Position numbers and translations under genes: made by a program
Notes under the pieces: model-generated
Told to the model about the DNA's origin: nothing
What the model saw: only the letters and a program-made list of their open reading frames with translations
Database searches by the model: none
Part shown: positions 1 to 64,000 of the stretch, piece by piece
How the letters are laid out: each line of letters starts with the position of its first letter
Position numbering within the stretch: the first letter of the stretch is position 1
Origin: an uncultured Bacteroidales bacterium
Lineage (GTDB): Bacteria; Bacteroidota; Bacteroidia; Bacteroidales; Muribaculaceae
Assembly (NCBI GenBank): GCA_947039275.1
Contig: CAMQYL010000001.1
Span: 36,889-100,888 of the forward strand
DNA: 64,000 nucleotides
Direction: 5' to 3'

Positions 1-479
1 TGCTGCTCTATCTGCTTTGGACGTTCGTATCGCCGGCTTTGCTGCCCGAGGAAAAGCGTGGAGCACGCACTGCTTACCTGCTCGGCACAGTGATGTTTTA
101 CATCGGCGTGGGTGTCGGGTATCTGCTTGTATTTCCGTTGACGCTCCGCTTCCTCGCCACATACAATCTGACATCAGCCGTCACCAATACCCTCTCCCTT
201 GACTCCTACATGGATAATTTTCTGACCCTCATCCTGACCATGGGCATCATTTTCGAGCTGCCCTTAGTGGCGTGGATGCTGGGGCGGCTTCACATACTGA
301 CACGCAACATATTCACCAGATTCCGCCGCCACGCCATAGTAGCCCTCCTCATCCTCGCCGCCGTAGTCACCCCCACCGGTGACCCCTTCACCCTTGCCGT
401 GGTCTTCCTCCCCCTTTATCTCCTCTGGGAATTCTCCGCCCTCCTCATCCCCAAAGACACATCCAGTCAACATCTGTAG
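1..479 (+). CDS. tatC: Tat translocase subunit TatC, C-terminal part (5' end outside window)
   Basis: The frame is open from base 3. The translation LLYLLWTFVSPALLPEEKRGARTAYLLGTVMFYIGVGVGYLLVFP... is a multi-pass hydrophobic protein with a TatC-like ...VVTPTGDPFT... segment. Stop TAG is at 477-479. Confidence 0.75.
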   Translation, partial: LLYLLWTFVSPALLPEEKRGARTAYLLGTVMFYIGVGVGYLLVFPLTLRFLATYNLTSAVTNTLSLDSYMDNFLTLILTMGIIFELPLVAWMLGRLHILTRNIFTRFRRHAIVALLILAAVVTPTGDPFTLAVVFLPLYLLWEFSALLIPKDTSSQHL

Positions 480-561
480 GGACATGCCGTGGCATGTCCG
501 CTTCACAGGCGATGTAATCTTCACGTTGGTATCCGCAGACATGCCGTGGCATGTCCCTACA
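475..561. repeat. REPIN-like inverted doublet of GTAG+palindrome units (type 1 stem GGACATGCC/GGCATGTCC)
   Basis: TGTAGGGACATGCCGTGGCATGTCCGC at 475-501 and its inverted copy GCAGACATGCCGTGGCATGTCCCTACA at 535-561. The GTAG of the left unit supplies the tatC stop codon. Confidence 0.85.
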
Positions 562-583
562 ATTTCAGCTCAATCCATACTAA

Positions 584-2734
584 TCAGTAACTGCGAGATG
601 ACTCGCGTTCTTTTGAGTCGCGGTGGACATTGTTGACTTTGTTACCGCCAAACGACCATGCAGCACGAAGCACTACGGCATGAGCATGAATATCATTACA
701 TGTGTTGACTGTGAAATCATCGTAGAGAGCTGTTGATTTTGTGATATTCCATCCAAACGGATCATTGACCGCAAGCGACAGATTCAATCTATTGTTAATC
801 AGCGAGTATCTTATATCAGCCCCTATCAGAGAAAAATCCTCATACCTGACCATCCTCTCGTGATATGGGAAGTAGTGGCTGAAACGGATGTTGAAAATCA
901 GAGTTTTCTGGCGATTGAGCATCCATGAGGTATTGAACTCCATTTTGCCGCTCCACCCATAGTCGCTTGCATATTCGAAATCTGGCACACGCGACTCGGC
1001 TTGGGTGTAGAATACTTCGCCACCGACTTTGATATTCCACCATGAAAATAGTCCACGATTATAAGCAACATATAATCCGGTCTTGTTGCTGTTGATAAAA
1101 TTCTCAGGCACAGTGTACTGGCTGCCGTCAACATTAAACCGTGTAATATATCCTATAGCATCATGGTTATAGGAATTGTAGAGCACCGCATATATGCCTT
1201 TGTAGCTGTAGTTGATTTCGGCATTGTGAGATATGCTTGGTTTCAAGTCAGGATTGCCTGACACATAGTCCGTAGTGGTGAAATAGTAGCGAAACGGATT
1301 CAGATCATTGAAGTTGGGTCGCGATATGCCCATTGAATACGATGCCGAGATGCGTCCGATGGCTTGTTTGTTCCAGCTGAGAGTCAATGTCGGAAACAGA
1401 TAACCGTAACTGTTGTCATGGCGTTCCATCCCCACCGTCTGAAGCTCTCGTACATCGGTATGCTCATAGCGCAGACCCAGTTTGCCGAAAAAAGCATTCG
1501 AGAAACTGCGCTCAGCACTCAGATACACCGCGGCGGTCTTCTCGGTATAATCAAAAGCATTGCTTCGCAACGCATCATTAATCCATACGCCATCCATAAG
1601 ATTTGCCGTGTTGATCAGCGTATTGTTACCAATGGAAGTATAAGCCGCTCCAGTCTCCATCTTCATAAACGAGAACGAAAGTACAGCATCCAATTTCACC
1701 GAATGGATGTGATACTTGTTGTGCCCCTCATCTGACAGTTTAGTGTCAGCACCAAAAGCAGTCTCCGTCTCAACCTCCGAATAAGATTTACTATCCTTGT
1801 TGAAATAATTATAGGTAAGACTCAGCATCTTGCCCGAATTGTCTAACTTCCAATCGGTAAAAGCAGTCAGTGTGATAGCATTGTTTGGACGTGAGGGCGA
1901 ATAGTTGGATGAATGATATGCTACGCCATGATCAACAGTAGTGTCTATAAGCGAACTTTTCAGGCGTGTAGTGCTGAAATTGGCGATGACACCAGCTGAT
2001 AAGCAATCTGTAAACTTGTATTTGAACAGTCCGTTAGCTCCGAAGATACGGTTCGTGAAATCATTGGTGCGCCACGATGTTTTTACATAGTCGGCAAACG
2101 TATATGTGCGGTCAAGGTCGTTCCTCCCTTTCATATCCTGCCAACTGGCATCGGCAGAAATCTCCACTTTCCTCGTGGTATGAGACACGCTCCCACCAAG
2201 CAGATAACTGAAATCCTCACGGATATTGCCGTTACCCCACAGGTTGCCGCGGGTCCCGAGCAACTCGTTTCTCGTAGTGATGCTTATATAAGCCACATTG
2301 GCAGCAGCCGCATATTTCGCCGGAGGAGTGGTGAGCAGTTCGATCTTCTCTATCCCTGACGACTGGAGGTTTTTGAGACGCAGAGCTATAGCTTCATCGG
2401 GTATTTCAAGCAGATGACCGTCGATGATATACCGCACCGACGACTTTCCAGCCACCGACACCATGTCATTGACAACGGATACACGCGGTATGCGGTCAAG
2501 CACCTGCACCCCATTGAGTCCCACGGCATAGGGATCATTCTTGATCAGATACACGATTTTATCAGGCTGCTGCTTCATAACCGGCTGCCTTGCCACAACC
2601 ACCACCTCGTTAAGTTCAAGTTCCCTCTCCCACCGAACCAATATCGAGTCATTGACCTCCTGACCAGCGGCATCCATAGCGGAAAACATCAATACAACAG
2701 CCACTACACAAGCATAAATGCGATAAAATTTCAT
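584..2734 (-). CDS. TonB-dependent-receptor-like outer membrane beta-barrel protein (OMP_b-brl_3 / PF14905-like)
   Basis: 716 aa with a signal peptide (MKFYRIYACVVAVVLMFSAMDAAGQ), a plug-like N-terminal region, the family hallmark ...RPNFNDLNPFRYY...GNPDLKPS, and an aromatic C-terminus. Paralogous to six genes later in the window. Confidence 0.8.
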   Translation of the reverse strand: MKFYRIYACVVAVVLMFSAMDAAGQEVNDSILVRWERELELNEVVVVARQPVMKQQPDKIVYLIKNDPYAVGLNGVQVLDRIPRVSVVNDMVSVAGKSSVRYIIDGHLLEIPDEAIALRLKNLQSSGIEKIELLTTPPAKYAAAANVAYISITTRNELLGTRGNLWGNGNIREDFSYLLGGSVSHTTRKVEISADASWQDMKGRNDLDRTYTFADYVKTSWRTNDFTNRIFGANGLFKYKFTDCLSAGVIANFSTTRLKSSLIDTTVDHGVAYHSSNYSPSRPNNAITLTAFTDWKLDNSGKMLSLTYNYFNKDSKSYSEVETETAFGADTKLSDEGHNKYHIHSVKLDAVLSFSFMKMETGAAYTSIGNNTLINTANLMDGVWINDALRSNAFDYTEKTAAVYLSAERSFSNAFFGKLGLRYEHTDVRELQTVGMERHDNSYGYLFPTLTLSWNKQAIGRISASYSMGISRPNFNDLNPFRYYFTTTDYVSGNPDLKPSISHNAEINYSYKGIYAVLYNSYNHDAIGYITRFNVDGSQYTVPENFINSNKTGLYVAYNRGLFSWWNIKVGGEVFYTQAESRVPDFEYASDYGWSGKMEFNTSWMLNRQKTLIFNIRFSHYFPYHERMVRYEDFSLIGADIRYSLINNRLNLSLAVNDPFGWNITKSTALYDDFTVNTCNDIHAHAVVLRAAWSFGGNKVNNVHRDSKERESSRSY

Positions 2735-2843
2735 AATAAAAAGAGTGTTGATTAATATTACACTCTATATACGATGCTTGTCCTTCAAACATAACAGCCC
2801 CCAGTGAAATTAACATACTAATGCTGTTAACAGTATATAATCA

Positions 2844-3266
2844 TCAGTCTGTTTTTATGGCGGGGTTTTGGCGAAGGAGGTGGGTGATGAAGCTGGAACA
2901 GTGGATTGGGGAGATGTGTAGCGGAGTGCGACTTTTGAGGGGCGACGGGACAGTGAAAGTGATGGTCAGACGGCGGTTTGACAAGCCTGATGTGCCTATG
3001 TAACCTGTGGTTTTGCGTACCTCCTTTATGGCGGAGATAGGGAAACGCTTAGGGATGAATTGGCGATATACCACCAACTCTTCATCAGTGATAACGTACC
3101 AATAGCCGAATATCATGACAATATCCACTGCCATGATTCCACCGCACACTGATATTGCATAACGCCATGACATCTCTTTAGCAAAAAAAAATATCACGCC
3201 GAAGGTAACTATGAGGATTACCCATACCCACATGCCTATCTTGGAACGATACACTCTTTTTGCCAT
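2844..3266 (-). CDS. small membrane protein, probably bacterial PH-like (bPH) domain protein
   Basis: 140 aa with two N-terminal TM helices followed by a YVITDEELVVYRQF...ISAIKEV... segment that resembles bPH-domain proteins. The family call is weak. Confidence 0.45.
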   Translation of the reverse strand: MAKRVYRSKIGMWVWVILIVTFGVIFFFAKEMSWRYAISVCGGIMAVDIVMIFGYWYVITDEELVVYRQFIPKRFPISAIKEVRKTTGYIGTSGLSNRRLTITFTVPSPLKSRTPLHISPIHCSSFITHLLRQNPAIKTD

Positions 3267-3269
3267 GAC

Positions 3270-3935
3270 CTATATTGCTGGGATTTCTATTTTTTCACCG
3301 AGGAAGTGAGGCTGTTTGCCAGTCCACACGTCAAGCATCATCTTGTCACGGGCAAGCCATTCCCTCAACGCCAGTCTCGTCCTGACCCAACGTCCTGCTC
3401 TCAACGAAGCCGATACAGCCACCGCCTCTATCCCATTGGCTTCGGCGAGGTATAAGGCCCGGGCGTTATGATCTGCCTGTGAAATAATGGTGAGACTGTC
3501 GCAACCAAACACCTCCTTAGCTCTGACCACTGAATCAAGAGTGCGGAAACCTGCATAATCAAGCACTATGCGTTCCTCCGGCACACCGTGAGCCATCAGC
3601 GAGTCACGCATCGCCGTAGGCTCGTCATAACCTCTGGTGTGATTATCTCCACTGGCAATTATATAGTCGATTTTCCCGGCATGAAAGAGCTTAACAGCCG
3701 TATTGATACGATTGATAAAATACGAGTTGGGACGACCGAGGCGGTTCATCGGATTTGTCCCCAGAAGCAGCCCCACCCGATTATAAGGAATATAATCCAC
3801 ATCGGTATAAATCCGTCCTGCTGCAGCCCTCTCGACCCTGACGTTAGCATACACAGTAAACGCCACGACCACAAGCAACAAGCCACCAAGCCCAAGCGCA
3901 ATCCGCGAAATAAGTCTCCTTGTCCGTATCATCAC
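3270..3935 (-). CDS. sanA: SanA/YdcF (DUF218) family protein
   Basis: 221 aa with an N-terminal TM anchor, then VGLLLGT...INRINTAVKLFHAGKIDYIIASGDNHTRGYDEPTAMRDSL...DYAGFRTLDSVVRAKEVFG, typical of SanA. Confidence 0.8.
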   Translation of the reverse strand: MMIRTRRLISRIALGLGGLLLVVVAFTVYANVRVERAAAGRIYTDVDYIPYNRVGLLLGTNPMNRLGRPNSYFINRINTAVKLFHAGKIDYIIASGDNHTRGYDEPTAMRDSLMAHGVPEERIVLDYAGFRTLDSVVRAKEVFGCDSLTIISQADHNARALYLAEANGIEAVAVSASLRAGRWVRTRLALREWLARDKMMLDVWTGKQPHFLGEKIEIPAI

Positions 3936-4029
3936 AATATGATTAAAATTTAGACATTATAAATCTCCTACACAAGCTCTATCATAGTAATGAATATATT
4001 TTACTAAAGAGATGTCAAAGATTGGAGAG

Positions 4030-5274
4030 TTAGGGTTGGAGGAGGTGGAGGGCGGTGATGAGGGCGGTGGTGGTGGATTGGTCGATGATGCGGGTGCGGG
4101 TGCCTCCGAAGTGCCAGGTGGCGATGACGGGGGGTGTGCCGCTGAGGGAGACACCGATGACTACGGTACCTACGGGTTTATCGGGAGTGCTTCCTCCAGG
4201 ACCGGCTATGCCGCTGGTCGCCATGACGAGGTCGGCTCCGCATGCTTCGTGTGCGCCACGGAGCATCTCGGCTACTGTCTGCCCGGAGACGGCTCCATGT
4301 TGCGCCAATGTGTCGGGGCTGACACCGAGGACGCGCATCTTCACATCGTTGCTATAGCTGACTATACCTCCAATCATCACGTCGGAGCATCCGGGGACGG
4401 TGGTGATTTCATGTGCTATGTTGCCGCCTGTACAGCTCTCGGCTGTACCGATGGTCAAGCCCTTTGCCCTGGCAGCCTTAATGAGCACTTCGGGCAGGGG
4501 AATGTCTTCGGTCGCCACGACATGATTGCCAAGCAGAGCTATCATCTTGGCATACTCGCGGTCAAGGTCTGCACTGAGCGACGCAGCATCGGTAGATTTA
4601 CCGTCAAGTCGGAGACGTATCAGACGCGCCTTGGGCAGATAGGCGATATGGAGGTGCTCAGGCAGTGCTTCCTCCCACTCAGCAAGTGTCATAGCGACAC
4701 GGCTCTCGCTCAAATCGGCTACAAGAGCCACACGGTGGTCAAGGGCTACATCTGACGGGAAACGCTGGAGCAGTCGAGGCGTCACACTGCGCTGCATCAT
4801 GGTAAGTGTCTCGTGGGGCACACCAGGCATCGACACAAGCACTTTGCCGTCAAGTTCAAACCACATCAGCGGAGCGGTACCCACTTCGTTCTGTATGACT
4901 TCGCACGATGTCGGCACGATGGCTTGTGCCCTGGTCAAATCATTTAGTTCACGTCCGTTGCGTGTCATCACGGAGATGACATTTTCAAGCACGGCGGTAT
5001 CTTCATGCAGCTCACCGCCGAAATATGCTGTAAGTACGCCCTTAGTGATGTCATCTTTAGTCGGACCCAGACCGCCAGTGGTCAAAACCACATCCGTGGC
5101 AGCAAAAGCGCGGTCAATCGCCTGACGGATGGCATCGGCATCGTCAGCCACAACCTGCACATTGTCAAGTTTCCACCCATATGGATCAAGCATGCGGGCT
5201 ATGGAACCGCTGTTTGTATCGGTGACCTGACCAAGGAGGAGTTCGTCACCTATGGCTATGACAGAATATTTCAT
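4030..5274 (-). CDS. cinA: CinA family protein (competence/damage-inducible protein A; NMN amidohydrolase-type C-terminal domain)
   Basis: 414 aa. The N-terminal MoCF-biosynthesis-like domain is MKYSVIAIGDELLLGQVTDTNS...TTGGLGPTKDDITK, and the C-terminal CinA domain is ...TAESCTGGNIAHEIT...SGIAGPGG. Confidence 0.9.
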   Translation of the reverse strand: MKYSVIAIGDELLLGQVTDTNSGSIARMLDPYGWKLDNVQVVADDADAIRQAIDRAFAATDVVLTTGGLGPTKDDITKGVLTAYFGGELHEDTAVLENVISVMTRNGRELNDLTRAQAIVPTSCEVIQNEVGTAPLMWFELDGKVLVSMPGVPHETLTMMQRSVTPRLLQRFPSDVALDHRVALVADLSESRVAMTLAEWEEALPEHLHIAYLPKARLIRLRLDGKSTDAASLSADLDREYAKMIALLGNHVVATEDIPLPEVLIKAARAKGLTIGTAESCTGGNIAHEITTVPGCSDVMIGGIVSYSNDVKMRVLGVSPDTLAQHGAVSGQTVAEMLRGAHEACGADLVMATSGIAGPGGSTPDKPVGTVVIGVSLSGTPPVIATWHFGGTRTRIIDQSTTTALITALHLLQP

Positions 5275-5288
5275 ACAATCTTAGAGTT

Positions 5289-6308
5289 TTAGACAGTTAC
5301 ACGAGCGAACGGCACAGCGTCCAATGAGCAGAAATCGCCGTTAAGAGCCTTGAAATGTCCGGCAATCGCCACCATGGCGGCATTGTCGGTGGTGAACTTG
5401 CGTGGGGGGATAAATGCTTTCAGCCCGTGGCGGTCGCAGTAGTCAGCCACAGCCTGACGCACTCCTGAATTTGCCGACACACCTCCACCGATTGCCACAG
5501 TCTTGATACTGGTCTGCTTTACCGCTTTGTCAAGTTTGTCAATGAGTATGTCAATGATGGTGCGCTGCAACGAAGCTGCAAGGTCAGACTTATTTTCCTC
5601 AACGAAATTCTCGTTTTTCTTCTTCTCGTCACGCAGCGTGTAGAGAAAAGATGTCTTAAGACCGCTGAAACTGTAGTCAAGCCCAGGGATATGAGGTTTG
5701 GCAAACTTGAATCGGTTTGGGTCACCCTCCTGTGCCAGTCGGTCAACATGTGGACCGCCAGGATAAGGGAGCCCCATAACTTTGGCACACTTGTCAAATG
5801 CCTCTCCGGCAGCGTCATCGATAGTACGACCGATAATCTCCATCTCCTCTGGCGAACGGACGATGATAAGCTGACTGTTGCCACCCGAAATCAGCAGACA
5901 GAGATATGGAAACTCCGGCACCTCGTCATCCTCCTTCTCGCGGATAAAATGACTAAGTACATGTCCGTGGAGATGGTTTACATCCACCATGGGTATGCCA
6001 AGACCTATCGACATACCTTTGGCAAACGAGGTGCCGACGAGCAGCGAGCCTATCAGTCCCGGTCCGCGGGTAAATGCTATTGCCGTAAGCTCCTGTGGTG
6101 TTATACCAGCCTGTTTGATGGCAGCATCAACCACCGGGACTATATTTTGCTGATGGGCACGTGATGCCAGTTCTGGCACCACTCCACCCCATTGTTCATG
6201 CACCTGCTGGGAGGCGATTACATTTGAGCGGAGCAGTCCGTCAACTATCACAGCGGCAGAGGTGTCGTCGCATGACGACTCTATGCCGAGGATAACGCTA
6301 TGTTTCAT
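5289..6308 (-). CDS. tsaD: tRNA N6-adenosine threonylcarbamoyltransferase TsaD
   Basis: 339 aa with ILGIESSCDDTSAAV, HLHGHVLS and PGGP motifs characteristic of the Kae1/TsaD family. Confidence 0.93.
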   Translation of the reverse strand: MKHSVILGIESSCDDTSAAVIVDGLLRSNVIASQQVHEQWGGVVPELASRAHQQNIVPVVDAAIKQAGITPQELTAIAFTRGPGLIGSLLVGTSFAKGMSIGLGIPMVDVNHLHGHVLSHFIREKEDDEVPEFPYLCLLISGGNSQLIIVRSPEEMEIIGRTIDDAAGEAFDKCAKVMGLPYPGGPHVDRLAQEGDPNRFKFAKPHIPGLDYSFSGLKTSFLYTLRDEKKKNENFVEENKSDLAASLQRTIIDILIDKLDKAVKQTSIKTVAIGGGVSANSGVRQAVADYCDRHGLKAFIPPRKFTTDNAAMVAIAGHFKALNGDFCSLDAVPFARVTV

Positions 6309-6373
6309 ATAGATTATATTCGTTACAATTGGGTTCTTAGATAGAGTATGCTATAAATTATATTTATAACCGA

Positions 6374-6459
6374 TAGTAGGGTCGCTACATGTAGCGACAG
6401 CAAATAGCGACTGTCAGTAGTCAGCCTGTCAACGGTCGCTACATGTAGCGACCCTACTA
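6374..6459. repeat. REPIN-like inverted doublet (type 2 stem GGTCGCTACATGTAGCGACC)
   Basis: TAGTAGGGTCGCTACATGTAGCGAC at 6374-6398 and GGTCGCTACATGTAGCGACCCTACTA at 6434-6459, lying between tsaD and the S41 protease gene. Confidence 0.85.
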
Positions 6460-6498
6460 ATTTTAACATATTATATACGTGATATGGCAACGCCTGTA

Positions 6499-9400
6499 TC
6501 ATTTCAGCTGTTTGAGGAGTTCGGTAACGGCAGCCTCTATCTGACGGTCGGTGCCGGTGACCACTGTGGCAGGGTCGTTGAGCACGAGGATGTCCGGCTC
6601 AAGCTGCTGGTTTTCGAGGAATGAGCCATCGGCAAGCTGCATCCCCACAACGGGCACACCGAAGAGCATGGATGGATCCTGGAGATCAATCCAGTTGACC
6701 GAGGTCATGGTGCCCGGGACAGGTGCACCCACAAGTTTGCCAAGCCCTTTGTGCTTGTAGACCCAAGGAGTGCCGTGGGCATTGCTGTAGTTTGCCTCGC
6801 ATATGAGCATAATCGAAGGCTTGTTCCAACGGCGCGAAGGCATCTCGCCAGCCTTCTTGCCATGCACCATCTGGGTCATGTACTTGTCACCCGACAGGAG
6901 CACCTCTATATCCTCATGAAGTCTGCCACCGCCATTCCAACGGGTGTCGATAATCATGCCATCGCGCTGGTAGTAACGACCGAGCATGTCGGCATAGATT
7001 GTGCGGAAACTGTCGTCAGTCATATTGCGCAGATGCACATACCCGAGACGGCCTCCCGACAGGCTATCAACGAGAGCCTGATTTCGCTCTACCCAGCGGT
7101 CATAAAGTTTATCATTGAGCGTGCCTCGGCTAATAGGCTTAATCACTTCCTCAAACCGTTTGCCCAATGCAGGGTCATAGATGGATACGAGAGTATTGGT
7201 ATTGGCAGCCCGTTTGAGCAACACGTCCAAAGTGACCGAGTCGGTCAATGCTTCGCCATTGATTTTCTCTATAATCATGCCAGGACGTAGTTTTGAGGAT
7301 GCGCGATTAAACGGCGTACCCTTCACAACTTCTGCGACCTTCATGCCAGGACCAGCATAAGTCATGTCATAGAGAAGTCCCAGCACTGCCGACGGTTCCT
7401 TGGATCCATCGGGGAAGAAACGGGAGCCGGTGTGCGATACGTTCAGCTCGCCGAGCAGTTCGCTCAGCATCTCCGCGAAATCATAATTGTTGGTGATATG
7501 CGGCAGATAGCGGCGATACTGGTCAGCCAGTCCAGCCCAATCCACACCATTCATGTCAGGCACATAGAAACGCTCCTTAACTTCACGCACAGCGAAGTCA
7601 TACATAGCCTCGCGCTCGGCGGGAGCATCGACACGCAACTTGCCACTGACCTTTACAGGCTTGACCGACTCCGATGCCAAATCCATCTTCTTGAGGGTGT
7701 TAGAGCCTATCATAAACATCGTCTTGCCCTTGGCATCCGTGGCAAGTTTCATATTGCGTCCATTGAGTTTTTCGGCAATAGACACATCACCCTTACGGGG
7801 CACGACTTTCCAGAGGTCGAAGCCATCTTCGAAATTGCTCATATAGTAGAGCACTTCCTTGCCGTCCTCACCAACAAGTACGAAATCACCCAGATTGGAC
7901 GAGTTGGGTGTCAGGCGTAGCACACGGTCACGGATACCGTCAAGCTCCACTTTGATGGCTTTGGAGTCATCTGCCTTTTTATCTTTGTCGGCTTTTTTCT
8001 TCTTATCCTTCTTTTTCTTGCTGTCTTTGTCAGATTCCTTCGCCTCCTTGGCTTTCTCCTCAGCCTTTGACAGCAGCTTGAATTCCTCCTCGTCAAGCAT
8101 GAAGCGATCCATCGCCTCCTGATTGAGGAACACAATCATCACATCAGACTGCGACCCCCACGATGCATGACTGCGCATGCCGTAACGGTCACTCTCAAAT
8201 ATGATGGCATTGCCGTCAAGCGCCCAGCGCGGATTGTAGTCAAAGTAACCCGTACCGGTCAGATTGGTCTGCTCGCCGCTCTCGGCATTAATGAGCACCA
8301 CATCATAGTAAGGCTCATGCTGGTTGGTGTTGAGGAAAGTTACAATCCATCGGCTATCAGGACTCCAATGATATTCAGTATCAAGGCTGCGCGAATATAT
8401 GCCGTTACCGTCAGTCAGAGCTTTTGATTTCCCGGATGCCACGTCCATCACCATGATAGAGTCACGGTTATGCAGATACACAATTTTCTTGCCGTCAGGT
8501 GAATATTTCGCACCTGTACGGTCAACACCATCAGACTGAAAAACAGGACGCTCGTTTATAATTGTAGCATTTGAAAAATTCGGTTCCTCGTCACGCACTA
8601 TTGAGGCTTCGTAGATGTTCCAGTGTCCGTCACGCTGAGAAGTGTAGAGCAGTTTGCGTCCCTCGGGATGCCATGACACCTCCATCTCCATACCCGGAGT
8701 CTTGCTGACCTGCTTTGTGGTTGCATAATCGGCAGATGTCACAAACACCTCTCCGCGTGATATCAGAGCCAGTTCCGACCCGTCGGGCGAAGGAGAGCCA
8801 AACGAGTAGTCGCCCAACGCCACAAACTCAGGTTGCTCCGACAGGTCATCTACCACAGCAATGTCAAGTTTTTGCGGACTGCCTGATGGTTGCTGGGTGT
8901 AGATTTCGCCATCATATGTATACACCAGATTGCCGTTGCTGCCCATTGAGAGGAATCGAACAGGAGCATCCTTAAAATTAGTGACCGCTGTAACCTTGGC
9001 GGGAGAGGTCAGGTCAAAGGCGTAAACATTCATCGACCCACCGTCACGTTCGCTCAAAAAATACACAGTATGTCCGTCAGGAGCCACTACAGGATTGCGG
9101 TCCTCGCCACCACGGGCAGTCAGATTGGTGTGCTTGCCACTCTGCGCATCATACTTCCATATGTCGCGAGTCACCGACGATGTATGATGCTTGCGCCATA
9201 CATCTTCCATGCCCTTCTGGTCCTGATAGAGGAAGCTCTTGCCGTCAGGGAGATATGAGATGCTTTCGGCAGGTGATGCAAGAATCTGCACAGATGCACC
9301 ACCATCAACCGGCACTGAATACAACTCTGTCAGACGAGCCGTCGGAAACAGACGGCTCATGACAGGATCCTGTATGGATGCCGAATACAACACCGCTTTG

Positions 9401-9759
9401 CCGTCAGGAGTGAACGCCTCGGGTACAACATTGGTGCTTCCAAAAGTCAATTGACGAGCCGCTCCTCCCTTTGCACTCATCACATAGAGATTCATGGCTC
9501 CGTCACGGTCACTTGCGAAGGCTATCATGCTGCCGTCGGGCGACCAGAGCGGAGTTTTTTCCATCCCCGAAATAGCAGTGATACGTCGAGCTTCGCCACC
9601 CTTTACAGGGACAGTGAAAAGGTCGCCTTTATAACGGAATACTATGGTGTTGCCATCGGGAGAAACCTTGGCATCTCTTAGCCACAAAGGCGACTCCGCA
9701 CAGATAGCCGAAAGCGCAGTGGCTGCGGCAGCTGTAAGAGTGATAAGTGTGCGTTTCAT
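6499..9759 (-). CDS. tricorn-protease-like S41 family peptidase (beta-propeller + PDZ + S41 domains)
   Basis: 1086 aa with a signal peptide, repeated TolB-like SPDG...(I/V)(A/V)F motifs, and a C-terminal PDZ/S41 region (...DTRWNGGG...). It contains a Lys/Asp-rich insert. Confidence 0.85.
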   Translation of the reverse strand: MKRTLITLTAAAATALSAICAESPLWLRDAKVSPDGNTIVFRYKGDLFTVPVKGGEARRITAISGMEKTPLWSPDGSMIAFASDRDGAMNLYVMSAKGGAARQLTFGSTNVVPEAFTPDGKAVLYSASIQDPVMSRLFPTARLTELYSVPVDGGASVQILASPAESISYLPDGKSFLYQDQKGMEDVWRKHHTSSVTRDIWKYDAQSGKHTNLTARGGEDRNPVVAPDGHTVYFLSERDGGSMNVYAFDLTSPAKVTAVTNFKDAPVRFLSMGSNGNLVYTYDGEIYTQQPSGSPQKLDIAVVDDLSEQPEFVALGDYSFGSPSPDGSELALISRGEVFVTSADYATTKQVSKTPGMEMEVSWHPEGRKLLYTSQRDGHWNIYEASIVRDEEPNFSNATIINERPVFQSDGVDRTGAKYSPDGKKIVYLHNRDSIMVMDVASGKSKALTDGNGIYSRSLDTEYHWSPDSRWIVTFLNTNQHEPYYDVVLINAESGEQTNLTGTGYFDYNPRWALDGNAIIFESDRYGMRSHASWGSQSDVMIVFLNQEAMDRFMLDEEEFKLLSKAEEKAKEAKESDKDSKKKKDKKKKADKDKKADDSKAIKVELDGIRDRVLRLTPNSSNLGDFVLVGEDGKEVLYYMSNFEDGFDLWKVVPRKGDVSIAEKLNGRNMKLATDAKGKTMFMIGSNTLKKMDLASESVKPVKVSGKLRVDAPAEREAMYDFAVREVKERFYVPDMNGVDWAGLADQYRRYLPHITNNYDFAEMLSELLGELNVSHTGSRFFPDGSKEPSAVLGLLYDMTYAGPGMKVAEVVKGTPFNRASSKLRPGMIIEKINGEALTDSVTLDVLLKRAANTNTLVSIYDPALGKRFEEVIKPISRGTLNDKLYDRWVERNQALVDSLSGGRLGYVHLRNMTDDSFRTIYADMLGRYYQRDGMIIDTRWNGGGRLHEDIEVLLSGDKYMTQMVHGKKAGEMPSRRWNKPSIMLICEANYSNAHGTPWVYKHKGLGKLVGAPVPGTMTSVNWIDLQDPSMLFGVPVVGMQLADGSFLENQQLEPDILVLNDPATVVTGTDRQIEAAVTELLKQLK

Positions 9760-9809
9760 ATGGTGAAGTGGTATGTTAATGGTTGGTTCTTACGAATATA
9801 TGTATCAGT

Positions 9810-9879
9810 GCAGGGACGCGGCGCACCGCGTGGACGCATCAGATATGACTGCTACCACGCGGCACGCCGCGTCCCTACG
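9810..9879. repeat. REPIN-like inverted doublet (type 3 stem ACGCGG/CCGCGT)
   Basis: GCAGGGACGCGGCGCACCGCGTGGACGC at 9810-9837 and CCACGCGGCACGCCGCGTCCCTACG at 9855-9879. Confidence 0.75.
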
Positions 9880-9906
9880 TCCGTATGATTATGCTTTTAA
9901 GCCGTA

Positions 9907-10233
9907 TTACAGCGCAAGCAGTTTCTCAAGGTTGGCGCGGATGGCATCTATAGGCTGTGCGCCTGCCATGCGGAGCTCCTTGACCTGTTCGCCGTTCTTG
10001 AAGAACAAAAGTGTGGGGATAGACATGATGCGGTTAGCCGAGGCAAGCTCGTTTTCCTCATCAACATTGTATTTTCCTATGACCACTCGGTCTTCGTATT
10101 CCTTGGCGAGCTCCTCGATGACAGGAGTGAGACGGTTGCAGGGACCACACCATGTTGCCCAGAAATCAACCATTACAGGTTTACCTGATTCAATGAGTTC
10201 GCTGACCGACGCATCGGTAAAATTAAGTGCCAT
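9907..10233 (-). CDS. trxA: thioredoxin
   Basis: 108 aa with the active site WATWCGPC and a typical thioredoxin length. Confidence 0.93.
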   Translation of the reverse strand: MALNFTDASVSELIESGKPVMVDFWATWCGPCNRLTPVIEELAKEYEDRVVIGKYNVDEENELASANRIMSIPTLLFFKNGEQVKELRMAGAQPIDAIRANLEKLLAL

Positions 10234-10393
10234 AAAAATAAGAGATTAGATAATATGGTATAAGGTTAATGTCACAAATAAGGCCGACGGCATTACCTTG
10301 CCGTCTTCATGCGCAAAGTTACCCTTTTTCCCCCACTATTCAAAATCCGCGTCCATACATCTCAGATGGTAAGCGTTGTTGGATTTGAAGTGG

Positions 10394-10762
10394 TCAGGCA
10401 ATGGACTTGCCGAAGGGAAACAGAGCCAGACGCATCAATTTGAAGTGCTGGATGCCAAAAGACAGTCCTATGATGGTAATCGAGAAGATGATGCCCCACA
10501 GTAGGTGTGTCAGGGCTATTGGGATGCCGCCGAGAAACCACCAGATTATATTCATCAGTCCAGCCAGACAACCTGACGGGAAGCCCGTGCTGACCACATC
10601 GGTGCCAAACGGCCACAACGCCACCGCAGCCAGTTTCATGGTCTGCAATCCAAACGGAATGCCCACGATCGTGATCATCATCAGCACACTCGAAATGGCA
10701 TACTCAATGGCAATCATCAATCCACCGAACACCACCCACAAGATATTGAGAAATATATTCAT
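10394..10762 (-). CDS. yccF: YccF domain-containing inner membrane protein
   Basis: 122 aa with a duplicated YccF repeat (...TIVGIPFGLQTMKLA... and ...ITIIGLSFGIQHFKL...). Confidence 0.8.
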   Translation of the reverse strand: MNIFLNILWVVFGGLMIAIEYAISSVLMMITIVGIPFGLQTMKLAAVALWPFGTDVVSTGFPSGCLAGLMNIIWWFLGGIPIALTHLLWGIIFSITIIGLSFGIQHFKLMRLALFPFGKSIA

Positions 10763-10822
10763 ATTATTAAAATTTTATGAAAACAGATATATCATGGTAT
10801 ATACATATAACTTTCACCATGG

Positions 10823-13453
10823 TTATTTGCCGGTGAGGATGGACTGGATGTCGGAGAGTTTGTTGAGGGCCTGGAGGGGGGAGAGGGAGTTGATGTCTAT
10901 GCCGAGGATTTCGTCGCGGACGGCACTCAGCACGGGGTCGTCGAGTTGGAAGAAACTGAGCTGGATGCCATCCTCCATGCGCTGGTTGGGAGCGAGCGTC
11001 GACATGGTGGCGGGGGTGACTGAAGAACCGTTGTCACGGTTGGCTGCTTCAAGGCGGTGAAGTACTTCGTCAGCACGTGTGACGATGCTGCGAGGCATAC
11101 CTGCCAGCTTGGCTACATGTATGCCGAAACTATGTTCTGAACCCCCCTTGGAGAGTTTACGCAAAAACACAACCTTACCATCAATCTCCTTTACGGAGAC
11201 ATTGTAGTTGACCACGCGCTCAAACGACTTCTCCATCTCGTTGAGTTCATGGTAGTGCGTCGCAAAGAGGGTCTTGGGGTGCATCGAACCATGCTGATGG
11301 ATGTACTCCACTATCGCCCAAGCTATCGATATGCCGTCGTAGGTGGATGTGCCTCGCCCGAGTTCGTCAAAGAGAATCAGCGACCGCTGGCTCATGTTGT
11401 TGAGGATGGAAGCCGCCTCGTTCATCTCTACCATAAAGGTAGACTCGCCCAAAGAGATATTATCGCTGGCACCGACACGCGTAAATATCTTGTCGACCAC
11501 GCCGATACGCGCACTCTCAGCCGCCACATAGCATCCTATCTGTGCCATGAGCACGTTGAGAGCAGTCTGACGCAACAGTGCCGACTTACCCGACATGTTG
11601 GGTCCGGTAATCATCATTATCTGCGTCTTGTCATTATCAAGATGCACAGTGTTGGATATGTAAGGTTCCCCAGGGGGCAATTCGCGCTCAATGACAGGGT
11701 GACGCGCCTCCACAAGATCTATGCACAGCGAATCATCGACAACTGGACGTGCATAGCGGTTTTCAATTGCCACACGCGTAAACGAACTGAGCACATCAAG
11801 GCGTGCCACCATCGTAGCATCAAGCTGTATCGCCGGGATAAACTCTGCGATGTCAGCAACAAGATCATTGTAGAGCCTCAGCTCTATCGAATCAATCTTA
11901 TCCTGCGCACCGAGTATCTTCTCCTCATACTCCTTCAGCTCCTGAGTAATGTATCGTTCGGCATTGACAAGCGTCTGCTTGCGGATCCATTCGGGAGGCA
12001 CTTTATCCTTATGCGTATTGGTCACTTCAATATAGTAACCAAACACATTGTTATATGCCACTTTGAGGCTCGGGATACCCGTAGCCTGAATCTCACGCTG
12101 CTGCAATCGCAACAGATACTCCTTGCCATGATGCACTATATCACGCAAATCGTCAAGCTCGGCATCAACACCAGGCTTGATCACAGTGCCACGGTTGACC
12201 GCAGCCGGAGCATCCTCCACAATCTCGCGCTCGATGCGGTCATGTATTGCCTTGAGCGGATTAATCTGCTCTCCGATGGCAGCCAGAGCCTTGTTGTCAG
12301 CTCCGAGACACACGTTCTTGATAGGTTCAAGCGCACCCAACGCATGCTTAAGCTGTATGACTTCACGCGGGGAAATGCGTCCTGTGGCAGTCTTGCCAGT
12401 CAGACGTTCCAGGTCCCCCACCCTTTCAAGAGCCTCACGCAGCGATTCACGCGCCTCAGGGTCGCGGAAGAAATATTCCACCACGTCAAGTCGGGCATTT
12501 ATAGCCTTGACATCACGCAATGGGAACGCAATCCAACGTCGGAGCAGACGGGCACCCATGGGACTGACCGTGCGGTCTATTACGTCCAGAAGACTCTTAC
12601 CCTCATCGCCGAGCGAACTGAGCAACTCAAGATTGCGCACCGTGAAACGGTCAAGCCTGACATAACGATCCTCTTCAATTCGCGCTATAGAGGTGATATG
12701 CGATGTGCGTGTATGCTGGGTGATGTCAAGATAGTGGAGTATCGCACCCGAAGCCACAATTGCCGCCTGCATATTGTGTATGCCGAAGCCTTTGAGCGAG
12801 CCTGTCTCAAACTGTTTGAGCAGCCTGTCCATGGCTGCCGTCTCTGTAAACACCCAGTCGTCAAGTTCAAAACTGAGGTAATGCGGCGCTATCTGTTCGT
12901 CAAGGATGGCGCGCTTTCCCCGCTCCACCAGCACCTCCTTAGGCGCAAACGCGGCAAGCAGCTTGCCGACATATTCGTTATCACCTTGGGCGGTCAGAAA
13001 TTCACCCGTAGATATGTCAAGAAACGACACACCTGTAACGTGGCGGTCGATATGAAGTGCGGCAAGGAAGTTATTTTCGCGATGGTCAAGGATATTGTCG
13101 TTGATGGACACACCAGGAGTAACCAGTTCGGTAATACCACGCTTGACCAGCTTCTTTGTCAGTTTGGGGTCTTCAAGCTGCTCGCAGATAGCCACACGTT
13201 TCCCAGCCCTGACCAGTTTGGGCAAATATGTGTCAAGGGCATGGTGGGGAAATCCGGCAAGCTCCACATGCTGCGAAACACCGTTGGCACGGCGTGTCAA
13301 CGTGATGCCGAGTATCTCCGATGCCGTGATGGCATCATCGGAAAACGTCTCATAGAAATCCCCTACCCTGAAAAGCAGCACAGCATCGGGATGCTTTTGT
13401 TTCATCTCGATGTACTGCTTCATCAGCGGTGTCTCAACTATTTTCTTTGCCAC
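10823..13453 (-). CDS. mutS: DNA mismatch repair protein MutS
   Basis: 876 aa with N-terminal TPLMKQY...[11 protein letters not shown], Walker A GPNMSGKS, and FATHYHEL. Confidence 0.97.
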
Positions 13454-13501
13454 TGGTGAGATATATGTGCCTTTATTAATTCTTACTACGCATAGGCGTA
13501 A

Positions 13502-14044
13502 TCACTCGCCGCTGACCAATGACATGCCGCGAAGGATTGCGTCGCGATTAAGCGGCAGCAGATGGTGATGGCGCTCTGGGAGCACCTTCTGCAAACCCTT
13601 CATCACGCTTTCCACCGGCACCACCGGCACTATGGCAAGCAGTGCGCCGAGCAATATCATGTTGTAGGTCTTGGTATTTTTCATGTCTATGGCAGCATCC
13701 ATACCGTTGACCTCATAGATTTTGATATCAGAGCGTGTGGGCTTATGGTGGATTCCATATGGGTCATAGATGAGTATTCCTCCCGGCTTGATACGGCTCT
13801 CGAATTTGTCAAGACTCTGCTGATTGAGTATGACAGCCACATCGTATGTGTCAAGCACCGGTGAACTGATAGGTTGGTCGCTCAGTATCACTGTGACATT
13901 TGCAGTGCCTCCTCGCTGTTCAGGTCCGTAAGAAGGCATCCATGACACCTCCAGGTCATCCATCAGACCTGCATAGGCAAGAATCTTGCCCATCGAAAGC
14001 ACTCCCTGACCGCCGAAACCGGCTATTATGATTTCCTTTTTCAT
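13502..14044 (-). CDS. 2-oxoacid:ferredoxin oxidoreductase, gamma subunit
   Basis: 180 aa beginning [18 protein letters not shown].... It ends a four-gene operon with 4-nt and 3-nt junctions. Confidence 0.85.
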
Positions 14045-14856
14045 TTTGCAGAGGCAGTTTCAGCACCTTTGGACTGAGCCGCAGGAGCAGGGTTAACAGT
14101 ATTCTTCAAATCGCCTATTGGATATTTCTTAAACATATGTTCCACCATCCAGTCGTTAGACTGCGCTGGAGTCATCTTCCAGCCGGAATTACATGTCGAT
14201 ACCACTTCCACGACAGATGTACCCTTGCCGTCCATGGCATTCTTGAAAGCCTGCTTGATTGCTGCCTTGGTCTTGCGGACTGCTGCTGCCGTATGCACAC
14301 TCTGACGAGTGACGTAGCATGTGCCGTCAAGCCCCACGAGAAGATTGGTGATAGGCAGCGGGTAACCGTTAAGGTCGATGCGACGTCCATAGGGCGATGT
14401 CGAAGTCTTCATGCCCTCGAGAGTGGTCGGCGACATCTGACCACCCGTCATACCATAAATGCCATTGTTGATAAATATGATGGCGATATTTTCGCCGCGG
14501 TTGGCGGCATGTATGGTCTCACCGGTACCTATGGCAGCCAAGTCACCATCACCTTGATACGTGAACACCATGCGGTCAGGATTCAGACGCTTGACAGCCG
14601 TCGCCACCGCAGGCGCACGTCCATGAGCTGCCTCAATCCAGTCTATGTCAACGTAATTGTAAGCAAACACGGCGCAACCCACCGGAGCGATGCCGATGGT
14701 CTTGTCCTGAAGCCCCATTTCCTCCACGATTTCGGCTATGAGCTTGTGTACCACACCGTGGCTACATCCCGGACAATAGTGCATATGGTTGTCATTGAGC
14801 AGCGACGGACGCTGATAGACGACATTTTCCGGTTTCTTGATATCTTCGTGTGTCAT
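14041..14856 (-). CDS. 2-oxoacid:ferredoxin oxidoreductase, beta (TPP-binding) subunit
   Basis: 271 aa with CPGCSHG near the N-terminus and a GDGD...NN..YGMTGGQ TPP-binding motif. Confidence 0.88.
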
Positions 14857-14858
14857 AA

Positions 14859-15956
14859 TTACTTCTCGGGATTAATTTCAGGAAAATCACGATAAAGAGC
14901 GTCGATGACCTCTGACGGATTAGGCACTATGCCACCCATGCGACCGTAGTAATACACGGGCACTTTGCCGTTGACGGCAAGGCGCACATCCTCCACCATC
15001 TGTCCGGCGTTGATTTCTACTGTAAGGATGCCCTTTACACGGTCAGCCATAGCCGCGATAGCGTCTGTCGGGAACGGCCACAGGGTAATAGGACGAAGCA
15101 GACCCACCTTGATGCCTTTGGCGCGAGCCTCCTCTATGGCTTTAAGGCATATACGGGCTATTGAGCCGAAAGCCACTATGAGATATTCGCAGTCATCAGT
15201 GTAATACTCCTGATAGCGTACCTCGTTCTGGCGTATGCGCTCATATGTGGCTTGAAGACGGTGGTTGTTCTCCTCCATCGTGGAGCTTTCAAGCTCCAGA
15301 GTAGTCATAATGTTGGGCTTGCGGGTGGCTGGGCGACCTGTCACCGCCCACGGGCACTGCTCGGCTATCTCGGCATCGGTGCGACGCGCACGCTGTTTGG
15401 GCAGCTTTACTTTCTCCATCATCTGGCCCACTATGCCATCGGCAAGTATCATGGCAGGGGTGCGGTATTTGAAAGCAAGATCAAATCCGAGGCATACAAA
15501 ATCAGCCATTTCCTGAACCGACGACGGGGCAAGCACAATCAGATGGTAATCGCCATGACCACCACCCTTGGTTGCCTGAAAATAATCAGCCTGTGACGGC
15601 TGTATTGTACCGAGACCCGGACCTCCACGCATCACATTGATTATCAGAGCCGGCAGCTCGCCAGCAGCTATGTATGATATGCCCTCCTGCTTGAGGCTTA
15701 CGCCAGGGCTGGAGGAGGATGTCATGACAGCCTTGCCAGTGGAGGCACCGCCATAGACCATATTGATGGCAGCAAGCTCACTCTCAGCCTGAAGCACCAC
15801 CATGCCAGTGGTCTCCCACGGCATCTGCTCCTCCAGAGTCTCAAGGATCTCGCTCTGAGGGGTGATGGGATAACCGAAATAGCCGTCAACACCATATCGG
15901 ATAGCGGCATGGGCTATGGCTTCATTGCCCTTCATTAATCTTACTTCTTTATCCAT
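14859..15956 (-). CDS. 2-oxoacid:ferredoxin oxidoreductase, alpha subunit
   Basis: MDKEVRLMKGNEAIAHAAIRYGVDGYFGYPITPQSE... The ATG at 15956 is preferred over the GTG at 15977 given by the ORF track. Confidence 0.85.
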   Translation of the reverse strand: MDKEVRLMKGNEAIAHAAIRYGVDGYFGYPITPQSEILETLEEQMPWETTGMVVLQAESELAAINMVYGGASTGKAVMTSSSSPGVSLKQEGISYIAAGELPALIINVMRGGPGLGTIQPSQADYFQATKGGGHGDYHLIVLAPSSVQEMADFVCLGFDLAFKYRTPAMILADGIVGQMMEKVKLPKQRARRTDAEIAEQCPWAVTGRPATRKPNIMTTLELESSTMEENNHRLQATYERIRQNEVRYQEYYTDDCEYLIVAFGSIARICLKAIEEARAKGIKVGLLRPITLWPFPTDAIAAMADRVKGILTVEINAGQMVEDVRLAVNGKVPVYYYGRMGGIVPNPSEVIDALYRDFPEINPEK

Positions 15957-16076
15957 GTCTTTAATTGTGTAAAGCACTACGTGTGTCAGGCACTTATAGT
16001 GTGGACTTTAAATTTGTTTCCGTTAAAAAAGCTACATAGAGATGTCTTCTGCATGACCGCCGACAACTAATGCCTG

Positions 16077-16307
16077 TCAGTCAACCTTCTGTCTGTAGAC
16101 AGTGATGCATGCATCAGGACAAACCATAGCGCATGCCGCACAACCTATACATTTGTCAGGTGAGGCTGTGTACGCAAAGTGATACCCACGGTCATTGACC
16201 TCCTTAGGCTGGAGAAGCAACACATCAGTTGGGCATGCCACAACGCACAGGTCACACCCTTTACATCTCTCGATGTTAATATCTACTGCACCAATTATTT
16301 TAGGCAT
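16077..16307 (-). CDS. 4Fe-4S dicluster ferredoxin-type delta subunit of the oxidoreductase
   Basis: 76 aa with two CxxCxxCxxxCP motifs (CKGCDLCVVACP, CIGCAACAMVCP). Confidence 0.85.
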   Translation of the reverse strand: MPKIIGAVDINIERCKGCDLCVVACPTDVLLLQPKEVNDRGYHFAYTASPDKCIGCAACAMVCPDACITVYRQKVD

Positions 16308-16542
16308 ATGACAGATAGCGTATTAGTGATGAAAAACATGTTTTATAAACATCTTCTTCGTCATGATGTTTAATAAATCAATACAAATATAGCTGATTTC
16401 TTCTGCTCTTATACACTTTTTTACAAATACTTAACAAAAATCACACAAACGCAAAAAACGTGCAATAGCCAGTCGCACACAGTAACGCGATAATCCCTCC
16501 CACCAATTAATTTCACTCGGTGATGCCGAACAAACATCGAAT

Positions 16543-16620
16543 TGTAGGGACATGCCATGGCATGTCCGCATTATGCGACTACGAATATGAGTGGCGGACA
16601 TGCCACGGCATGTCCCTACA
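16543..16620. repeat. REPIN-like inverted doublet (type 1)
   Basis: TGTAGGGACATGCCATGGCATGTCCGC ... GCGGACATGCCACGGCATGTCCCTACA. Confidence 0.85.
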
Positions 16621-16660
16621 GATAATGCACAATATATATACTATGCAGATGTTATGTTAC

Positions 16661-16697
16661 AAAAAACGGCTTCCTTGTCAATATGACTGGAAGCCGT
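16661..16697 (-). terminator. rho-independent terminator downstream of rpoD
   Basis: On the minus strand, ACGGCTTCC-loop-GGAAGCCGT is followed by TTTTTT, about 35 nt after the rpoD stop. Confidence 0.6.
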
Positions 16698-16730
16698 ATG
16701 GGTAGTACTTATCAAATGTCGGTATGGTCC

Positions 16731-17591
16731 TTACTGACCAAGATAGGTCTTGAGCAGTTTGCTCTTCTGACCTTTGAGGCGGCGGATAGCCTTCTCCTTG
16801 ATCTGACGGACACGCTCGCGCGTGAGGTCAAACTTCGCTCCGATCTCTTCAAGAGTCATCTCCTGGCAACCGATGCCGAAGAACATCTTGAGGATCTCGC
16901 GCTCACGCTCGTGAAGCTGTCGCAGAGCCCGATCCACTTCCTTCGACAGAGATTCCTGGGTCAGAGTACTGTCAGCCATAGGAGAGTCATCGTTGGTGAG
17001 CACATCAAGCAGACTGTTGTCCTCACCCTCCACAAAGGGGGCGTCAACTGATATGTGACGGCCTGACACCTTGAGAGTGTCAGCAATCTTCTCTACAGGC
17101 ACGTCAAGACGCTCCGCCAACTCCTCGGGAGAAGGACGGCGTTCGTTTTCCTGCTCGAATTTCGACAGAGCTTTGCTTATCTTATTGAGCGAGCCTACCT
17201 GATTGAGAGGCAGACGCACGATGCGTGACTGCTCGGCAAGAGCCTGAAGAATCGACTGTCGGATCCACCATACTGCATACGAGATGAATTTGAAACCGCG
17301 GGTCTCGTCAAATTTCTGGGCTGCCTTAATCAGGCCGAGATTTCCTTCATTGATCAGGTCAGGCAGGCTAAGCCCCTGATTCTGATACTGCTTTGCCACA
17401 GAAACTACGAATCGCAGGTTGGCTCGTGTCAGTTTGTCGAGAGCGCGCTCGTCGCCCTCGCGTATCTTCTGTGCGAGTTCTACCTCCTCCTCTACGGATA
17501 TGAGTTCCTCGCGGCCGATCTCCTGAAGATACTTATCGAGTGATGCGCTCTCTCGATTGGTGATTGATTTGGTGATTTTTAATTGTCTCAT
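16731..17591 (-). CDS. rpoD: primary RNA polymerase sigma factor (Bacteroidetes sigma-A type)
   Basis: 286 aa with region 2 ([13 protein letters not shown]...[17 protein letters not shown]...[13 protein letters not shown]) and region 4 ([26 protein letters not shown]). Confidence 0.93.
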
Positions 17592-17689
17592 CTAATCTAA
17601 CGGTATATGCTTAGATTTTAACGCGCGAAATTACGATTTTATTTTGTGATGACCAATCAAGCTTATATCTTTTATGCTTTTTTATATCA

Positions 17690-18994
17690 TCAAGCCTGAC
17701 GTGACCATCGCCAGAGGTCTTTGAGCGTAGGTTTCTTGCCATACATGAATATGCCCACCCGATAAATCTTGCCGGCAAGCCACGCAGTGAACACAAACGA
17801 TGCCACAAGTATGGCAAGCGACAATGCCACTTCCCACGCCGCTATGCCAAAGGGCAGACGCGCCATCATCACCATAGGCGAGGTCAGCGGTATGTAACTG
17901 CATACCACCGAAAGCCCCGACTGTGGATCCTGTGCGGCTGCCAGAGAGAACACCAGCCCGAGAATAATAGGCAGCATGGCTATGATAGACAGCTGTGAGG
18001 CATCCTGCACATTTTCCACAGCCGATCCGATTGCAGCAAAAATGGCAGAATAGAACAGGAAACCGCCTACAAGGAAAAGCAGCATCACAAACAGTATGTT
18101 GAATATATAGCTGACGCTTCCAAGAGTCGCAACGACATTGACCATCTCGGCATCATATTGCGATGTAGCGGCATCAAACGTTCCTGCCTGCACTGCCGAC
18201 ACTTCGGTCATCACGCCTGTAGGGAGAGTGGCTGGGAGCACGAACGCTGATATGCAGCAAAGCAGCACCATCCATATAAGTATCTGCACCACCGCCACAC
18301 TGGCTATGCCGAATATCTTGCCAAGCATGAGATGCACAGGCTTGACGGATGTAACCACAAGTTCCAGCACACGGTTGTTCTTCTCCTCGATGATGCTCGA
18401 CATGACCATCTGCCCATACATCAGCAGAAACATGTAGAGGATAAACGAAAGTCCCATGCCGAGAGCGAAACTCAATGCGCTTGACTCCTGCGACAGCTCA
18501 TCAGTGTCGTTGCGGAATGTCAGCAACTGCACATCGCTATGAATGTCATCCATCACCTGACGCAGGTTTTCGATGTTGCTCTTCTCGATGCGGCGCGCCT
18601 CTATGATGTCATTGAGCTGCCCCTGTATCTCCTTCTCCACACTCATCGAGGCTGGACCGTTGCTGTAATAAGCTATCCCGGAGGTGTTTGCCACAGCATC
18701 CGACGGGATATAGAGTATTCCAGCCACCTCCTTCATGGTCAGAGCCGAGTCAAGCACCTGCGTGCTCCGCGTGAATGTCATATCTTCGGTGTCATGGAAA
18801 TCAGGAGCTATCACTCCGGTCTCGTCCACAACCACGATATTACGAGCATCACCCGATGCAAACTCCATGATGAGAGCCGGAAGCACCGACAGCACCAGCA
18901 TAAGCAACGGCATCAGTATCGTGATGATAATAAAACTCTTCTTGGATACGCGCTCCAGAAATTCGCGCTGTATTATAAGGTATATATGATTCAT
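17690..18994 (-). CDS. ABC-2 type transporter permease (NatB-like)
   Basis: 434 aa with an N-terminal TM, a large extracytoplasmic loop and a C-terminal cluster of TM helices. It lies 24 nt downstream of the ATPase gene. Confidence 0.75.
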   Translation of the reverse strand: MNHIYLIIQREFLERVSKKSFIIITILMPLLMLVLSVLPALIMEFASGDARNIVVVDETGVIAPDFHDTEDMTFTRSTQVLDSALTMKEVAGILYIPSDAVANTSGIAYYSNGPASMSVEKEIQGQLNDIIEARRIEKSNIENLRQVMDDIHSDVQLLTFRNDTDELSQESSALSFALGMGLSFILYMFLLMYGQMVMSSIIEEKNNRVLELVVTSVKPVHLMLGKIFGIASVAVVQILIWMVLLCCISAFVLPATLPTGVMTEVSAVQAGTFDAATSQYDAEMVNVVATLGSVSYIFNILFVMLLFLVGGFLFYSAIFAAIGSAVENVQDASQLSIIAMLPIILGLVFSLAAAQDPQSGLSVVCSYIPLTSPMVMMARLPFGIAAWEVALSLAILVASFVFTAWLAGKIYRVGIFMYGKKPTLKDLWRWSRQA

Positions 18995-19018
18995 TGTACG
19001 ATCAGATTTCGTGATACG

Positions 19019-19951
19019 TTAGATGCGTGTGGATTCTACCACGTTGATAAATATGTCGTTCATTGATGCCATCGCTTCGTTAAACGACAGCATCATGCCA
19101 TGGTCATTGACCGCGCTGATAAACTCGCGCACATCAGCATCAGATGCAAGATGCACTTTCAGCGTCGATGTGCCGTCAGCATTACGCTCCATGGACTGCT
19201 CTATGGTCATCGGCTCTATTGAAGGCAGCAACAACTCGTCACCTTCACCTGCCAGAGTCACTACATAGCGGTCCTTGCAGAAACGGCGCCGTATCTCGTT
19301 GACGTTACCTGAAAGCACATTGCGTGAACGGTTGATCAAAGTGATATCGTCGCAAATCTCCTCCACGCTCGACATGTTGTGGGTGCTGAATATGATGGTA
19401 GCCCCATCGCGACGCAGCTCCATGATTTCCTCTTTGAGCATGTTGGCATTTATGGGGTCAAATCCAGAGAAAGGCTCGTCGAATATCAGCAGTTTGGGGC
19501 GGTGAAGCACCGTGATGATGAACTGTATCTTCTGAGCCATACCCTTTGACAGCTCCGACACCTTCTTGCCCCACCAATCCATTATGCCGAACTTCTCAAA
19601 CCATTTCTTCAGCTCCATGATGGCTTGCGCACGGCTGAGGCCTTTAAGACGGGCAAAGAAGATGGCTTGCTCTCCAACCTTCATCTTTTTGTAAAGTCCG
19701 CGTTCCTCCGGCAGGTAACCTATATGCGCCACATCGGCAGCCGTCAGCGGATGTCCGTCAAAGATGACTTCACCGCTGTCAGGCAGCGTTATATGGTTGA
19801 TTATACGTATCAGCGTGGTCTTGCCGGCTCCGTTAGGACCGAGCAACCCGTATATGGAACCCTGCGGCACCTCCAACGACATGTCGTCCAGGGCGACATG
19901 CCCCGTGAAACGCTTATTGACGTGGCTTACCTTCAAGAGTGGTTGAGTCAT
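19019..19951 (-). CDS. ABC transporter ATP-binding protein (NatA-like)
   Basis: 310 aa with Walker A GPNGAGKTT, signature LSKGMAQK and Walker B LLIFDEP. Confidence 0.9.
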   Translation of the reverse strand: MTQPLLKVSHVNKRFTGHVALDDMSLEVPQGSIYGLLGPNGAGKTTLIRIINHITLPDSGEVIFDGHPLTAADVAHIGYLPEERGLYKKMKVGEQAIFFARLKGLSRAQAIMELKKWFEKFGIMDWWGKKVSELSKGMAQKIQFIITVLHRPKLLIFDEPFSGFDPINANMLKEEIMELRRDGATIIFSTHNMSSVEEICDDITLINRSRNVLSGNVNEIRRRFCKDRYVVTLAGEGDELLLPSIEPMTIEQSMERNADGTSTLKVHLASDADVREFISAVNDHGMMLSFNEAMASMNDIFINVVESTRI

Positions 19952-20055
19952 GATGGTCGGTTATTGTATTAACATTAATGTATGTACGGAGACAAAGTTA
20001 CACAAATTTTTACTACAAATTTGTCAAAGGTCTTGCAAAAGTCATTTTTTCACTA

Positions 20056-20063
20056 TAACTTTG
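20056..20063 (+). promoter_or_regulatory. candidate Bacteroidetes -7 promoter box (TAnnTTTG) for the tRNA gene
   Basis: TAACTTTG lies 40 nt upstream of the tRNA 5' end. Confidence 0.4.
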
Positions 20064-20102
20064 CACTCGCAAATGAGGCACAGCCTCCTTGTCAACCTCC
20101 AT

Positions 20103-20176
20103 GGCGGGATAGCTCAGTTGGTTAGAGCGTCGGATTCATAACCCGGAGGTCCCGAGTTCAATTCTCGGTCCCGCTA
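20103..20176 (+). tRNA. tRNA with CAT anticodon (elongator Met type, or Ile2 if lysidinylated)
   Basis: Manual cloverleaf: acceptor GGCGGGA/TCCCGCT (G1-U72 wobble), D arm GCTC-AGTTGGTTA-GAGC, anticodon loop TTCATAA, T arm CCGAG-TTCAATT-CTCGG. C11:G24 argues against an initiator. There is an A-C mismatch at the loop-proximal pair of the anticodon stem. No CCA is encoded. Confidence 0.85.
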
Positions 20177-20196
20177 CAAAAAAACTTTCATCATCG

Positions 20197-20231
20197 CATC
20201 TCTGAGCATCCATGCTCAGAGATGTTTTTTT
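20197..20231 (+). terminator. rho-independent terminator after the tRNA
   Basis: A 12-bp perfect stem CATCTCTGAGCA/TGCTCAGAGATG with loop TCCA, followed by TTTTTTT. Confidence 0.8.
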
Positions 20232-20272
20232 ATCCGCCCCTCTCGAAAAATGTGTATATTTGCATCATCCAA

Positions 20273-20674
20273 TGTAGGATATGCCTAATGCTGTTGAAAA
20301 AGACAATGATACAGACAGAAAGATACGTCGGAGACGTATCCGCCGTGAGTAACCCCATGCACGGAGCGTCAGCGAACGTACATGGGGCTTCACGCTATAC
20401 TCTTAGGATCAACCTCGGAGAGGTTGGGGCATATTGCCGACATTGTGCAGACACAACCATATCATACATTAAATCAATGGTTTACACACATAAGCAGGTG
20501 TGCCACAACCTCTCCGAGGTTGATCTGACAGGAGCTTTTCGTACCCCATGTACGTTCGCTGACGCTCCGTGCATGGGGTTATGCATAGCTGGCACGTCTC
20601 CGACGTGCCTCTTCCATTGGATCAATCACATTGCACATACTCTAATTTCCACAGCATTTAGGTGCAGTCCTACA
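20273..20674. repeat. large nested inverted-repeat element (MITE/BIME-like), flanked by TGTAGGA...TCCTACA
   Basis: The core arms at 20322-20425 and 20508-20609 share three inverted modules: ACGTCGGAGACGT, AACCCCATGCACGGAGCGTCAGCGAACGTACATGGGG and GATCAACCTCGGAGAGGTTG. The 152-aa ORF across it is judged spurious. Confidence 0.7.
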
Positions 20675-20757
20675 ACATAGCGGTTTTGCAACACCCCTAC
20701 AAGATGTTAATCCATATTTCAACTAACTATACAATTAACCATAAAAATATTACAATT

Positions 20758-21279
20758 ATGATCAGCAACAAACTCCAGGACGCTATCAACGAGCAGATCA
20801 ACGCAGAGCTTTGGTCGGCATATCTCTACCTGTCAATGTCACTTGACGCAGAAGCCAAGGGACACAAAGGCGTTGCCAACTGGTTCTACATCCAGTTTCG
20901 CGAAGAGCAGGACCACGCTCGTATATTCATGAACTTCATGAACTCTCGCGATGCCAAGGTCGTGCTCCGTCCCATCGAGGAAGTGCCCACCACATGGCCC
21001 AGCGTACTCGCAATGTTTGAGCAGACCCTTCAGCACGAGCAGAAGGTGACATCGCTCATCAACAACCTCGCAGCCATAGCCCGCGAGGACAACGATTTCG
21101 CTTCAACCAACCGCTTCATCTGGTTCATTGACGAGCAGGTTGAGGAAGAGGATACCGCACGCGCCATGATACAGGCATTCCGAGCAGTAGAGAGCAATCA
21201 GTATGGCATGTACATGCTCGACAAAGACCTTGCAAGCCGCACATACTCTACCCCCTCTCCGCTGGCATCTGCCGAATAA
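20758..21279 (+). CDS. ftnA: ferritin (non-heme, bacterial Ftn type)
   Basis: 173 aa from the internal ATG: MISNKLQDAINEQINAELWSAYLYLSMS...FREEQDHARIFMNFM...LQHEQKVT, which are ferroxidase-centre residues. Confidence 0.9.
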   Translation: MISNKLQDAINEQINAELWSAYLYLSMSLDAEAKGHKGVANWFYIQFREEQDHARIFMNFMNSRDAKVVLRPIEEVPTTWPSVLAMFEQTLQHEQKVTSLINNLAAIAREDNDFASTNRFIWFIDEQVEEEDTARAMIQAFRAVESNQYGMYMLDKDLASRTYSTPSPLASAE

Positions 21280-21301
21280 GCAGGTTCTTATCATAGCACA
21301 A

Positions 21302-21349
21302 ATGCGAGTGTTAATCAGGCTGACCCTGATAAACACTCGCATCTTTTTT
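21302..21349 (+). terminator. rho-independent terminator after ferritin
   Basis: ATGCGAGTGTT-loop-AACACTCGCAT followed by CTTTTTT. Confidence 0.7.
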
Positions 21350-21462
21350 AACCGTTTTTATACCCTTTAAACACTCCCTTTGGCAAATTTCTTATAATTT
21401 TGCCGTTGGCAGCGAGGATGCTGCTTTTACTTATATCCATTCTTCTTGCATTAGGAAAAGCT

Positions 21463-23742
21463 ATGAAACTTTCAACAAGTCTGTGCATCTACATTCTGTG
21501 CATATGCGTCTGCATATTCGCAGGCATCAGCATAGTGCTTGAGAAGTATGCCTCGACACGAGAGCAAGAGCAGATCCACCGTCTGACCGAACTGTTGCAG
21601 GGACAGATGATACGCAGTGTAGAAGATGACCTTCATGGTGTAGCTCAGAATACTGAACGCACAGTGCGTGAATTGGCAGCCATGCCTGTGTCAGTCAACG
21701 AAACCAATGCCGCCAAACTGATCGGCATAATGGTGGAGAGCAATCCGCTCATCAAGGGCGGAAGCATAGCCTATGTCCCTGAAAAAGCTCCCGAAAGTGA
21801 CGGAGAGTGGATGATCTATGTGCAACGCTCCCCGTCGGGGCTAACAACGCAACAATTAGGAGGCTCCGATTACAACTATACAACCCAACAATGGTTCACT
21901 GCCCCTCTCCGCACAGGAAAGGCTACATGGAGCACACCCTATATGGACACAGGCGCAGGCGACTGCCTAATGACCACCTACAGCGTGCCTGTCACGGATT
22001 CCCACGGACACATCTATGCAGTCGTCACCGCCGATGTCGCCCTATCATATCTTGAAACCGAGGCTGACCAATTACGGCCGTATAAGGCAAGCCGCTCGTT
22101 GCTGCTATCTGCTGACGGCTCGCCTCTTACGGCATCTGTCCCCTCTGACAAGCAGACCATAGAACAGCTATCAGACATCACTGAACAACTTGCTTCGCAC
22201 AACCATGCCGACGGAGAAATAACTGCTGACGGAGAGAAACTGATTGCATGCTGTTCGCGCATCGCCGGACCTGACATCATAATCGCCACGCTGACACCAT
22301 ATAAGTCAGCACTGACTGTAATGAAGCAGATAAAACTCCCCATCCTCCTTATCGTAGGGTGCGGATTCATCTTGCTGCTCATAGGTCTACGTCTGATAAT
22401 CCCTTATGTCACCCGACCGCTCAACAGGCTGAGCAATGCAGCCATCAGCATAGGTAACGGAGATTTTACCACTCCCATTCCTCCGTCTGGTCCATATGCC
22501 GATATCAGACATCTTCACGATGCCATGGCTTATATGACCAATGCCATCCAGCAACACATCACGACCATAGCGCAAAATGCCCGCAACATGCAGCGCATAG
22601 AAAGCGAACTCACAATAGCCCGCAGCATCCAGCAAGGCATGCAGCCCCGACCGCTGCCTGCCAACGGCATAATCTTCAATGGCACACAGGTCTCGGTCGC
22701 TTCTCTGCTCCAACCGGCACGTGAGGTAAGCGGAGACATGTATGACTATGTATATGCCGACGGCAGCCTGTATTTCATCATAGCTGATGTGAGCGACAAA
22801 GGAGTGCCAGCATCATTAGTGATGGCTGCGGTGCATACCCTGTTCCGTTTCACCGCCGAACGACATCAGACTCCACAGGATATACTTACCTGCATCAATC
22901 GACATATATGCGAAAGCAATCCCAAAAACATGTTTGTAACCCTTATAACAGGAGTTATAGACATCCAAAAGGGACTGTTGACCCTTGCCAACGGCGGACA
23001 TAACCCTCCGATCATATCTGATGGCAATGGCTGCCGGTATCTGGCGCTCCCCCCCGGATTGCCGGCTGGAGTAATGGATTATGTGGATTATACACAGACC
23101 TCCATCCCATTTGCCCCGGGGTCGATGATATTTTTGTACACTGACGGTTTGACTGAAGCAGAGAACAGCGACGGCATCCCATTTGGTGAAGACAAACTGC
23201 TCTCCTTTATAAAGGGCTTGCACACGTCTAAACCTGATAATGTCATCGCAAGTGTCAATGACTCAGTAACCGACTACAGTATCATGCCGCTATCTGACGA
23301 CATCACCATGATGTGCATCAGTACTACCCCCTGTATTTCTCTGTCATATGACATCAATGAGATAACACGGCTTGCTGACTTCATCGACAGGACGGCATGC
23401 ACATATGGGTGGAATGCAGAACTGACGCAGAGGGTCAATCTCATACTCGAAGAAGCTGTCAGCAATATCATCAACCACTCAGTGCCGACACACGACAAAG
23501 CCGACATAACAGTCGCTCTGACTGATCTCTGTGGCGACATCCAGATAGACATCACCGATTGCAGCCCACCGTTCAACCCTCTGGAATCGGCACCTGTAAT
23601 AGACACGAACCTGCCAGCCGAGCAACGACCTGTGGGCGGATTAGGACTCTTCCTTATAAGCCGCCTCGTGGCATCGGCAGAATATGAATACCACGACAAC
23701 AAAAATCATCTTAGCTTACACCTAAAAACATCACAGCAATGA
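21463..23742 (+). CDS. membrane sensor: Cache-like domain + HAMP + PP2C (SpoIIE-type) phosphatase fused to a C-terminal RsbW/SpoIIAB-like HATPase domain
   Basis: TM, then a Cache-like segment (..WFTAPLRTGKATWSTPYMDTGAGDCLMTTYSVPV..), a second TM, HAMP, PP2C motifs (ELTIARSIQQGM, SGDMYDY, IADVSDKGVPASL, NGGHNPP, LYTDGLTEAEN), then an HATPase N-box EEAVSNIINH and G-box GGLGLFLISRL. The start is the ATG at 21463, or the TTG at 21400. Confidence 0.8.
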   Translation: MKLSTSLCIYILCICVCIFAGISIVLEKYASTREQEQIHRLTELLQGQMIRSVEDDLHGVAQNTERTVRELAAMPVSVNETNAAKLIGIMVESNPLIKGGSIAYVPEKAPESDGEWMIYVQRSPSGLTTQQLGGSDYNYTTQQWFTAPLRTGKATWSTPYMDTGAGDCLMTTYSVPVTDSHGHIYAVVTADVALSYLETEADQLRPYKASRSLLLSADGSPLTASVPSDKQTIEQLSDITEQLASHNHADGEITADGEKLIACCSRIAGPDIIIATLTPYKSALTVMKQIKLPILLIVGCGFILLLIGLRLIIPYVTRPLNRLSNAAISIGNGDFTTPIPPSGPYADIRHLHDAMAYMTNAIQQHITTIAQNARNMQRIESELTIARSIQQGMQPRPLPANGIIFNGTQVSVASLLQPAREVSGDMYDYVYADGSLYFIIADVSDKGVPASLVMAAVHTLFRFTAERHQTPQDILTCINRHICESNPKNMFVTLITGVIDIQKGLLTLANGGHNPPIISDGNGCRYLALPPGLPAGVMDYVDYTQTSIPFAPGSMIFLYTDGLTEAENSDGIPFGEDKLLSFIKGLHTSKPDNVIASVNDSVTDYSIMPLSDDITMMCISTTPCISLSYDINEITRLADFIDRTACTYGWNAELTQRVNLILEEAVSNIINHSVPTHDKADITVALTDLCGDIQIDITDCSPPFNPLESAPVIDTNLPAEQRPVGGLGLFLISRLVASAEYEYHDNKNHLSLHLKTSQQ

Positions 23743-24044
23743 CAACAACCATCAACCAGCATGACGGAATCACAAATATAGCCATCAACGGACGACTCGA
23801 TTCGGTAACCGCACCTCAGTTTGACAGCGAGGTAGCCCACATATGCTCTACTGATAGCCGTGGGGACATTATCATAGACTGCGCAGGGATGGAATATATC
23901 AGCAGTGCCGGACTTCGCTCTTTCATCACCTTGCTTAAAAGTTCAAAAGCCGCCGGACGCTCACTGGAACTCCAAAACCTCTCTGCCTCGATACGTGCGA
24001 TATTCGACATGACTGGATTCACTTCAATATTCAACATCCGATAA
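23739..24044 (+). CDS. STAS-domain anti-sigma-factor antagonist (SpoIIAA/RsbV-like)
   Basis: 101 aa: ...INGRLDSVTAPQF...IIIDCAGMEYISSAGLRSFITLLK..., with the conserved Ser in ISSAGL at nt 23901-23906. The ATGA start/stop overlap with the upstream gene is at 23739-23742. Confidence 0.85.
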   Translation: MTTTINQHDGITNIAINGRLDSVTAPQFDSEVAHICSTDSRGDIIIDCAGMEYISSAGLRSFITLLKSSKAAGRSLELQNLSASIRAIFDMTGFTSIFNIR

Positions 24045-24052
24045 CATCCATT

Positions 24053-27000
24053 ATGACCGACAACATGACTCCCATGCCTGTGCTCACACAGTCGCAGCTC
24101 GGCATCTATATAGAAAGCCTGCGCCACGAAGGCACTCCCATATATCACACTCCTCACCTCGCGCGCATGCATGGAGTGGCAGATGCACAGCGTCTCGCCG
24201 ATGCAGTGCGCAAGGTCATAGCCGCCTACCCGAGCATGTCGGCAAGGATAGTGACCGACAGCGATGGCAACCCTACCCTGTCGGATGCCTCCGCTTCCCA
24301 CCCCCTTGAAGTCGTTCTCGTCGAAATGACCGAGGAGCAGTTGATGACAGATAAGGATTCGTTGGTAAAACCGTTTGGTTTAGAAGTCGGTGAACTGGCT
24401 CATGTATCAGTCATCCGGACCGAGCGCGGTGTCTATCTGTTCACCGATTTCCATCACACCATATTTGATGGACACTCACATAAATTGCTCCTTAAGGAAA
24501 TTGACAAGGCATACAGCGGCAGCCCCGTCACTCCAGAAGCGTTGACCATCTATGATATAGCCCGAGAAGAAGCCGATGCGAGAACATCAGCGGACTATGC
24601 TTCGGCACATGACAGCTACAAGAAGATGCTTGATGGCGCTGACACGGAGCTGGAACTACCCTCCTATGCCAATGCCGCCACTGAGGCTTACGACGAAGTG
24701 ACCATCTCGCTTGACATAGACAGCGAGGTTTACAAGACCTATTGCCATGCCCACAGTATGCCCCAGAGTGTACCTGCCACGGCAGCCATGGGTATAGTGC
24801 TTCAGGCATTTTCGCGCAAGGAAGATGTCACTTTCGCCACAATATACCATGGACGCAAAGGCGACCGCTATGACCGAAGCTTCGGCATGATGGTCAAAAC
24901 TCTGCCAGTCAGAGTAAGCATCAATCAGTCCACAACCATAGGCTCACTGCTTGATGCCACGAAGGTCAATCTGAAAACGGCGCGTGAAAACGACATATAC
25001 TCGTTTGCCGATGCCGCCTCTGAGTTCGGAGTCAGCTCAGATTTCCTGTTTGCTTTCCAAGGAGAGTTTCTCAACATGCCCCAGGTCAATGGTGGCGATG
25101 TGGAAGAAATACCTGTGAAGAAGCTATCAACAGGGTCAAAAATCACCGCAAACCTGTTAATGGAGGGGGGCAAGATGAAAATGGTGATGGAATACCGCAG
25201 CGATCTGTATTCACCTGCATTCATCACATCTATCGCGTCCACATTTGCAACGGTGCTGTCGGAGATTATGTCATCGGATACCGGTATTAATGTATTGGAA
25301 CTGCCACTGCTCACTCCGACGGAAATGAGCAGTGTCATCACGCTTGGAGAGGGAGCAACGTCTACAGCCGATCCTCAGGCAACCATACCTATGCTGTTTA
25401 AAGAAGCTGCCAGGTTACACGGCGACAACACCGCCATCGTGTACAATGGACGCCAGATGACTTACCGCGAACTCGACCGCGCAACCGATGCTCTCGCTGT
25501 CATGCTGCATGACCGATACGGAGTGACTACCGAGACCACGGTAGGTGTGCTGATTGAACGCTCAGAACTCATGGCTATATACCCGTTGGCTATAATGAAA
25601 GCGGGAGGGGCGTATATGCCTCTTGACCCACATTTTCCACAGGATCGCCTGATGTTCATGGTAGAAGATGCCGGGGTATCGCTGATACTTGCCGATGACG
25701 GTCTGGCAGATGTTACGATGCCTCAATTTGACGGCACTGTCATTTCAGCTTCAGTTATGGAGTCATTAGCCGATGCCGACCGAGAGATATGCGAAGCGCA
25801 ACCTGGAGATTCCATGGTCGTCCTCTATACTTCCGGCTCTACCGGCAAACCCAAAGGCGTCACCCTTGTGCAACACAATATAGTGAATTTCTGTGCCGCC
25901 TACACATCCATGACACAGCTCTCAGCAAGTGACCGTGTGGGCGCGTATGCCGCATTCGGGTTCGATGCCCACATGATGGATCTCTATCCTGCCCTGCTGT
26001 GCGGAGCCACGGTGCATATCTTTGACTCGGAGATGCGCCTTGACCTCACAGCAATGCACGAGTATATAGAGCGCGAGCAGATCACGGTTATGTTCATGAC
26101 CACACAGATTGCATGGCAGATGGCAACGCTGTTTGACTTCACATCGCTGCGAGTGCTCTCGGCTGGCGGTGAGAAACTGCCTCCTATCGGTCTGCTGCCC
26201 TACACATTCTACAATGTCTACGGACCCACCGAGTGCTCCGTACTGACCACTGCATACCCTGCCAGCGGTGGTACCGACGGCACAATCATCGGCAGACCGC
26301 TCATGGGCTATGAACTGCTTATCGTCGACCGCAATCTTCGCCCCGTACCACAGGGTGTGTCAGGCGAGCTGATTATCCTCGGAGACGGAGTAGGACGCGG
26401 CTACCTCAACCGCCCCGAACTCAATGCCGAGAAATTCATTACCATCAGCGGCAAAAAGGCATATCGCACCGGTGACCAGGCAAGATATATGACGGACGGC
26501 AATGTGGAATTTTTAGGCCGCATGGACGGACTTGTCAAGCTCCGTGGCTTGCGCATAGAACTTGGCGAAATCGAAGCGGTAGCTACTGCACATCCCACAG
26601 TTAAGACTTTCGTGGCATCCGTCAAGGAATTCGGAGGCATGGAGAATCTAATCGGCTACTATACCGTCAAGGATGGGCAGAACCTGACCGCTGACACACT
26701 GCGCGAATTCATGTCGCAGTCGCTCACCGAATTCATGGTGCCACAAGTCATAATGCAGCTCGAAACTATGCCGCTGACCCCTAACGGCAAGGTCGACCGC
26801 CGTGCGCTCCCTGTCCCTGAGACAGCTGTTGCTGAAATCATAGAGCCGGCATCGCCAATGGAGCAGACGATATACGACATCACGGCAGAGATACTCAAGC
26901 ACACAGATTTCGGTGTCACTACCAACCTGCTGTCGGTGGGTCTGACCTCTCTGATGGCTATGCGTCTCGTGGCATCGGTAATCAGGGATACCGGACTGAA

Positions 27001-30000
27001 ACTGACAGCCAAGACCGTCATGTCAACTCCCACGGTGCGCGAAATCGCCGCCTCCTTAGAGTCGGCGACAAGAACAGCCGACGATACCACCGCGCACAAA
27101 CGCCGCCGCTACTATCCGCTGACTGAAAACCAGCGCGGAGTCTACATTGACTGGGAAATGAACCGTGACGCGCTGCAATACAATATACCTCAGGCATACA
27201 AATTCGGACAGGGCACAGATGCCGAAGCTCTCCGCGAGGCAATCTACAAGGTGCTTGCAGCCCATCCGTCATTGAAAACCCGCATGGTCATGCGCGGTGG
27301 CGATGTGATGCAGGAACGCCGCGACGACGAACCCATTGAGATTACCATAACCGACCTTGACGAAGCTCCAACCCAGGAATTCTTACAGAGCCGCATCCGT
27401 CCGTTTGATCTGCTTAATGACTGCCTATTCCGCTGCGAGATATATCGCCACGGCGATGACGTGTACATGCTCCGCGACACCCATCATATCATCTACGACG
27501 GAGTGTCGGCGATGCTTTTCCATCAGGATATGGTCAAAGCCTATGACGGTGCCGCGCTTGAAGCTGAGACATACACCGCGCTTGACCACGCGCTTGACGA
27601 GAAAGAGCTGCTTGAGAGCGATGAAGCCGACAAAGCCGCGGAGTGGCTTGACCGACTCGTTGACGGCTCAGAACCGACCTCATATCCGCGCAGCGCCCAG
27701 CCCGACAACGACATATCTGGTGGCATGGGACGAATCAGACTCTCTCTACCGTCTGCCGACATCAAAGCTTTCTGCTCCAAAGGCGGCGTGACTGTCAGCA
27801 ACTACATGCTTAGTGCGTTTGTACAGCTCCTTCACCGACTCACTCGCGAACAGACCGTGCAGATCGTCACCGTCAACAACGGCAGAAGTGATATGCGCCT
27901 CATTGGCGACATGGGCATGTTTGTCAAGACCCTCCCTGTGGTGTCACGTTGCTCAGCTCCGACCGCAACACCGCTTGACTTCGCCCGCGACATGCAGACA
28001 CAGTTCTTGACATCGCAAGACTACGACTTCTATCCATTCACCGCATTGGTGGAACAGAAAGGTGTGCGCCCCGACATAATGTATGTGTATGAAGGTGGCA
28101 TCAATCTCGCAGGCGATGCCGATGACCGACTCAAAGCCGAGAAAATTCCGCTCTCGCTTGACACAGCCAAAGTACCGCTGACATTGCTCGTGTTTGAGCC
28201 GACCGATGATGAATTTGAGCTGGCACTTGAATACGACACATCCATGTATGCCAAAGCTGACATGGAGGTTTTTGTGGAAATGATGCGCACCCTCAGTCTC
28301 ACTCTCACACAGGCACCGACCATAGCCGACGGTCTGATGGTCAATGCAGCGCAAGAGAAGCAACTCCGCACCATGCGCCATGGTGATACAGGCGAAGTGC
28401 TCTACACCTCATTCCACGGCGCAATGGAAAGCCGTGCCGATGCCACTCCCGATGCCCCGGCACTCGTGGCATGCGACAAGCGGATGTCCTACCGCGACTT
28501 TGACGAGGAGTGTAACCGCATCGCCAATGCTCTGATTAAGCGCGGTGTGCGCCGTGGTGACCGCATCGTCATTCTGCTCCCGCGCCGCTCATACCTCATC
28601 ACTGCCATCTATGGCACGATGAAGGCAGGTGCTACGTATATCCCCTGCGACCCCGAATACCCGGCAGACCGCATACGCCTCATAACCGAGGACAGCGATG
28701 CGAAATTTGTCATCACGACAGCCGACAAGGTTTCTCTTTATCCCGGAAAAGCCGTTGACATTGACGAACTGCTGACCGAAACCGACACAAAACGTCCGAA
28801 TGTCGCAGTAGCACCTGAAGATATCGCCTATATGATATATACTTCCGGCTCTACCGGCAGACCAAAAGGTGTGATGATACCGCAGAGAGCCATCACCAAC
28901 TACCTCTATGGATACTATAAGATGTTCTACAAAGAGCGTCCTGACATAAAGACGCAGATGCTCCTTGTGACCATCTCGTTTGATGCCTCGCTGCTCAATC
29001 TCGGAGGTTCGCTGACATCTGGACACTGCCTGGTGCTTGCCAATGAAGACGAGTGCAAGGATGTGGTGCTGTTGTCAAAACTGATGCTCGACAATGGTGT
29101 CGACGCTACCGATATCACTCCGAGCCGTCTGGATGCGATGCTTGACCTGCCAGAATTCGGACGAGCCATAGCCCGCTGCAAGCATATCAACATCGGTGGT
29201 GAGGGTTTCCAGAACACCCTTATAGCCAAACTATGTTCGGCAGGTTTCCGTGGACGTGCTATAAACGAATACGGACCGACGGAAACCACCGTAGGCTGCA
29301 ACCAAGCCGAAGTAACTCCGTTTGAACCCATAATTGCCGGGCGACCGTTCTATAATGCAAGCGAACGAATCGTCGATGCCTGGGGGTCGGAACTGCCTGT
29401 CGGAGCCGTCGGCGAACTCTATATATTCGGTCGCGGCGTGGGTCTTGGATACAACAACCTGCCCGAAAAGACCGCACAGTCGTTCGTCGATTTCAATGGA
29501 GAGAGAGGCTATCGCACCGGCGACCTTGCCCGATGGACTCCCGAAGGGAATGTGGTCATACTCGGACGCATAGACCATCAGGTCAAGCTACGAGGTCTCC
29601 GTATAGAGCTTGGCGAAATCGAGAGCGTGGCACAGCAGTTTGATGGCATCAAAAATGCCGCTGCAGATGTGCGCGAGGTCAACAAGATTCAGCATCTCTG
29701 CCTCTACTACACTGCCACCTCGCCAATTGACAAAGCAAAATTCCGCGAGCATCTTGCATCCTCGCTTACAGAATATATGGTGCCGGACGCATACACCGAG
29801 GTGGAGGTAATGCCGCTGACACCCAACGGCAAAATCAACCGCAAAGCTCTTCCCGAACCAGAGATTGCACCCATGACACCATATGTTGAGCCAGAGGGCG
29901 AGTTAGAGAAAACGATTGCAAAGGCATTCGGCACCATCCTACGCAATGACCGCATCGGAGCCAATGACGACTTCTTCGCCATCGGTGGTACATCAATCAG

Positions 30001-31330
30001 TGCCATTAAAGTCGTGGCTGCCCTCGCTTCATCTGGTTACAGCATCACCTACAAGAACGTGTTCACCGCCCGCACTCCCCGTGCTTTGGCTGCCATGATA
30101 GAGGGCAGACCGATTGAAGAACCCATCGCAACCCCTGTAACGGCAGAAATACATGTGTCAGAATTTGCAAACGTGCTTGAACGCAACACCCTTGACGCTT
30201 TTCTCAACGGCAAGGAACAGGCTCTCGGCGATGTACTGCTGACCGGAGCCACAGGTTTCATGGGCATACATATGCTCCATGAACTGTTGACCACAACCGA
30301 CTCCCGGGTGTACTGCCTCCTGCGCCGCAAGGGAGACCTGTCAGCCGAAAGCCGTCTGCGCACGTTGCTGTTCTACTACTTTGACAATACCTTTGAGGAC
30401 GATTTCGCATCGGGACGGCTCACTGTAATCGAAGGTGACGTGACAGACCCGATTGACAGCCAACTTGCCGACAGACTGCCGGTGCAGACTGTCATCAACT
30501 GCGCCGCCAATGTCAAGCATTTCTCCGCCGGCAATGACATCGAGCAGGTCAATGTGGAGAGCGTGCGTAACCTGATCAGCTTCTGCCTTGATAAATCCGC
30601 ACGATTAGTGCATGTCTCCACCATCAGCATCGCCGGCGAGAGCGTCAACGGCTATCCCGACCCGTCATTGCTGCTGACCGAGCGCATGATGGACTTCGGA
30701 CAGAGCCTGTCAAACCAGTACGTCCATTCCAAATATGAAGCTGAACGGCTCATACTGACAGCCATCCGCGACCAGGGACTCAATGCGAAAATAATGCGTG
30801 TCGGCAATCTCTCGGCTCGTGGCACTGACGGCGAATTTCAGATCAATTTCCGCAGCAATGCCTTCATGGGCAAACTGCGAGCCTACGTGGCTCTCGGTTG
30901 CGCTCCCTATGCAGTGATGGATGCGCCATGCGAGTTCTCACCCATCGATGAAGTTTGCCATGCCATACTGCTTCTGAGCCGTACACCTGTGGAGATGTCA
31001 GTGTTCCAGCCCTGCAACAACCACCGTCTGCCGTTGGGAGATGTGTTGCATATCCTCAGCGAGGCGGGGCTGCCGGTCGCTCCTGTGGAGATGCCGCAAT
31101 TCAACGAGCGCGAACGCGAAGCCATGGATGACCCGCGTAAAGTCGATGCGCTGCAACCGCTCATGGCATACGATTCGGGAGCAGGCTCACGCACTGCCTT
31201 CATACGCTACGATTCGAGCTTCACTAACCAGATACTCTATCGTCTCGGATTCCGCTGGAATTACACTTCACGCGAATATGTCAGCCAGTTTATCCGCGCC
31301 ATCGCCTCACTCAACTACTTCGAACTATGA
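24053..31330 (+). CDS. bimodular non-ribosomal peptide synthetase, C-A-T-C-A-T-R (terminal thioester reductase)
   Basis: 2425 aa. C motifs HHTIFDG (nt 24452-24472) and HHIIYDG (about 27481). A-domain cores LYTSGSTGKPKGV (about 25821) and IYTSGSTGRPKGV (about 28836), YRTGD, KLRGLRIELGEIE and PNGK(V/I)(D/N)R(R/K)AL, each present twice. Carrier Ser sites in VGLTSLMAM and FAIGGTSISA. Reductase motifs LTGATGFMG (about 30238) and YVHSKYEAE. Confidence 0.95.
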   Translation: MTDNMTPMPVLTQSQLGIYIESLRHEGTPIYHTPHLARMHGVADAQRLADAVRKVIAAYPSMSARIVTDSDGNPTLSDASASHPLEVVLVEMTEEQLMTDKDSLVKPFGLEVGELAHVSVIRTERGVYLFTDFHHTIFDGHSHKLLLKEIDKAYSGSPVTPEALTIYDIAREEADARTSADYASAHDSYKKMLDGADTELELPSYANAATEAYDEVTISLDIDSEVYKTYCHAHSMPQSVPATAAMGIVLQAFSRKEDVTFATIYHGRKGDRYDRSFGMMVKTLPVRVSINQSTTIGSLLDATKVNLKTARENDIYSFADAASEFGVSSDFLFAFQGEFLNMPQVNGGDVEEIPVKKLSTGSKITANLLMEGGKMKMVMEYRSDLYSPAFITSIASTFATVLSEIMSSDTGINVLELPLLTPTEMSSVITLGEGATSTADPQATIPMLFKEAARLHGDNTAIVYNGRQMTYRELDRATDALAVMLHDRYGVTTETTVGVLIERSELMAIYPLAIMKAGGAYMPLDPHFPQDRLMFMVEDAGVSLILADDGLADVTMPQFDGTVISASVMESLADADREICEAQPGDSMVVLYTSGSTGKPKGVTLVQHNIVNFCAAYTSMTQLSASDRVGAYAAFGFDAHMMDLYPALLCGATVHIFDSEMRLDLTAMHEYIEREQITVMFMTTQIAWQMATLFDFTSLRVLSAGGEKLPPIGLLPYTFYNVYGPTECSVLTTAYPASGGTDGTIIGRPLMGYELLIVDRNLRPVPQGVSGELIILGDGVGRGYLNRPELNAEKFITISGKKAYRTGDQARYMTDGNVEFLGRMDGLVKLRGLRIELGEIEAVATAHPTVKTFVASVKEFGGMENLIGYYTVKDGQNLTADTLREFMSQSLTEFMVPQVIMQLETMPLTPNGKVDRRALPVPETAVAEIIEPASPMEQTIYDITAEILKHTDFGVTTNLLSVGLTSLMAMRLVASVIRDTGLKLTAKTVMSTPTVREIAASLESATRTADDTTAHKRRRYYPLTENQRGVYIDWEMNRDALQYNIPQAYKFGQGTDAEALREAIYKVLAAHPSLKTRMVMRGGDVMQERRDDEPIEITITDLDEAPTQEFLQSRIRPFDLLNDCLFRCEIYRHGDDVYMLRDTHHIIYDGVSAMLFHQDMVKAYDGAALEAETYTALDHALDEKELLESDEADKAAEWLDRLVDGSEPTSYPRSAQPDNDISGGMGRIRLSLPSADIKAFCSKGGVTVSNYMLSAFVQLLHRLTREQTVQIVTVNNGRSDMRLIGDMGMFVKTLPVVSRCSAPTATPLDFARDMQTQFLTSQDYDFYPFTALVEQKGVRPDIMYVYEGGINLAGDADDRLKAEKIPLSLDTAKVPLTLLVFEPTDDEFELALEYDTSMYAKADMEVFVEMMRTLSLTLTQAPTIADGLMVNAAQEKQLRTMRHGDTGEVLYTSFHGAMESRADATPDAPALVACDKRMSYRDFDEECNRIANALIKRGVRRGDRIVILLPRRSYLITAIYGTMKAGATYIPCDPEYPADRIRLITEDSDAKFVITTADKVSLYPGKAVDIDELLTETDTKRPNVAVAPEDIAYMIYTSGSTGRPKGVMIPQRAITNYLYGYYKMFYKERPDIKTQMLLVTISFDASLLNLGGSLTSGHCLVLANEDECKDVVLLSKLMLDNGVDATDITPSRLDAMLDLPEFGRAIARCKHINIGGEGFQNTLIAKLCSAGFRGRAINEYGPTETTVGCNQAEVTPFEPIIAGRPFYNASERIVDAWGSELPVGAVGELYIFGRGVGLGYNNLPEKTAQSFVDFNGERGYRTGDLARWTPEGNVVILGRIDHQVKLRGLRIELGEIESVAQQFDGIKNAAADVREVNKIQHLCLYYTATSPIDKAKFREHLASSLTEYMVPDAYTEVEVMPLTPNGKINRKALPEPEIAPMTPYVEPEGELEKTIAKAFGTILRNDRIGANDDFFAIGGTSISAIKVVAALASSGYSITYKNVFTARTPRALAAMIEGRPIEEPIATPVTAEIHVSEFANVLERNTLDAFLNGKEQALGDVLLTGATGFMGIHMLHELLTTTDSRVYCLLRRKGDLSAESRLRTLLFYYFDNTFEDDFASGRLTVIEGDVTDPIDSQLADRLPVQTVINCAANVKHFSAGNDIEQVNVESVRNLISFCLDKSARLVHVSTISIAGESVNGYPDPSLLLTERMMDFGQSLSNQYVHSKYEAERLILTAIRDQGLNAKIMRVGNLSARGTDGEFQINFRSNAFMGKLRAYVALGCAPYAVMDAPCEFSPIDEVCHAILLLSRTPVEMSVFQPCNNHRLPLGDVLHILSEAGLPVAPVEMPQFNEREREAMDDPRKVDALQPLMAYDSGAGSRTAFIRYDSSFTNQILYRLGFRWNYTSREYVSQFIRAIASLNYFEL

Positions 31331-33066
31331 CAGCATCCTCACGCACACCATATCTCGTAGGCAAAGCTTTCCGCAGCTTTCTTCTCGCTTCGGTACTGAC
31401 TGCCGCAGCCTCGCAGGTGGGAGCGTTGATTGACGGACTGATGCTCAGCCGCTTCATCAACGAGGAGGCGATGAGTGCCATCAACATCACCTCCCCTGTC
31501 ACGCAGGCTCTCTTTGCCCTGTGCATCCTCATAGGTGTAGGAGGGTCGATGCTCGCTGGCATAGCCATCGGCAACCACCGTAAGGATGAAGCCTCAGGCA
31601 TCTTCTCTGTGGTCATAACCACGGCTGTCACGCTCGGCATAGTGCTCGGCATAGCCGGGATGGTGTTCCTCACGCCCCTGCTGCACCTGCTCTGCCCCGA
31701 TGCTTCGCTTCAAGGGTACACCTCGCAATATCTTGTCGTGATCCTCCCTGCCTCGGCTATATATATGCTGATGGTGGTGGCGCAGATGTTTGTGACCCTT
31801 GACGGCGAACCGCGACGTGTCACTGCCGCGGTGACTACCTGCATGGTGGTCAAACTGACGCTCGACTACATCTTCATAGTGTGGTGTGGTTGGGCGATGA
31901 CAGGTGCGGCTATCGCCACAGTCATCAGCTACTTAGGCTCTCTGTGTGTCCTGTTTCCACATTTCCTAAAAAAAGAGGCTCTACGATACACCTTGCCCCG
32001 TACCATACGCCAGTTGGGCCGCATTGCCTCCATGGGTCTGCCTTTCGGCATCGCCACAGTTCTGATAGCCGTGCAGATGCTCGGCAACAACCTTGTGGCA
32101 ATCAACTACCTCGGAGCCGCCGGCATAGTCACGCTGTCGATATGCATGTATCTGCTGCGATTTTCAATGATTATCCTCACGGGGACGCTTGAATCGTTTC
32201 AGCCCGTCGCTGCCATACTAAAAGGCTCCGGTGATAACCATGGCGTAGCACTTGTGCTCGGCAGAGCCTACCGGTTTCTGGCAGTCAGCCTCTCGGTGCT
32301 TGCCCTCATACTGATAATCTTCCCGGGTTGGATTGCCGACCTGTTTGGCATCGATGATGCTGCCTCGATGGCGATGCTCCATGTGGCACTCCCGGCATAT
32401 GCAGTCAATATCATACTCCAGTGTGCCGTATATCTGCTGATACCTGTCTATCAGATATACAGCCATAAAAACATGGCTCTGATTATCTCGTTCGGACAAC
32501 CGTTGATGCCCATGGTGTGCTACTGGCTGCTGTCGGCTGCCGTCGGCGCAGGATATGCCTGGATCAATCCGTGGTGGGGCTTCGCCATCGGGCAGCTCGT
32601 TGTGGTGTTGATACTCGCTCCATTTGCACTTACACGCAAAGGCGACCACAAGCCGTTTGTACTCATCCCGACCGACAATCCCGACGAACTCTTTGACATA
32701 TCAGTGACACCTGCCATCGACCGTATGGAAGATGCCATAGTAGAAGCGGACGAATGGATGCGCACACAGAGCTTACCAGAGCAGCTGCGTCTGCGCGTTG
32801 GACTGGCATGTGAGGAAAGCATCAAGAATATCATACAGCATGCCCTCGGCAAAAAGGCACAGCACTCAGCGATAGACATGCGCATAGCTCTGTCAGCCGA
32901 CAAAGTGACGGCTGTTATCCGCGATGAAGGCACCCCTTTCAACCCCGTGGAACAAGATCCTGGCACCGGGCTCGGCTTGATGCTCGTCCGCAAAACCTGC
33001 GACGACCAAAAGTACGAGTACCTCTTCCACCAAAACATCCTCACCATCGAGTGGCAGCGCAAATAA
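31327..33066 (+). CDS. MATE/MOP-family efflux transporter fused to a C-terminal RsbW-like HATPase domain
   Basis: 579 aa. About 440 aa are polytopic and MATE-like (..LMLSRFINEEAMSAINITSPV..). The last roughly 130 aa (..LACEESIKNIIQHAL..VIRDEGTPFNPVE..GTGLGLMLVRK..KYEYL..) are paralogous to the C-terminus of the 21463-23742 product. The ATGA overlap with the NRPS stop is at 31327-31330. Confidence 0.75.
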   Translation: MTASSRTPYLVGKAFRSFLLASVLTAAASQVGALIDGLMLSRFINEEAMSAINITSPVTQALFALCILIGVGGSMLAGIAIGNHRKDEASGIFSVVITTAVTLGIVLGIAGMVFLTPLLHLLCPDASLQGYTSQYLVVILPASAIYMLMVVAQMFVTLDGEPRRVTAAVTTCMVVKLTLDYIFIVWCGWAMTGAAIATVISYLGSLCVLFPHFLKKEALRYTLPRTIRQLGRIASMGLPFGIATVLIAVQMLGNNLVAINYLGAAGIVTLSICMYLLRFSMIILTGTLESFQPVAAILKGSGDNHGVALVLGRAYRFLAVSLSVLALILIIFPGWIADLFGIDDAASMAMLHVALPAYAVNIILQCAVYLLIPVYQIYSHKNMALIISFGQPLMPMVCYWLLSAAVGAGYAWINPWWGFAIGQLVVVLILAPFALTRKGDHKPFVLIPTDNPDELFDISVTPAIDRMEDAIVEADEWMRTQSLPEQLRLRVGLACEESIKNIIQHALGKKAQHSAIDMRIALSADKVTAVIRDEGTPFNPVEQDPGTGLGLMLVRKTCDDQKYEYLFHQNILTIEWQRK

Positions 33067-33085
33067 TCCATCAGATACTAACCCT

Positions 33086-33159
33086 TGTAGGGACATGCCG
33101 TGGCATGTCCGCTGCCAACACACGCTTGATGGGCGGACATGCCACGGCATGTCCCTACA
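33086..33159. repeat. REPIN-like inverted doublet (type 1)
   Basis: TGTAGGGACATGCCGTGGCATGTCCGC ... GCGGACATGCCACGGCATGTCCCTACA, between the MATE gene and the PPTase gene. Confidence 0.85.
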
Positions 33160-33178
33160 ATCATTCGCCATATCAATT

Positions 33179-33682
33179 ATGACGGACTACCTGATTGAGG
33201 AGATATCTGAGCCGCTGAGCCCTGGGCAACTCAGCGTCAGGGCGCGCGAGGTGCTGGGACGTCTGCTTGCCGACAGGTACGGCATCAGCCAGCTGCCTGT
33301 TATCGCCACATATCCGTCAGGCAAACCGTATTTCCCTACGCATCCGCATATCCATTTCAGTCTGTCACACTGCTCTCGGGCGGTCATTGCAGTGGTCTCG
33401 GATTCGGAGGTAGGATGTGACATTGAAGATATGCAGGCCGCAGCCGATATCACAAGCGAACTGCTGCAAGTGGCGTTTTCACTCGCAGAACAAGCTCAGA
33501 TACTCCAGTCAGCCAATCCGGCTGTGGAGATGACGCGCCTTTGGACCCGCAAAGAAGCCAATATGAAACGCACCGGGAGCATCCCCGACAACCCTGTCAA
33601 CTGGCTGTCGGAGATGCCCGGTGTGTCTACGTCTACCTGCTGCGAGGCAGCGAAAGGCTACATATATTCAATCAGTCATTGA
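33179..33682 (+). CDS. 4'-phosphopantetheinyl transferase (Sfp type)
   Basis: 167 aa from the internal ATG, with GKPYF...HFSLSHC and GCDIE motifs and ...WTRKEA.... The upstream part of the ORF-track entry is a translation of the REP palindrome. Confidence 0.85.
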   Translation: MTDYLIEEISEPLSPGQLSVRAREVLGRLLADRYGISQLPVIATYPSGKPYFPTHPHIHFSLSHCSRAVIAVVSDSEVGCDIEDMQAAADITSELLQVAFSLAEQAQILQSANPAVEMTRLWTRKEANMKRTGSIPDNPVNWLSEMPGVSTSTCCEAAKGYIYSISH

Positions 33683-34049
33683 GATGCATGACCAGCTCCT
33701 CTACCGAGATGCCGAGCATCGACATCTCGTGGCGGAGACGTGGCAGCGTGTCAGCGAAAAACTCTTCACGCAGTTGCTCACGGATTATATCCTTTGCCTC
33801 CTGAGCGACAAAGCAGCCCAGACCGCGCTTCTGATATAGGATGCCGAGAGCCTGCATGTCGTCATAGCTCTTCAATACCGTGCGAGTGTTGACCGCCATG
33901 GCAACCGACAGTTCCTTGACCGACGGCACACGTCCGTCAGTCTGCCAATCGCCTGAAAGGATGCGGCTGTAGCAGTAATCGGTAATCTGCCGATAAATCG
34001 GTTTTGATGTGTTGAAATCCACTATATCTGACGGTTTTTGATTTTCCAA
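33672..34049 (-). CDS. GntR family (YtrA-like) transcriptional regulator
   Basis: 125 aa: ..KPIYRQITDYCYSRILSGDWQTDGRVPSVKELSVAMAVNTRTVLKSYDDMQALGILYQKRGLGCFV.., a winged-HTH GntR signature with a short effector region. Confidence 0.85.
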   Translation of the reverse strand: MENQKPSDIVDFNTSKPIYRQITDYCYSRILSGDWQTDGRVPSVKELSVAMAVNTRTVLKSYDDMQALGILYQKRGLGCFVAQEAKDIIREQLREEFFADTLPRLRHEMSMLGISVEELVMHLND

Positions 34050-34849
34050 GCTGTTAATATAATCAACACTACAGCGGTCACCATCCAGCCAATCGATGAG
34101 CCAACCACAATCGGCATCATCATATCATGGACTACAGTATCAGCAATCGCTTCTGCCTCCGCGGGATCCACATCCTCATCCGCAAACTGCTCTGTCATCT
34201 TGTAAAAAATCACAAATACAGTATAGGAAATGAGGCCAATGTAGACAATAGCAGCGATTATAACATCCCAGACGATGGTTTTCAGGACGATATTATACCT
34301 GAACAAGATCACGAAAAACAGGGTGAAAAGAGCCGGCACAACGCCATTCATGTAGATATTAAGCCTTGTAGATACCAATGTTTCAAGGATGGGCGGCATA
34401 TCCTGCTCCTCAAACACCTTCATGGACATCATCATAAACTTGATATTGACCTCGCCAGGCAACAGCTCCATACTCAGCACCGGAAGAAGCATAGAGAGAA
34501 GAGGTATCACTATTACAGTATAGCCTATCACGAATATGCTCTTGGCCACCCATGAGATTGGCAGTGTGATGTCCAGAGCCCTCGAATTATAGCGTGCGAA
34601 CGACAGAGGGGCAAATATCATCATGAGGCTGACGATAAGCGCAAGTGTTAGATACAGCAATTTGAGATTATAGTGCGATGTCACTGCCAACAGCACTGCT
34701 ATGACAAACGATGCAATCGCATACCATATCACCTGCCACTTCAAGCGAGGCCAGTAATAACGGCACGCATACGCAATCTGGTTCCAAAGCCACGGCACAG
34801 GCACAGTCATAGCGGCAACAGAGTTATTGTCATTCATTTTCGGAATCAT
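34022..34849 (-). CDS. polytopic membrane protein, putative permease partner of the adjacent ABC ATPase
   Basis: 275 aa with about 6 TM helices. It overlaps both flanking genes of a YtrA-style operon. No recognisable motif. Confidence 0.55.
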   Translation of the reverse strand: MIPKMNDNNSVAAMTVPVPWLWNQIAYACRYYWPRLKWQVIWYAIASFVIAVLLAVTSHYNLKLLYLTLALIVSLMMIFAPLSFARYNSRALDITLPISWVAKSIFVIGYTVIVIPLLSMLLPVLSMELLPGEVNIKFMMMSMKVFEEQDMPPILETLVSTRLNIYMNGVVPALFTLFFVILFRYNIVLKTIVWDVIIAAIVYIGLISYTVFVIFYKMTEQFADEDVDPAEAEAIADTVVHDMMMPIVVGSSIGWMVTAVVLIILTAWKIKNRQI

Positions 34850-35681
34850 TTAACAGGTGGATTATTCGTTCACGAGCAGGACTGAAAACTGCATTGTAGA
34901 GTAAATTAAGGTCCGGCTTACCGTCGGCATCGGCATATTCGCCTGACATCTCAATGACAGCACGGTAAAGGCCAAGACGCATCTCGCTATAGAGTGCTCC
35001 AGGCAGAGGTTGCACCGAGGCAGTGAAAGCGAGGCGCGATGCCACACGCTCCATGGTCGTATTAAACAGCAACACTCCATTTGAAAGCATAGCCACACCG
35101 TCAAACAGGTTTTCCAGATCCTGCACTGTATGCGTAGACACTATGACAGTCTGATCCATGTCTATGGATGATGCCATGATATTACCGAGAGTCTGCTTAG
35201 CCTTGATGTCAAGACCGTTGGCAGGCTCGTCAAGCAGCAGAACCTCCGTACCCAATGACAGCGCATAAGCCAGCTGAGCCTTACGGCGTGTGCCAAGCGA
35301 CATCTTCATAAACGGCTGCCACTCGTCTATACCGAAAGCCTTGAGGTTGGACTTCAGGAGCTCGCCGTTAAACCGTGGATATAAAAAGGCATGACACTTC
35401 ACCATCTCTGCCATATTTTTTGCCGGGAAAGTCATGTTGTCGCCTAAGAAAAACACATCGCGCATCACTTCGGGGCGGTGGGTGGCGACATCAATGCCGT
35501 CAATCAGGCATTCACCGTACTGCGGACGCAGCAGACCCGCCATCACTTCAAGTAGAGTGGTCTTGCCCGCACCGTTCTCACCGAGAAGCAGATGTATGCC
35601 CGGAGGAAAGGAGGTCGTGACATCCTTAAGTGTCACGACTCCTTTACGGTAGGCAAAACTAAGGGTTTCAAGCTTAATCAT
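34830..35681 (-). CDS. ABC transporter ATP-binding protein
   Basis: 283 aa with Walker A GENGAGKTT, signature MSLGTRRKAQL and Walker B LLLDEP. Confidence 0.88.
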   Translation of the reverse strand: MIKLETLSFAYRKGVVTLKDVTTSFPPGIHLLLGENGAGKTTLLEVMAGLLRPQYGECLIDGIDVATHRPEVMRDVFFLGDNMTFPAKNMAEMVKCHAFLYPRFNGELLKSNLKAFGIDEWQPFMKMSLGTRRKAQLAYALSLGTEVLLLDEPANGLDIKAKQTLGNIMASSIDMDQTVIVSTHTVQDLENLFDGVAMLSNGVLLFNTTMERVASRLAFTASVQPLPGALYSEMRLGLYRAVIEMSGEYADADGKPDLNLLYNAVFSPARERIIHLLNDSENE

Positions 35682-35731
35682 TGCTCAGTGTACATCAGTT
35701 GTTCTTAACCAATATATTTCAGTATCTATGT

Positions 35732-36622
35732 TCACTTGACAGGTGTCACGGTGTAGCCGGCGTTCTGCAATGCCTTGATCAATCCGTTGTCGCCCACGAG
35801 ATGTCCTACACCCACGGCTACAAACACCTTGCTGTTAGGGAGGATATTGGTGGTCAGTTTCTGCACCCATGCAGCATTGCGGTTGTCAAACAGACGCTTG
35901 AACATCGGATCTTCGGGGTCGAAATCCTCATCCTTGAAAAGGACATCGGATATGACATCCAGATTTTCGGTCATGTAGGCATCAGCCAGTCTCTTGGCTT
36001 TCTCGCCGCTCTCGCTGTCGTTACGCACAGATTCCATGAGGTCGTCTACCTGGTCCATGATGGGAGCGTTCATCAGCACGTCAAACTGTTCTTCCATAGT
36101 CTCAAGTCCCTTGACAGGCTTGTTGGCAGCCTTTACGCGCTGCTGGATCTGAGTGTCAAGCTGCTCCATGGGGTTGAAGTTGGGGAAATTTTTCGCGCTC
36201 TGGAGCATGGCGAGCTGTGTCGACACCATTGCAGGCTTGAAAGCGTCGAGTTGCGCGGCGTTGAGCATGCCGCCGGTATAAGATGCGAGCAGAGAGTTGA
36301 GCGAGTCGAGCTGCGCTGCGGTCATCACCTTGGTCAGCGTAGAGTCAGCAGGAGCGGAAGCATATTTCATTGTAAGCTGCACCATCTCAGGCGACTGGGG
36401 ATTTTCGGGCATCTCCACTTCGCCGTACATCTCCTCCACCGAAGCGAGAGCCGGTGCAAAACCGCTGATGCTGTCCATCACCGAGGCAGGAGCCAGATGG
36501 TGTGTGCCGAAGAGGTAGCTGTCACCCTTTGCATCCTTGCCGCTGACGCGCCACAGGAGTTGGGCATTGGCACTACCGAGACCTACGAGAAGTGTTGCGA
36601 TGATAAGAGCTGTCTTTTTCAT
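35732..36622 (-). CDS. TraB/GumN family protein
   Basis: Signal peptide MKKTALIIATLLVGLGSANA, then LLWRVSGKDAKGDSYLFGTHHL... and C-terminal VAVGVGHLVGDNGLIKALQNAGYTV. The ATG at 36622 is preferred over 36682. Confidence 0.75.
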   Translation of the reverse strand: MKKTALIIATLLVGLGSANAQLLWRVSGKDAKGDSYLFGTHHLAPASVMDSISGFAPALASVEEMYGEVEMPENPQSPEMVQLTMKYASAPADSTLTKVMTAAQLDSLNSLLASYTGGMLNAAQLDAFKPAMVSTQLAMLQSAKNFPNFNPMEQLDTQIQQRVKAANKPVKGLETMEEQFDVLMNAPIMDQVDDLMESVRNDSESGEKAKRLADAYMTENLDVISDVLFKDEDFDPEDPMFKRLFDNRNAAWVQKLTTNILPNSKVFVAVGVGHLVGDNGLIKALQNAGYTVTPVK

Positions 36623-36859
36623 TTCTGTCTTTTTTTGAGTTTTATTTGGAATATTGTTGATTGATTTTATCGTTGTTCTCATGTAGTGATGTAGCAGTGT
36701 GCATCACTATCACGCTGCAAATGTACGGCAATTTTCCCAATTACCAAATTTTATCGCAATTTTTTTGAAAAAAATTTCTGCGAGATACGGATTTCCGTAA
36801 TATAACTCATATAATTCTTATAATTTGAGCATAAGCATGGCGATTATCCGACAAATCAT

Positions 36860-36867
36860 TAACTTTG
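36860..36867 (+). promoter_or_regulatory. candidate -7 box (TAACTTTG) for regulator A
   Basis: TAnnTTTG match 61 nt upstream of the ATG. Box, spacing and flanks are conserved with 49509-49516. Confidence 0.4.
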
Positions 36868-36875
36868 TCCCTGGT

Positions 36876-36902
36876 TGTAGGGACATGCCGTGGCATGTCC
36901 GC
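36876..36902. repeat. single REP unit (type 1) in the predicted 5' leader of regulator A
   Basis: TGTAGGGACATGCCGTGGCATGTCCGC. Confidence 0.8.
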
Positions 36903-36927
36903 TTCCCAGCCCCGTCAGTCACACCCG

Positions 36928-38568
36928 ATGAAATACCTTGCTATCTTCATAATCGCAATCGCAGCGCTGTCGGTGTCGTGCGGCAGACACGCCGCCACCG
37001 AGGCAGTCATTGACCGCGCCGACTCACTGATGACTGAGCATCCCGACTCGGCTCTGACACTGCTCAGTGCCATCGACGGCTCAGCCCTGCCCCTCGGTTC
37101 GGAGCTTAACGCCCGCTATGCCCTGCTGCTGACTCAGGCACAGGCAAAGTGCTTCAAGACCCCAGCTGACGATTCGCTCATATCCATAGCTGTTGACTAT
37201 TATACACGCCACGAAGACCTGCTGCAGCTGACCAAGGCGCATTTCTATCGCGGGAGCGTGCAGTACAAAGCCAAACATTACGCCAAGAGCCTGATGTCGA
37301 TGTTTCAGGCTCTGGAGCTGGCGCGTGAAGTGGAGTCCGATTTCTGGATGGGGCTTGCGAGCCGCGGAGTCGCCGACGTGTATCTCGCCACATATAACGG
37401 AGAGGAGGGAGTGCGATACGCACAGAAAGAATACGAGCACTTCCGTCGCGACAAAACCCAGCCATACCTAAATTACGCACTCTTAGATCTCTCAAGAGCC
37501 TACAATAACTCATGTAGATACAAGGAATCCATACCTATCTGCCGACAAGTTGTTGACTCAGCCCGTAAGCATGATGACCCATATCTTGAGCATGAAGCAT
37601 GGGGAACAATGGGACGTTCACTGATGGGAGCACAAAGATATGCAGAGTCAGCCAAAGCGTTTGAAAAAGTTTGCGTGTCAGAATACGCCACTGCCGAAGA
37701 CTCATCATACCTTGCAACCATGTATGCAAAATCCGATCGCTTGGATAAAGCCATTGATTTATATCATGCAATAGGAAACCGAGACACTACCCTCCAGCTT
37801 GACTGGCTGAAATTTGAGATATATGTACGCATTGATTCTCCATATCGTGCCATAAAATCCCTTTTAAAACTTGACACCGAACATAATGACATTATAGAAA
37901 ACCGCATAAGCATCGATCTTACGACATCGCTGCTTGATTATCATACCAATCTTCGACAGGAAGCAGAGCGTTCACGCGATCTTTCATACATGTTTATCGG
38001 CGCCATGACCATAATAGGTCTGCTGATTGCCTTTATTATTTATGTGTGGATCAAGCGGTATCGGCAGCGGCAAAAGGAAAAGATAGAGCAAGGATTGGCA
38101 ATGGTACAGTCTCTGAGCGATTCGCTACAGACCAAATCATCAGAGTGCATACAAAACCGCCAGCTTATCCATACCCTGCTCCGCAAGAAATATGTCCTGT
38201 TTGACCAACTGTGCCGTCAGGTATATCCCCGACAGGACATCGAAGCTACCAACCGGCAGCTCTATCAGACCATCACGGACTTCGTAAAAGAAATCCAGGG
38301 CAATGAAACAAAAACCGATGAATTGGAGGCGATGGTCAATCAGCATATGTCGGGTCTGATGACTGATTTCAAAGCGGATGTCCCCAAAGCCAACAAGACC
38401 GATGCCAAGCTGTTCCTGTTTTCAGTCTTAGGCTTCTCAGACACAGCCATCGCCATGTTTCTCGGCAAAAAGCAGGTAAGAGCCGTCTACGATTCGCGCC
38501 GCCACCTCAAAGACAAAATCAAAGACTCCGGCTGTCCCAACCCCGACCGCTACATCCAATACCTATAG
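36928..38568 (+). CDS. membrane-spanning regulator: lipoprotein signal + TPR-like periplasmic domain + TM + coiled coil + C-terminal LuxR/GerE-like HTH (paralog A)
   Basis: MKYLAIFIIAIAALSVSCG lipobox, a helical-repeat region of about 340 aa, TM MFIGAMTIIGLLIAFIIYVWI (about 37984-38052), and C-terminal ..LFLFSVLGFSDTAIAMFLGKKQVRAVYDSRRHLKDKI... The architecture is shared with 49581-51242. Confidence 0.65.
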   Translation: MKYLAIFIIAIAALSVSCGRHAATEAVIDRADSLMTEHPDSALTLLSAIDGSALPLGSELNARYALLLTQAQAKCFKTPADDSLISIAVDYYTRHEDLLQLTKAHFYRGSVQYKAKHYAKSLMSMFQALELAREVESDFWMGLASRGVADVYLATYNGEEGVRYAQKEYEHFRRDKTQPYLNYALLDLSRAYNNSCRYKESIPICRQVVDSARKHDDPYLEHEAWGTMGRSLMGAQRYAESAKAFEKVCVSEYATAEDSSYLATMYAKSDRLDKAIDLYHAIGNRDTTLQLDWLKFEIYVRIDSPYRAIKSLLKLDTEHNDIIENRISIDLTTSLLDYHTNLRQEAERSRDLSYMFIGAMTIIGLLIAFIIYVWIKRYRQRQKEKIEQGLAMVQSLSDSLQTKSSECIQNRQLIHTLLRKKYVLFDQLCRQVYPRQDIEATNRQLYQTITDFVKEIQGNETKTDELEAMVNQHMSGLMTDFKADVPKANKTDAKLFLFSVLGFSDTAIAMFLGKKQVRAVYDSRRHLKDKIKDSGCPNPDRYIQYL

Positions 38569-38645
38569 CACCCTCACCACCAAAATAGAGAGTGTTGCAA
38601 AACCACCAATCCACCTTCTTGTAGGGACGCGGCACAATGCTGTCT

Positions 38646-38925
38646 GCTTAAGATTATTTCGCTTGTAAAGGCGCGGCGTAGCCGCGGCAGGAGTAGTAGC
38701 CACATGCAAGCAAGTCGTCAGACTTGTGAAGCTTGTGGTCTATAGTCCCCCATCATATCCCGGCGGCGTCAGCTGCCGGGGCTGATGCATGCGATTGCCC
38801 CGGCAGTTACACCGCCGGATTTCCATTAGATCCGTTTTCCACAAGCTACGCAAGTCTGACGACTTGCTTGCATGTGGCTACTACTCCCCTCGCGGCTAAC
38901 ACCGCGAGCGTTAAGAATAAAGGGT
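38646..38925. repeat. large nested inverted repeat (about 50-bp near-perfect arms)
   Basis: GGAGTAGTAGCCACATGCAAGCAAGTCGTCAGACTTG at 38690-38726 pairs with CAAGTCTGACGACTTGCTTGCATGTGGCTACTACTCC at 38851-38887. There is an inner hairpin CCCGGCGGCG...CGCCGGG-like and flanking small hairpins. Confidence 0.75.
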
Positions 38926-38954
38926 GTTGCAGAACTCAAAAAACACGCCGCAAA

Positions 38955-39036
38955 TTGTAGGGATGCACCCTGGTGCATCCGCCAACACACTGATAATCAG
39001 TCCATGGATTTCGGCTGCGCCATGGTACATCCCTAC
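38955..39036. repeat. REPIN-like doublet (type 4 stem GGATGCACC/GGTGCATCC; right unit degenerate)
   Basis: TGTAGGGATGCACCCTGGTGCATCCGC ... GCGCCATGGTACATCCCTACA. Confidence 0.65.
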
Positions 39037-39061
39037 AATTTAGAATTATGCAACACACTCA

Positions 39062-39352
39062 GCCGTGTGTAACTCCAGACACGGTGGATACGTCTCCGAC
39101 GTGACTATGGCCTCCGTGGGAGGCACACATGTTAGGCAGTGGTAGGGCTGGTTGTAGGTCAGCTTTACCACTGTACAAGACGCATCCCCCAAACAATCCG
39201 TCGCTGTAGGCGGCGCACCTTGACGGCACGGGGCTGTGCGCCTCCTACGGAGGTGTTTTTGGAAGGGGGCGGATGTCGGCACAGTGGTCATCCCAGCCTA
39301 CAGCTTGGCTGACCACTGCCTAACATGCCGGCCTCCTACGGAGACCAGCAGC
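39062..39352. repeat. large nested inverted repeat with internal GTAGG-type units
   Basis: CATGTTAGGCAGTGGT (about 39131) pairs with ACCACTGCCTAACATG (about 39311). There are several GCCTCC(G/T)(T/A)(G/C)GGAGG hairpins, and ACGTCTCCGACGT is shared with the 20273-20674 element. Confidence 0.65.
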
Positions 39353-39532
39353 TGATACCTATAAAAACGACTTGGCAAACGGCTTCACTAACCCACTATA
39401 TATCAGTCGGTTAAAATATCGCCAACTTGGCAAGAAAATTTTCTTTACAACACGCTGATTACCAGCAATTTAAAAATCAAGGTTGCCAACTTTTTTCGCC
39501 CCGAAAATTTGGCTGTCCCATTCCAAGCACCG

Positions 39533-39540
39533 TAACTTTG
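39533..39540 (+). promoter_or_regulatory. candidate -7 box (TAACTTTG) for cassette A structural genes
   Basis: TAnnTTTG match 25 nt upstream of the 39565 ATG. Confidence 0.4.
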
Positions 39541-39564
39541 CCGCAAAATCATCTCACCCACGTT

Positions 39565-39933
39565 ATGAAAACATTCGTCACATCAATCATCTTAGCACTG
39601 TCGCTGATATCAATCTCAATAATATGCCACGGAGGTGAATCAGATACAAAGACAGGAGCAGCAGGTAGAGTAAATAAACCCGAATCCAATCGACCGACAG
39701 CCCCCTCTCATGCGTATATATATTTCACATACACGAGAGGACACATAGATTTCACACTCAGCACCACCATGGAGTACATCGATATCATCATTAGCAAAGA
39801 TGACATCCCCATATGGTCAGGCACGGTCACACAAGACGAGCCATCCGCCGACCTACCCATCCTCTATGGTGAACACACCATCGCATGTATCACCGAAAAC
39901 GGGCACGTCTATCTCGGCTATCTGGATTTCTAA
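39565..39933 (+). CDS. small secreted protein, DUF3244-like (paralog A)
   Basis: 122 aa from the internal ATG, with signal peptide MKTFVTSIILALSLISISIIC. The C-terminal block DDIPIWSGTVTQDEPSADLPILYGEHTIACITENGHVYLGYLDF is nearly identical to the 51440-51820 product. Confidence 0.7.
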   Translation: MKTFVTSIILALSLISISIICHGGESDTKTGAAGRVNKPESNRPTAPSHAYIYFTYTRGHIDFTLSTTMEYIDIIISKDDIPIWSGTVTQDEPSADLPILYGEHTIACITENGHVYLGYLDF

Positions 39934-40005
39934 AGGATACACAACAACGATAAAATGAGATTCAATCTCATCTATTCTTTATTTTCTAACTAATTTTTCT
40001 ATCTT

Positions 40006-40215
40006 ATGAAGACATTAAAAGACGTAATGCCTGAATGTAATCTCACGTCAGAGGAGATTTCCGCCATTGCTGGTGGACGGCGACAGGATGTGAACACACT
40101 TCGTCAGGATCCATTTCAACAAGCAGACGGATGCTATACGGGCATTTGCTCACAGAAGCTCAACCCTAAATTTTGTGAAGGTGGTGCAATATGCACCTCT
40201 GGCATAGCTGGATAA
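40006..40215 (+). CDS. RiPP-type precursor peptide with double-glycine leader (cassette A)
   Basis: 69 aa. The leader ...LTSEEISAIAGG fits the L(-12)..E(-8)(L/I)(-7)..I(-4).G(-2)G(-1) consensus. The 45-aa core RRQDV...DGCYTGICSQKLNPKFCEGGAICTSGIAG has 4 Cys. The stop is 5 nt before the rSAM start. Confidence 0.75.
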   Translation: MKTLKDVMPECNLTSEEISAIAGGRRQDVNTLRQDPFQQADGCYTGICSQKLNPKFCEGGAICTSGIAG

Positions 40216-40220
40216 GCAAC

Positions 40221-41711
40221 ATGAGCACCTGCAACGAACCAAAAATCGTGTTTAATCATGCTTATTATATTAAGCATGATGAAAAGAGATGCTTAGTTAT
40301 TTCGCAACCCTCACGAGAATGGAGTAATTGCATGGAAGGATGGATTTCAAAAATCCATCCTATCTATGCAATGATTCTGTCTCTTCTATCAGAACCAGTG
40401 TCAAAACAGGAAGCAATAGCACAAGCAGCTGCTTTCTTAGATGTCAATGATTCTGTGGCTACAGAACTAATAGAAAAACTGATGGAGTCAAAAGAACCAT
40501 TTGAAATGGATTTCGACAACTCAGTGAGCTGGTTTCCGCCCTCTATAATTCTTGAAGTCCCGTCAGATTCAATCCCATCAATACCAATAGTATACGAGCC
40601 ACAACAGTTTTGTTACGACAGCATTGATTTGACGGCACAGAGACTTATCCAAAGTCCTATAGGCATAGTATGGATGATCAACAATATATGTTTGACCGAG
40701 TGTGAATATTGCTATGCTGACAAATCTACCAAATCATCTTCATTAAATCTGTCCGAAGTGACAGAGATGTTAGATGACATATCACATAACAATATCAAGA
40801 GCTTTCAGATAGTCGGGGGAGAATTTTTCAGATATCAAAACTGGAAAGAGTTGTTGAAACTGCTCAAATCATACAATCTGCTTCCTGAACTCGTCTCTAC
40901 TAAAATGCCTTTATCAGCCGATGACATTGCAATAATAGGCGAATATGGTATACAGATACAGGTCTCGCTTGATTCTTTCAATCCTGACACTATCGCTTCT
41001 ATGTGGAGGGTAAAATCTGATTATCTATATCGAATCATAGATACAATACGTTTATTGGATAAGTACAACGTAAGATATCAGATTGCTACAGTCCTTACCA
41101 AATCCAATTCTTCAAATGAGGAACTGACATCCTTGAGCAAATTTTTAGCCACATTAGAAAACCTCAAAAGATGGGAGATACGTGTAGCATTTCGTTCTTT
41201 ATACAGCAGAAAATCGTTTGATACAATCAAACTATCTCCAAATGAAATCACGGAGGTAGACAAAATCGTCAAATCCATTATGGATACTTTCCCTAAAAAT
41301 ATACTTTGGGTTAAGGATTCGGGTCGTGAGTATTTCACGGCAAAGGAAGGTAGTCGTAGCTTCAATGGATCACGATGCTCTGCTAATTATTCCCATATGG
41401 TAGTTCTTCCTGACGGCAAGGTTACAATCTGTGAGCAGTTATATTGGGCTAAACGATTCATAATCGGGGACATAAAGCTGCAATCCATTAGAGATATTTG
41501 GAACAGTCCCGAAGCTCTACATCTCGCTAAATATCCACAATCATGTGTTCAGGCCAAAAGTCCTTGCCATGATTGCAAGTTGTATGATGATTGCCAGTTG
41601 TTTCCCAACAAATGCTATGCCGACACGATAAAGGCATACGGATGGGACAACTGGGATTATCCAGACCCGAGATGCGAGAAAGGTCTGCCATTTCTTCATT
41701 CTTTATCATAA
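40221..41711 (+). CDS. radical SAM/SPASM peptide maturase with about 155-aa N-terminal extension (possible RRE)
   Basis: 496 aa. The CxxxCxxC motif is CLTECEYC (nt 40689-40712). The C-terminal Cys-rich SPASM-like region is ..GSRCSANYSHMVVLPDGKVTICEQ...CVQAKSPCHDCKLYDDCQLFPNKC... The N-terminal segment IHPIYAMILSLLSEPVSKQEAIAQAAAFLDVNDSVATELIEKLMES resembles PqqD-like recognition elements. Confidence 0.85.
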   Translation: MSTCNEPKIVFNHAYYIKHDEKRCLVISQPSREWSNCMEGWISKIHPIYAMILSLLSEPVSKQEAIAQAAAFLDVNDSVATELIEKLMESKEPFEMDFDNSVSWFPPSIILEVPSDSIPSIPIVYEPQQFCYDSIDLTAQRLIQSPIGIVWMINNICLTECEYCYADKSTKSSSLNLSEVTEMLDDISHNNIKSFQIVGGEFFRYQNWKELLKLLKSYNLLPELVSTKMPLSADDIAIIGEYGIQIQVSLDSFNPDTIASMWRVKSDYLYRIIDTIRLLDKYNVRYQIATVLTKSNSSNEELTSLSKFLATLENLKRWEIRVAFRSLYSRKSFDTIKLSPNEITEVDKIVKSIMDTFPKNILWVKDSGREYFTAKEGSRSFNGSRCSANYSHMVVLPDGKVTICEQLYWAKRFIIGDIKLQSIRDIWNSPEALHLAKYPQSCVQAKSPCHDCKLYDDCQLFPNKCYADTIKAYGWDNWDYPDPRCEKGLPFLHSLS

Positions 41712-41728
41712 TCTTAACAGTCTATATA

Positions 41729-43810
41729 ATGAAAACCAGAATTATCATATTGACGAGTATCCTATCTTTCATCATCAACATTGACGCTTTCGCGCAAGGG
41801 GAGCAGAGTGACACTCTGCGGCTGGGGGAGGTGACTGTCAGGGCAGCGCAGCAGTATGTGACGGCGGATGCTGTGGTTTATGTGCCGACTAAGGCTGACA
41901 AGAGGGATGCGCAGAGTGCGGTGGATCTGCTGCGGATGTCGGCTATACCGCAGATTAAGGTCAATCCAGTGGATGACAAAGTGACTGACAACTTCGGCGA
42001 GGATGTCAGCATATTTCTCAATTATCTCCCGGCTGGTAAGGAAGACATTTCCGGGCTTAAAACATCGGATGTGAAGAAAATCGAATATCTCACCTCCCCA
42101 ACCGATCCGCGGTTCAGAGGCGCAAAATCGGTCATAAATATCATCGTCACCGAATACGCATATGGCGGTTACACCAAACTTTCATCCACGCTACGCACTA
42201 TCAGCGACATCTCCGGAGGCGTGGATGTCTACAGCAAATTCGCATACAAACGGATGACTTTTGACCTGTATGCCGCGCTTAAAGAGTCATCGACACACCA
42301 CTCAGGCACATCCAACGATGACCGATACACCGTTGCCGACGGTATCGTCACAAGAAAGGAGACTCCCCAATCGTCTTACCTGCGTGACAGCCGTTATCCC
42401 ATCACCTTCCGCGCCACCTACAATGCACCCACCATGCAGCTGAGCAACGCTGTGGCATTTTCACATACAGCCACACGAGCCAATGACGAAAGCGGACTGA
42501 TAGATTATAATGGAGGAGCATACGGCACAACCACAGAAGCATACCGAAGATATGAGCCTGACATGTCAAACTCGGCGATGTTCTTAGGGTCTTATTATTT
42601 CGAGCTACCCAAAGGCTGGGCATTAAGCATCGTCCCTCAGCTCTCCTATTCACACTACACCGACAATCTCGGCTATTACGTCACTGACTCATCGCCGATT
42701 ATCAGAGACATAGCCGAAGATGCCACCAGCGGAGCCATTGACGGATATTTAGAAAAGACTTTCGGACAATCACATTCGCTCATACTCGGAGTCTCTTATG
42801 AAAATGAGCATAACACCCTCCATTATATCAGAGAAAACAGCAAAGAAACAATCACCTATGATGCCGTAGACGGCTATGCCGGTTACACGTTCAGCAAAAA
42901 CGGATTGACAGCATCTATCGAAGGAGGCATGAAATGGGACAAATCCAAAGCCGGAGACAGCAGCGACCATAGTATTTCGCCGTTTGTCGACTGTGATTTA
43001 CGCTACAGCCCCGATACAAGAAACATGTTCTCCGCAAGCATACGGTATAAGACGACACCTCCTGCGTCCTTTCAGAAAACATCAGCGATATTGCTGGAAA
43101 ACGAGTTTCTATACGTCACAGGCAATGCGTCGCTGAAAAACGACCGACAACTCACAGCCAATCTTGGATACTCATACATCCCGTCAAACCTCATCACATT
43201 AAGCGGATATGCAAGCTATCGCGGAATCTATGACCGAATAACCGAATCATATGCGCCTTACGCAGAGGGGACAAGGCTCCTGCGCACATATGCCAACGAC
43301 GGACGTTACGACCGCATCATGGCAGGTGTATCGCTTTTTTGGAAACCGTTGGACGGAAAGCTCGTAGTCAGTTCTTCGCCAGGATTTGCCCACTATCAGA
43401 TCAGCGGACCTGTGGCAAGATGTTACAACGCATTCCAATTCAACGCCTCCGTCAGAGGAAGCCTGTCGAATTTCTATGCCTCCGCGTCTTTCAAACTCCA
43501 AAGCCGTGAATTAGCCAGTTCAAACAATGCCATATGGAAAGACCGTGACTACTATTCCATCGAAGCCGGCTGGGCAAATGACAATCTAAACGTCCGCCTC
43601 AACGCAGCCAACCTGTTCAATCGCGGATGGGTAAGCATAACCCAGGATATGGAGAGCGAGCTATGCTCCTATTACCGCACATACTACGGCAGCACATACC
43701 ATACCACTCTGTCACTGAGCGTCACCTACACCATCGGTTACGGCAAAAAAATCACCCGCCGCAACGAGATAGGTGAACTCAACCAATCCAGCTCAGCCAT
43801 AATGAAATAA
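41729..43810 (+). CDS. TonB-dependent-receptor-like outer membrane beta-barrel protein (OMP_b-brl_3-like)
   Basis: 693 aa from the internal ATG, with signal peptide MKTRIIILTSILSFIINIDAFAQ and plug-like ..LRLGEVTVRAA...KKIEYLTSP... It is the most divergent member of the family. Confidence 0.7.
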   Translation: MKTRIIILTSILSFIINIDAFAQGEQSDTLRLGEVTVRAAQQYVTADAVVYVPTKADKRDAQSAVDLLRMSAIPQIKVNPVDDKVTDNFGEDVSIFLNYLPAGKEDISGLKTSDVKKIEYLTSPTDPRFRGAKSVINIIVTEYAYGGYTKLSSTLRTISDISGGVDVYSKFAYKRMTFDLYAALKESSTHHSGTSNDDRYTVADGIVTRKETPQSSYLRDSRYPITFRATYNAPTMQLSNAVAFSHTATRANDESGLIDYNGGAYGTTTEAYRRYEPDMSNSAMFLGSYYFELPKGWALSIVPQLSYSHYTDNLGYYVTDSSPIIRDIAEDATSGAIDGYLEKTFGQSHSLILGVSYENEHNTLHYIRENSKETITYDAVDGYAGYTFSKNGLTASIEGGMKWDKSKAGDSSDHSISPFVDCDLRYSPDTRNMFSASIRYKTTPPASFQKTSAILLENEFLYVTGNASLKNDRQLTANLGYSYIPSNLITLSGYASYRGIYDRITESYAPYAEGTRLLRTYANDGRYDRIMAGVSLFWKPLDGKLVVSSSPGFAHYQISGPVARCYNAFQFNASVRGSLSNFYASASFKLQSRELASSNNAIWKDRDYYSIEAGWANDNLNVRLNAANLFNRGWVSITQDMESELCSYYRTYYGSTYHTTLSLSVTYTIGYGKKITRRNEIGELNQSSSAIMK

Positions 43811-43913
43811 AACCCATCGCCACAGCAGCAATATAGACTGTAATATGCTGGCAATCAATGCAATATCTTTAAAATTCCACATTCATAGTCATAATCGCCT
43901 GATTTACAGCCAA

Positions 43914-44096
43914 ATACAGCCTATATTCATAAAAATACTAAAATTAAATTTTCATATCCTCGCAATATCCTTATTATCAATTAGTTACAAAGCACAAAAG
44001 CCAAATAATTTTTCCGTCAAAATAAGCAACAAACGAAAAATAGGCTCTAATTTTGCAGTTTGACATTCATTATTTTTCATCACATTCAGTAATCCG
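43914..44096 (+). promoter_or_regulatory. repeated promoter/leader cassette, copy 1 (upstream of barrel gene 44097)
   Basis: Contains ATACAGCCTATATTCATAAAAATACTAAAATTAAATTTT, AAAGCCAAATAATTTTTC (43997-44014), the -7 box TAATTTTG (44048-44055) and the leader ...TTTTCATCACATTCAGTAATCCGATG. About 80 percent alignable by eye with 46413-46594. Confidence 0.55.
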
Positions 44097-46277
44097 ATGC
44101 AGTTACGTTTCTTTTTATTTGCAGTGGTGCTTACGGCGGAGGCAGTGACAGTCTGCCATGCGCAGGTTGATGTTGATTCTATCGTTGCGGTCTATGAGAG
44201 GGAGCTGGCACTTGACGAGGTCACGGTGACGGCTCAACGCAAGAGCACGAAGGTAATCCGTGGCGGTATATCCTACGACATGGCAGGGAACAAACTGGCT
44301 GACGGGATGTCGATGGCTGACGCTATCAAATTCGTGCCGCTTGTGGCTCCTACGCCTGGGGGTGGCGTGAGCGTGACAGGGAGCAAGCCGGTGAAACTGT
44401 ATCTCAACGGCAATCCGTGGAACATCGCAGCAAGCGATCCTGCCGGGGCGTTGGCGAGTCTCCCAGCCAATTCGGTGGCAAAAGTAGAGGTAATCCTCTC
44501 GGGCGACATCCGCTATCCCGAAGCGCGTGGATATGCCGTGATTGACGTATATACAAAGCAGCGGCTTCTTGACCACTACAATCTATATGCCCGGCTCGTC
44601 GGGGAGACGATGCCTCGCGGCGAGGGGAACATCGCCGCCGACTTCGCCAAAGGAAATGTCACACTCTCGGCTTCATATCTCTACGATGTCGACCGCCAGA
44701 ACAACCAACGCGCCACATGGACGAGCGCATTCCGCTCTCCCCTCTCCGCCCCGCTCTCGGCACGGCGAGAGATGGACGACGGCACCGGCACATGGCAGAG
44801 CCACCTGGGAAGCCTCATGGCGACATGGCAGGCAGACACCCTCAACACGCTCTATGCCGACGTACATGTGTTGGCAAAAATCCAGCATTTCAACACCACA
44901 TGGCACGAAACAGCAGACCTGCATATGCCAGAGGGCATCGTGACTAATGAATATTTTGACCACAACAGGGACTACAACAATTTCACAAAATTAGAGACCA
45001 ACATAATCTGGCAGAATCATCGCCCCTCCGACCGCTCTGAGCGATGGAAAGTAGGTTACCGCTACACATTTGACCCCGATACGCGCTCATATGACGTAGA
45101 AAGCACGACCGGCAATGACTTGTCAGCCCCACAGATCGCCGAAGGAAAAACCCGCGGCAAGCAGCACAACCATCTGCTGTCGGGAATCTACACCCATCCC
45201 ATCAATCACAACAACCGCATCCAAGCCGCCATATGGCAGACCCTGCGATATGGCAGAGCCAAATATCTCATACCCGATACTGGCGAATGGGACACCGACC
45301 TCCGCTACGATTACGCCATCACGGAGGCAGCCATGGCATACAGCGGCAGCTACGGCAAAGTCAATCTCTACGCCTCTGCCGGCATGGAATATGCCCATAC
45401 CAATCTCCGTTACTACGACAGCGACAAGCGGCGTTACGATTATTGGTCGTTAGTGCCATCGCTCTCAGTGGGCTATGCCATCAGCCGCAGCAGTAACATC
45501 AGCCTCAATTACGATTACAGCGTCAAGCGTCCCGACATCATGCAGCTCAACCCATTTGCCGAGTATATTAACCGTCACGGCTGCACCCAGGGCAATCCAT
45601 CGCTGCGTCAGTCGGGCATACACAATGTGCAGTTGTCGTGGTTTAAGATGTGGCAGAAATTCATGGTATCAGCAAGTGCCTCCTACAGCCACGCCACGCA
45701 TCCCATCATGCTGATGCCGACAGAGTCCCTGTCAGACATCTATGTAATGCTATCACGTTACGCCAACATTGACCGCTCCGACATGGCAGGGCTGTCAATA
45801 TTCGGTCGCTTGACCATCCGCAACGGCATGTACCTGTCACTCAACGCCTCCGGTTCGCGCCAATGGCTCCATGATGCAGCGAGTTCACTGTCGCAAAGCA
45901 GCTATGGAGTCAACGTCTACGCCTCCTACGATGCCTCTTTCAGGCATGACTGGGCAGTAGGGGCAAGTTACGGCTACTTCAAAAACCATCCCGAGCCGTT
46001 CACATCCGTCAACTCCATGTACATCAACGATTTCAAGGTCAGAAAAGGATTCCTTGACCGCAGTCTCAACATAGAGCTGGCTCTCAGCATGCCGTTTTCA
46101 CGTCACCGCAAAATATCCCGCACAGTCACCCTCCCGACCGCAGAGATGACCCAGACCAACTGGGCGACAGCCCGCTCCCTGCGTCTGACCCTCTCCTACC
46201 TCCTCGGCGGCAAAGTCTCCAAAGTGAAGCGTGACCGCTCCCTCAACACCACCGACATCACAACCGGCATCGAATAA
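44097..46277 (+). CDS. TonB-dependent-receptor-like outer membrane beta-barrel protein (OMP_b-brl_3-like)
   Basis: 726 aa with signal peptide MQLRFFLFAVVLTAEAVTVCHAQ, ..LALDEVTVTAQRK.., and the family motif ..KRPDIMQLNPFAEYINRHGCTQGNPSLRQS... Confidence 0.8.
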   Translation: MQLRFFLFAVVLTAEAVTVCHAQVDVDSIVAVYERELALDEVTVTAQRKSTKVIRGGISYDMAGNKLADGMSMADAIKFVPLVAPTPGGGVSVTGSKPVKLYLNGNPWNIAASDPAGALASLPANSVAKVEVILSGDIRYPEARGYAVIDVYTKQRLLDHYNLYARLVGETMPRGEGNIAADFAKGNVTLSASYLYDVDRQNNQRATWTSAFRSPLSAPLSARREMDDGTGTWQSHLGSLMATWQADTLNTLYADVHVLAKIQHFNTTWHETADLHMPEGIVTNEYFDHNRDYNNFTKLETNIIWQNHRPSDRSERWKVGYRYTFDPDTRSYDVESTTGNDLSAPQIAEGKTRGKQHNHLLSGIYTHPINHNNRIQAAIWQTLRYGRAKYLIPDTGEWDTDLRYDYAITEAAMAYSGSYGKVNLYASAGMEYAHTNLRYYDSDKRRYDYWSLVPSLSVGYAISRSSNISLNYDYSVKRPDIMQLNPFAEYINRHGCTQGNPSLRQSGIHNVQLSWFKMWQKFMVSASASYSHATHPIMLMPTESLSDIYVMLSRYANIDRSDMAGLSIFGRLTIRNGMYLSLNASGSRQWLHDAASSLSQSSYGVNVYASYDASFRHDWAVGASYGYFKNHPEPFTSVNSMYINDFKVRKGFLDRSLNIELALSMPFSRHRKISRTVTLPTAEMTQTNWATARSLRLTLSYLLGGKVSKVKRDRSLNTTDITTGIE

Positions 46278-46412
46278 CCCACTCCCAACAACAAAAATAT
46301 ACAAACATACCACCACATCAAACCTGAATATAGATTATAAACTGCTATAAATCACCAATATAGACCCAAAGATAATAAGAAATCGGTCTTAACAGCTTGA
46401 TTATCAGATAAA

Positions 46413-46594
46413 TACAATCTATATTTTCAAAAAGACTAAAAATAAAATTTTGCACTTTCATAACTCTCTAATTTTAAGCACATTACAAAGCGCAAAAGCC
46501 AAATGATTTTTCTCTCAATATCAGCAAGAAACGGAAAATATGCTCTAATTTTGCAGTTTGACATTAATTAATTTTCATCACATTAAATAATCCG
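46413..46594 (+). promoter_or_regulatory. repeated promoter/leader cassette, copy 2 (upstream of ABC exporter)
   Basis: TACAATCTATATTTTCAAAAAGACTAAAAATAAAATTTT, AAAGCCAAATGATTTTTC (46495-46512), -7 box TAATTTTG (46546-46553), and leader ...TTTTCATCACATTAAATAATCCGATG. Confidence 0.55.
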
Positions 46595-48820
46595 ATGCAC
46601 TTTCCATACCACCGACATCGAATGAACATGTTGCGCAGGTTTCCTTGGGTGATGCAGAAGGATGCGATGCAGTGTGGCATCGCATGTCTGGCTATGGTGT
46701 GCCGACACTACGGCAAGGCTTATTCGCTGGCTGCGCTGTCGGAGATATGTTTCGCCACGGTGCAGGGGGTGTCGCTGCTGGGGCTTAAGGAGGCGGCGGG
46801 GAAGCTCGGCTTTGATACAGCGGCTCTGCGGCTGTCGGCGCAGAGCCTTGCCGACAAGCCGCTGCCGTGTATCCTCCACTGGAATCAGGAGCACTTCGTG
46901 GTGCTCTACAAGGTACGTCGAGGACGCTATTATGTGGCAGACCCGGGCAAAGGACTCGTCAAGTACACCGAGGAGGAGTTTTGCAAGCACTGGTGCAGTA
47001 CGTGTGCCGACGGAACGGATAAAGGCATAGCCTTGATGCTCCAGCCCAACGCCGACTTCGGCAAAACCATGTCGGAGGGCAGCGGCGAACGCCGTTCGTT
47101 CCGCTTCCTGATGGGTTATCTGCGGCAATACCGCCGCTATTTCACCCAGATCATCCTCGGATTGCTCGTGGGCTGCGTGTTGCAGCTCATCATGCCGTTT
47201 ATGACGCAGTGGATTGTGGATATAGGCATCAAGCACCAGGACATTGGCTTCATATGGCTTGTGCTCCTCGGCGAACTGATGATAGTGACCGGACGCACCG
47301 CCACCGACTTCATACGCCGCTGGCTGCTGCTCCACATATCCATGCGCATCAACATCTCGCTCATCAGCGACTTCTTCATCAAGCTGTTGAAGCTGCCCAT
47401 GTCGTTTTTCGACACCAAACTGATGGGCGACCTTCTGCAGCGCATCGGCGACCACTCGCGCATCCAGTCGTTCCTGACCAACCAGACCCTCAGCGTGGTG
47501 TTCACATTCCTCAGTTTCATCATCTTCGGATTCGTTCTTCTCATTTACGATGTTCTGATTTTTGGGGTGTTTATCATCGGCAGCGGCATCTATGGCGCGT
47601 GGATAGCGACATTCCTGAAGCGGAGAAAGGTGATAGACTACGAGCTGTTTGAGCAGCAGGCACGTAACCAAAACAAAGTATACCAGTTCATCACCTCCAT
47701 GCAGGAGATCAAGCTCCAGGACTGCGAGCAGCGGCGACGCTGGGAGTGGGAGGATACCCAAGCCGACCTCTTCGACGTGCAGATGAAGTCGCTGCGCCTC
47801 CAGCAGACCCAGGAAGCCGGCTCCATCTTCATCAACGAGGTCAAGAACATCGTCATAACCGTCATAGCAGCCACCGCCGTCATCAACGGCGAGATGACAC
47901 TCGGAGCCATGCTCGCCGTGCAGTATATCATAGGGCAGCTCAATTCGCCCGTAGAGCAACTGATGACATTCGTCTACTCACTCCAGGATGTGAAAATATC
48001 ACTCGAGCGCATCAACGAAATCCACGAAGGCAAAAACGAGGAGAGCGACGACCGCCAGCTCACGGCAATCACCCGACCCGACAAATCAATCACCATCGAC
48101 GGCATCGACTTCAAATATGACCCGCATGCGCTCCGCAAGACCCTCGACGGCGTGACATTCACCATACCCGAGGGCAAGGTAACCGCCATAGTGGGCGCAT
48201 CGGGCAGCGGCAAAACCACCCTTATCAAGCTGATGCTCGGCTACTACAAGGTCTCGGCAGGACGCATCGCCATAGCCGGGCATGACATCAACGAGTACAA
48301 TCCGCGCTGGTGGCGCCGGCAGTGCGGAGTAGTGATGCAGGACGGCGTAATCTTCTCCGAATCCATAGCCCGCAACATCGCCGTAGACGATGGCGAGATA
48401 GACGTAGAGCGGCTCGAACGGGCAGCCCGCATAGCCAACGTCCACGACTATATCATGGGCTTGCCCCTCAAATACAACACCCTCATAGGGCGCGACGGCG
48501 TAGGGCTGAGCCAAGGGCAGAAACAGCGCATACTCATAGCACGCGCCGTATATAAAAACCCCGACTACATATTTCTCGACGAAGCCACCAACTCGCTCGA
48601 TGCGCGTAACGAGCGCGTCATAGTCGAGAACCTTGCCGAATTTTACCGGGGCAGAACAGTCGTGGTCGTGGCTCACCGCCTCTCCACCGTCAGAGATGCC
48701 GACCAGATAATAGTCGTCGACGGCGGACGCATCGTGGAGCAAGGCACGCACACCTCCCTCACCAACCAAAAAGGAGTCTATTACAATCTCGTCAAAAATC
48801 AACTTGAATTAGGCAACTGA
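46595..48820 (+). CDS. peptidase C39 domain-containing ABC transporter (double-glycine leader cleavage/export)
   Basis: 741 aa. C39 motifs QKDAMQCGIACLAMV, ..HWNQEHFVVLYKV.. and VADPGKG. Six TM helices. Walker A GASGSGKTT, signature LSQGQKQR, Walker B IFLDEAT. The start is ambiguous (46595, 46622 or 46628). Confidence 0.92.
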   Translation: MHFPYHRHRMNMLRRFPWVMQKDAMQCGIACLAMVCRHYGKAYSLAALSEICFATVQGVSLLGLKEAAGKLGFDTAALRLSAQSLADKPLPCILHWNQEHFVVLYKVRRGRYYVADPGKGLVKYTEEEFCKHWCSTCADGTDKGIALMLQPNADFGKTMSEGSGERRSFRFLMGYLRQYRRYFTQIILGLLVGCVLQLIMPFMTQWIVDIGIKHQDIGFIWLVLLGELMIVTGRTATDFIRRWLLLHISMRINISLISDFFIKLLKLPMSFFDTKLMGDLLQRIGDHSRIQSFLTNQTLSVVFTFLSFIIFGFVLLIYDVLIFGVFIIGSGIYGAWIATFLKRRKVIDYELFEQQARNQNKVYQFITSMQEIKLQDCEQRRRWEWEDTQADLFDVQMKSLRLQQTQEAGSIFINEVKNIVITVIAATAVINGEMTLGAMLAVQYIIGQLNSPVEQLMTFVYSLQDVKISLERINEIHEGKNEESDDRQLTAITRPDKSITIDGIDFKYDPHALRKTLDGVTFTIPEGKVTAIVGASGSGKTTLIKLMLGYYKVSAGRIAIAGHDINEYNPRWWRRQCGVVMQDGVIFSESIARNIAVDDGEIDVERLERAARIANVHDYIMGLPLKYNTLIGRDGVGLSQGQKQRILIARAVYKNPDYIFLDEATNSLDARNERVIVENLAEFYRGRTVVVVAHRLSTVRDADQIIVVDGGRIVEQGTHTSLTNQKGVYYNLVKNQLELGN

Positions 48821-48824
48821 CACC

Positions 48825-49025
48825 ATGGCATCAGACAACGAAAAAATAGAGCTGCGCAGCGAGAAAGTCCGCCACCTCATCTCCGAAATCCCCCCGGCAC
48901 TCGTCCGCTGGGGCATCGCCATCATAGCCATAATCACCGCCGCCCTCCTCCTCGCCGTCTGCCTCCTCCCCTATCCCTACTCCGCCGGCGAATCCATCCT
49001 CCGCCACCTCCTCGACTCGATATAG
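48825..49025 (+). pseudogene. truncated HlyD-family periplasmic adaptor (N-terminal 66 aa only)
   Basis: MASDNEKIELRSEKVRHLISEIPPALVRWGIAIIAIITAALLL... matches the N-terminal cytoplasmic tail plus TM of Bacteroidetes HlyD adaptors that follow C39-ABC genes, which are normally about 400 aa. The frame ends at 49025, and the 49113-49353 inverted repeat begins 88 nt downstream. Confidence 0.5.
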
Positions 49026-49112
49026 TCCCCAGAGGCGGAAATCATATAGACGACGCGATACAATGGTGTGCATTTAAGATATATCGTATCAAATCGGATG
49101 AATAAGCATGTC

Positions 49113-49353
49113 GGAAGTCCCGAAGGGATGAGCCTATACTTAACCGTGGATGAGGATATGGCATAGCCATGACGAGTCCACGGTGGGACAAAGAGAAAGA
49201 TGTGAGTCCTGGAGGGACGGATTTGTGGTGGATACGCTACCATAAACTCGTCCCTCCAGGACTTGGTCTTTAGTGTGCCTTGCGCCGTGGACTCGGACGG
49301 CTATCGCCGCCGCTCATCCACGGTTAAGCATAGGCTCATCCCTCCGGGACTTC
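49113..49353. repeat. about 240-bp near-perfect nested inverted repeat (MITE-like)
   Basis: GGAAGTCCCGAAGGGATGAGCCTATACTTAACCGTGGATGAG pairs with CTCATCCACGGTTAAGCATAGGCTCATCCCTCCGGGACTTC. Inner pairs are GAGTCCACGG/CCGTGGACTC and GAGTCCTGGAGGGACG/CGTCCCTCCAGGACT. Confidence 0.8.
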
Positions 49354-49508
49354 TATGGTGTTTATCTATTATTTTGCATTGTTTTGACATGCACACGCAT
49401 CAAATTACCAAATCGTTAATTGAACAGCATTGTGACGCACGAGGTTACGGTTTCTATATTTTCAGCGCATACATTTGCTGAATCATTGTGATTGACGGGG
49501 CTTTTGTG

Positions 49509-49516
49509 TAACTTTG
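49509..49516 (+). promoter_or_regulatory. candidate -7 box (TAACTTTG) for regulator B
   Basis: TAnnTTTG match in the same context as 36860-36867. Confidence 0.4.
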
Positions 49517-49524
49517 TTCCCCGT

Positions 49525-49551
49525 TGTAGGGACATGCCATGGCATGTCCGC
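49525..49551. repeat. single REP unit (type 1) in the predicted 5' leader of regulator B
   Basis: TGTAGGGACATGCCATGGCATGTCCGC. Confidence 0.8.
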
Positions 49552-49580
49552 TTTCCCAGCCCCGACCAGTCACACTCCAG

Positions 49581-51242
49581 ATGAGAAATCTTGCCATCCT
49601 CTTCATAATCGCAATCGTCGCCCTGTCGGCGGCATGCAGCCGTCACGCCGCCACCGAGGCAGCCCTTGACCGCGCCGACTCCCTAATGTCAGAGCACCCC
49701 GACTCCGCACTTGCCATCCTCACCGCCATCGACGGCACACCCCTCCCCCAAGGCTCCGGACTCCAAGTCCGCTACGCCCTGCTGCTGACCCAGGCAAAAA
49801 CGAAAAACCACATAATAGAGACCAACGATTCACTGATATCCATTGCTAATGACTACTATTATAAGGAAGGGGACGAGTTTCTACTAATGAAAGCACGATT
49901 TTATTTAGGCAATATTCTCTATCATCAGAAAAACTACCCTAACTGCATGCTCAATATGTTTATGGCTTACGAGTATGCAAAGGAAATAGATGATTGTTTT
50001 TGGATCGGTATGACAGCCCGCGGGCTCGGAGACGCATATAAAGAGACTTTCAACAGCAAAGAGGAAGTGGCATACTACCACATCGCAGCAGATGCATTCG
50101 CCAGCTACGGCAAACAAGCGTTTATTGATTACAGCCTCCTTTATCTTGCAATTGCTTATTGTGATGCCGGTGAATACGAGTCGGGGATTGTCTATGCATT
50201 GGAGGCACGGGACTCTGCCCTGACGCATGGAGACGAGCCTTTGCTGATCGAGGCTTTAAGAGCTGGCGGCATGAACGGACTGGGTGCAAAAAATTACAAG
50301 ATAGCAATCTCATCGTTTGAAACCCTGTGCAAAAACCACACCTCCACTCGTGAAGATTCCCTCTACCTCGGATTGCTGTATCTACGTACTGGCGCAGTCC
50401 ATAAAGCGACAAACATCCTGAACAAAATCAAAATAAATGAAGATGGTGTGGGCGACTGGTTCCGTTATGAGTTGTATAAAGAACTGGATTCAATACCCCA
50501 AGCCCTAACCGCTCTTGAGAATCTTGAGAATTACGAAAACTCTACTTTTAATTCACGCATCAATCAAGGACTGACAGGTGTGTGCGTTGATTATTATGAT
50601 ACGCAAAAACGCGCAAAAGAGGAAGATATTAAACGGTCTCATGTCATAAATTGGGCAATGCTCTTCCTTCTCATTTGTCTCATAACCATATCATTGGCAT
50701 ACATCCTCCGCTATAAGAAAAAGAAACAGTCAGAGTTGGACACAGCTACGATAATAGCAGAAAATCTACGGGATATCTTATCAAGAAAGGAAGAGGAGTA
50801 CAGGCAGGTCAACACTGCATTTACATCTGCAAAAGAGACCATTGACAGCCTCTTGGATGTAAGATACGAGGAATTTGATATGTTGTGTCAAGAAATGTAT
50901 AGCTCTTCTAACAGGTCTTCAATCCAAAAGCAAATCGCGAGCAAGCTTAATATGATGGTAGACAGCTTTTCCTCAGACATCAAGAAAATTAAAGAACTGC
51001 AAAAGTTTGCCGATTTACATCACGACAATATAGTATCAGAACTGAAAAAAGACCTGCCATCCATAAAAGACATTGATCATAACCTGTTCCTCTACGTCGT
51101 GTTGGGTTTCTCAACTCAGGCAATTGCACTGTTTCTAAAAGCTGGCAAGATCGATTCAATCTATGAAAGAAAGCGTCGTCTCAAAGATAAGATAAAACAG
51201 CTTGATGCCACGAAAGCCCAGAAATATCAAGCGTATCTATGA
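49581..51242 (+). CDS. membrane-spanning regulator: lipoprotein signal + TPR-like domain + TM + coiled coil + LuxR/GerE-like HTH (paralog B)
   Basis: MRNLAILFIIAIVALSAAC lipobox. The first roughly 80 aa are highly similar to paralog A (..RHAATEA.(I/L)DRADSLM.EHPDSAL..L.AIDG..LP.GS.L..RYALLLTQA..). TM VINWAMLFLLICLITISLAYIL (about 50644-50712). C-terminal ..LFLYVVLGFSTQAIALFLKAGKIDSIYERKRRLKDKI... Confidence 0.65.
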   Translation: MRNLAILFIIAIVALSAACSRHAATEAALDRADSLMSEHPDSALAILTAIDGTPLPQGSGLQVRYALLLTQAKTKNHIIETNDSLISIANDYYYKEGDEFLLMKARFYLGNILYHQKNYPNCMLNMFMAYEYAKEIDDCFWIGMTARGLGDAYKETFNSKEEVAYYHIAADAFASYGKQAFIDYSLLYLAIAYCDAGEYESGIVYALEARDSALTHGDEPLLIEALRAGGMNGLGAKNYKIAISSFETLCKNHTSTREDSLYLGLLYLRTGAVHKATNILNKIKINEDGVGDWFRYELYKELDSIPQALTALENLENYENSTFNSRINQGLTGVCVDYYDTQKRAKEEDIKRSHVINWAMLFLLICLITISLAYILRYKKKKQSELDTATIIAENLRDILSRKEEEYRQVNTAFTSAKETIDSLLDVRYEEFDMLCQEMYSSSNRSSIQKQIASKLNMMVDSFSSDIKKIKELQKFADLHHDNIVSELKKDLPSIKDIDHNLFLYVVLGFSTQAIALFLKAGKIDSIYERKRRLKDKIKQLDATKAQKYQAYL

Positions 51243-51415
51243 TAAATCCATGTCAATCAACATATTAGCAATAAATGCCTGATATTCAACACATTAAGAG
51301 AAAGCCAAAAAATTTTTTCATGTTTACTCATAATTCATTGACATTCAATCTATTACAAATTTGAAAAGCCAAACGAAAAACAGGCAAAAATTCGTTCTGT
51401 AGCCTCTTTTTGACA

Positions 51416-51423
51416 TAACTTTG
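51416..51423 (+). promoter_or_regulatory. candidate -7 box (TAACTTTG) for cassette B structural genes
   Basis: TAnnTTTG match 17 nt upstream of the 51440 ATG. AAAGCCAAAAAATTTTTTC at 51301-51319 resembles the cassette motif. Confidence 0.4.
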
Positions 51424-51439
51424 CACAAAAACATGGCAC

Positions 51440-51820
51440 ATGAAATCACTCGTATCAATTTTTATCTCTCTCGTCATTTGCATGACCACATCATTGGCTA
51501 TGACCGCCAGTGAAAACAATTCGACCCCAAAAGCCGACAAACAGGCTGTACTAAAGCCACAGAATCCCACATCCAACAGACCCATGAAGCCGTCCTCAAG
51601 GTCATTGGTCTGCATATACACACAAGGCTATCTTGAGATAGAAATGCCTATTAATACGGAGTACCTCGATGTCACCATCAGCGATGATAACATTCCGGTC
51701 TGGTCAGGCACAGTCACACAGGACGAGCCATCAGCCGACATTCCCGTCCTCTACGGAGAGCATACCATCACGTGCATTACCGATGGCGGACATATCTTTA
51801 CTGGATATCTATCATTTTAA
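51440..51820 (+). CDS. small secreted protein, DUF3244-like (paralog B)
   Basis: 126 aa with signal peptide MKSLVSIFISLVICMTTSLAMTA. The C-terminal block DDNIPVWSGTVTQDEPSADIPVLYGEHTITCITDGGHIFTGYLSF is shared with paralog A. Confidence 0.7.
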   Translation: MKSLVSIFISLVICMTTSLAMTASENNSTPKADKQAVLKPQNPTSNRPMKPSSRSLVCIYTQGYLEIEMPINTEYLDVTISDDNIPVWSGTVTQDEPSADIPVLYGEHTITCITDGGHIFTGYLSF

Positions 51821-51829
51821 GAGCGGCAT

Positions 51830-53101
51830 ATGAAAGCGAGTGCTTACAACTATATCGTCCCTAACGGAGATAAGACTATTTTCTTCAATGGAATATCGGA
51901 ATCATTTTTCGAGATTCCAAATGAAAGGGCGGAAATATATGCCGAAATCATCCATAATCCGGCATCCTATGCCGACGATTTCCAGTGGTTTCTTGACAGG
52001 ATGACAGATAAAGGATTTGTCCTTGACGATGACACAGATGAAGAAGAGCTATTAGAGAAAAAGTTTCAAGCTACGCTTTCTGAAAACCTCCTCCATGTCA
52101 TGATTTTGCCCACATATCAGTGCAATTTACGATGCTGGTATTGCGTCCAGAACCATAAGGATATGACGATGTCAGATGAGACAGTTGAGCAGGTCAAGGG
52201 GATGCTGGCTCAAAAAATAAAGGACAGCAAAATCACCGATGTCAGGATTTCATGGTTTGGAGGCGAACCTCTGCTTGGTTATGATACCATAATAGACATA
52301 ACTTCTTATGTCAAAAGACTCACATCAGATTACGATAAATCTTTTATCTGTGACATAACCACCAACGGCACATTGCTCAATAGGGAGCGCATCGAGGCAT
52401 TGCGTGAGGCTGGAGTCACAAGTTACCAGATTACCATCGATGGCGACAAAGAGACTCACGACTCCATCAAAGTCCTGAATCATGGATCAGCATACGACAC
52501 CACTGTGGAGAACATAAACATCATCACAGAAACTACAAGATGCACTCTGCGCTTCAATTACACACATGACAATCTCAGACCTCAGTCCATAGTCGACAAT
52601 CTGACTGCGAGACTCAAACCCGAAAACCGGCATAATATCACATTCCTATTATATAAGGTATGGCAAGAGCCACAGAACCGCATATGTGATGACGAAGTGG
52701 AGAGTCTGATCACGCTGAGCAATGGCATCGGCATCGTGAGCCAGTTGCCTACATGCAATCTGTGCTACGCCGACTGTACAAATTTCAATTGCATATTCCC
52801 TAACGGCAATGTGGGAAAATGCGACAATGAGTCGCCCATGGCAGCAAAAGGGAGCATTGATGGCGGAGATGTCACATGGAGCGGTGACATCAGTGCGCAT
52901 ACCCCTGCATTCCTTAACCATAAGTTTCCATGCCGGAAATGCAGATATGTGCCTGTCTGCTGGGGACCATGTGTGGCTAAAAGAGCTGTCATGCTAAACA
53001 ACGACGGTGTAGGGCAATGTCAGTATGCCGATAAGGATGATGAAATGAAGAGATTTATAATTAACAGATGTTCCAATCTGAAAAGGACAGAGATTGTATG
53101 A
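51830..53101 (+). CDS. radical SAM/SPASM domain peptide maturase (cassette B, different subfamily from cassette A enzyme)
   Basis: 423 aa. The CxxxCxxC motif is CNLRCWYC (nt 52121-52144), followed by ..SWFGGEPLL... The C-terminal SPASM Cys clusters are ..CNLCYADCTNFNCIFPNGNVGKCDN...CRKCRYVPVCWGPCVAKR... Confidence 0.88.
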   Translation: MKASAYNYIVPNGDKTIFFNGISESFFEIPNERAEIYAEIIHNPASYADDFQWFLDRMTDKGFVLDDDTDEEELLEKKFQATLSENLLHVMILPTYQCNLRCWYCVQNHKDMTMSDETVEQVKGMLAQKIKDSKITDVRISWFGGEPLLGYDTIIDITSYVKRLTSDYDKSFICDITTNGTLLNRERIEALREAGVTSYQITIDGDKETHDSIKVLNHGSAYDTTVENINIITETTRCTLRFNYTHDNLRPQSIVDNLTARLKPENRHNITFLLYKVWQEPQNRICDDEVESLITLSNGIGIVSQLPTCNLCYADCTNFNCIFPNGNVGKCDNESPMAAKGSIDGGDVTWSGDISAHTPAFLNHKFPCRKCRYVPVCWGPCVAKRAVMLNNDGVGQCQYADKDDEMKRFIINRCSNLKRTEIV

Positions 53102-55272
53102 TAAGATTTTTAATGAATTGCATCATTATCGCCGCAGTGATAGCGGTGGCGAATCCCGCTTACGGTCAAGACGTGGAGACTGCCGAGATGGCTGACTCCA
53201 CGCGGAGTGTCACAAACGAGCCTGACACCCTGGCATCCAAGAGATTAGACGAAATAGTAGTGACCGCCGAGCTTTTGAAACGTCAGGGCAACGAGGACAT
53301 CATCACAGTAACCAAAGCCATGCGCGAGGGGACTCGTAATGCCGGGGAACTGCTGGGGAGAATAAACGGCATGTTCTACAACCCATTGAGTACCGACCTG
53401 CAATATATGGGGTCAAAGAATATCCTCATCTTAGTGGATGGAGTGGAGAAAGGGGCTGGCTACATCAAACGCCTACGTCCTGAGCGATTTGACAAAATCA
53501 CCATCACAAATATGCCTACAGGCATCTATGCGAGCTATGATGCCGTCATAGACCTGCACACACGTCCGCTCTACACTGGTTATGAGGGTGTCGTGCTGAC
53601 AGAAGCGGTGATAGTACCCGGAGACAGAAACGGCGATGGCGACAACTTAAGAAAATCACGCAACGAGGGGCAATTCACATATACGAGAGAAAAATTCAAC
53701 ATCGATGTCTCCGCCGGTTATACGTTTAACCAACAGGGACTGAGCGACTATTTCGATAAGGAATATCCTCTCAACGGACTCAAGGAGACAACATTGGAGA
53801 CATCAGACAAATCGCCTGACAAATATATACGCAGCAACCGTTATTCTGCCGAAGTGGCAGCCGACTACGACATCAACCGCCGCCACTCCATATCTGCAAA
53901 AATCTCGCTCGCACCTTCCTCTGACCATGACAGATACGACTACAGGATAAAACGCGATTTCACCGACCTGAATATCACAGATATCGTGTCGGAGTCACAA
54001 AACAGCGACATCAGAGACCGACTGGATGTGCTTGCCGGGCTATGGTACAGAGGCAGAGTGTCGGGGTGGAGACTCAACTCCAACCTCACCTATACTAATA
54101 TCGGATACAATCGCTGTAATGCGACAGGCAGGTCTTCAGGCTATCATAATACCGACAATCGCAAAGTATCATCACAGTATTTTACAGGAGGTCTGGAAGC
54201 CAAACGCCAGAGCAACAATCAGAAATGGATATTCACATTGTCAGATGATTTCATCCTTTCAAATTTCAAAGAGGACAGAGCGGAAACAGGCAACAGGCTC
54301 TCAGAAAGCAACGATTTCCGCAACACATTCAACGCCAGTGCCGATTACCAGGTCAACAATAAATTATCACTCGGATTCAATGCTGGTTTCTCGGTGTTCA
54401 GAAATTCATATAACACTGCCTCCGATACACATTTCACGCCCAAAGCCGGATTTCAGGCGATGTGGATACCCTCCGACAATGTATTTATGCGTCTCAACTA
54501 CTCTGCATCCACCCGATATCCGGCACTGTCGGGCCTGCAGGATTACGGACAGTTTACTGATTCGCTGATGTACTCGTCAGGCAATCCTGAACTGAAACCA
54601 TCGCTTATACACGACATATCCCTGACAGCGACGTTCCTCAAAAGCATATCCATAGAAGGACGGTACACCCATACATCCGACGGCGTGTTCAGCCACTTTT
54701 CACCAGCCTTCGGGATGATTCCGTCAGGTGCCACCACCTACTATACTATGAGCCTGCCGGTCAACGGCACCAAAGACCGATGGAGCGTCAATCTGACCTA
54801 CTCCAAAGCGTTCGGACCACATTGGCAGCTTTCCCTCACAGGCACCCTGGTCGGCGAGAGAGCCAAGTATGGCGATGATGTCACTTCCAAAGTTCTCCCC
54901 CAATACGACTGGTATGTGCTGTATCAGACCATGAAAGGCAGCCTACAGTTCTATCTGAGCGGAGCCATGATTCAGACAACTTACATCACACCTCAATCCG
55001 ACATACGGGACTGTGTGGATGTATACGCATTGTCCGTCTCCAAATTCTTGTTCAATAACCGGCTACAGATTCTCGGCATGTGGTATATCCCCATACATCT
55101 CACTGAAGGTGGAGCACATGGTGGCATCACATCCCCATCCTACAGCACCCGATATTGGGCTGACAACAATTTCCGTTTCAACAACATGTTTCAGATCTCG
55201 ATACAATACCGCTTCAACGGCGGCAAATCAGTCAAAAAATACAACCGTAACAGCGAAACGGTAGATATCTAA
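53098..55272 (+). CDS. TonB-dependent-receptor-like outer membrane beta-barrel protein (OMP_b-brl_3-like)
   Basis: 724 aa from the ATG that overlaps the rSAM stop (ATGA at 53098-53101), with signal peptide MIRFLMNCIIIAAVIAVANPAYGQ and family motif ..RYPALSGLQDYGQFTDSLMYSSGNPELKPS... Confidence 0.8.
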   Translation: MIRFLMNCIIIAAVIAVANPAYGQDVETAEMADSTRSVTNEPDTLASKRLDEIVVTAELLKRQGNEDIITVTKAMREGTRNAGELLGRINGMFYNPLSTDLQYMGSKNILILVDGVEKGAGYIKRLRPERFDKITITNMPTGIYASYDAVIDLHTRPLYTGYEGVVLTEAVIVPGDRNGDGDNLRKSRNEGQFTYTREKFNIDVSAGYTFNQQGLSDYFDKEYPLNGLKETTLETSDKSPDKYIRSNRYSAEVAADYDINRRHSISAKISLAPSSDHDRYDYRIKRDFTDLNITDIVSESQNSDIRDRLDVLAGLWYRGRVSGWRLNSNLTYTNIGYNRCNATGRSSGYHNTDNRKVSSQYFTGGLEAKRQSNNQKWIFTLSDDFILSNFKEDRAETGNRLSESNDFRNTFNASADYQVNNKLSLGFNAGFSVFRNSYNTASDTHFTPKAGFQAMWIPSDNVFMRLNYSASTRYPALSGLQDYGQFTDSLMYSSGNPELKPSLIHDISLTATFLKSISIEGRYTHTSDGVFSHFSPAFGMIPSGATTYYTMSLPVNGTKDRWSVNLTYSKAFGPHWQLSLTGTLVGERAKYGDDVTSKVLPQYDWYVLYQTMKGSLQFYLSGAMIQTTYITPQSDIRDCVDVYALSVSKFLFNNRLQILGMWYIPIHLTEGGAHGGITSPSYSTRYWADNNFRFNNMFQISIQYRFNGGKSVKKYNRNSETVDI

Positions 55273-55293
55273 CACCTCTAAAACCTTTAATTT

Positions 55294-55488
55294 ATGGAAC
55301 ACTCTATCATCAAAAAAATCGTCGCGACCCCAGAACTACTCAGCGAGATGGAAGCCCTCGAAATCCGCGGAGGCATCCGTAATAACGGAGATGATATCTA
55401 TGCTTTAGGCAGATGTCAGGTTTATTCTGGCAATTGTGTCCCCGGATGCGCCTGCAAAATTGAACCAGACAGACCTGGCTTAAAATGA
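55294..55488 (+). CDS. RiPP-type precursor peptide with double-glycine leader (cassette B)
   Basis: 64 aa. The leader ...LLSEMEALEIRGG fits the double-glycine consensus. The 37-aa core IRNNGDDIYALGRCQVYSGNCVPGCACKIEPDRPGLK has 4 Cys. It is followed by a strong hairpin. Confidence 0.7.
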   Translation: MEHSIIKKIVATPELLSEMEALEIRGGIRNNGDDIYALGRCQVYSGNCVPGCACKIEPDRPGLK

Positions 55489-55499
55489 GCCCCTTGACA

Positions 55500-55543
55500 T
55501 TCCTCGTAATGCAAGACATCCAATGTCTAAGCATTACGAGGAA
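55500..55543 (+). terminator. long hairpin (terminator/attenuator candidate) directly after precursor B
   Basis: TTCCTCGTAATGC-A-AGACAT-CCA-ATGTCT-A-GCATTACGAGGAA, followed by TGATTTTCTT. A near-copy lies at 59174-59215. Confidence 0.55.
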
Positions 55544-55662
55544 TGATTTTCTTATCCACTACAATTATATTCCACAATCTCTGTTATATTTCGCCCCATG
55601 AGGTATTCGTCCTCTCTACGAAAAAGCATATGACCCATGCCCTATAAACGAAAAAGAGTTTT

Positions 55663-55670
55663 TATCTTTG
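55663..55670 (+). promoter_or_regulatory. candidate -7 box (TATCTTTG) for barrel gene 55729
   Basis: TAnnTTTG match 59 nt upstream of the ATG. Confidence 0.35.
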
Positions 55671-55728
55671 CTTGAATTAAAATATATGAAATTGGCACGA
55701 AAATCCAATCAGGCAATATAACGCAATA

Positions 55729-58074
55729 ATGTCAGCTGTCTTTGGAAATCTCAAACGTATTCTTTCCCTTTTAATTTCTCTCATCTGGTGTGTCATTACA
55801 ACCCTTGCAGATGTCACGGGGACAGTGATTGATGATAATCAGACTCCGGTTGAATTCGTCAATGTGATATTGATGGATTCACGTGACTCTTTGTATATCA
55901 ATGGCACCACAACGGACTCGGCAGGACGTTTCTCTATCATCAATCCTGACGGACGTGGAGATATGCTCAGATTGTCGTGCATCGGTTATCAGGAAATATA
56001 CCGCAAGTTGAATAATCATGATGAAAATGCTGGAGTTATCACAATGACACCCAAGGGCCATCAGCTCGGCAGCGTGACTGTCACAGCTGACAGACCTATG
56101 TTTTACCAGGACAAAGGTTCTCTTGTCACCAATGTGCAGGGGACTGTACTGGGTGATTTATATTCGACAGATGATGTGTTGGCGCAGATACCAGGGATGG
56201 TACTAACCCCGACAGGAGCATTGGAGGTGTTCGGTCTCGGCAATCCGATAATCTACATCAACAACCGGCGCATAAGCAGCAATGCTGAATTACAGCAACT
56301 GACACCCAAGGACATCAAAAGCATACAGCTCATCACCAACCCTGGCGCGAGTTACGATGCCAGCGGACGTGCCGTGCTTAAAATAACGACTATACGCAGA
56401 GGCGATGGATTATTAATGGAAATCGGGGGAGATTTCCGCCAAAATGAGCGATCGAGTTTCGGCGGAAACGTCAATATCGGTTACAGACATAACGGCGTGA
56501 ACTTTTCAGCAAATTACGGCTACGACAGTTATGCGATGCAGGCTCGGCAGCCTTCCGGCAAGGAGTTGCATCTTGACAGCCACACGTACACATTTATACA
56601 AGATACTGACGGTGACGGCAGAGAAAAAGAACATACATGGGCGTTAAAAACCGACTATGAAATCAATGACCGACATGTAATAGGCATATCGTGGGATGCC
56701 TCCGCGTCAAAAAGAGATGATCACAGACTCTCTGAAATGGATTATCAGCTTGACAGCGAAGCTGCGCAACAGAGTCATGTAATCAACGATGACTCTAACA
56801 AAACCCATTACAATCATGTCAACGTATTCCACAATGCCCAGTGGCACAAACAATTGACATCGCGTCTCAATCTGGATTACGTATCCAATACAAACCGATA
56901 CAATCAAATCTCTGACGAGACCAATGAGGGAGTCCACCGACTCTCGCCTTTCTCAGGGAAAAGCTCACTGGATATCTACGGCGCAAAATTTGCCATGGAC
57001 TACCAGATCAGTGATGCCCTGAGCATGTCGGCTGGTGCCGACTACAGCCATGTCGGCAATGATGGAAACATGTTCAGCGATACCGCAGTCATCCCATCGT
57101 CAGATTACACAAATTCCGAAGATAGGTATGCGGCATATGCCGAACTTAATAGCACCTTAAATCAAATATCTATAGGAGCTGGCATCCGCTACGAGTATAT
57201 GAAAATGGATTACAACGACCATCTTGACAGCGAAGCCAATGTCAGACGGCGTTTCAGCAACGTCTATCCATCCCTATCACTTTCGCATAACTGTAAAGGC
57301 TGGGGCAATACCCTCTCGTTTTCGTCACGCACTCGGCGTCCGTCATTCAGTCAGCTAAGCGCCATGAGCTATTACCAGAACCGCTACATGTATCAGCACG
57401 GCAATCCGCTTCTTGTACCATCCACATCCTATATCCTCCAATGGGACTCTGGTTACAAATTTGTCAATTTCTCGCTTGGATATACATATACCAAAGATTT
57501 CATCACCAACGATATGTACACGATTGATTATGACGGTACCACACAAATCATAAGTTCATATGCCAACCGAGATAAGGTACAGTATATCAAAGCAAACGTG
57601 ACTATTCAAAAAAACATTGCATGGTGGAGACCGACCCTCTCTGCCGGAGTCAACAAACAGTTTTTCCAGACCGACTATCTTGGTGAAACAATCAACTGCA
57701 ACCGTCCCCAATACTATCTGACTTTCAACCAGTACTTCACCCTGCCTAAGTCAACGACGATTTCCGCTTACTATTACTTCAACAGCGGAGGCGATCAAGG
57801 CAGCCTCCGCTTCAAGCCGTACCAGATGCTTAACATAGGCATACAAAAATCCTTCCTCAACAAACGTCTGACCGTACGTCTGAAAGCAAACGATATTTTC
57901 CACACCATGAAATTCAAGGTCTCCGAATATCGAGGAAATATACACTTCTGGCAGACGGAAGACTATCGTATGTGGAACTATTCCGTAAGCATCACCTATC
58001 GTCTCAACAAGAAAAAGAAAATCAAATATCGAGGTGACGAATCAATCTCAGATGAAATCGAACGCATAGATTGA
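55729..58074 (+). CDS. TonB-dependent-receptor-like outer membrane protein with CarboxypepD_reg-like N-domain (OMP_b-brl_3-like)
   Basis: 781 aa. ..DVTGTVIDDNQTPVEFVNVILMDSRDSLYINGTTTDSAGRFSI.., the plug-like ..IKSIQLITNPGASYDA.., and family motif ..RRPSFSQLSAMSYYQNRYMYQHGNPLLVPS... Confidence 0.85.
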   Translation: MSAVFGNLKRILSLLISLIWCVITTLADVTGTVIDDNQTPVEFVNVILMDSRDSLYINGTTTDSAGRFSIINPDGRGDMLRLSCIGYQEIYRKLNNHDENAGVITMTPKGHQLGSVTVTADRPMFYQDKGSLVTNVQGTVLGDLYSTDDVLAQIPGMVLTPTGALEVFGLGNPIIYINNRRISSNAELQQLTPKDIKSIQLITNPGASYDASGRAVLKITTIRRGDGLLMEIGGDFRQNERSSFGGNVNIGYRHNGVNFSANYGYDSYAMQARQPSGKELHLDSHTYTFIQDTDGDGREKEHTWALKTDYEINDRHVIGISWDASASKRDDHRLSEMDYQLDSEAAQQSHVINDDSNKTHYNHVNVFHNAQWHKQLTSRLNLDYVSNTNRYNQISDETNEGVHRLSPFSGKSSLDIYGAKFAMDYQISDALSMSAGADYSHVGNDGNMFSDTAVIPSSDYTNSEDRYAAYAELNSTLNQISIGAGIRYEYMKMDYNDHLDSEANVRRRFSNVYPSLSLSHNCKGWGNTLSFSSRTRRPSFSQLSAMSYYQNRYMYQHGNPLLVPSTSYILQWDSGYKFVNFSLGYTYTKDFITNDMYTIDYDGTTQIISSYANRDKVQYIKANVTIQKNIAWWRPTLSAGVNKQFFQTDYLGETINCNRPQYYLTFNQYFTLPKSTTISAYYYFNSGGDQGSLRFKPYQMLNIGIQKSFLNKRLTVRLKANDIFHTMKFKVSEYRGNIHFWQTEDYRMWNYSVSITYRLNKKKKIKYRGDESISDEIERID

Positions 58075-58174
58075 CATATCACAATGTGCAATATAGGTGT
58101 TAAATCATTAAAAATCAGAGTTTTACCTTTAATTATTCGTTATTATAGATATAACGTCCTAATTTGCAGCCGAT

Positions 58175-58355
58175 TACAATCTATATTTCAAAAAAGCCTA
58201 AAAATTAAAAACCAACTATCTGTAACACATTGATTATATGAATGTTACATAACGTCAAAGCCAAATGATTTTTTCACCCAAACATGGCTCCAAGAATCAA
58301 AATTCAGTATCTTTGCGAATTAACTACCTGTTTTTATCAATCAACACAATCTATC
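58175..58355 (+). promoter_or_regulatory. repeated promoter/leader cassette, copy 3
   Basis: TTACAATCTATATTTCAAAAAAGCCTAAAAATTAAAAACC, AAAGCCAAATGATTTTTTC (58258-58276) and -7 box TATCTTTG (58308-58315). Confidence 0.5.
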
Positions 58356-58733
58356 ATGAGTGTATTTTTTAAGAGTATTGCTGCTATAACGTTAGGCTTG
58401 TTGGCAGTATCGTGTGGCAGCGACAATGACGAGGATGTGATGCAGCCTATGAGCCTGTCGGATGGTTCTGTCAAAATGTGCCTTCGAGGAGATACACAAT
58501 CCATCAGCATCAGTGGCGGCAGCGGCAACTTCACTGTTGCGGTCAATGGTAATTCCGTCACTGCTGCCTGTGACGGACGCATCATCAGACTCACGCCCGA
58601 AGCATTTGGCGATGCCACGCTTACGGTAACTGACGCTTCAACTGGAGCAACGGCACAGTGCACCGTCAACGTCGGTAAATCGTTTGCCGAATTCCGTCCT
58701 TCATACACCATCGACCCGTTTTTCGGCGAGTAA
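58356..58733 (+). CDS. small lipoprotein with Ig-like (Big_2-like) fold
   Basis: 125 aa from the internal ATG, with lipobox ..LGLLAVSCGSDND and ..ISISGGSGNFTVAVNGNSVTAACDGRIIRLTPEAFGDATLTVTD... It ends at TAA 58731-58733, in the same frame as the next ORF. Confidence 0.55.
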   Translation: MSVFFKSIAAITLGLLAVSCGSDNDEDVMQPMSLSDGSVKMCLRGDTQSISISGGSGNFTVAVNGNSVTAACDGRIIRLTPEAFGDATLTVTDASTGATAQCTVNVGKSFAEFRPSYTIDPFFGE

Positions 58734-58745
58734 AGCATCCTCTAC

Positions 58746-59153
58746 ATGGACTGCGACTTGCAGTCATCTCCGCGCCAGTGGGTAATTACCACCCTGAACG
58801 GGCATAAACTCCACGAAGGGACTTTCACCACGACATATATGCGAGACGAGACCGTGACCAACCAAGGCGAGGATTACAACTTCGCCCTTTTTACCCTTGA
58901 AATGAACGAGGGCAGCACTACACACCATTACATAGCAGGCGACATGATGACCATCGCAGACGGCACTCCCTGGTGGGCAATCCTATTCCCCGGCACAGGC
59001 TGGCACGCTCTGAACCAGACTGCACTTGATAAAGCCCTGACACGCTCAACAATGCCCACGACCATCATCGGCATCTCATTCTTCGGCACCGATGCTGACC
59101 TGCTCAACCCCTTGGTGTCATGGCGAGCCACAGATCCAGTTCCCCTCCCATAA
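58746..59153 (+). CDS. hypothetical protein (same frame as the upstream lipoprotein; possibly its detached C-terminal domain)
   Basis: 135 aa with no signal peptide and no recognised motif. The ATG is 12 nt after the upstream TAA, in frame. Confidence 0.4.
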   Translation: MDCDLQSSPRQWVITTLNGHKLHEGTFTTTYMRDETVTNQGEDYNFALFTLEMNEGSTTHHYIAGDMMTIADGTPWWAILFPGTGWHALNQTALDKALTRSTMPTTIIGISFFGTDADLLNPLVSWRATDPVPLP

Positions 59154-59173
59154 TCCCCATACACCCATCCCCA

Positions 59174-59219
59174 TCCTCGTAATGCAAGCAATCCAATGTC
59201 TCAGCATTACGAGGATTTT
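59174..59219 (+). terminator. second copy of the long hairpin (terminator/attenuator candidate)
   Basis: TCCTCGTAATGC-AAGCAATCCAATGTCTC-AGCATTACGAGGA followed by TTTTCC. It shares the stem and most of the loop with 55500-55543. Confidence 0.55.
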
Positions 59220-59325
59220 CCTTTCCCATTGTAATTTTATTCACAACCCTTGTTATGTTTTGACTTCCTGTAACGTATATATTTTGGAGTTTTACACGAG
59301 ATTTCATATCACCAACAAACAAATC

Positions 59326-61620
59326 ATGAATCGGACAATACTTGCAGCAGCATTTTGCCTAATAATGCTTACGGCTTTCGGGCGTGAGATTACAGGGAGT
59401 GTCGTATCACGGACTGACGGTGAGGGAGTCATCGGGGCGTATGTGTCAATGTTTGAGAGGGATTCGTTGTTACAGGTATTGCAATCAGATGCGGAGGGGT
59501 TGTTTTCATTAGATGTTACTGATTCGGCGAAGTGTTCGCTGACCGTTACAGCATTGGGATACAGGGATGTGGAGATTGATTTGCTGACGGATACAATCAG
59601 CAGCCCCCTGAAAGTCTACATGGATGAAAATGACGGCATCGCATTGGGCGAGGTGGTTGTGTCGGCTGACAAGAGCCAGATGGTCAGGCGTACTGCCAAC
59701 GGGCAGATATTCTATCTATCCAAAGATGCCAAGGAGCTTAAAAATCCGTTTCAGGCGTTACAGGAAGTGCCGCTGCTGATTGCCGACGAAGCTAATTCCA
59801 CAATCAGGATGCTTGACGGCAAAACACCCCTCATACTGATAGACGGCAACAGGGTCAACTCCGGCATAGCACCGCTAAACCCTTCGGAAATCGAATCGGT
59901 GGAGGTTGTCAATGTCGTCCCGGCACGCTACCTGCAAGAAGGCTATGACGGCATCATAAACATCAAACTGAAAAAGCATGCCGGACCCTACTTGTGGGCA
60001 GAAGCAGCGACACGTCACGAGCTACCTCTACACAACGGTTTCGGAGTAGGCTACTTCGAAGTGGGGAATCAGAAGTACAGTCTCTACGGTCGTGGAGTCT
60101 ACAATTATACCCATAACGATGACACCGACCGCGACACATGGCGCGAAGCTCCCACATACTCCCAGCAGTTCACATCGGCAGAACGCAATAACGGACACTC
60201 ATGGATCGGCGAACTGCTGTTTAAGTGGAACGTTGCCCCCAAAGACTATATCGCCATCCATGGATATATCAACCGTGACCACACTTCATCTCACACCACT
60301 GGCGCAGGAGAATATACAGCAGATGACTGTCAGCCTTACAGCTTCACTGCCGACGATCGAAACGACTGCACTGTAGTGACCTCAAGCCTCTATTACAAGC
60401 ACACCTTTGAGCCATCGTCAGACAACATCCTGGAAGTCAGAGCCGCATATAACCATAACAGCAACATCCTTGACTCGTGGCGCTCGGAACAGTATGGATC
60501 GACTGTCTCTCCTCTCGCATCATCGTTTGACAATCTGCGCAACTCAGGCAATGTGGACGTGGACTATTCAAAATCCTACGCATCGGGCATCTCCATATCG
60601 TTTGGCAACCACCTATCCCTACAGTCCGATAGGATACATCAGATAAGCTCTCCCTACCCCATCTTCCATCATCGGAAACTCAACGAGTACCTGTTTGGCT
60701 CAGTCAGTGGAAAGATTCATAACATCTATTATCTTGCCTCGCTCGGATTGGAGATGATATGGCTCAAAGCCGGAGAAACCGACAACGACTATATGCGTCC
60801 ACGCGCATCCCTTAGCGGCACATGGGCTATCACCAGCAACAATTCGCTCCAACTGGGCTATACCCTCTCTAACGAAACGCCTCAGATATCCGAACTCAAT
60901 CCATACGACACCTCCACAGATCCGTTGCTCGTAGTCAGTGGCAACCCCTATCTCAAGCCGCAGACCACTCATCGCGTGAACCTCAACTATACCTTCAATC
61001 GTGGCAATCTTTACCTGCAGCCATCGCTGTCATATCGCGTAATGTCTGACATGATAGAGCCTGGAGGATATATGGTCGGCGATGTCTACCATAGCACATA
61101 CCTCAACACCGGACATTTCTCCCAGCTGACAGCTTCAATCTATGCAAGCTACCGCTTCCGATGGGGACGCATAGGCATCGGAGGTGGATGGAGCGAGAGC
61201 TATTACACGGATGCCCCGGCTCGGGGAGCATTTCTGTCAATGATGGATTTCAATGCCCGCGCAGGCAGATTTTCATTCTACGCCAATGTCGACTACACCA
61301 ACCGTGAAATCGGCAAGACCTCTGTGGTGCGCAATCTCCGTCCCACCATGGCACAGGTGCAGGTAAACTACAACATAACCCCCGATTTCTACATAGCCCT
61401 CTGCCTACAGAACATCACAGGCGAAGTCCGCACCCGCACCGTCTTAGATGACGGAGCCTACCACAGCATCACCCGTACAAACTACCGTGACCGCAACCTG
61501 CGCCCGTGGATTCTCCTCCGCTACACCTTCCGCAAAAACGCCCACCGAAAAATCGACCTCGGCAACAACATCCTCCGCGCCGAGGAAGAAGGCATCCGCC
61601 TGACCCCCTCCCCCAAGTAA
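59326..61620 (+). CDS. TonB-dependent-receptor-like outer membrane protein with CarboxypepD_reg-like N-domain (OMP_b-brl_3-like)
   Basis: 764 aa from the internal ATG, with signal peptide MNRTILAAAFCLIMLTAFG, ..ITGSVVSRTDGEGVIGAYVSMFE...DAEGLFSL.., and family motif ..ETPQISELNPYDTSTDPLLVVSGNPYLKPQ... Confidence 0.85.
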   Translation: MNRTILAAAFCLIMLTAFGREITGSVVSRTDGEGVIGAYVSMFERDSLLQVLQSDAEGLFSLDVTDSAKCSLTVTALGYRDVEIDLLTDTISSPLKVYMDENDGIALGEVVVSADKSQMVRRTANGQIFYLSKDAKELKNPFQALQEVPLLIADEANSTIRMLDGKTPLILIDGNRVNSGIAPLNPSEIESVEVVNVVPARYLQEGYDGIINIKLKKHAGPYLWAEAATRHELPLHNGFGVGYFEVGNQKYSLYGRGVYNYTHNDDTDRDTWREAPTYSQQFTSAERNNGHSWIGELLFKWNVAPKDYIAIHGYINRDHTSSHTTGAGEYTADDCQPYSFTADDRNDCTVVTSSLYYKHTFEPSSDNILEVRAAYNHNSNILDSWRSEQYGSTVSPLASSFDNLRNSGNVDVDYSKSYASGISISFGNHLSLQSDRIHQISSPYPIFHHRKLNEYLFGSVSGKIHNIYYLASLGLEMIWLKAGETDNDYMRPRASLSGTWAITSNNSLQLGYTLSNETPQISELNPYDTSTDPLLVVSGNPYLKPQTTHRVNLNYTFNRGNLYLQPSLSYRVMSDMIEPGGYMVGDVYHSTYLNTGHFSQLTASIYASYRFRWGRIGIGGGWSESYYTDAPARGAFLSMMDFNARAGRFSFYANVDYTNREIGKTSVVRNLRPTMAQVQVNYNITPDFYIALCLQNITGEVRTRTVLDDGAYHSITRTNYRDRNLRPWILLRYTFRKNAHRKIDLGNNILRAEEEGIRLTPSPK

Positions 61621-61726
61621 AAATATATCCCTCTCACATTAAATATAGACCATATATATCTGAATGTCAGTGTATTATGTGCCATACCCCATGTATATTA
61701 CTCTTAACACATTGATTAATAGAAGA

Positions 61727-61933
61727 TTACAATCTATATTTTGAAAAAGACAAAAATTAATTTCTCAGCAGTCTATAACCATCTGATTATTACATCATTA
61801 CAAACCAGTGATGCCAAATCATTTTTTGCCATATTTTCGTTAAACGCTTAATATAACCGTAAATTTGTGCTCAAATAATCTTCCATTAAAGACCAGAAAC
61901 CACCTTCAAATTCAGGTCTGATATATCGCATAA
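61727..61933 (+). promoter_or_regulatory. repeated promoter/leader cassette, copy 4
   Basis: TTACAATCTATATTTTGAAAAAGACAAAAATTAATTTC, ATGCCAAATCATTTTTTGCC (61811-61830) and -7 box TAAATTTG (61860-61867). Confidence 0.5.
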
Positions 61934-64000
61934 ATGAAACCACTCATCATTATCGTGCTGGCTATTGCTACCACATCTTCAAGTCTGATAGCTGGAGCAA
62001 TGGAACAGCTGAAAGGGGTCGTGATTGACGACTTCAGCATGCCGATAGAACTTGCATCTGTGAGGATGCTGTCGGCTGACAGCACTTTCATTGACGGTGC
62101 GGTTACAGACTCTTGCGGACGGTTTTCTATGCGTCTGCTGCCTGATGCTCGGTATGTGTCTGTGTCCGCTTTGGGTTATGAGGATGTGTCATTGGGAATT
62201 TCTTCGCTGTCCGACACAATCAGGCTGCATACTCCCACCCTGAATTTAGGGGAAGTTACGGTCAATGGCGCTAAGAACCCGGTGACTCTTAACGGCAGTA
62301 ACATCATAGTGGATATTCAGCACACTCTGCTTGGTGACATGCCCACAACCGAAGATGTGCTTAACCATCTGCCATCAGTGTCAGGAAGCGGAGGCACATA
62401 TCAAGTATTCGGGCGTGGAGTCGCCACCATATACATCAACAACCGAAAAGTTACTGACAACGGACAACTTTCCCGCTTGCGACCATCGGACATCCGTAAA
62501 ATTGAGGTGGTGCGTAATCCAGGGGCTGAATATGACTCCGATACCCCTGCCGTGATACGCATATATCTCAAGCGTTCGGCTTTTGACGGATTAGGTGTAG
62601 ATGCAATGGTCTACGTTAGCCAAGGACGACGTTTTTCCGACTACGAACAGCTCTCTCTTACATACGGCATCGGAGCTGTGAATCTATTTTTTACCGCTGC
62701 CAATTCATCATCTCGACTAAGAAGCGACCAGACAAATCTGCAAAGCACCTACACTTCTGCCGGAATATGGGAGATGATATCCGATATGCCACGGTGGGAT
62801 TCAGAATACTATAATTTATCGCTTAACGGCGGCTTAAACATCACTGTGTCACAAGCGCATCAATTAGGTGCAAAATTCAGCTATACCTCAGACACACAAC
62901 GTAACGGCGGAGGGAAATCATCATATATGACCCTTGATGATTCCCCTTATGAGATCTTAGCATCCTCAAGCTGCAGTCCGCAAGGATACCACCAATATCT
63001 GACCAACATATATTATGAGGGCAGGCTGTCAGAGAAAACGGAACTCGTATTCAACGGAGATTACATAAACCGCCGCTCACACAATACAGATGAAATCACC
63101 GAGGAAGGCAATCTCACACCACTGCACGCAGTCGAAAACATCAACATGGCTACCTACAACTTATGGTCATCAAATCTTAAACTGAATTGGAAGCCGACTG
63201 ACCCTTTTGATTTTACCTTCGGTTGCGATGGAGATATAATCAAGCAAAACCGCACAAGCAATCAGACCGGAAACATATATACCTCTCAACTTGACTCTAA
63301 GGAGTCAAAATATGGCTTGTTTGCCCAAGGGAGATTCGACCTACAGAAATGGAGTTTTTCTTTAGGACTGAGATATGAATGGAACAGTATGCGTTACACA
63401 GACGGCATCAGTCAGGTGCAATTGCTTGACAAGGACTATTGCCGTCTCTATCCCTCCGCATCCATATCTACCAAATGCGGCAAAACCGATATGACCCTCT
63501 CCTTCACATCCAAAATCCGTCGCCCAACATTCTATCAGTTACGCAACAGCAGCGAATATTTCAACCGCTATGAGACCACTGAGGGCAACCCTATGTTGCT
63601 GCCGACATACACTTATGACTTGACATATTCCGTGGGTTACTCAGACATCACCGCCAACATCGGATACCGCTGGATCAAGGATTACATTGCCGAAGAAAAT
63701 ACCATCGATACAGCCAATCCGCTGCATATGACTTCGCGTCCATTTAACAAACCACTCTACACGGCTTTTGATATCGGCATAAATTACAATAAGACATTTG
63801 GATGCTATCACCCCTATCTGTCGGCTGAATTATCCAAGACATTTTACACCATGGAAAACCGGACGTTAAATACTCCGACCGTAGGCAAAACACCCTCAAT
63901 GCGATTCACTCTGTCTAATTATATCACCATAGGAGGCTATAAGCTCTATCTTGATATAAAGTATTCTCCTGCCGGTTCGTATTGTCAGTTTTGGGAGGAC
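61934..64000 (+). CDS. TonB-dependent-receptor-like outer membrane protein (OMP_b-brl_3-like), 3' end outside window
   Basis: Not in the ORF track because it has no stop in the window. My translation from ATG 61934 is open to base 64000: MKPLIIIVLAIATTSSSLIAGAMEQLKGVVIDDFSMPIELASVRMLSADSTFIDGAVTDSCGRFSM..., with family motif ..IRRPTFYQLRNSSEYFNRYETTEGNPMLLPT... Confidence 0.8.
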   Translation, partial: MKPLIIIVLAIATTSSSLIAGAMEQLKGVVIDDFSMPIELASVRMLSADSTFIDGAVTDSCGRFSMRLLPDARYVSVSALGYEDVSLGISSLSDTIRLHTPTLNLGEVTVNGAKNPVTLNGSNIIVDIQHTLLGDMPTTEDVLNHLPSVSGSGGTYQVFGRGVATIYINNRKVTDNGQLSRLRPSDIRKIEVVRNPGAEYDSDTPAVIRIYLKRSAFDGLGVDAMVYVSQGRRFSDYEQLSLTYGIGAVNLFFTAANSSSRLRSDQTNLQSTYTSAGIWEMISDMPRWDSEYYNLSLNGGLNITVSQAHQLGAKFSYTSDTQRNGGGKSSYMTLDDSPYEILASSSCSPQGYHQYLTNIYYEGRLSEKTELVFNGDYINRRSHNTDEITEEGNLTPLHAVENINMATYNLWSSNLKLNWKPTDPFDFTFGCDGDIIKQNRTSNQTGNIYTSQLDSKESKYGLFAQGRFDLQKWSFSLGLRYEWNSMRYTDGISQVQLLDKDYCRLYPSASISTKCGKTDMTLSFTSKIRRPTFYQLRNSSEYFNRYETTEGNPMLLPTYTYDLTYSVGYSDITANIGYRWIKDYIAEENTIDTANPLHMTSRPFNKPLYTAFDIGINYNKTFGCYHPYLSAELSKTFYTMENRTLNTPTVGKTPSMRFTLSNYITIGGYKLYLDIKYSPAGSYCQFWED

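What the first reader, a model, noticed from the sequence alone, without database searches (positions are those of the whole stretch)
21463..33066. A partner-switching module (Cache-HAMP-PP2C-HATPase sensor + STAS) is translationally coupled to the NRPS, with no sigma factor in sight
The sensor stop overlaps the STAS start (ATGA at 23739-23742). The NRPS starts 8 nt after the STAS stop. The NRPS stop overlaps the exporter start (ATGA at 31327-31330). The four genes therefore form one tight operon. SpoIIE/RsbU-type phosphatase, RsbW-type kinase and STAS antagonist normally control an alternative sigma factor. Here phosphatase and kinase-like domains are fused in one membrane protein with an extracytoplasmic Cache ligand-binding domain, the STAS protein keeps the phosphorylatable Ser (ISSAGL), and no sigma factor gene is adjacent. 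The output may therefore be post-translational control of the biosynthesis or export machinery itself, which is an unusual way to regulate a natural-product pathway.
Basis: partly seen in the sequence, partly recalled or inferred. Interest (0 to 1): 0.75.

Follow-up and report, generated by a model that had tools for sequence, protein, structure and literature searches.

The report
Signalling switch built into metabolite exporter
A gut Bacteroidales bacterium has one operon where a membrane sensor-phosphatase, a small phosphorylatable switch protein and a kinase domain fused to the export pump surround a peptide-aldehyde synthetase with no sigma factor, which suggests an outside signal controls making or releasing the compound at the protein level.

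Summary
Window 21463-33682 is one tight five-gene operon: Cache/PDC-HAMP-PP2C-HATPase_c_2 sensor, STAS, a C-A-T-C-A-T-R NRPS, a DinF-type MATE exporter with a C-terminal SpoIIAB/RsbW-like HATPase_c_2 domain, and a PPTase. The key feature is the exporter-kinase fusion. It is present in 61 species-level Bacteroidales genomes and at least 46 protein clusters at 50% identity, and 57 of the 61 sit beside this NRPS despite shuffled gene order. The STAS phospho-serine, the PP2C catalytic aspartates and the exporter domain's ATP-binding motifs are all conserved. The sensor's own kinase domain is degenerating and is absent in some lineages. No alternative sigma factor lies in the 64-kb window or in about 150 related loci. 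Only an rpoD-like gene lies 3.9 kb upstream, and its position is not conserved. An NRPS-anchored survey found STAS in 16 of 22 complete sister clusters, some with a plain MATE or none. So the module belongs to the NRPS pathway, and its target (exporter, NRPS or both) remains inferred. I favour exporter gating by STAS docking (confidence about 0.4). I found no paper describing this. It is a new variant of partner switching. Interest 0.7.

The parts
21302..21348 (+). Intrinsic terminator after the ferritin gene. It marks the upstream boundary of the operon.
   Evidence: 17-bp interrupted stem followed by a U-run. MFE -25.2 kcal/mol, z -7.5, 0 of 200 shuffles fold as well.
21395..21402 (+). TAATTTTG, which matches the Bacteroides -7 promoter motif TAnnTTTG. 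It is a candidate promoter element for the primary sigma.
   Evidence: Read directly from the sequence. The motif is recalled from my own knowledge of Bacteroides promoters and was not tested.
21463..23742 (+). Sensor gene: TM - Cache/PDC - TM - HAMP - PP2C phosphatase - HATPase_c_2. An alternative TTG start at 21400 is not excluded.
   Evidence: Pfam; translation; PDB sequence matches to RssB and Rv1364c.
21565..22197 (+). Extracytoplasmic Cache/PDC ligand-binding domain (residues 35-245).
   Evidence: MCP-like_PDC_1 at 88.5 bits; dCache_1 at 25 bits, below its cut-off. Flanked by two hydrophobic segments.
22408..22494 (+). HAMP domain (residues 316-344).
   Evidence: Pfam HAMP at 29 bits against a cut-off of 25.
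22759..23325 (+). PP2C (SpoIIE-type) phosphatase domain (residues 433-621).
   Evidence: SpoIIE 1.7e-46. D425, D442, D561, D612 and D613 are invariant in 38/38 homologues.
23359..23718 (+). Sensor HATPase_c_2 domain (residues 633-752). It has a canonical-length ATP lid, but its G1 box is DCSPPF, with the glycine lost.
   Evidence: Pfam 8e-18; motif comparison.
23739..24044 (+). Single-domain STAS protein (anti-sigma-antagonist type). Ser56 is the codon at 23904-23906.
   Evidence: Pfam STAS 3.5e-18. TIGR00377 anti-sigma factor antagonist at 65.7 bits, above its cut-off. S56, G58 and R60 are invariant 44/44. PDB matches to TM1442, RsbV and SpoIIAA.
24053..31330 (+). Bimodular NRPS, C-A-T-C-A-T-R, with a terminal thioester reductase.
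   Evidence: Pfam.
31327..32634 (+). MATE exporter membrane domain (residues 1-436, DinF/PfMATE type). The invariant Asp36 is the codon at 31432-31434.
   Evidence: Pfam MatE. PDB profile search hits DinF-BH at 6.5e-32. D36 aligns with DinF-BH D40. AF2 pLDDT 87 with Foldseek TM 0.83-0.88 to MATE structures.
32635..32685 (+). Conserved linker (residues 437-453) with the PFxLIP motif.
   Evidence: P443, L446 and P448 are at least 90% conserved. pLDDT of the 10-residue blocks covering 431-460 is 76-86.
32686..33063 (+). SpoIIAB/RsbW-like HATPase_c_2 domain fused to the exporter (residues 454-579). Its ATP lid is shortened by about 12 residues.
   Evidence: Pfam 3.5e-14. E496, E497, N501, D533, F538, N539 and G550 are invariant in 93 sequences. 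The AF2 domain model has pLDDT 88. Its best PDB matches are SpoIIAB, RsbW and UsfX, TM 0.65-0.76 normalised to the query.
33095..33682 (+). 4'-phosphopantetheinyl transferase, the last gene of the operon.
   Evidence: Pfam ACPS. NCBIfam AcpT- and AusB-like. Co-conserved in most loci.

Best explanation
Genes 21463-33682 form one operon of a Muribaculaceae bacterium. It encodes a small natural-product pathway with its own built-in partner-switching module. The pathway consists of a bimodular NRPS ending in a reductase, a PPTase and a DinF-type MATE exporter. The product is most likely an N-acyl dipeptide aldehyde.

Working model:
1. The extracytoplasmic Cache/PDC domain of the sensor binds an unknown ligand. 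Through the HAMP domain it sets the activity of the cytoplasmic PP2C phosphatase. The architecture is shown; the signalling is inferred.
2. The phosphatase removes phosphate from Ser56 of the STAS protein. The SpoIIAB/RsbW-like domain fused to the C-terminus of the exporter puts the phosphate back using ATP. This is inferred from conserved catalytic motifs and fold. The sensor's own HATPase domain is an accessory STAS-binding or dimerisation domain that is decaying in this lineage.
3. Unphosphorylated STAS docks on the exporter's RsbW-like domain. This displaces the domain from a default contact, proposed to be the exporter's own cytoplasmic face, and so switches export of the reactive aldehyde. 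This step is inferred.

In this model the exporter takes the place that the sigma factor holds in the classical system, and control is post-translational.
For: Architecture:
- Domain architecture and junctions are confirmed.

The exporter-kinase fusion is a conserved family:
- 157 clusters at 90% identity matched, and the 120 best, which are the ones listed, all carry PF13581; 119 of them also carry PF01554.
- 61 species-level genomes of Muribaculaceae, Prevotella, Bacteroidaceae, Alistipes and other Bacteroidales carry it.
- At least 46 full-length representatives at 50% identity were found.
- 57 of the 61 loci sit beside the C-A-T-C-A-T-R NRPS, in at least four different gene orders.

In a distant group the exporter carries the only kinase:
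- In L039, L043, L044, L051, L052, L058 and L068 the sensor is Cache-PP2C without any HATPase, so the exporter carries the only kinase domain found in the locus.
- L063 has the same kind of sensor plus one stand-alone HATPase gene directly after the exporter gene.

Catalytic residues are conserved:
- STAS S56, 44/44.
- PP2C aspartates, 38/38.
- Exporter-domain N box, G1 Asp (64 of 65; the 65th sequence is a truncated fragment) and G2 box.
- By contrast, the sensor domain has lost the G1 Asp in L017, L019, L020 and L018, and the G1 Gly in the window.

Fold and function of the parts:
- The exporter domain's fold matches SpoIIAB, RsbW and UsfX, the anti-sigma kinases that bind STAS proteins.
- The linker is conserved and confidently modelled; whole-protein pTM is 0.82.
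- The membrane domain keeps the DinF-BH D40 equivalent, so it looks like a working transporter.
- Tandem MATE-H-H proteins exist.

No sigma factor:
- No alternative sigma or anti-sigma lies in the 64-kb window.
- No sigma-70-family ORF is detectable with the rpoD-like query in any of about 150 loci, apart from rpoD-like genes in four of them at varying positions.
Against: - The NRPS-anchored survey shows that sensor plus STAS also accompany sister NRPS clusters whose MATE has no HATPase domain (L071, L095, L118, L121, L148, L152), or that have no adjacent MATE at all (L082, L088, L097, L108, L142). The universal neighbour of the module is therefore the NRPS, not the exporter.
- The exporter's HATPase has an ATP lid about 12 residues shorter than the sensor type, so its kinase activity is uncertain.
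- Distance-matrix correlation did not single out the exporter domain as the co-evolving partner of STAS.
- No inter-domain error estimate was available for the AF2 model, and no complex could be modelled.
- An unlinked target cannot be excluded from loci alone.
Confidence: 0.4

Rival explanations
1. STAS is the output carrier and acts on the NRPS. Unphosphorylated STAS binds the synthetase and switches it on or off. The HATPase domain, wherever it sits (exporter, sensor or stand-alone), is only the STAS kinase. Fusing it to the exporter could tie STAS phosphorylation to the state of the exporter, matching synthesis to export capacity.
For: - The NRPS is the only gene that is always next to the module, including loci without a MATE-HATPase fusion or without an adjacent MATE.
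- STAS lies directly upstream of the NRPS in many arrangements, 8 nt in the window.
- The HATPase domain appears on the sensor, on the exporter, on both, or alone (L109, L147, L149), as expected if its only job is to phosphorylate STAS.
- Precedent for STAS controlling an enzyme: the Anabaena HenR/All4160 preprint (10.64898/2026.04.08.717354), and SiaC-SiaD (my own knowledge).
Against: - No domain of the NRPS is known to bind STAS.
- This model does not explain the conserved, structured linker and the long-term maintenance of the exporter fusion in at least 61 species.
- It does not explain the MATE-H-H tandems.
Confidence: 0.27
2. This is classical anti-sigma control with an unlinked target. 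The HATPase_c_2 domains sequester a sigma or other transcription factor encoded elsewhere, possibly the primary sigma, and STAS releases it. The operon would then be regulated transcriptionally.
For: - The fold and motifs are those of anti-sigma kinases.
- An rpoD-like gene lies 3.9 kb upstream in the window. One also lies within about 10 kb in L004, L074 and L112.
- Chlamydial RsbW has been proposed to target the primary sigma (cited in the STAS review PMC8256260).
Against: - No sigma-70-family ORF other than rpoD-like genes was detected in about 150 loci.
- No ECF sigma appears in the Pfam gene lists of L001-L008 and L070-L072.
- The rpoD position is not conserved. It is absent from the views of the other loci.
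- The module is strictly tied to one biosynthetic cluster through gene-order shuffling, which is unusual for a regulator whose DNA-binding partner is elsewhere.
Confidence: 0.13
3. The two HATPase domains heterodimerise, as SpoIIAB and RsbW homodimerise. This ties sensor and exporter into one membrane complex, and the exporter acts as a second input (a substrate-load sensor) rather than as the output.
For: - Tandem MATE-H-H proteins exist, and L063 has a MATE-H followed by a stand-alone H.
- A degenerate sensor domain is paired with an intact exporter domain in the window's lineage.
Against: - Many loci have only one HATPase domain.
- No dimer modelling was possible.
- This model leaves the output undefined.
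Confidence: 0.1

Closest known systems
RsbU/RsbP-RsbV-RsbW and SpoIIE-SpoIIAA-SpoIIAB partner-switching systems (Bacillus)
   Same: - PP2C phosphatase, single-domain STAS with the phospho-serine loop, and a GHKL serine kinase of the HATPase_c_2 type.
- Fold and motifs match.
   Different: - No sigma factor is present.
- The kinase domain is covalently fused to a MATE exporter and has a shortened ATP lid.
- The phosphatase is a transmembrane Cache-HAMP sensor.
- The module is embedded in an NRPS operon.
Partner-switching modules with non-sigma outputs: Vibrio fischeri SypE-SypA, Bordetella BtrU/V/W, Pseudomonas SiaABCD and HsbR-HsbA, Anabaena HenR-All4160
   Same: - STAS phosphorylation controls a biosynthetic or secretion process rather than a sigma factor (PMC8256260, PMC4517449, preprint 10.64898/2026.04.08.717354).
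- The sensor's best NCBIfam hit is SiaA.
- In All4160 a module component is fused to the effector enzyme.
   Different: - Here the kinase, not STAS, is fused to the presumed effector.
- The effector is a secondary transporter.
- The pathway is a nonribosomal peptide.
Fused phosphatase-kinase proteins: Mycobacterium tuberculosis Rv1364c and Shewanella CrsR
   Same: - PP2C is followed by HATPase_c_2 in one polypeptide.
- Rv1364c is among the best PDB sequence matches for both domains.
   Different: - The input is a periplasmic Cache-HAMP domain rather than a PAS or receiver domain.
- STAS is a separate protein.
- A second kinase domain sits on the exporter.
STAS domains attached to transporters: SLC26/SulP C-terminal STAS; MlaB in MlaFEDB
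   Same: A STAS-fold protein or domain works at the cytoplasmic face of a transporter (PMC8256260; MlaB is 7ch8).
   Different: - In those systems STAS itself is the transporter-bound part, and no kinase/phosphatase pair is involved.
- Here the transporter carries the STAS-binding kinase domain.
MATE exporters of biosynthetic clusters (ClbM of colibactin, MbnM of methanobactin)
   Same: - A MATE exporter is encoded in the cluster.
- The predicted fold matches ClbM (4z3n).
- There is a weak NCBIfam hit to MbnM.
   Different: Those exporters have no regulatory domain. No solved MATE structure carries a HATPase domain.
Gut-bacterial dipeptide-aldehyde NRPS family (Guo et al. 2017 Cell; Schneider and Balskus 2018; cited in PMC8518294)
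   Same: - Small NRPS ending in a thioester reductase, in gut anaerobes.
- An N-terminal C domain suggests N-acylation.
   Different: - The described clusters are mainly clostridial.
- The papers I could read report no partner-switching module with them. The original paper was not available to me.

Membership tests
Partner-switching system (Rsb/SpoIIA type) | PP2C/SpoIIE-type serine phosphatase with metal-binding aspartates | tested here: met
   SpoIIE 1.7e-46 over the full model. D425, D442, D561, D612 and D613 are invariant 38/38.
Partner-switching system (Rsb/SpoIIA type) | Single-domain STAS protein with a phosphorylatable Ser in the S-x-G-L loop | tested here: met
   STAS 3.5e-18. TIGR00377 hit above its cut-off. 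S56 is 44/44. Matches RsbV, SpoIIAA and TM1442.
Partner-switching system (Rsb/SpoIIA type) | RsbW/SpoIIAB-type GHKL kinase domain with N, G1 and G2 boxes | tested here: met
   - Exporter domain: HATPase_c_2 3.5e-14, invariant EE..N, D..G..FNP and G.G motifs, and fold closest to SpoIIAB, RsbW and UsfX.
- Sensor domain: Pfam hit 8e-18, but the G1 glycine is lost.
- The ATP lid of the exporter domain is about 12 residues shorter than usual.
Partner-switching system (Rsb/SpoIIA type) | A cognate sigma factor (group 3, SigB/SigF type) encoded with the module | tested here: not met
   - Only an rpoD-like gene, 3.9 kb away on the other strand.
- None elsewhere in the window.
- No sigma-70-family ORF other than four rpoD-like genes in about 150 loci.
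Partner-switching system (Rsb/SpoIIA type) | Reversible phosphorylation of STAS and mutually exclusive binding of the kinase to STAS or to a target | not testable with these tools
   Needs biochemistry or complex modelling.
MATE transporters (DinF subfamily) | 12-helix MATE fold | tested here: met
   Profile search hits DinF-BH at 6.5e-32 and PfMATE. AF2 pLDDT 87 and Foldseek TM 0.83-0.88 normalised to the targets.
MATE transporters (DinF subfamily) | TM1 aspartate used for proton coupling and substrate binding (DinF-BH D40) | tested here: met
   D36 aligns with D40, and with the N of the D40N entry 5c6n. D36 is invariant in 93 sequences.
MATE transporters (DinF subfamily) | Exports the product of the neighbouring NRPS | not testable with these tools
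   Inferred from operon membership only.
Reductase-terminated dipeptide (aldehyde) NRPS of gut bacteria | C-A-T-C-A-T-R domain order with a terminal NAD_binding_4 reductase, plus a PPTase | tested here: met
   Pfam. AusB- and AcpT-like PPTase.
Reductase-terminated dipeptide (aldehyde) NRPS of gut bacteria | The product is a peptide aldehyde (or a derived pyrazinone) | not testable with these tools
   Adenylation-domain specificity and starter condensation-domain type were not analysed.
Rv1364c/CrsR-type fused phosphatase-kinase regulators | PP2C and HATPase_c_2 in one polypeptide | tested here: met
Rv1364c/CrsR-type fused phosphatase-kinase regulators | Cytoplasmic PAS or receiver input; STAS in the same chain (Rv1364c); sigma as target | tested here: not met
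   The input is a periplasmic Cache-HAMP domain, STAS is a separate gene, and there is no sigma.

The most novel reading that the evidence does not exclude
A secondary transporter is the direct output of a partner-switching system. The RsbW-like domain fused to the MATE pump acts as an autoinhibitory plug or clutch, and unphosphorylated STAS releases it. A Cache sensor reading a gut-lumen ligand would then gate, within seconds and without transcription, the release of a reactive protease-inhibiting peptide aldehyde. Sensor, STAS and pump would form one membrane signalling complex. This would be the first case of partner switching controlling a transporter, and a new logic for regulating natural-product secretion in the microbiome.
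Probability: 0.35. Interest if true: 0.85.

Novelty: new variant of a known kind. Interest (0 to 1): 0.7.

Why it matters
Partner switching is a textbook way of controlling alternative sigma factors. A few recent cases show it can control enzymes instead. Here the anti-sigma-type kinase is fused to an export pump inside a nonribosomal peptide operon, and the arrangement is conserved across many gut and rumen Bacteroidales.

If the model holds, three things follow:
- It extends partner switching to membrane transport.
- It gives a rare example of a biosynthetic cluster regulated at the protein level by an extracellular ligand sensor.
- It points to a signal, the Cache ligand, that tells abundant gut commensals (Muribaculaceae, Prevotella) when to release a probable host- or microbe-directed protease inhibitor.

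The model is directly testable. One carrier, Lepagella muris NM04_E33 (L018), is a cultured isolate.

Practically, silent clusters of this family might need the Cache ligand or a STAS S56A allele to yield product in heterologous expression.

Tried and rejected
- Mirror-tree test. Pairwise-distance correlations of STAS with the exporter HATPase, sensor HATPase, PP2C, Cache and MATE domains were all high (r 0.78-0.91). Partial correlations did not favour the exporter domain. The test is confounded by shared descent and is uninformative.
- Literature. No paper was found on a MATE-HATPase fusion, on partner switching in Bacteroides, or on this cluster family. The only trace is IMG's automatic name 'Na+-driven multidrug efflux pump/anti-sigma regulatory factor'. 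Guo et al. 2017 could not be read.
- rpoD linkage. An rpoD-like gene is near the cluster in the window, L074, L004 and L112. Its position and distance vary, and it is absent from the other views. I rejected it as a conserved partner.
- Sigma-70 promoter scan. The number found equals chance (14 against 12.5 expected), and the consensus does not apply to Bacteroidota.
- Rfam. Only tRNA-Met was found; no riboswitch or leader lies upstream of the operon.
- Complex modelling of STAS with either HATPase domain was not possible, because only single window or database proteins can be submitted.
- GntR gene downstream (33672-34049). I considered it as a cluster regulator and rejected it. It is convergent, belongs to an ABC operon, and is not conserved next to the cluster.

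Full report
**1. Observation**

ORF listing and direct reading confirm the coordinates.
- The sensor (21463-23742) ends in an ATGA that starts STAS (23739-24044).
- The NRPS (24053-31330) starts 8 nt after the STAS stop.
- The NRPS stop overlaps the exporter start in a second ATGA, at 31327-31330.
- A PPTase gene (33095-33682) follows 28 nt after the exporter, so the operon has five genes.
- Upstream, a strong terminator (21302-21348; -25.2 kcal/mol, z -7.5) closes the ferritin gene.

Pfam gives the following.
- Sensor: MCP-like_PDC_1 (dCache_1 is sub-threshold), HAMP, SpoIIE and HATPase_c_2.
- Next gene: a STAS domain.
- NRPS: C-A-T-C-A-T-R.
- Exporter: MatE plus a C-terminal HATPase_c_2.

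Two hydrophobic segments place the Cache domain outside the cytoplasm.

**2. Organism and surroundings**

The closest genome is 'Bacteroidales bacterium M7', a Muribaculaceae MAG. Identity there is 99% for the exporter and 90-91% for the sensor.

The rest of the 64-kb window holds housekeeping genes, outer-membrane receptors and a possible RiPP locus. There is no alternative sigma or anti-sigma factor. The only sigma gene is rpoD-like (16731-17591, minus strand). It is separated from the operon by an ABC transporter, tRNA-Met, ferritin and the terminator.

**3. The key feature is the exporter-kinase fusion**

- A protein search with the 579-aa exporter matched 157 clusters. The 120 best, which are the ones listed, all carry HATPase_c_2, and 119 of them also carry MatE.
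- A genome scan found the fusion in 61 species-level genomes. These include Muribaculaceae, Prevotella, Bacteroidaceae, Alloprevotella, Cryptobacteroides and Alistipes, and the cultured isolate Lepagella muris.
- An exhaustive HMMER search with the kinase domain alone found 984 relatives at E <= 1e-3. Among the best 150, 46 are full-length MATE-HATPase proteins, each representing a 50%-identity cluster. The rest are stand-alone domains of about 140 aa, fragments, or PP2C-HATPase proteins.
- Two proteins carry two HATPase domains after the MATE.
- The only public naming I found is an automatic IMG label.

**4. Properties of the parts**

Exporter membrane domain:
- It resembles DinF-BH and PfMATE by sequence.
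- It resembles them by predicted structure (pLDDT 87, pTM 0.82).
- Its invariant D36 aligns with the functional D40 of DinF-BH.

Linker:
- It carries a conserved PFxLIP motif and is confidently modelled.

Exporter C-terminal domain:
- The N box (E496, E497, N501), the G1 box (D533, G535, F538-N539-P540) and the G2 box (G548, G550) are invariant or nearly so.
- Modelled alone (pLDDT 88), it is closest to SpoIIAB, RsbW and UsfX.
- Its ATP lid is about 12 residues shorter than that of the sensor domain.

Sensor HATPase domain:
- It has a canonical lid.
- In the window it has lost the G1 glycine (DCSPPF). In L017, L019, L020 and L018 it has lost the G1 aspartate.

STAS and PP2C:
- STAS Ser56, at the S-x-G-L position that is phosphorylated in SpoIIAA and RsbV, is invariant in 44 sequences.
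- The PP2C metal-binding aspartates are invariant in 38 sequences.

**5. Synteny seen from the exporter side**

I built HMMs iteratively from the loci themselves. They show the NRPS next to the fusion in 57 of 61 genome loci. Three of the exceptions are truncated contigs. One, L040, is a real exception.

Gene order varies:
- sensor-STAS-NRPS-exporter-PPTase (the window);
- STAS-sensor-exporter-NRPS-PPTase;
- sensor-STAS-PPTase-NRPS-exporter;
- STAS-PPTase-NRPS-exporter, without a sensor.

In a distant group the sensor is Cache-PP2C without any HATPase. In seven of those loci the exporter carries the only kinase domain found. L063 has in addition one stand-alone HATPase gene next to the exporter.

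STAS was found in 38 of 61 loci. Nearly all the loci without it are cut at the 5' end of the NRPS.

**6. Synteny seen from the NRPS side**

I searched with the T-R end of the NRPS and scanned metagenome contigs. This gave 80 loci at 45-98% identity.

Among 22 loci with a complete bimodular NRPS and usable flanks:
- 16 have STAS;
- 15 have a PP2C sensor;
- 17 have some HATPase_c_2 domain;
- 12 have a MATE;
- 6 have the MATE-HATPase fusion.

Sister architectures include:
- sensor(PP2C-H)-STAS-(AlgE-like outer-membrane porin)-NRPS-plain MATE-PPTase;
- the same arrangement without an adjacent MATE;
- a stand-alone HATPase plus STAS;
- module-free NRPS loci.

No gene between STAS and the NRPS is a sigma factor. 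A phmmer search of all ORFs of about 150 loci with the rpoD-like protein found only four rpoD-like genes, at varying positions, and nothing else.

**7. Interpretation**

- Shown: all three catalytic components of a partner-switching system are present, conserved and dedicated to this NRPS cluster family. There is no co-located sigma factor.
- Shown: in the window's lineage the best-conserved kinase domain is part of the exporter.
- Inferred: the Cache ligand sets PP2C activity. STAS Ser56 cycles between phosphorylated and unphosphorylated forms. Unphosphorylated STAS docks on the exporter's RsbW-like domain.
- The step I commit to, at confidence about 0.4, is that this docking changes export. 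The exporter would then occupy the place of the sigma factor.
- The main rival (0.27) is that STAS acts on the NRPS and the kinase is merely anchored to, or informed by, the pump. The NRPS-side survey favours this rival, because the NRPS is the universal neighbour.
- An unlinked sigma or transcription factor (0.13) and a sensor-exporter heterodimer with the pump as a second input (0.1) remain possible.

**8. Comparison and novelty**

The system works like the Rsb and SpoIIA modules. It fails the 'cognate sigma' criterion, so it is best grouped with the non-sigma partner switches: SypE/SypA, BtrUVW, SiaABCD, HsbR/HsbA and Anabaena HenR/All4160.

The fused PP2C-HATPase sensor resembles Rv1364c and CrsR.

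What I did not find described is:
- an RsbW-type domain fused to a MATE exporter;
- a partner switch embedded in an NRPS operon;
- any partner switching in Bacteroides or its relatives.

No solved MATE structure carries such a domain. I rate it a new variant of a known kind, with interest 0.7.

**9. Limits**

- All functional statements rest on homology, conservation and synteny.
- HMM thresholds may miss divergent STAS genes or ECF sigmas.
- Locus views are limited to 10 kb on each side.
- The NRPS-anchored sample keeps only the 80 closest relatives.
- The product and the ligand are unknown.

Noticed in passing
window 16731-17591 (-): An rpoD-like sigma-70 gene of 286 aa, with regions 1.2, 2, 3 and 4, probably the primary sigma of this Bacteroidota genome. 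It lies 3.9 kb upstream of the operon. rpoD-like genes also lie within about 10 kb of the cluster in L004, L074 and L112, but at different positions.
   Followed up: yes
window 20325-20606: A nested inverted repeat between tRNA-Met and the ferritin gene. The outer arms are 63 nt (89% complementary) and the inner arms are 25 nt (96% complementary). There is no Rfam match and its nature is unknown; it could be a MITE-like or regulatory palindrome. A 152-aa ORF across it has no Pfam hit and is probably spurious.
   Followed up: partly
window 44097-64000: A possible RiPP or bacteriocin locus. It has a C39-peptidase ABC exporter (46595-48820) and a radical SAM enzyme (51830-53101). Several proteins have no Pfam hit. 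Five OMP_b-brl_3 / TonB-type outer-membrane proteins are also present.
   Followed up: no
window 33672-35681 (-): A small GntR-family regulator of 125 aa. Its gene end overlaps the PPTase stop by 11 nt, and the two genes converge. It lies in a minus-strand unit with an ABC ATPase and an unannotated 275-aa protein. It is not conserved next to the cluster in other loci.
   Followed up: partly
P0168, P0225; L063 9935-12202: MATE exporters carrying two HATPase_c_2 domains in tandem, or a MATE-HATPase followed by a stand-alone HATPase gene. This suggests that the kinase domains work in pairs at the pump.
   Followed up: partly
L074 9535-13475; L072 1483-6358; L061 9977-11335: Decayed versions of the cluster.
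- In L074, a close relative with the same rpoD flank, a Cache fragment abuts the reductase end of the NRPS. The phosphatase, STAS and most of the NRPS are deleted, while the exporter fusion and PPTase remain.
- L072 keeps the sensor and NRPS fragments only.
- The L061 exporter stops right after the LLIPKN linker and has lost its kinase domain.
   Followed up: partly
L148 2814-4160; L109 3790-5115; L071 240-1577: Many sister clusters carry an AlgE-like (Alginate_exp) outer-membrane beta-barrel gene between STAS and the NRPS, or near the cluster. It may be the outer-membrane exit for the product. The window's operon has no such gene.
   Followed up: partly
L046 5184-9994 (also L048, L051, L055): Distant Bacteroidaceae-type clusters insert three genes between the NRPS and the exporter fusion: an A-T-TE protein, a beta-lactamase-fold protein and a 420-aa protein without a Pfam hit. 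This implies a modified product.
   Followed up: no
window versus L009 (LUJR01000009.1): Identity to the closest genome is uneven along the operon: exporter 99%, NRPS 93-97%, STAS 95%, sensor 90-91%. The sensor may be evolving faster, or it may have been exchanged.
   Followed up: no
L059 4217-6403: A legumain-type C13 cysteine peptidase gene lies directly upstream of the exporter fusion and NRPS in one Bacteroidaceae locus that has no STAS in view. This is notable next to a probable cysteine-protease-inhibitor pathway.
   Followed up: no

Follow-up and report, generated by a model that had tools for sequence, protein, structure and literature searches.

Why should an exporter carry, at its C terminus, a domain that resembles the kinase of a partner-switching module? 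The question is raised by an operon of five genes in a Muribaculaceae genome, which encode a sensor phosphatase, a STAS protein, an NRPS, a MATE transporter fused to an RsbW-like domain, and a 4'-phosphopantetheinyl transferase (PPTase). The operon lies in the window, as we call the whole 64-kb stretch of DNA that was analysed. Bacterial MATE pumps are, to our knowledge, regarded as constitutive and controlled only via transcription, and we know of no regulatory domain on them. Partner switching is classically a form of sigma factor control, and its action on enzymes has been shown only recently. Partner switches can control enzymes or secretion, not just sigma factors (PMC8256260; bioRxiv 10.64898/2026.04.08.717354), and the first-pass annotation of the sequence raised the prospect that the output here is a pump.

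The exporter gene (31327..33066, + strand), whose start shares 4 nt with the NRPS stop, is a single uninterrupted ORF of 579 aa in the window's ORF list and its translation, with a DinF-type MATE transporter of 12 helices at the N terminus and a HATPase_c_2 domain in the final ~130 aa. All of the peptide strings quoted in the first-pass annotation were located, in this ORF and at the C terminus of the 780-aa sensor ORF (21400..23742). The transporter domain (aa 1-440; 31327..32646, + strand) is assigned to the DinF/PfMATE type with 12 transmembrane (TM) helices by Pfam MatE, AlphaFold, Foldseek and a PDB profile comparison. Pfam MatE (PF01554) matches the fusion protein in two stretches with 65.7 bits against a gathering cut-off of 24.9, and the AlphaFold model of the fusion (pLDDT 87.4, pTM 0.83) finds PfMATE, VcmN, DinF-BH, and ClbM as its best Foldseek matches, its 12-TM fold superposing on solved MATEs (PfMATE 4mlb, E 2.7e-13, target-normalised TM 0.84). 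When the family profile was compared with the PDB, DinF-BH was matched at 1.9e-31, and Asp36 in TM1 shared a column with Asp40 of DinF-BH, at which the D40N entry 5c6n differs. Asp36 is invariant in an alignment of 68 sequences, and this TM1 aspartate (D40 in DinF-BH, D41 in PfMATE) is presumably the proton-coupling residue. The gene product is an inner-membrane protein of two domains, of which the MATE domain is predicted to be a DinF-type proton-coupled exporter. Its last TM helix leads into a short cytoplasmic linker (aa 441-453; 32647..32685, + strand) with the motif P-F-x-L-I-P, in which P443, L446, and P448 are at least 90% conserved in alignments A1 and A2; this conservation suggests that the pump and the kinase-like domain are coupled and not just passively tethered.

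The remainder of the protein (aa 454-579; 32686..33066, + strand) is an RsbW/SpoIIAB-type HATPase_c_2 domain. Pfam HATPase_c_2 (PF13581) covers aa 465-575 (E 3.5e-14, 53.3 bits versus a cut-off of 27.4), and a domain-only AlphaFold model (pLDDT 86.6) was matched by Foldseek to RsbW 6m37 (E 7.5e-08, TM 0.71/0.83), with SpoIIAB (1th8/1til/1l0o), UsfX (8ih8), and Rv1364c (3ke6) also ranking ahead of any histidine kinase. The RsbW-like GHKL fold first proposed for the C-terminal ~130 aa is thus borne out by Pfam, AlphaFold, and Foldseek alike. Alignments place the N-box at E496, E497, N501, and H505 (32812-32841), the G1 box at D533-E-G (32923-32931) followed by the invariant F538-N539-P540, and the G2 box at G548-L-G550-L (32968-32979), all on the + strand; the tail residues Y563-x-Y565 and Q569-N570 are conserved as well. 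Within the window's clade E496, E497, N501, D533, F538, and G550 are invariant, and in 79 sequences of 18-43% identity E496, E497, N501, D533, and F538 are at least 90% conserved, E497 without exception. The ATP-site residues align with the N and G1 boxes of RsbW, and no part of the fused domain is better conserved across the whole family than its nucleotide-binding residues. The pump-borne domain lacks a full-length ATP lid: the distance from G1 to G2 is 13-19 aa, 8-13 residues shorter than the 26-27 aa of the sensor-borne domain and presumably some 15 residues shorter than that of B. subtilis RsbW. Short lids do occur in the RsbW fold, since Rv1364c, a structural and profile match to the pump-borne domain, aligns across the lid without a gap. 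The G1 glycine is missing in a few family members, and because the lid is short, kinase activity of the pump-borne domain may be weak or absent.

Could adjacent MATE and rsbW-like genes simply have been joined by a sequencing or assembly error? The chance of this is negligible, and the artefact that the first-pass annotation had allowed for is ruled out by a frame that runs unbroken through the gene in the window, in an independent assembly of 99% identity (L008), and in over 150 fusion homologues (21-99% identity; NCBI, ENA, JGI, and Logan), together with a junction motif conserved among homologues. Nothing was found in favour of it; the gene is split in two MAGs (L027 and L065), but at different places inside domains, as expected of MAG errors or pseudogenes. 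A survey of MATE-HATPase fusions, which had been called for, found both PF01554 and PF13581 in 120 of 120 among the matches listed, of 157, in proteins of ~575-585 aa. Among 59 related genomes at species level, 58 encode the fusion, and those that carry a taxon label are all Bacteroidales; a Eubacterium encodes it as well. A search of 1.84 billion representatives gave 83 full-length MATE+HATPase proteins among the best 150 matches, with full-length identities as low as 21%, and the fusion is kept across at least 100 clusters at 50% identity. The HATPase domain can nevertheless be lost, because a Prevotella MAG (L058) retains STAS, NRPS, and MATE without it, the protein ending at the linker (LLLIPKN, then a stop). 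On plasmids, tblastn returned generic MATE matches and a single long one, of 577 aa, in Selenomonas pSRC2, whose C-terminal extension has no Pfam match and aligns only weakly with the fused domain (hhalign probability 9.8%).

Two further genes of the operon belong to the partner-switch toolkit. The sensor phosphatase (21400..23742, + strand; 780 aa) comprises a TM helix, a periplasmic dCache/PDC domain, a second TM helix, HAMP, a SpoIIE-type PP2C domain (aa 454-642), and its own HATPase_c_2 domain (aa 654-773), with Pfam E-values of 1.8e-46 for SpoIIE, 5.7e-25 for MCP-like_PDC_1, 8.5e-18 for HATPase_c_2, and 1.4e-06 for HAMP. An ATG at 21463 (MKLSTS...) may be its true start, and its stop and the STAS start have 4 nt in common. 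The STAS protein (23739..24044, + strand; 101 aa) is a single domain of the anti-sigma-factor-antagonist type (Pfam STAS 3.5e-18; NCBIfam ant_ant_sig 3e-18, above cut-off) with the motif EYISSAGLR. The second serine of this motif, a putative phospho-acceptor which we take to be equivalent to Ser58 in the DSSGLG motif of SpoIIAA, is kept in at least 90% of 41 unique STAS sequences encoded at related loci. Pfam thus agrees with the first reading of one STAS protein and two HATPase_c_2 domains in one operon, one of them fused to the pump; no further STAS, PP2C, or HATPase_c_2 gene was found in the 64-kb window. The description of the two HATPase domains as paralogous held in part: they belong to the same Pfam family, and a pairwise alignment gives 30% identity (E 2e-13) with a single gap, of 12 residues, at the ATP lid, but a recent duplication is not favoured. 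NCBIfam holds no dedicated model, all matches falling well short of their cut-offs, with the generic anti-sigma-antagonist superfamily (STAS) as the one exception.

The other two genes point to what may be exported. The NRPS (24053..31330, + strand; 2425 aa) has two modules in the order C-A-T-C-A-T-R, with a terminal thioester reductase (Pfam Condensation, AMP-binding, and PP-binding, each twice, and NAD_binding_4), and its predicted product, by analogy with the product class of gut Clostridium NRPS clusters (PMC8518294), is an (N-acyl) dipeptide aldehyde or a derived pyrazinone. This domain order and the terminal reductase are common to Clostridium BGC0001686, ruminopeptin, and S. aureus AusAB (PMC8518294), from which the present cluster differs in its Bacteroidota host, partner-switch module, and fused exporter. 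The last gene of the operon (33179..33682, + strand; Pfam ACPS) encodes a Sfp/AcpT-type PPTase that resembles AusB/AcpT, the NCBIfam AcpT and AusB-like models both scoring under cut-off. Its start at 33095 in the ORF list is probably wrong and reads through a palindrome; the orthologue in L008 has 173 aa. That REP-like palindrome (33086..33159), an inverted pair GGACATGCC-NN-GGCATGTCC recognised in the sequence, takes up the intergenic space of the MATE fusion and PPTase genes; the palindrome has 8 sites in the window, where 0.05 would be expected. The operon contains no alternative sigma factor or transcription factor gene, and the sole sigma gene of the window (16731-17591, - strand; 286 aa) looks like a primary sigma factor. 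A scan for sigma-70 promoters and terminators gave counts near shuffle expectation, with a consensus that differs from Bacteroidales promoters.

Is the STAS protein tied to the pump-borne domain or to that of the sensor? Across the 59 genome loci of the window's clade, an NRPS lies within 10 kb of the fusion in 55, a STAS gene in 37, and a PP2C gene in 33, all of them lower bounds as many contigs are cut, and the genes appear in at least four orders. No HATPase is found on or beside the PP2C protein in 8 loci, which leaves the pump-borne domain as their sole RsbW-like domain, and the STAS phospho-serine is conserved there too. Partial Mantel tests, in which pairs are non-independent and similar substitution rates of two domains can inflate the correlation, associate STAS with the pump-borne HATPase when the MATE membrane domain is controlled (r=0.67, p=2e-4, n=24; r=0.46, n=38) and with PP2C under the same control (r=0.72), as against r=-0.24 (p=1) with the sensor's HATPase when PP2C is controlled and r=-0.06 with the MATE membrane domain when the pump-borne HATPase is controlled. 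STAS divergence follows the pump-borne domain, not the sensor's HATPase. The latter was considered as the main STAS partner, a reading that the data speak against: among the 33 loci with PP2C, 10 have a PP2C protein that lacks it; with PP2C controlled, it shows no co-variation with STAS; and its G1 box here is the deviant DCSPP, this genome's own sensor being the one exception to DxG among 19 homologues (18/19). Co-location despite shuffled gene order, the conserved serine, and the co-variation strengthen the putative link between STAS and the pump domain.

One distant locus (L067, 23% identity) has the triad of sensor, STAS, and MATE::HATPase with no NRPS, and in another (L071) STAS, RsbW, and SpoIIE genes adjoin a MATE with two tandem HATPase_c_2 domains, an arrangement that recalls the RsbW dimer. 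A second large clade, scanned in metagenomes with its own alignment (A4), has STAS nearby in 8 and PP2C in 12 of 80 loci, counts obtained with profiles built from the window's clade that may miss distant versions, and several of its loci lie in housekeeping-like contexts. Loci of the L052 type are NRPS-linked and have a LytTR regulator, with no STAS within 10 kb; the Eubacterium homologue adjoins a LytS-type two-component system, again with no STAS.

The reading we favour, to which we assign a probability of about 50%, is that the operon encodes a partner-switching module with an exporter in place of a sigma factor as its output, by which export would be gated. The fused domain would be the RsbW equivalent and the transporter the regulated output. 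Unphosphorylated STAS would dock on the C-terminal domain of the pump and thereby raise or lower pump activity; the fused domain would use ATP to phosphorylate the STAS serine (ISSAGL), releasing STAS; and the periplasm-sensing dCache-HAMP-PP2C protein would, in the presence of its ligand, dephosphorylate STAS-P. The NRPS product, presumably a reactive (N-acyl) dipeptide aldehyde, would in this way have its export tied post-translationally to an external cue. The gene content and conservation patterns suggest, in short, that export of the NRPS product may be switched by protein phosphorylation.

The same linkage and co-variation would also be expected if the direction of signalling were reversed, with the MATE cycle or substrate occupancy modulating the fused domain and STAS phosphorylation reporting export flux to targets such as the sensor, the NRPS, or an unlinked regulator, as feedback control of biosynthesis. 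BceAB-BceS, a transporter-kinase pair that senses flux, offers an analogy; the second HATPase_c_2 domain on the sensor could interact with free STAS; and the homologues located beside two-component systems or LytTR rather than STAS fit a signalling pump. We nevertheless consider this unlikely, as the operon encodes no downstream target, transcription factor, or alternative sigma factor and already includes a dedicated periplasmic sensor, and STAS shows no co-variation with the sensor's HATPase when PP2C is controlled.

STAS might, on the other hand, have nothing to do with the pump. The fused domain could be a nucleotide sensor that binds adenine nucleotide and adjusts or stabilises the exporter according to energy state, leaving STAS and PP2C to serve the kinase domain of the sensor; partner choice by RsbW and SpoIIAB does depend on ATP/ADP, the nucleotide-binding residues are what the family conserves best, for many members neither a STAS nor a PP2C gene lies within 10 kb, and a short lid may favour binding over catalysis. 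What makes this quite unlikely is that STAS co-varies with the pump-borne and not the sensor-borne domain, and that in the 8 loci described above, where the STAS serine is conserved, the STAS and PP2C proteins have no RsbW-like partner besides the pump-borne domain. A pseudokinase that does no more than anchor STAS, or else the NRPS machinery, to the exporter, co-localising synthesis and export without any switching, would equally account for the short lid and for a G1 glycine that is missing now and then, and L058 has indeed lost the domain and kept the cluster. A pure scaffold has no need of invariant N-box Glu/Asn and G1 Asp residues, however, and a PP2C with a conserved phospho-serine implies a phosphorylation cycle, so we rate this possibility as low.

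Seen as a partner switch with the pump as output, the module resembles RsbU/RsbV/RsbW and SpoIIE/SpoIIAA/SpoIIAB of Bacillus in its PP2C, its serine-bearing STAS, and a HATPase_c_2 domain with N, G1, and G2 boxes, RsbW and SpoIIAB being the best structural matches of the pump-borne domain. It differs from them in having no target sigma gene in the operon, an RsbW-like domain covalently attached to a 12-TM exporter, a shorter ATP lid, and, as phosphatase, a membrane dCache sensor with a second RsbW-like domain. In HsbR/HsbA, CrsR/CrsA, SypE/SypA, M. tuberculosis Rv1364c, and Anabaena HenR/All4160, PP2C and an RsbW-like kinase are on one chain, and the window's sensor has the PP2C-then-HATPase_c_2 order of these multidomain proteins; their outputs are a diguanylate cyclase, a glycosyltransferase, or an anti-sigma or sigma factor, and the RsbW-like domain is never on a transporter. 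In SLC26/SulP transporters a C-terminal cytoplasmic STAS domain is needed for function or stability (PMC8256260). These, too, are secondary transporters whose cytoplasmic C-terminal domain belongs to a partner-switch family, yet they are the mirror image of the present case: there STAS is fused, whereas here the kinase domain is fused and STAS is free, and the transporter fold is a 7+7 inverted repeat in contrast to the 6+6 of MATE. PfMATE, DinF-BH, ClbM (colibactin island), and MbnM share fold and sequence family with the fusion's MATE domain, and ClbM and MbnM are likewise located in secondary-metabolite clusters, but known DinF-subfamily MATEs end at ~440-460 aa, soon after TM12, without a regulatory domain.

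The searchable literature yielded no description of a MATE/HATPase fusion, in keeping with the initial impression that the mechanism is unreported for MATE transporters, and the publications found on Muribaculaceae NRPSs and Bacteroides partner switching do not describe the fusion either. We tentatively propose, at somewhat less than even odds, a widespread family of MATE exporters, mostly of Bacteroidales but also of Firmicutes, regulated post-translationally by a built-in RsbW-like domain, whose NRPS-linked members would be switched on or off by a periplasmic dCache sensor phosphatase and a free STAS protein, such that release of a reactive peptide aldehyde into the gut would be decided at export by an extracellular cue. 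If this is true, it would be the first partner switch with a secondary transporter as output, no bacterial MATE pump would previously have been known to bear a regulatory domain, and partner-switch logic would be extended to membrane transport. Without the right setting of the switch, heterologous expression of such clusters may not succeed or may prove toxic to the host, and the module could serve as a ligand-gated export valve. For gut Bacteroidales (Muribaculaceae and Prevotella), which are abundant but little studied, it would provide a handle on the timing of release of NRPS products, which probably act on host or competitor proteases.

The five genes of the operon are tightly packed on the + strand, with 4-nt stop/start overlaps at two junctions. 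They encode a 780-aa sensor with dCache/PDC, HAMP, SpoIIE-type PP2C and HATPase_c_2 domains (21400-23742), a STAS protein recognized by Pfam (23739-24044), an NRPS of C-A-T-C-A-T-R organization by Pfam (24053-31330), the MATE::HATPase fusion, a single uninterrupted ORF of 579 aa (31327-33066), and a 4'-phosphopantetheinyl transferase (PPTase; about 33179-33682). Beyond these, the 64-kb window contains no further STAS, PP2C or HATPase_c_2 genes. An alternative sigma factor is not among the operon's products; the window's one sigma gene (16731-17591, - strand) has the look of a primary sigma factor (286 aa) from its sequence. The first-pass annotation had described the fusion from peptide strings and considered its C-terminal domain paralogous to that of the sensor. 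All quoted strings are found in the ORFs, Pfam places two MatE stretches within the first ~440 residues and HATPase_c_2, which clears the curated threshold (E 3.5e-14), at residues 465-575, and the two HATPase tails are indeed related (30% identity, E 2e-13, one 12-residue gap at the ATP-lid region). The longest PPTase ORF starts at 33095 and runs through a palindrome; ATG 33179 (MTDYLIEE...), which agrees with the 173-aa orthologue in L008, an independent 99%-identical assembly, is the likely true start.

This REP-like palindrome, GGACATGCC-NN-GGCATGTCC, has 8 sites in the window (480-499, 537-556, 16548-16567, 16596-16615, 33091-33110, 33135-33154, 36881-36900 and 49530-49549) versus 0.05 expected. 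It is often intergenic and arranged in inverted pairs spaced 45-57 nt, one pair lying within the operon between the fusion and PPTase genes, and it yields spurious ORFs with '...CRDMPWHVR...'. A copy is also present at the listed 5' ends of the ORFs for two paralogous 567-aa TPR-containing proteins (36865-38568 and 49539-51242; 36% identity over the full length), both with a lipoprotein-like N-terminal signal and a central TM segment. Convergent with the operon end, on the - strand (33672-35681), are genes for a GntR-family regulator, whose stop region overlaps the PPTase 3' end, a 275-aa multi-TM protein without a Pfam match, and an ABC ATPase. About 11 kb downstream of the operon, an outer-membrane beta-barrel gene (OMP_b-brl_3) followed by a C39-peptidase ABC exporter (44097-48820) resembles a locus for bacteriocin or peptide export; the 739-aa ORF preceding it (41591-43810) has no Pfam match.

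A confident AlphaFold model of the fusion, built on 68 homologues (pLDDT 87.4, pTM 0.83), has a beta-alpha-alpha-beta-beta-(loop)-alpha-beta-beta domain after its 12 membrane helices. The membrane part belongs to the MATE family by both fold and sequence: Foldseek with the whole model returned PfMATE, VcmN, DinF-BH and ClbM, the best sequence match of the family profile is DinF-BH (1.9e-31), and Asp36, invariant in the family, aligns with the DinF-BH Asp40 column, a position occupied by Asn in entry 5c6n. Thus, the membrane part looks like a working DinF-type antiporter. The GHKL ATPase fold of the C-terminal region, on which the first-pass annotation had staked its proposal beforehand, is borne out by Pfam, the domain model and Foldseek. 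Modelled alone, the domain reached pLDDT 86.6 and retrieved RsbW (6m37, 6m36), SpoIIAB (1th8, 1til, 1l0o), UsfX (8ih8) and the RsbW domain of Rv1364c (3ke6), with every histidine kinase ranked below them; profile comparison also matches it to RsbW from the N box through the G1 box. Within the window's clade, E496, E497, N501 (N box), D533 (G1), F538, N539, G550 (G2), Y563, Q569 and N570 are invariant, and E496, E497, N501, D533, F538, P540, Y563 and N570 are invariant or at least 90% conserved in 79 sequences with 18-43% identity to the query. The P-F-x-L-I-P linker hardly varies in the clade alignments, and the C-domain is conserved about as well as the membrane part (mean top-residue frequency 0.60 versus 0.67). 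The HATPase_c_2 fold and ATP-site residues are thus present, and a full-length ATP lid is absent: the G1-G2 stretch has 13-19 residues in pump-borne domains versus 26-27 in sensor-borne ones. Since Rv1364c aligns ungapped to the family profile over this region, the short lid has precedent in this fold.

The fusion extends well beyond the window. A one-genome-per-species scan yielded 59 loci, every taxon label given being Bacteroidales (Muribaculaceae, Prevotella, Bacteroidaceae, Cryptobacteroides, Alistipes, Alloprevotella and the cultured Lepagella muris), and 58 of the 59 carry the fused gene. Both Pfam domains occur at about 575-585 aa in all 120 matches listed of 157, with identity down to 38%; the closest named homologues among the matches listed are Muribaculaceae, and a contig of 'Bacteroidales bacterium M7' is 99% identical to the window. 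The database survey proposed at the outset recovered full-length fusions down to 21% identity. When the C-domain profile was searched against 1.84 billion representatives, it gave 13,915 matches; the top 150 include 83 complete MATE+HATPase proteins that align with the query end to end (21-43% identity), and 16 more, of 176-427 aa with a partial MatE match before the HATPase domain, are probably fragments of such fusions. All 80 metagenome loci of a second clade are fused, and a distant member, 21% identical to the query, occurs in Eubacterium sp. (Firmicutes; genus judged from a RadA gene on the same contig).

The concern that the fusion might be a frameshift or assembly artefact, raised with the original proposal, is dispelled by the continuous ORF and the many independent fused homologues, at least 120 of them with both domains, and its probability is negligible. 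Individual genes depart from the common form. In a Prevotella MAG (L058, 9977-11335), MATE ends exactly at the linker (...LLLIPKN, then stop) with no HATPase remnant downstream, and STAS and NRPS are retained in the order STAS-NRPS-MATE; the C-domain has been lost naturally here, or the assembly may be broken at an 'IKELKN'-rich repeat. Splits inside the domains in two other MAGs (L027 and L065) look like errors or pseudogenes. Three distant proteins of about 755-786 aa (P0148, P0190 and P0212) carry two tandem HATPase_c_2 domains behind MATE, an arrangement that recalls the RsbW/SpoIIAB homodimer. Separately, a 577-aa 'MATE family efflux transporter' on Selenomonas ruminantium pSRC2 (L152 3962-5695, WP_014430909.1) extends at its C-terminus by about 130 aa that have no Pfam match and align weakly with the family N and G1 boxes (hhalign probability 9.8%), the N-box Asn apparently missing; it may be a degenerate relative of the family.

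Gene neighbourhoods were annotated with profiles built from the window's proteins. Within 10 kb of the fusion gene, an NRPS was found in 55 of the 59 genome loci, STAS in 37, a PP2C sensor in 33 and a PP2C sensor with its own HATPase domain in 23, all lower bounds because many contigs are cut. Gene order is variable: besides the window type, sensor-STAS-NRPS-MATE::HATPase-PPTase, we found STAS-sensor-MATE::HATPase-NRPS-PPTase, STAS-PPTase-NRPS-MATE::HATPase, MATE::HATPase-STAS-NRPS, MATE::HATPase-STAS-PP2C and PP2C-STAS-MATE::HATPase. That the neighbourhood is kept despite rearrangement argues for functional linkage. The complete operon is present in cultured Lepagella muris NM04_E33 (L017). 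Moreover, in eight loci neither the PP2C protein nor an adjacent gene supplies a HATPase domain, which leaves the pump-borne one as the sole RsbW-like partner encoded there. In L067, a 23%-identical member lies with STAS and a divergently transcribed dCache-HAMP-SpoIIE-HATPase sensor, and the NRPS is absent; hence sensor, STAS and MATE::HATPase form a module in their own right. In L071 (1447-3720), one of the three tandem-HATPase MATEs has genes for STAS, a SpoIIE phosphatase and a free RsbW-like protein close by. Several assemblies, L001/L002 (2724-3219), L015 and L027, have the NRPS gene broken into two ORFs at differing positions, and in the otherwise near-identical L003 it is whole, which suggests strain-level pseudogenisation or sequencing errors.

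The association of the fusion with STAS and PP2C is not universal. A sub-clade in which the 10-kb neighbourhood lacks STAS lies in another NRPS cluster type (A-T-TE, a beta-lactamase-fold protein and a LytTR regulator). Among the 80 second-clade loci, a large NRPS was found in 30, PP2C in 12 and STAS in 8, and four second-clade loci checked by Pfam had no STAS or PP2C neighbour. Distant STAS proteins could have escaped the profiles, and the partners may be encoded elsewhere in these genomes. L121 and L144 are two of the four. Neighbours in L121 are TerC, DUF6056, a polysaccharide deacetylase and a glycosyltransferase, and those in L144 include FHA-domain and Lon proteins. L144 and two other distant-clade loci (L067 and L070) have TGT, LptF/G, Mur ligase and dUTPase as common neighbours, which suggests a conserved chromosomal, non-BGC copy of the fusion in many Bacteroidales; the L067 and L070 copies adjoin a dCache-HAMP-SpoIIE sensor. 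The Eubacterium fusion (L068/L069, 7808-11764) directly follows a LytS-type histidine kinase and an OmpR-type response regulator, with no STAS gene nearby. In three further loci (L072, 1304-2551; also L073 and L074), a 415-aa protein with an N-terminal STAS fused to an APH/ABC1-type kinase-like domain is encoded a few kb upstream of a MATE-HATPase gene, flanked in L073/L074 by two such genes.

The STAS protein of the operon clears both the Pfam and the NCBIfam anti-sigma-antagonist thresholds, and the second serine of its EYISSAGLR motif, which we take to correspond to phosphorylated Ser58 of SpoIIAA (DSSGLG), is kept in at least 90% of 41 unique homologues. To see roughly which of the two HATPase domains STAS tracks, pairwise-distance matrices from the different loci were compared. 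The raw correlation was highest with the pump-borne HATPase (r=0.88), followed by the MATE membrane domain (r=0.77) and the sensor's HATPase (r=0.70). With the membrane domain controlled, STAS still follows the pump HATPase (r=0.67, p=2e-4, n=24; r=0.46, n=38), and with MATE controlled it follows PP2C (r=0.72); the signal vanishes for the membrane domain with the pump HATPase controlled (r=-0.06) and for the sensor HATPase with PP2C controlled (r=-0.24, p=1). Pairs in such comparisons are non-independent and similar substitution rates can inflate r, so the pattern, expected if STAS contacts the PP2C and pump-borne domains, is suggestive only. In addition, at its G1 box the sensor has DCSPP (23305-23330, about aa 636-644 in the HATPase region), DxG being present in 18 of the 19 sensor homologues, with this genome's own as the exception, and in 10 of the 33 related loci with a PP2C protein that protein lacks the HATPase domain. 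These observations hint that the sensor's HATPase domain, the second kinase-like domain of the operon, is dispensable or decaying.

We give a probability of about 0.5 to the whole chain in which the exporter is the output of a partner switch and the fused domain plays the part of RsbW. Unphosphorylated STAS would bind the C-domain and thereby alter pump activity, upward or downward; the C-domain would phosphorylate STAS, which is then released; and a periplasmic ligand would act through the dCache sensor phosphatase to restore free STAS. The pump substrate is presumably the NRPS product. Gut Clostridium C-A-T-C-A-T-R clusters make N-acyl dipeptide aldehydes and pyrazinones, which are reactive protease inhibitors (PMC8518294), and by analogy the operon's NRPS is expected to make an aldehyde of this kind or the pyrazinone derived from it. 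Controlled release would make sense because the predicted product is reactive. A reversed flow, in which the pump acts as the sensor and STAS conveys flux information elsewhere, seems rather unlikely. We consider it somewhat less probable still that the domain is a nucleotide sensor independent of STAS. Least probable of these three is an inert scaffold.

The partner-switch reading has relatives among known systems. RsbU/V/W and SpoIIE/AA/AB belong to the same families as the operon's parts, and the sensor resembles the multidomain PP2C-kinase proteins HsbR, CrsR and Rv1364c. Non-sigma outputs of partner switches are documented (PMC8256260; bioRxiv 10.64898/2026.04.08.717354), and SLC26/SulP transporters bear a STAS domain (PMC8256260), an arrangement complementary to the HATPase domain fused to the pump. 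ClbM and like exporters from biosynthetic clusters are ordinary MATEs without extra domains. Our literature search found no paper mentioning a MATE-HATPase_c_2 protein, in keeping with the earlier remark that no description of such a mechanism for MATE transporters was known; in NCBI the homologues go by no more than 'ATP-binding protein', and NCBIfam lacks a model of the family. The PF01554-type plus HATPase_c_2 architecture must already be visible in domain databases, and therefore the sequences are not new; the interpretation of the fusion appears to be. In summary, the architecture and genomic association of the fusion are real and well supported, and gating of export by partner switching is a plausible reading of these sequences, directly testable since Lepagella muris (L017) is a cultured carrier.

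Follow-up and report, generated by a model that had tools for sequence, protein, structure and literature searches.

Radical-SAM peptide cassettes with a shared head module in a candidate antagonism island of a Muribaculaceae genome

Introduction

Genes for two radical-SAM (rSAM) enzymes, two Cys-rich peptides and one peptidase-containing exporter are found in a Bacteroidales genome next to membrane regulators, small secreted proteins and a long run of outer-membrane barrels. The question is whether this combination marks a new class of RiPPs, or whether the peptides are only one of the cargoes of a more general system. The host is a Candidatus Amulumruptor-like, mouse/human-gut member of the Muribaculaceae, and the window (the whole stretch of DNA analysed) is 64 kb long. 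A sequence-only reading had described two tandem paralogous rSAM-peptide cassettes with dedicated regulators; its underlying observation is confirmed here, while the interpretation as a whole is supported in part. We interpret the locus, with moderate confidence, as a hypervariable, recombining antagonism island of modular cassettes under one-component control. The island lies at a fixed chromosomal site, judged by the flanks common to related strains.

Gene content

All the genes listed in the earlier reading are real open reading frames on the + strand with correct coordinates, and the domain assignments hold (two rSAMs, a C39-ABC exporter, TPR/TM/HTH regulators and OMP_b-brl_3 barrels), as do the ATGA overlap at 53098 and the 5-nt gap at 40216-40220. 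The promoters and terminators described below are on the same strand. There are two intact cassettes in the window, both with RiPP cargo: PepA, rSAM-A and BarA1 (with BarA2) in cassette A, and rSAM-B, BarB1 and PepB in cassette B. The supposed paralogy of the two cassettes is true of the regulator (36% identity) and the small protein (44%) but not of the rSAMs and the peptides, which belong to unrelated families. The RiPP logic of precursor, rSAM maturase and leader-cleaving PCAT stands, and a gene-neighbourhood check showed that the rSAM/peptide pair recurs in synteny with a TPR-TM-HTH regulator, a small secreted beta-sandwich protein and OMP_b-brl_3 barrels.

Precursor peptides and radical-SAM enzymes

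A six-frame screen of the 64-kb window for an acidic leader, a hydrophobic-x-GG motif and a core with at least 3 Cys retrieved PepA (40006-40215) and PepB (55294-55488) as the only GG-leader Cys-rich ORFs. The leader of PepA ends in ...LTSEEISAIAGG and is followed by a 45-aa core with the motif DGCxxxxC...FCxGGAxCTSG; that of PepB ends in ...LSEMEALEIRGG and precedes a 37-aa core with 4 Cys. Neither precursor has a match in NCBIfam. The enzyme rSAM-A (40221-41711) has Radical_SAM and SPASM domains with a CX3CX2C motif and belongs to a large family in Bacteroidia, and rSAM-B (51830-53101) combines a Radical_SAM domain and the same motif with a Cys-rich C-terminal domain. No paralogy between the two enzymes was detectable beyond the superfamily.

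Homologues of both peptides adjoin homologous rSAMs elsewhere. On three unrelated contigs, PepA-like cores (DGCxxxxC..FCxGGAxCTSG) precede rSAM-A homologues of 43-51% identity, and in locus L017 PepB-like leaders precede an rSAM-B homologue (45%), followed by homologues of BarB1 (31%) and PCAT (69%) and by a 67-aa mini-HlyD (55%). The cores themselves are extremely diverse from cassette to cassette.

The best matches of rSAM-B are the maturases of ranthipeptide, SCIFF and sactipeptide systems (TIGR04463, CefB NF038107, PapB NF047865 and TIGR03974; E = 1e-36 to 1e-20), with TIGR04463 as the best NCBIfam match at 126 bits, but the scores are far below the family cut-offs (126 vs 525, 124 vs 600 and 104 vs 340). 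The Cys-rich substrate core is common to these systems and to the locus, as is an RRE-like N-terminal extension, judged by reading the sequence of rSAM-B; the Gram-negative host, the barrels and the dedicated regulator set the locus apart. By analogy, each rSAM/SPASM enzyme would cross-link its own Cys-rich core through thioether chemistry. Membership in the GG-Bacteroidales system TIGR04148/TIGR04149/TIGR04150, named in the earlier reading, did not hold, since rSAM-B reaches 54 bits against a cut-off of 300 for TIGR04148 and rSAM-A 32 against 250 for TIGR04150. That system also pairs a GG-leader peptide with an rSAM in Bacteroidota, but its pseudo-rSAM partner is missing here. Neither rSAM-peptide system matches a curated family or a characterised product, in agreement with the suggestion that this is not a characterised RiPP class, and a 2025 review of Bacteroidales toxins makes no mention of radical SAM (PMC11901371).

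Regulators, small proteins and the head module

RegA (36928-38568) consists of a lipoprotein-type signal, a periplasmic TPR domain, one TM helix, a cytoplasmic coiled coil and a LuxR/NarL-type HTH, and its paralogue RegB (49581-51242) likewise has TPR repeats, a single internal TM helix and the C-terminal HTH. The lipoprotein-type Cys of both is conserved at a level of at least 90% and, together with the downstream TM helix, places the TPR domain outside the cytoplasm. The HTH matches the DNA-binding domains of VraR, FixJ and NarL (E = 2e-6), an assignment made from profile-sequence matches, as a fold search with the C-terminal domain gave no significant match. Truncated RegA variants are numerous in metagenomes and natural populations; hence, the regulator may often be dispensable.

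SmallA (39565-39933), the first gene of cargo operon A, codes for a Sec-secreted protein with a predicted DUF3244-like beta-sandwich fold, and SmallB (51440-51820) for its paralogue, whose C-terminal ~55 aa are almost invariant across the family. Membership in Pfam DUF3244 was not supported, with no match even at E = 10. The small proteins form a family of their own, with about 300 clusters. The best matches to its predicted fold are the two DUF3244 structures, and only fold-level and weak profile-level similarity remains.

The regulator gene lies immediately upstream of the small-protein gene in 17/17 assessable metagenome loci, and the same order was found in every earlier-fetched locus encoding a protein of the small family. 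The cargo that follows can be an rSAM with peptides, an rSAM with DUF6734, a C10 peptidase, a thiol-cytolysin-like lipoprotein or lipoproteins of unknown function. Since it also precedes non-RiPP cargo, the pair is not the RiPP-specific signature of a new class that had been proposed, but a general head module of swappable cassettes. The rSAM-A/PepA family is, in turn, also found without this head module. The module would drive the expression of secreted cargo that differs between cassettes and in most cases precedes a TonB-receptor-like OMP_b-brl_3 barrel.

A comparable head is known from B. thetaiotaomicron, in which BT_3442/BT_3441, a multi-domain TPR protein followed by a small Ig-like DUF3244 protein, head a MACPF cluster (PMC2954219; NF053779). 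Nearly the full length of RegA and RegB is covered by their matches to NF053779 (E = 6e-17 and 8e-10), with scores of 61 and 38 bits that are far under its equivalog cut-off of 940 bits. Secreted/pore-forming proteins and an outer-membrane barrel are also present in that cluster, but its cargo consists of MACPF and lectin-like lipoproteins instead of RiPPs.

ToxR and ToxS are a membrane-bound one-component regulator and its small periplasmic partner. The head module is similar in having a transcription factor that spans the inner membrane, a periplasmic sensor domain and a neighbouring gene that codes for a small, beta-rich periplasmic protein. However, the topology is reversed (a C-terminal LuxR-type DNA-binding domain here, an N-terminal OmpR-type winged helix in ToxR), the sensor is a TPR domain with a lipoprotein signal, and the small gene is part of the regulated operon instead of being co-transcribed with the regulator. 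In this analogy, which does not extend to sequence homology, the small protein would be the periplasmic partner of the TPR domain, feeding back on cassette expression.

TPR-domain regulators that bind secreted peptides are well known, the RNPP family being one example. Such RNPP-type regulators are cited in PMC10352776, and following this precedent the modified peptides could act as autoinducers that are exported and then detected by the cognate regulator through its periplasmic TPR domain, in a quorum-sensing or positive-feedback loop. The extracytoplasmic position of the domain would make peptide import unnecessary for sensing, and each cassette has a regulator paralogue of its own. Even so, we consider a signaling role quite unlikely. 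The head also drives peptide-free cassettes (protease, cytolysin-like lipoprotein), so that the peptide cannot be the general ligand, and what always accompanies the regulator is the small protein and not the peptide. Moreover, identical PepA/rSAM-A cargo is found behind a regulator with only 31% identity, which is hard to reconcile with a specific pairing of peptide and sensor.

Promoters and terminators

The motif GCCAAM-N42-TAnnTTTG is present 5 times in the window, always within this locus, on the + strand and at operon starts, for a chance expectation of 0.01. These are five σA-type promoters with the GCCAAM box exactly 48 nt upstream of the -7 element. They precede the SmallA operon (39485-39540; GCCAAC, 42 nt, TAACTTTG), the SmallB operon (51368-51423; GCCAAA, 42 nt, TAACTTTG) and, with identical box and spacing, a split lipoprotein gene (58260-58315), or lie at 44000-44055 and 46498-46553 within copies 1 and 2 of a repeated intergenic promoter element (43889-44104 and 46387-46602). 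In copy 4 of this element (61702-61826) the box spacing is 41 nt.

At least 9 distinct small-gene promoters of related cassettes have the box at the same position, and the exact CCAAA box is absent from the more distant ones. The promoters of the regulator genes themselves have no box; the promoter and leader of RegA (36860-36907), a -7 box (TAACTTTG) followed by half of a REP-like palindrome, are 90% identical to the paralogous region of RegB (49509-49556). The motif points to a regulator that would activate σA-type promoters in which a CCAAA box precedes the -7 element by 48 nt. Operon B is closed after PepB by a terminator-like hairpin (55501-55542; -29.8 kcal/mol) followed by a U-rich tract, and a second copy (59174-59215; -20.5 kcal/mol) comes after the split lipoprotein.

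Exporter and mini-HlyD

The PCAT (46595-48820; Peptidase_C39, ABC_membrane and ABC_tran) is the sole copy in the window and, therefore, presumably serves both PepA and PepB, which it would cleave after the GG and export. Directly behind it is a 66-aa protein with a single TM helix, homologous to the N-terminus of HlyD (48825-49025). It had been taken for a HlyD remnant, but it is a conserved mini-protein of 59-67 aa, located directly after the PCAT/exporter also in distant genomes, with length and sequence kept across lineages. The locus has no full-length HlyD, and the classical MFP/TolC route is apparently missing; with the mini-HlyD replacing a full membrane-fusion protein, delivery would probably be into the periplasm. 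Bacteroidales rSAM clusters in which a PCAT and an OMP are present but an MFP is missing had been reported before from in-silico mining (PMC10352776).

The bacteroidetocin (class IIf) loci also have GG-leader, Cys-containing Bacteroidales peptides with C39-ABC processing and export, and in both cases how the peptide crosses the outer membrane is an open question, acknowledged for PCAT-exported Bacteroidales peptides (PMC6671954). The PCAT of a bacteroidetocin-type locus is 53% identical to the one described here. However, bacteroidetocin loci have no rSAM, and disulfides are formed by a multi-TM (VKOR-like) protein and a thiol oxidoreductase, whereas rSAM/SPASM maturases, OMP_b-brl_3 barrels and the mini-HlyD are found in this locus. 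Distant relatives of the regulators pair with genuine PF11589 DUF3244 proteins, and one such pair heads a bacteroidetocin-type locus (L021), as the head module does here; the published four-gene description of these loci has neither a regulator nor a DUF3244 gene (Coyne et al. 2019, PMC6671954).

Outer-membrane barrels

BarA1 (41729-43810) has no Pfam match, but it is a divergent member of the OMP_b-brl_3-type family that aligns to the other barrels by hhalign (99.4%, E = 2.5e-21). OMP_b-brl_3 (PF14905) was found in BarA2 (44097-46277), BarB1 (53098-55272, overlapping rSAM-B), BarB3 (59326-61620) and the TonB-receptor-like BarB2 (55729-58074), the last also with CarboxypepD_reg and TonB_dep_Rec_b-barrel. 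A sixth barrel that was absent from the earlier gene list, BarB4 (61934-64000, continuing past the window end), has Plug, CarboxypepD_reg and PF14905 domains. The barrels are very divergent (20-35% identity among themselves) and the collection varies by strain. Barrel type and rSAM type do not correspond one to one: in L024 an rSAM-A homologue is followed by a BarB4/BarA2-like barrel, and in L023 and L026 no recognised barrel comes directly after the rSAM-A relatives.

Passage of the peptide through the outer membrane may be the task of the cassette barrels. Of all the steps of the proposed pathway, this one is the least certain; it is suggested by the linkage of the genes, the lack of a full MFP and a single distant precedent, Oar of Myxococcus, a TonB-dependent transporter needed for PopC secretion (PMC6434023). 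Oar is also a TonB-receptor-like barrel with a CarboxypepD_reg-type N-terminal domain for which outward transport of a periplasmic cargo has been proposed, although that cargo is a protein and the comparison is one of architecture.

The barrels could instead be receptors, either for uptake or surface binding of their own product or as toxin-resistant replacement alleles conferring BSAP-like immunity. BSAP-1 and BSAP-4 target beta-barrel OMPs, and in sensitive strains the target gene is located where producers have the toxin gene in the chromosome (PMC11901371), a precedent that fits a fixed-site island with strain-variable and very divergent barrels. In L017 the barrel has evolved fastest (31% identity, against 45% for the rSAM and 69% for the PCAT), as expected if diversifying selection acts on surface proteins. 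Domains typical of importers (Plug, TonB_dep_Rec or CarboxypepD_reg) are present in several of the barrels, and barrels accompany non-peptide cargo too. On the other hand, in most rSAM cassettes the barrel gene overlaps the rSAM gene or adjoins it, and the barrel decays where its rSAM is replaced, which suggests that it serves the cargo of its own cassette, and with the MFP/TolC route apparently missing an exporter is still needed. We thus regard receptors as a somewhat unlikely reading and favor a role of the barrels in export.

Methanobactin and its transporter MbnT are a precedent for a metal-binding peptide with dedicated uptake. Methanobactin is also mentioned in PMC10352776, and the Cys-rich cores and the TonB-receptor-like barrels adjoining the biosynthetic genes would suit a metallophore that binds metal and re-enters through the barrels. 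This seems very unlikely to us, however, because barrels of the same family follow non-peptide cargo, and neither a periplasmic binding protein nor an inner-membrane importer or a metal-responsive regulator is encoded in the locus. In addition, the extreme diversity of the cores fits an arms race better than metal chelation, and the mosaic of presence and absence among strains is typical of antagonism loci.

Recombination and cassette remnants

Recombination within the island is apparent when the window is compared with locus L035, in which PepA (100%), BarA1 (96%) and PCAT (99%) are nearly the same but the head regulator and the small protein are only 31% and 49% identical. At the DNA level, the breaks map to the 3' half of the small gene and to the 5' end of the regulator gene. 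Where rSAM-B has given way to a C10 cassette, BarB1 carries a frameshift.

The three barrels and the lipoprotein that had been assigned to the end of cassette B are better explained, by comparison with other strains, as orphans and remnants. The ORFs 58356-58733 and 58746-59153 form a single 261-aa lipoprotein (58356-59153) that comes after the C10 peptidase in other strains, which makes the split copy a cassette remnant. BarB2 and BarB3 are orphans here; in locus L005, a barrel with 94% identity to BarB3 comes after a peptide-rSAM pair. The region from 55.7 kb to at least 61.6 kb thus appears to be made of orphan barrels and a split lipoprotein left by cassette exchange, and these pieces match cassettes that are complete in other strains. 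The strain comparison covers 55.7-61.6 kb, with the sixth barrel (61934 onward) lying outside it.

Such pieces raise the possibility that the island consists for the most part of decaying fragments, an inactive mosaic from which no product is currently made. Besides the split lipoprotein and the two orphan barrels, the absence of a full-length HlyD, the frequent truncated RegA variants in metagenomes and the gap of about 1 kb between RegA and SmallA (38569-39484) could be read in this way; this non-coding DNA contains long inverted repeats and degenerate REP-like copies, and has a breakpoint near 39030 relative to related strains. We find this highly improbable, though, since every core gene of the two cassettes, like the PCAT, is an intact ORF, 94-100% conserved in related strains and 45-69% in distant ones, the mini-HlyD has kept its length and sequence from lineage to lineage, and promoter boxes and terminators are intact.

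Implications

By analogy with other antagonism systems of the order, the products of the two intact cassettes are most likely anti-Bacteroidales bacteriocins. Taken together, the mosaic island, its RiPP cassettes, their export, the feedback and the anti-Bacteroidales products make up an explanation that we judge a little likelier to be right than wrong. Known there from its genes alone, the same arrangement of cassettes recurs in metagenomes.

The regulator and its small secreted partner

Each of the two cassettes opens with a regulator gene (RegA, 36928-38568; RegB, 49581-51242) and a gene for a small secreted protein (SmallA, 39565-39933; SmallB, 51440-51820). Translation recovered every ORF proposed by the sequence-only reading, all on the + strand and at the same coordinates. 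HMM scans confirmed most of its domain calls, exceptions including the small proteins, which lack a DUF3244 match, and BarA1 (41729-43810), the first barrel of cassette A, which lacks any Pfam match. The cassettes had also been called paralogous. This applies to the heads, with RegA and RegB 36% identical over their full length and SmallA and SmallB 44% identical, but not to the radical SAM (rSAM) enzymes and the peptide cores, which are unrelated.

In an alignment of 49 regulator homologues, a hydrophobic N-terminal stretch precedes a Cys at position 19 that is conserved to at least 90%, which together make a predicted lipoprotein-type signal. TPR repeats come next, then a single internal hydrophobic helix with basic residues behind it, a helical region and the C-terminal motif GFS...I...Y...R...KI. 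The C-terminal domain covers residues ~390-546 of RegA and ~392-553 of RegB. A profile of 20 of these C-terminal domains matched the DNA-binding domain of VraR (E = 1.7e-6 to 1e-5), FixJ (1e-3) and NarL (0.1), and among the relatives one matches PF00196 GerE at 1.8e-7 and two match Sigma70_r4_2. The Pfam GerE model found no match in RegA and RegB themselves, and Foldseek with the AF2 model of the C-terminal domain (pLDDT 88) gave nothing significant (best hits sigma-like domains, E = 0.8). We accept these proteins, on their sequence features, as putative envelope-spanning one-component regulators with a periplasmic TPR domain, a transmembrane helix and a cytoplasmic LuxR-type HTH. The NCBIfam model NF053779 (BT3442 family) scores 61.5 and 38.1 bits against an equivalog cut-off of 940, that is, the homology is near full length but distant, and they are not equivalogs. 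Among the RegA homologues that cluster at 90% identity or more, many are truncated (373, 282, 273, 155 and 86 aa), and these short forms come from dozens of contigs, which suggests that an interrupted regulator gene is a common natural allele.

SmallA and SmallB carry Sec-type signal peptides, and their last ~55 residues are almost invariant. A full profile search collected ~305 cluster representatives of the family. PF11589 (DUF3244) had no match at E <= 10 among 21 close members or at E <= 0.01 among 54 members, and no other Pfam family matched these either. The AF2 model (pLDDT 78.5) is an all-beta sandwich, for which Foldseek against the PDB placed 3d33 in the top two ranks and 3sd2 in the fifth (probability 1.0, although with E = 0.03-0.05 and TM 0.57-0.67); these are the two solved DUF3244 proteins. 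The family aligned by hhalign with one genuine PF11589 protein in register to the C-terminus (56% probability, E = 1e-4) and had no match to a second. Genuine PF11589 proteins are found directly 3' of a BT3442-like TPR regulator in the compared loci L021 (bacteroidetocin-type) and L026, as the small proteins are here. Since the Pfam model failed while the position is shared and the predicted fold is probably similar, the earlier label "DUF3244-like" is fair only at these two levels, and by the Pfam model the small proteins are a distinct, unannotated sister family. A search of the literature found no functional study of DUF3244, DUF6377, PF14905 or BT3442.

Two apparent peculiarities of the small genes were discarded. 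The 58-aa gene calls that make SmallB look disrupted in loci L012 and L013 are a gene-calling artifact, the DNA being identical to that of the window. Recent gene conversion as the origin of the invariant C-terminus was rejected because the genes are mostly only 0.3-0.6 identical at four-fold degenerate sites; constraint at the protein level therefore explains the conservation, except in the group of winA, L035 and L056 (0.85-0.95).

One head, many kinds of cargo

The order regulator, small protein, cargo and barrel recurs in other genomes and metagenomes, often in several tandem copies per contig. Scanning metagenomes with a degenerate DNA pattern derived from the conserved motif of the small proteins yielded 31 stretches, 21 of which encode a member of the small family; a regulator homologue lies immediately 5' and on the same strand in all 17 that have enough upstream sequence. 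One exception is the regulator homologue P0066 (locus L019), which stands alone with no adjoining small protein or cargo.

The commonest cargo are Cys-rich peptides with double-glycine (GG) leaders and one or two rSAMs, their cores being very diverse. In other cassettes the head precedes an rSAM with two DUF6734 proteins, a Peptidase_C10 lipoprotein with a 261-aa lipoprotein, a Thiol_cytolysin-like lipoprotein, or lipoproteins of unknown family. The DUF6734 proteins follow the rSAM in tandem in L001 (12032-14963; 476 and 496 aa) and may be additional tailoring enzymes. In L034 (395-1567) the head precedes the Thiol_cytolysin-like lipoprotein and in L005 (2305-3753) a Peptidase_C10/Inhibitor_I69 lipoprotein, which links the head to protein toxins and proteases. 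In L021 a distant regulator homologue and a genuine DUF3244 gene head a locus of VKOR, peptide, thioredoxin, PCAT (C39-peptidase ABC exporter) and HlyD genes, the published bacteroidetocin gene set (PMC6671954). In Bacteroides thetaiotaomicron, BT_3442 (TPR) and BT_3441 (a 3d33 homologue) head a MACPF cluster that includes an outer-membrane barrel (PMC2954219). The recurrent association of regulator, DUF3244-like protein and barrel is therefore real, but its varying cargo means that it is not the signature of a RiPP class, as had been thought; rather, it is a general regulatory head module for secreted cargo, mostly of the antagonism type.

Peptides and their maturases

PepA (40006-40215) and PepB (55294-55488) have textbook double-glycine leaders, ending in ...LTSEEISAIAGG and ...LSEMEALEIRGG, and four Cys per core. 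They were the only matches in the whole 64 kb in a six-frame screen for an acidic leader, a hydrophobic-x-GG motif and a core with at least three Cys. Neither matches any NCBIfam model. The start of rSAM-A (40221-41711) lies 5 nt from the PepA stop. This enzyme matches PF04055 Radical_SAM (47.9 bits, cut-off 29.5) and PF13186 SPASM (44.8 bits, cut-off 21.5), and its CX3CX2C motif reads CLTECEYC in the translation. It belongs to a family that is large in Bacteroidia (889 matches at E < 1e-5) and has no specific curated model. PepA-like cores are found 5' of its homologues in L023, L024, L026 and L035 (three unrelated contigs and one close relative), all with the signature DGC-x4-C...(F/L)C-x-GGA-x-CTS-x-G. 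The shared signature indicates that the PepA ORF is real and that PepA and rSAM-A are, as judged from sequence, a conserved, uncharacterized RiPP family. Homologues of rSAM-A are also found without the regulator/small-protein head.

Two variations of this family were observed. In L035 (3573-4077) a 100%-identical PepA is directly preceded by a diverged paralogue of 64 aa (46% identity, three Cys), so that one rSAM-A has two precursors. The clusters in L023 and L026 (Porphyromonas pogonae and a metagenome contig) code for GT2, GT7C and MacB/FtsX proteins where a barrel would be, and these glycosyltransferases suggest glycosylated variants of the PepA-type peptide.

The enzyme of cassette B, rSAM-B (51830-53101), has no BLASTP similarity to rSAM-A. 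It matches PF04055 at 70.4 bits with the motif CNLRCWYC; PF13186 SPASM had no match at E <= 0.01, while the TIGR04463 alignment covers residues 6-384 and the C-terminus is Cys-rich. Its nearest relatives are maturases of Cys-rich peptides, ranthipeptides and the SCIFF type (TIGR04463, CefB, PapB), but it falls far under every cut-off and is not an equivalog (TIGR04463, 126 versus 525; NF047865 PapB, 104 versus 340; TIGR03974, 72 versus 425). Assignment to the GG-Bacteroidales rSAM system (TIGR04148-04150), named in the sequence-only reading, likewise fell well short (TIGR04148, rSAM-B 54.4 versus 300; TIGR04150, rSAM-A 32 versus 250).

A shared promoter box

A ~215-nt intergenic element is present in four copies, 5' of the barrel gene BarA2 (44097-46277), PCAT (46595-48820), a split lipoprotein gene (58356-59153) and the barrel gene BarB4 (61934 to beyond 64000). 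The motif GCCAAM-N42-TAnnTTTG occurs five times in the window, always at this locus, on the + strand and before operon starts (chance expectation 0.01); the sites lie inside copies of the element and 5' of both small-protein genes. The TAnnTTTG parts of the five lie at 39533, 44048, 46546, 51416 and 58308. In a sixth copy the spacing is N41. Bacteroidetes σA promoters have TAnnTTTG as their -7 element, and the GCCAAM box would thus be centered near -55, where activators typically bind. Aligning the small-gene promoters from related cassettes by their -7 box puts (R)CCAAAY at the same distance in at least nine distinct promoters, and the promoter of a relocated PepB homologue likewise has a CCAAA box. 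In the distant loci L014, L017 and L021 a repeat search found no shared promoter repeats, and the exact CCAAA box is absent, with a different motif at the equivalent position.

Hairpins with U-tracts are found 3' of PepB (-29.8 kcal/mol, z = -9.3) and of the split lipoprotein (-20.5, z = -6.5). The predicted transcription units are RegA, SmallA-PepA-rSAM-A-BarA1, BarA2 and PCAT-mini-HlyD on the cassette A side, and RegB, SmallB-rSAM-B-BarB1-PepB, BarB2, the split lipoprotein, BarB3 and BarB4 on the cassette B side. An Rfam scan of 33-64 kb returned only chance miRNA-like hairpin matches.

Repeats of another kind are scattered through the intergenic regions. A REP-like palindrome (TTGTAGGGACATGCCRTGGCATGTCCGC ... 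inverted copy) has 11 matches against 0.2 expected, at positions 474-562, 16542-16621, 33085-33160, 38619, 38955-39038, 36875 and 49524, and half copies are found in both regulator leaders. A 48-nt element 5' of both regulators was considered as a specific operator and dropped, since its palindrome is such a half copy and the REP-like element recurs all over the window (474, 16542, 33085).

Exporter, mini-HlyD and barrels

The PCAT between the cassettes is complete (PF03412, 120 bits; PF00664, 87; PF00005, 108), with a QCG motif in the translation. Of the genes that define the bacteroidetocin region, namely a multi-transmembrane protein, a thiol oxidoreductase and a PCAT around the peptide gene (PMC6671954), only the PCAT is found in the window, where VKOR and thioredoxin genes were not found.

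The 66-aa ORF behind the PCAT (48825-49025) has no Pfam match and lacks the lipoyl, hairpin and beta-barrel domains of a full membrane fusion protein (MFP). Its homology to full HlyD is limited to the N-terminal cytoplasmic and transmembrane segment (37% over 51 aa to L021). Directly 3' of PCATs that are 67-69% identical to the one here lie homologues of 59 aa and of 67 aa, the longer being 55% identical and ending at the same point, and more distant loci have a 164-aa form or a full 429-aa HlyD. Reading frame and sequence are thus kept across distances at which a decaying fragment would not keep them, so that what had been taken for an HlyD remnant is better described as a conserved mini-HlyD. 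With it in place of a full HlyD, the system has no periplasm-spanning adaptor. This agrees with an in silico survey that noted several Bacteroidales rSAM clusters with PCAT and outer-membrane protein but no MFP (PMC10352776).

PF14905 OMP_b-brl_3 scores above gathering in BarA2 (169 bits), BarB1 (53098-55272; 66), BarB2 (55729-58074; 197), BarB3 (59326-61620; 61) and BarB4 (98), a sixth barrel that the sequence-only reading did not list. BarA1 aligns by hhalign to the profile of the others (99.4% probability, E = 2.5e-21). The barrels are mutually 20-35% identical. Plug is above its cut-off only in BarB4 (27.0 versus 23.9), with a weak match in BarB3, and TonB_dep_Rec_b-barrel only in BarB2 (50.3); a PDB sequence search with BarA1 and BarB1 gave no match. 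The suggestion that barrels and peptides form a metallophore system is weakened by the barrels that also accompany protease cargo and by the lack of uptake genes.

Mosaic evolution of the island

DNA comparison with related contigs revealed block-wise exchange. L035 shares PepA (100%), BarA1 (96%) and PCAT (99%) with the window, but its preceding regulator is only 31% and its small protein 49% identical. The breakpoints lie near 39030/39595 and within the conserved 3' half of the small gene, where the tails of SmallA and its L035 counterpart are 0.95 identical at four-fold degenerate sites. Strain M7 has RegA (94%) followed by an entirely different cassette. If the peptides were autoinducers, they would be expected to belong with their regulators; this explanation is weakened by such identical cargo behind a very different regulator and by the cassettes without peptides that the same head drives.

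The three further barrels and the lipoprotein had been counted as members of cassette B. Strain comparisons instead indicate that 55.7-61.6 kb consists of orphans and remnants outside it. BarB3, alone here, is 94% identical to an L005 barrel that follows a peptide-rSAM pair, and the ORFs at 58356-58733 and 58746-59153 are a single 261-aa lipoprotein in L005, after the C10 protease. BarB1 is frameshifted in genomes with a C10 cassette instead of rSAM-B. Across all cassettes, shared DNA is limited to two stretches, the 5' end of the regulator gene and the small gene's 3' half. Crossing-over could plausibly take place there, but most of the conservation can be put down to protein constraint alone.

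The two gaps of the island (38679-39347 and 49114-49353) are filled with long inverted repeats, whose arms measure 41-67 nt, are 75-95% complementary and lie 100-160 nt from each other. The repeats may be MITE-like elements or recombination scars; one of the gaps holds a strain breakpoint. GC content is lowest in the window at 40001-42000 and 50001-52000, over the small, peptide and rSAM genes (0.41-0.42 versus ~0.50), consistent with horizontally exchanged cassette cargo. In the stretches compared, the window is identical to contigs of GCA_948572125.1. Proteins at least 90% identical to those of the window are labeled Candidatus Amulumruptor sp., family Muribaculaceae, and among GTDB species representatives the close small-protein family is found only in "Bacteroidales bacterium M7".

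Divergent from RegA, on the - strand (34022-36682), there is a TraB/PrgY/GumN-family protein (35732-36682; E = 6e-60), accompanied by an ABC ATPase and an ORF of 275 aa; in enterococci, pheromone shutdown is linked to the PrgY/TraB family. Directly upstream of the island (21400-33682) is a second natural-product cluster, with a dCache/HAMP/SpoIIE-phosphatase sensor (21400-23742), a bimodular NRPS of 2425 aa (24053-31330; two Condensation and two AMP-binding stretches, PP-binding and a terminal NAD_binding_4 reductase), a MatE/HATPase_c_2 fusion (31327-33066) and a PPTase (33095-33682).

Proposed mechanism and significance

The analysis shows which genes are present and how they are linked, the promoter motif and the mosaic structure, and that the peptides and the mini-HlyD are conserved. 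On this basis we propose that the regulator would activate the box promoters by binding the candidate box. The small protein may be the periplasmic partner of the TPR domain, by analogy with ToxR/ToxS; its variable N-terminal half would then suit the cognate regulator, and the invariant C-terminal half a partner common to all. The rSAMs, by analogy with related maturases, would install cross-links, probably thioethers, in the Cys-rich cores, and one PCAT would process both peptides. As there is no full MFP, the peptides would be delivered to the periplasm and then taken out by the cassette barrel, for which the TonB-dependent transporter Oar, needed for PopC secretion, is a precedent (PMC6434023). 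The leading alternative takes the barrels for receptors, or for resistant replacement alleles like those of the BSAP loci (PMC11901371). The products would most likely be anti-Bacteroidales bacteriocins.

Clusters of rSAM, PCAT, outer-membrane protein and TPR genes from Bacteroidales have already been listed in silico (PMC10352776), so this kind of cluster is known. What appears undescribed is the generality and strict adjacency of the regulator/beta-sandwich head, the unannotated small-protein family, the conserved mini-HlyD, the shared promoter box, the shuffling of heads and cargo and the PepA/rSAM-A signature. To our knowledge, no radical-SAM-modified bacteriocin has been characterized from Bacteroidales. 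A 2025 review on antagonism among Bacteroidales, with a table of toxin receptors, immunity and activation but no entry for regulation, does not contain the term "radical SAM" (PMC11901371).

In its broadest form, to which we assign a low probability, the proposal makes the regulator and its DUF3244-like partner an unrecognized envelope signaling pair, the common master switch of polymorphic toxin cassettes across Bacteroidales, and makes barrels, PCAT and mini-HlyD a new two-step export route. If true, the switch would cover rSAM peptides, bacteroidetocin-type peptides, MACPF/CDC-like toxins and C10 proteases, and the route would take modified peptides across the Bacteroidota outer membrane in place of the MFP/TolC channel. 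The passage of PCAT-exported peptides across the Bacteroidales outer membrane is an open question for bacteroidetocins (PMC6671954), on which the mini-HlyD and the cassette barrels bear. The locus supplies two intact, compact peptide/maturase pairs for heterologous expression, and a regulator/partner pair at the head of many toxin cassettes, together with a concrete promoter box, makes weapon switching in gut Bacteroidales experimentally testable. The shuffling of heads and cargo is a source of strain-level diversity in antagonism in the Muribaculaceae, which are dominant in the mouse gut but have been little studied.
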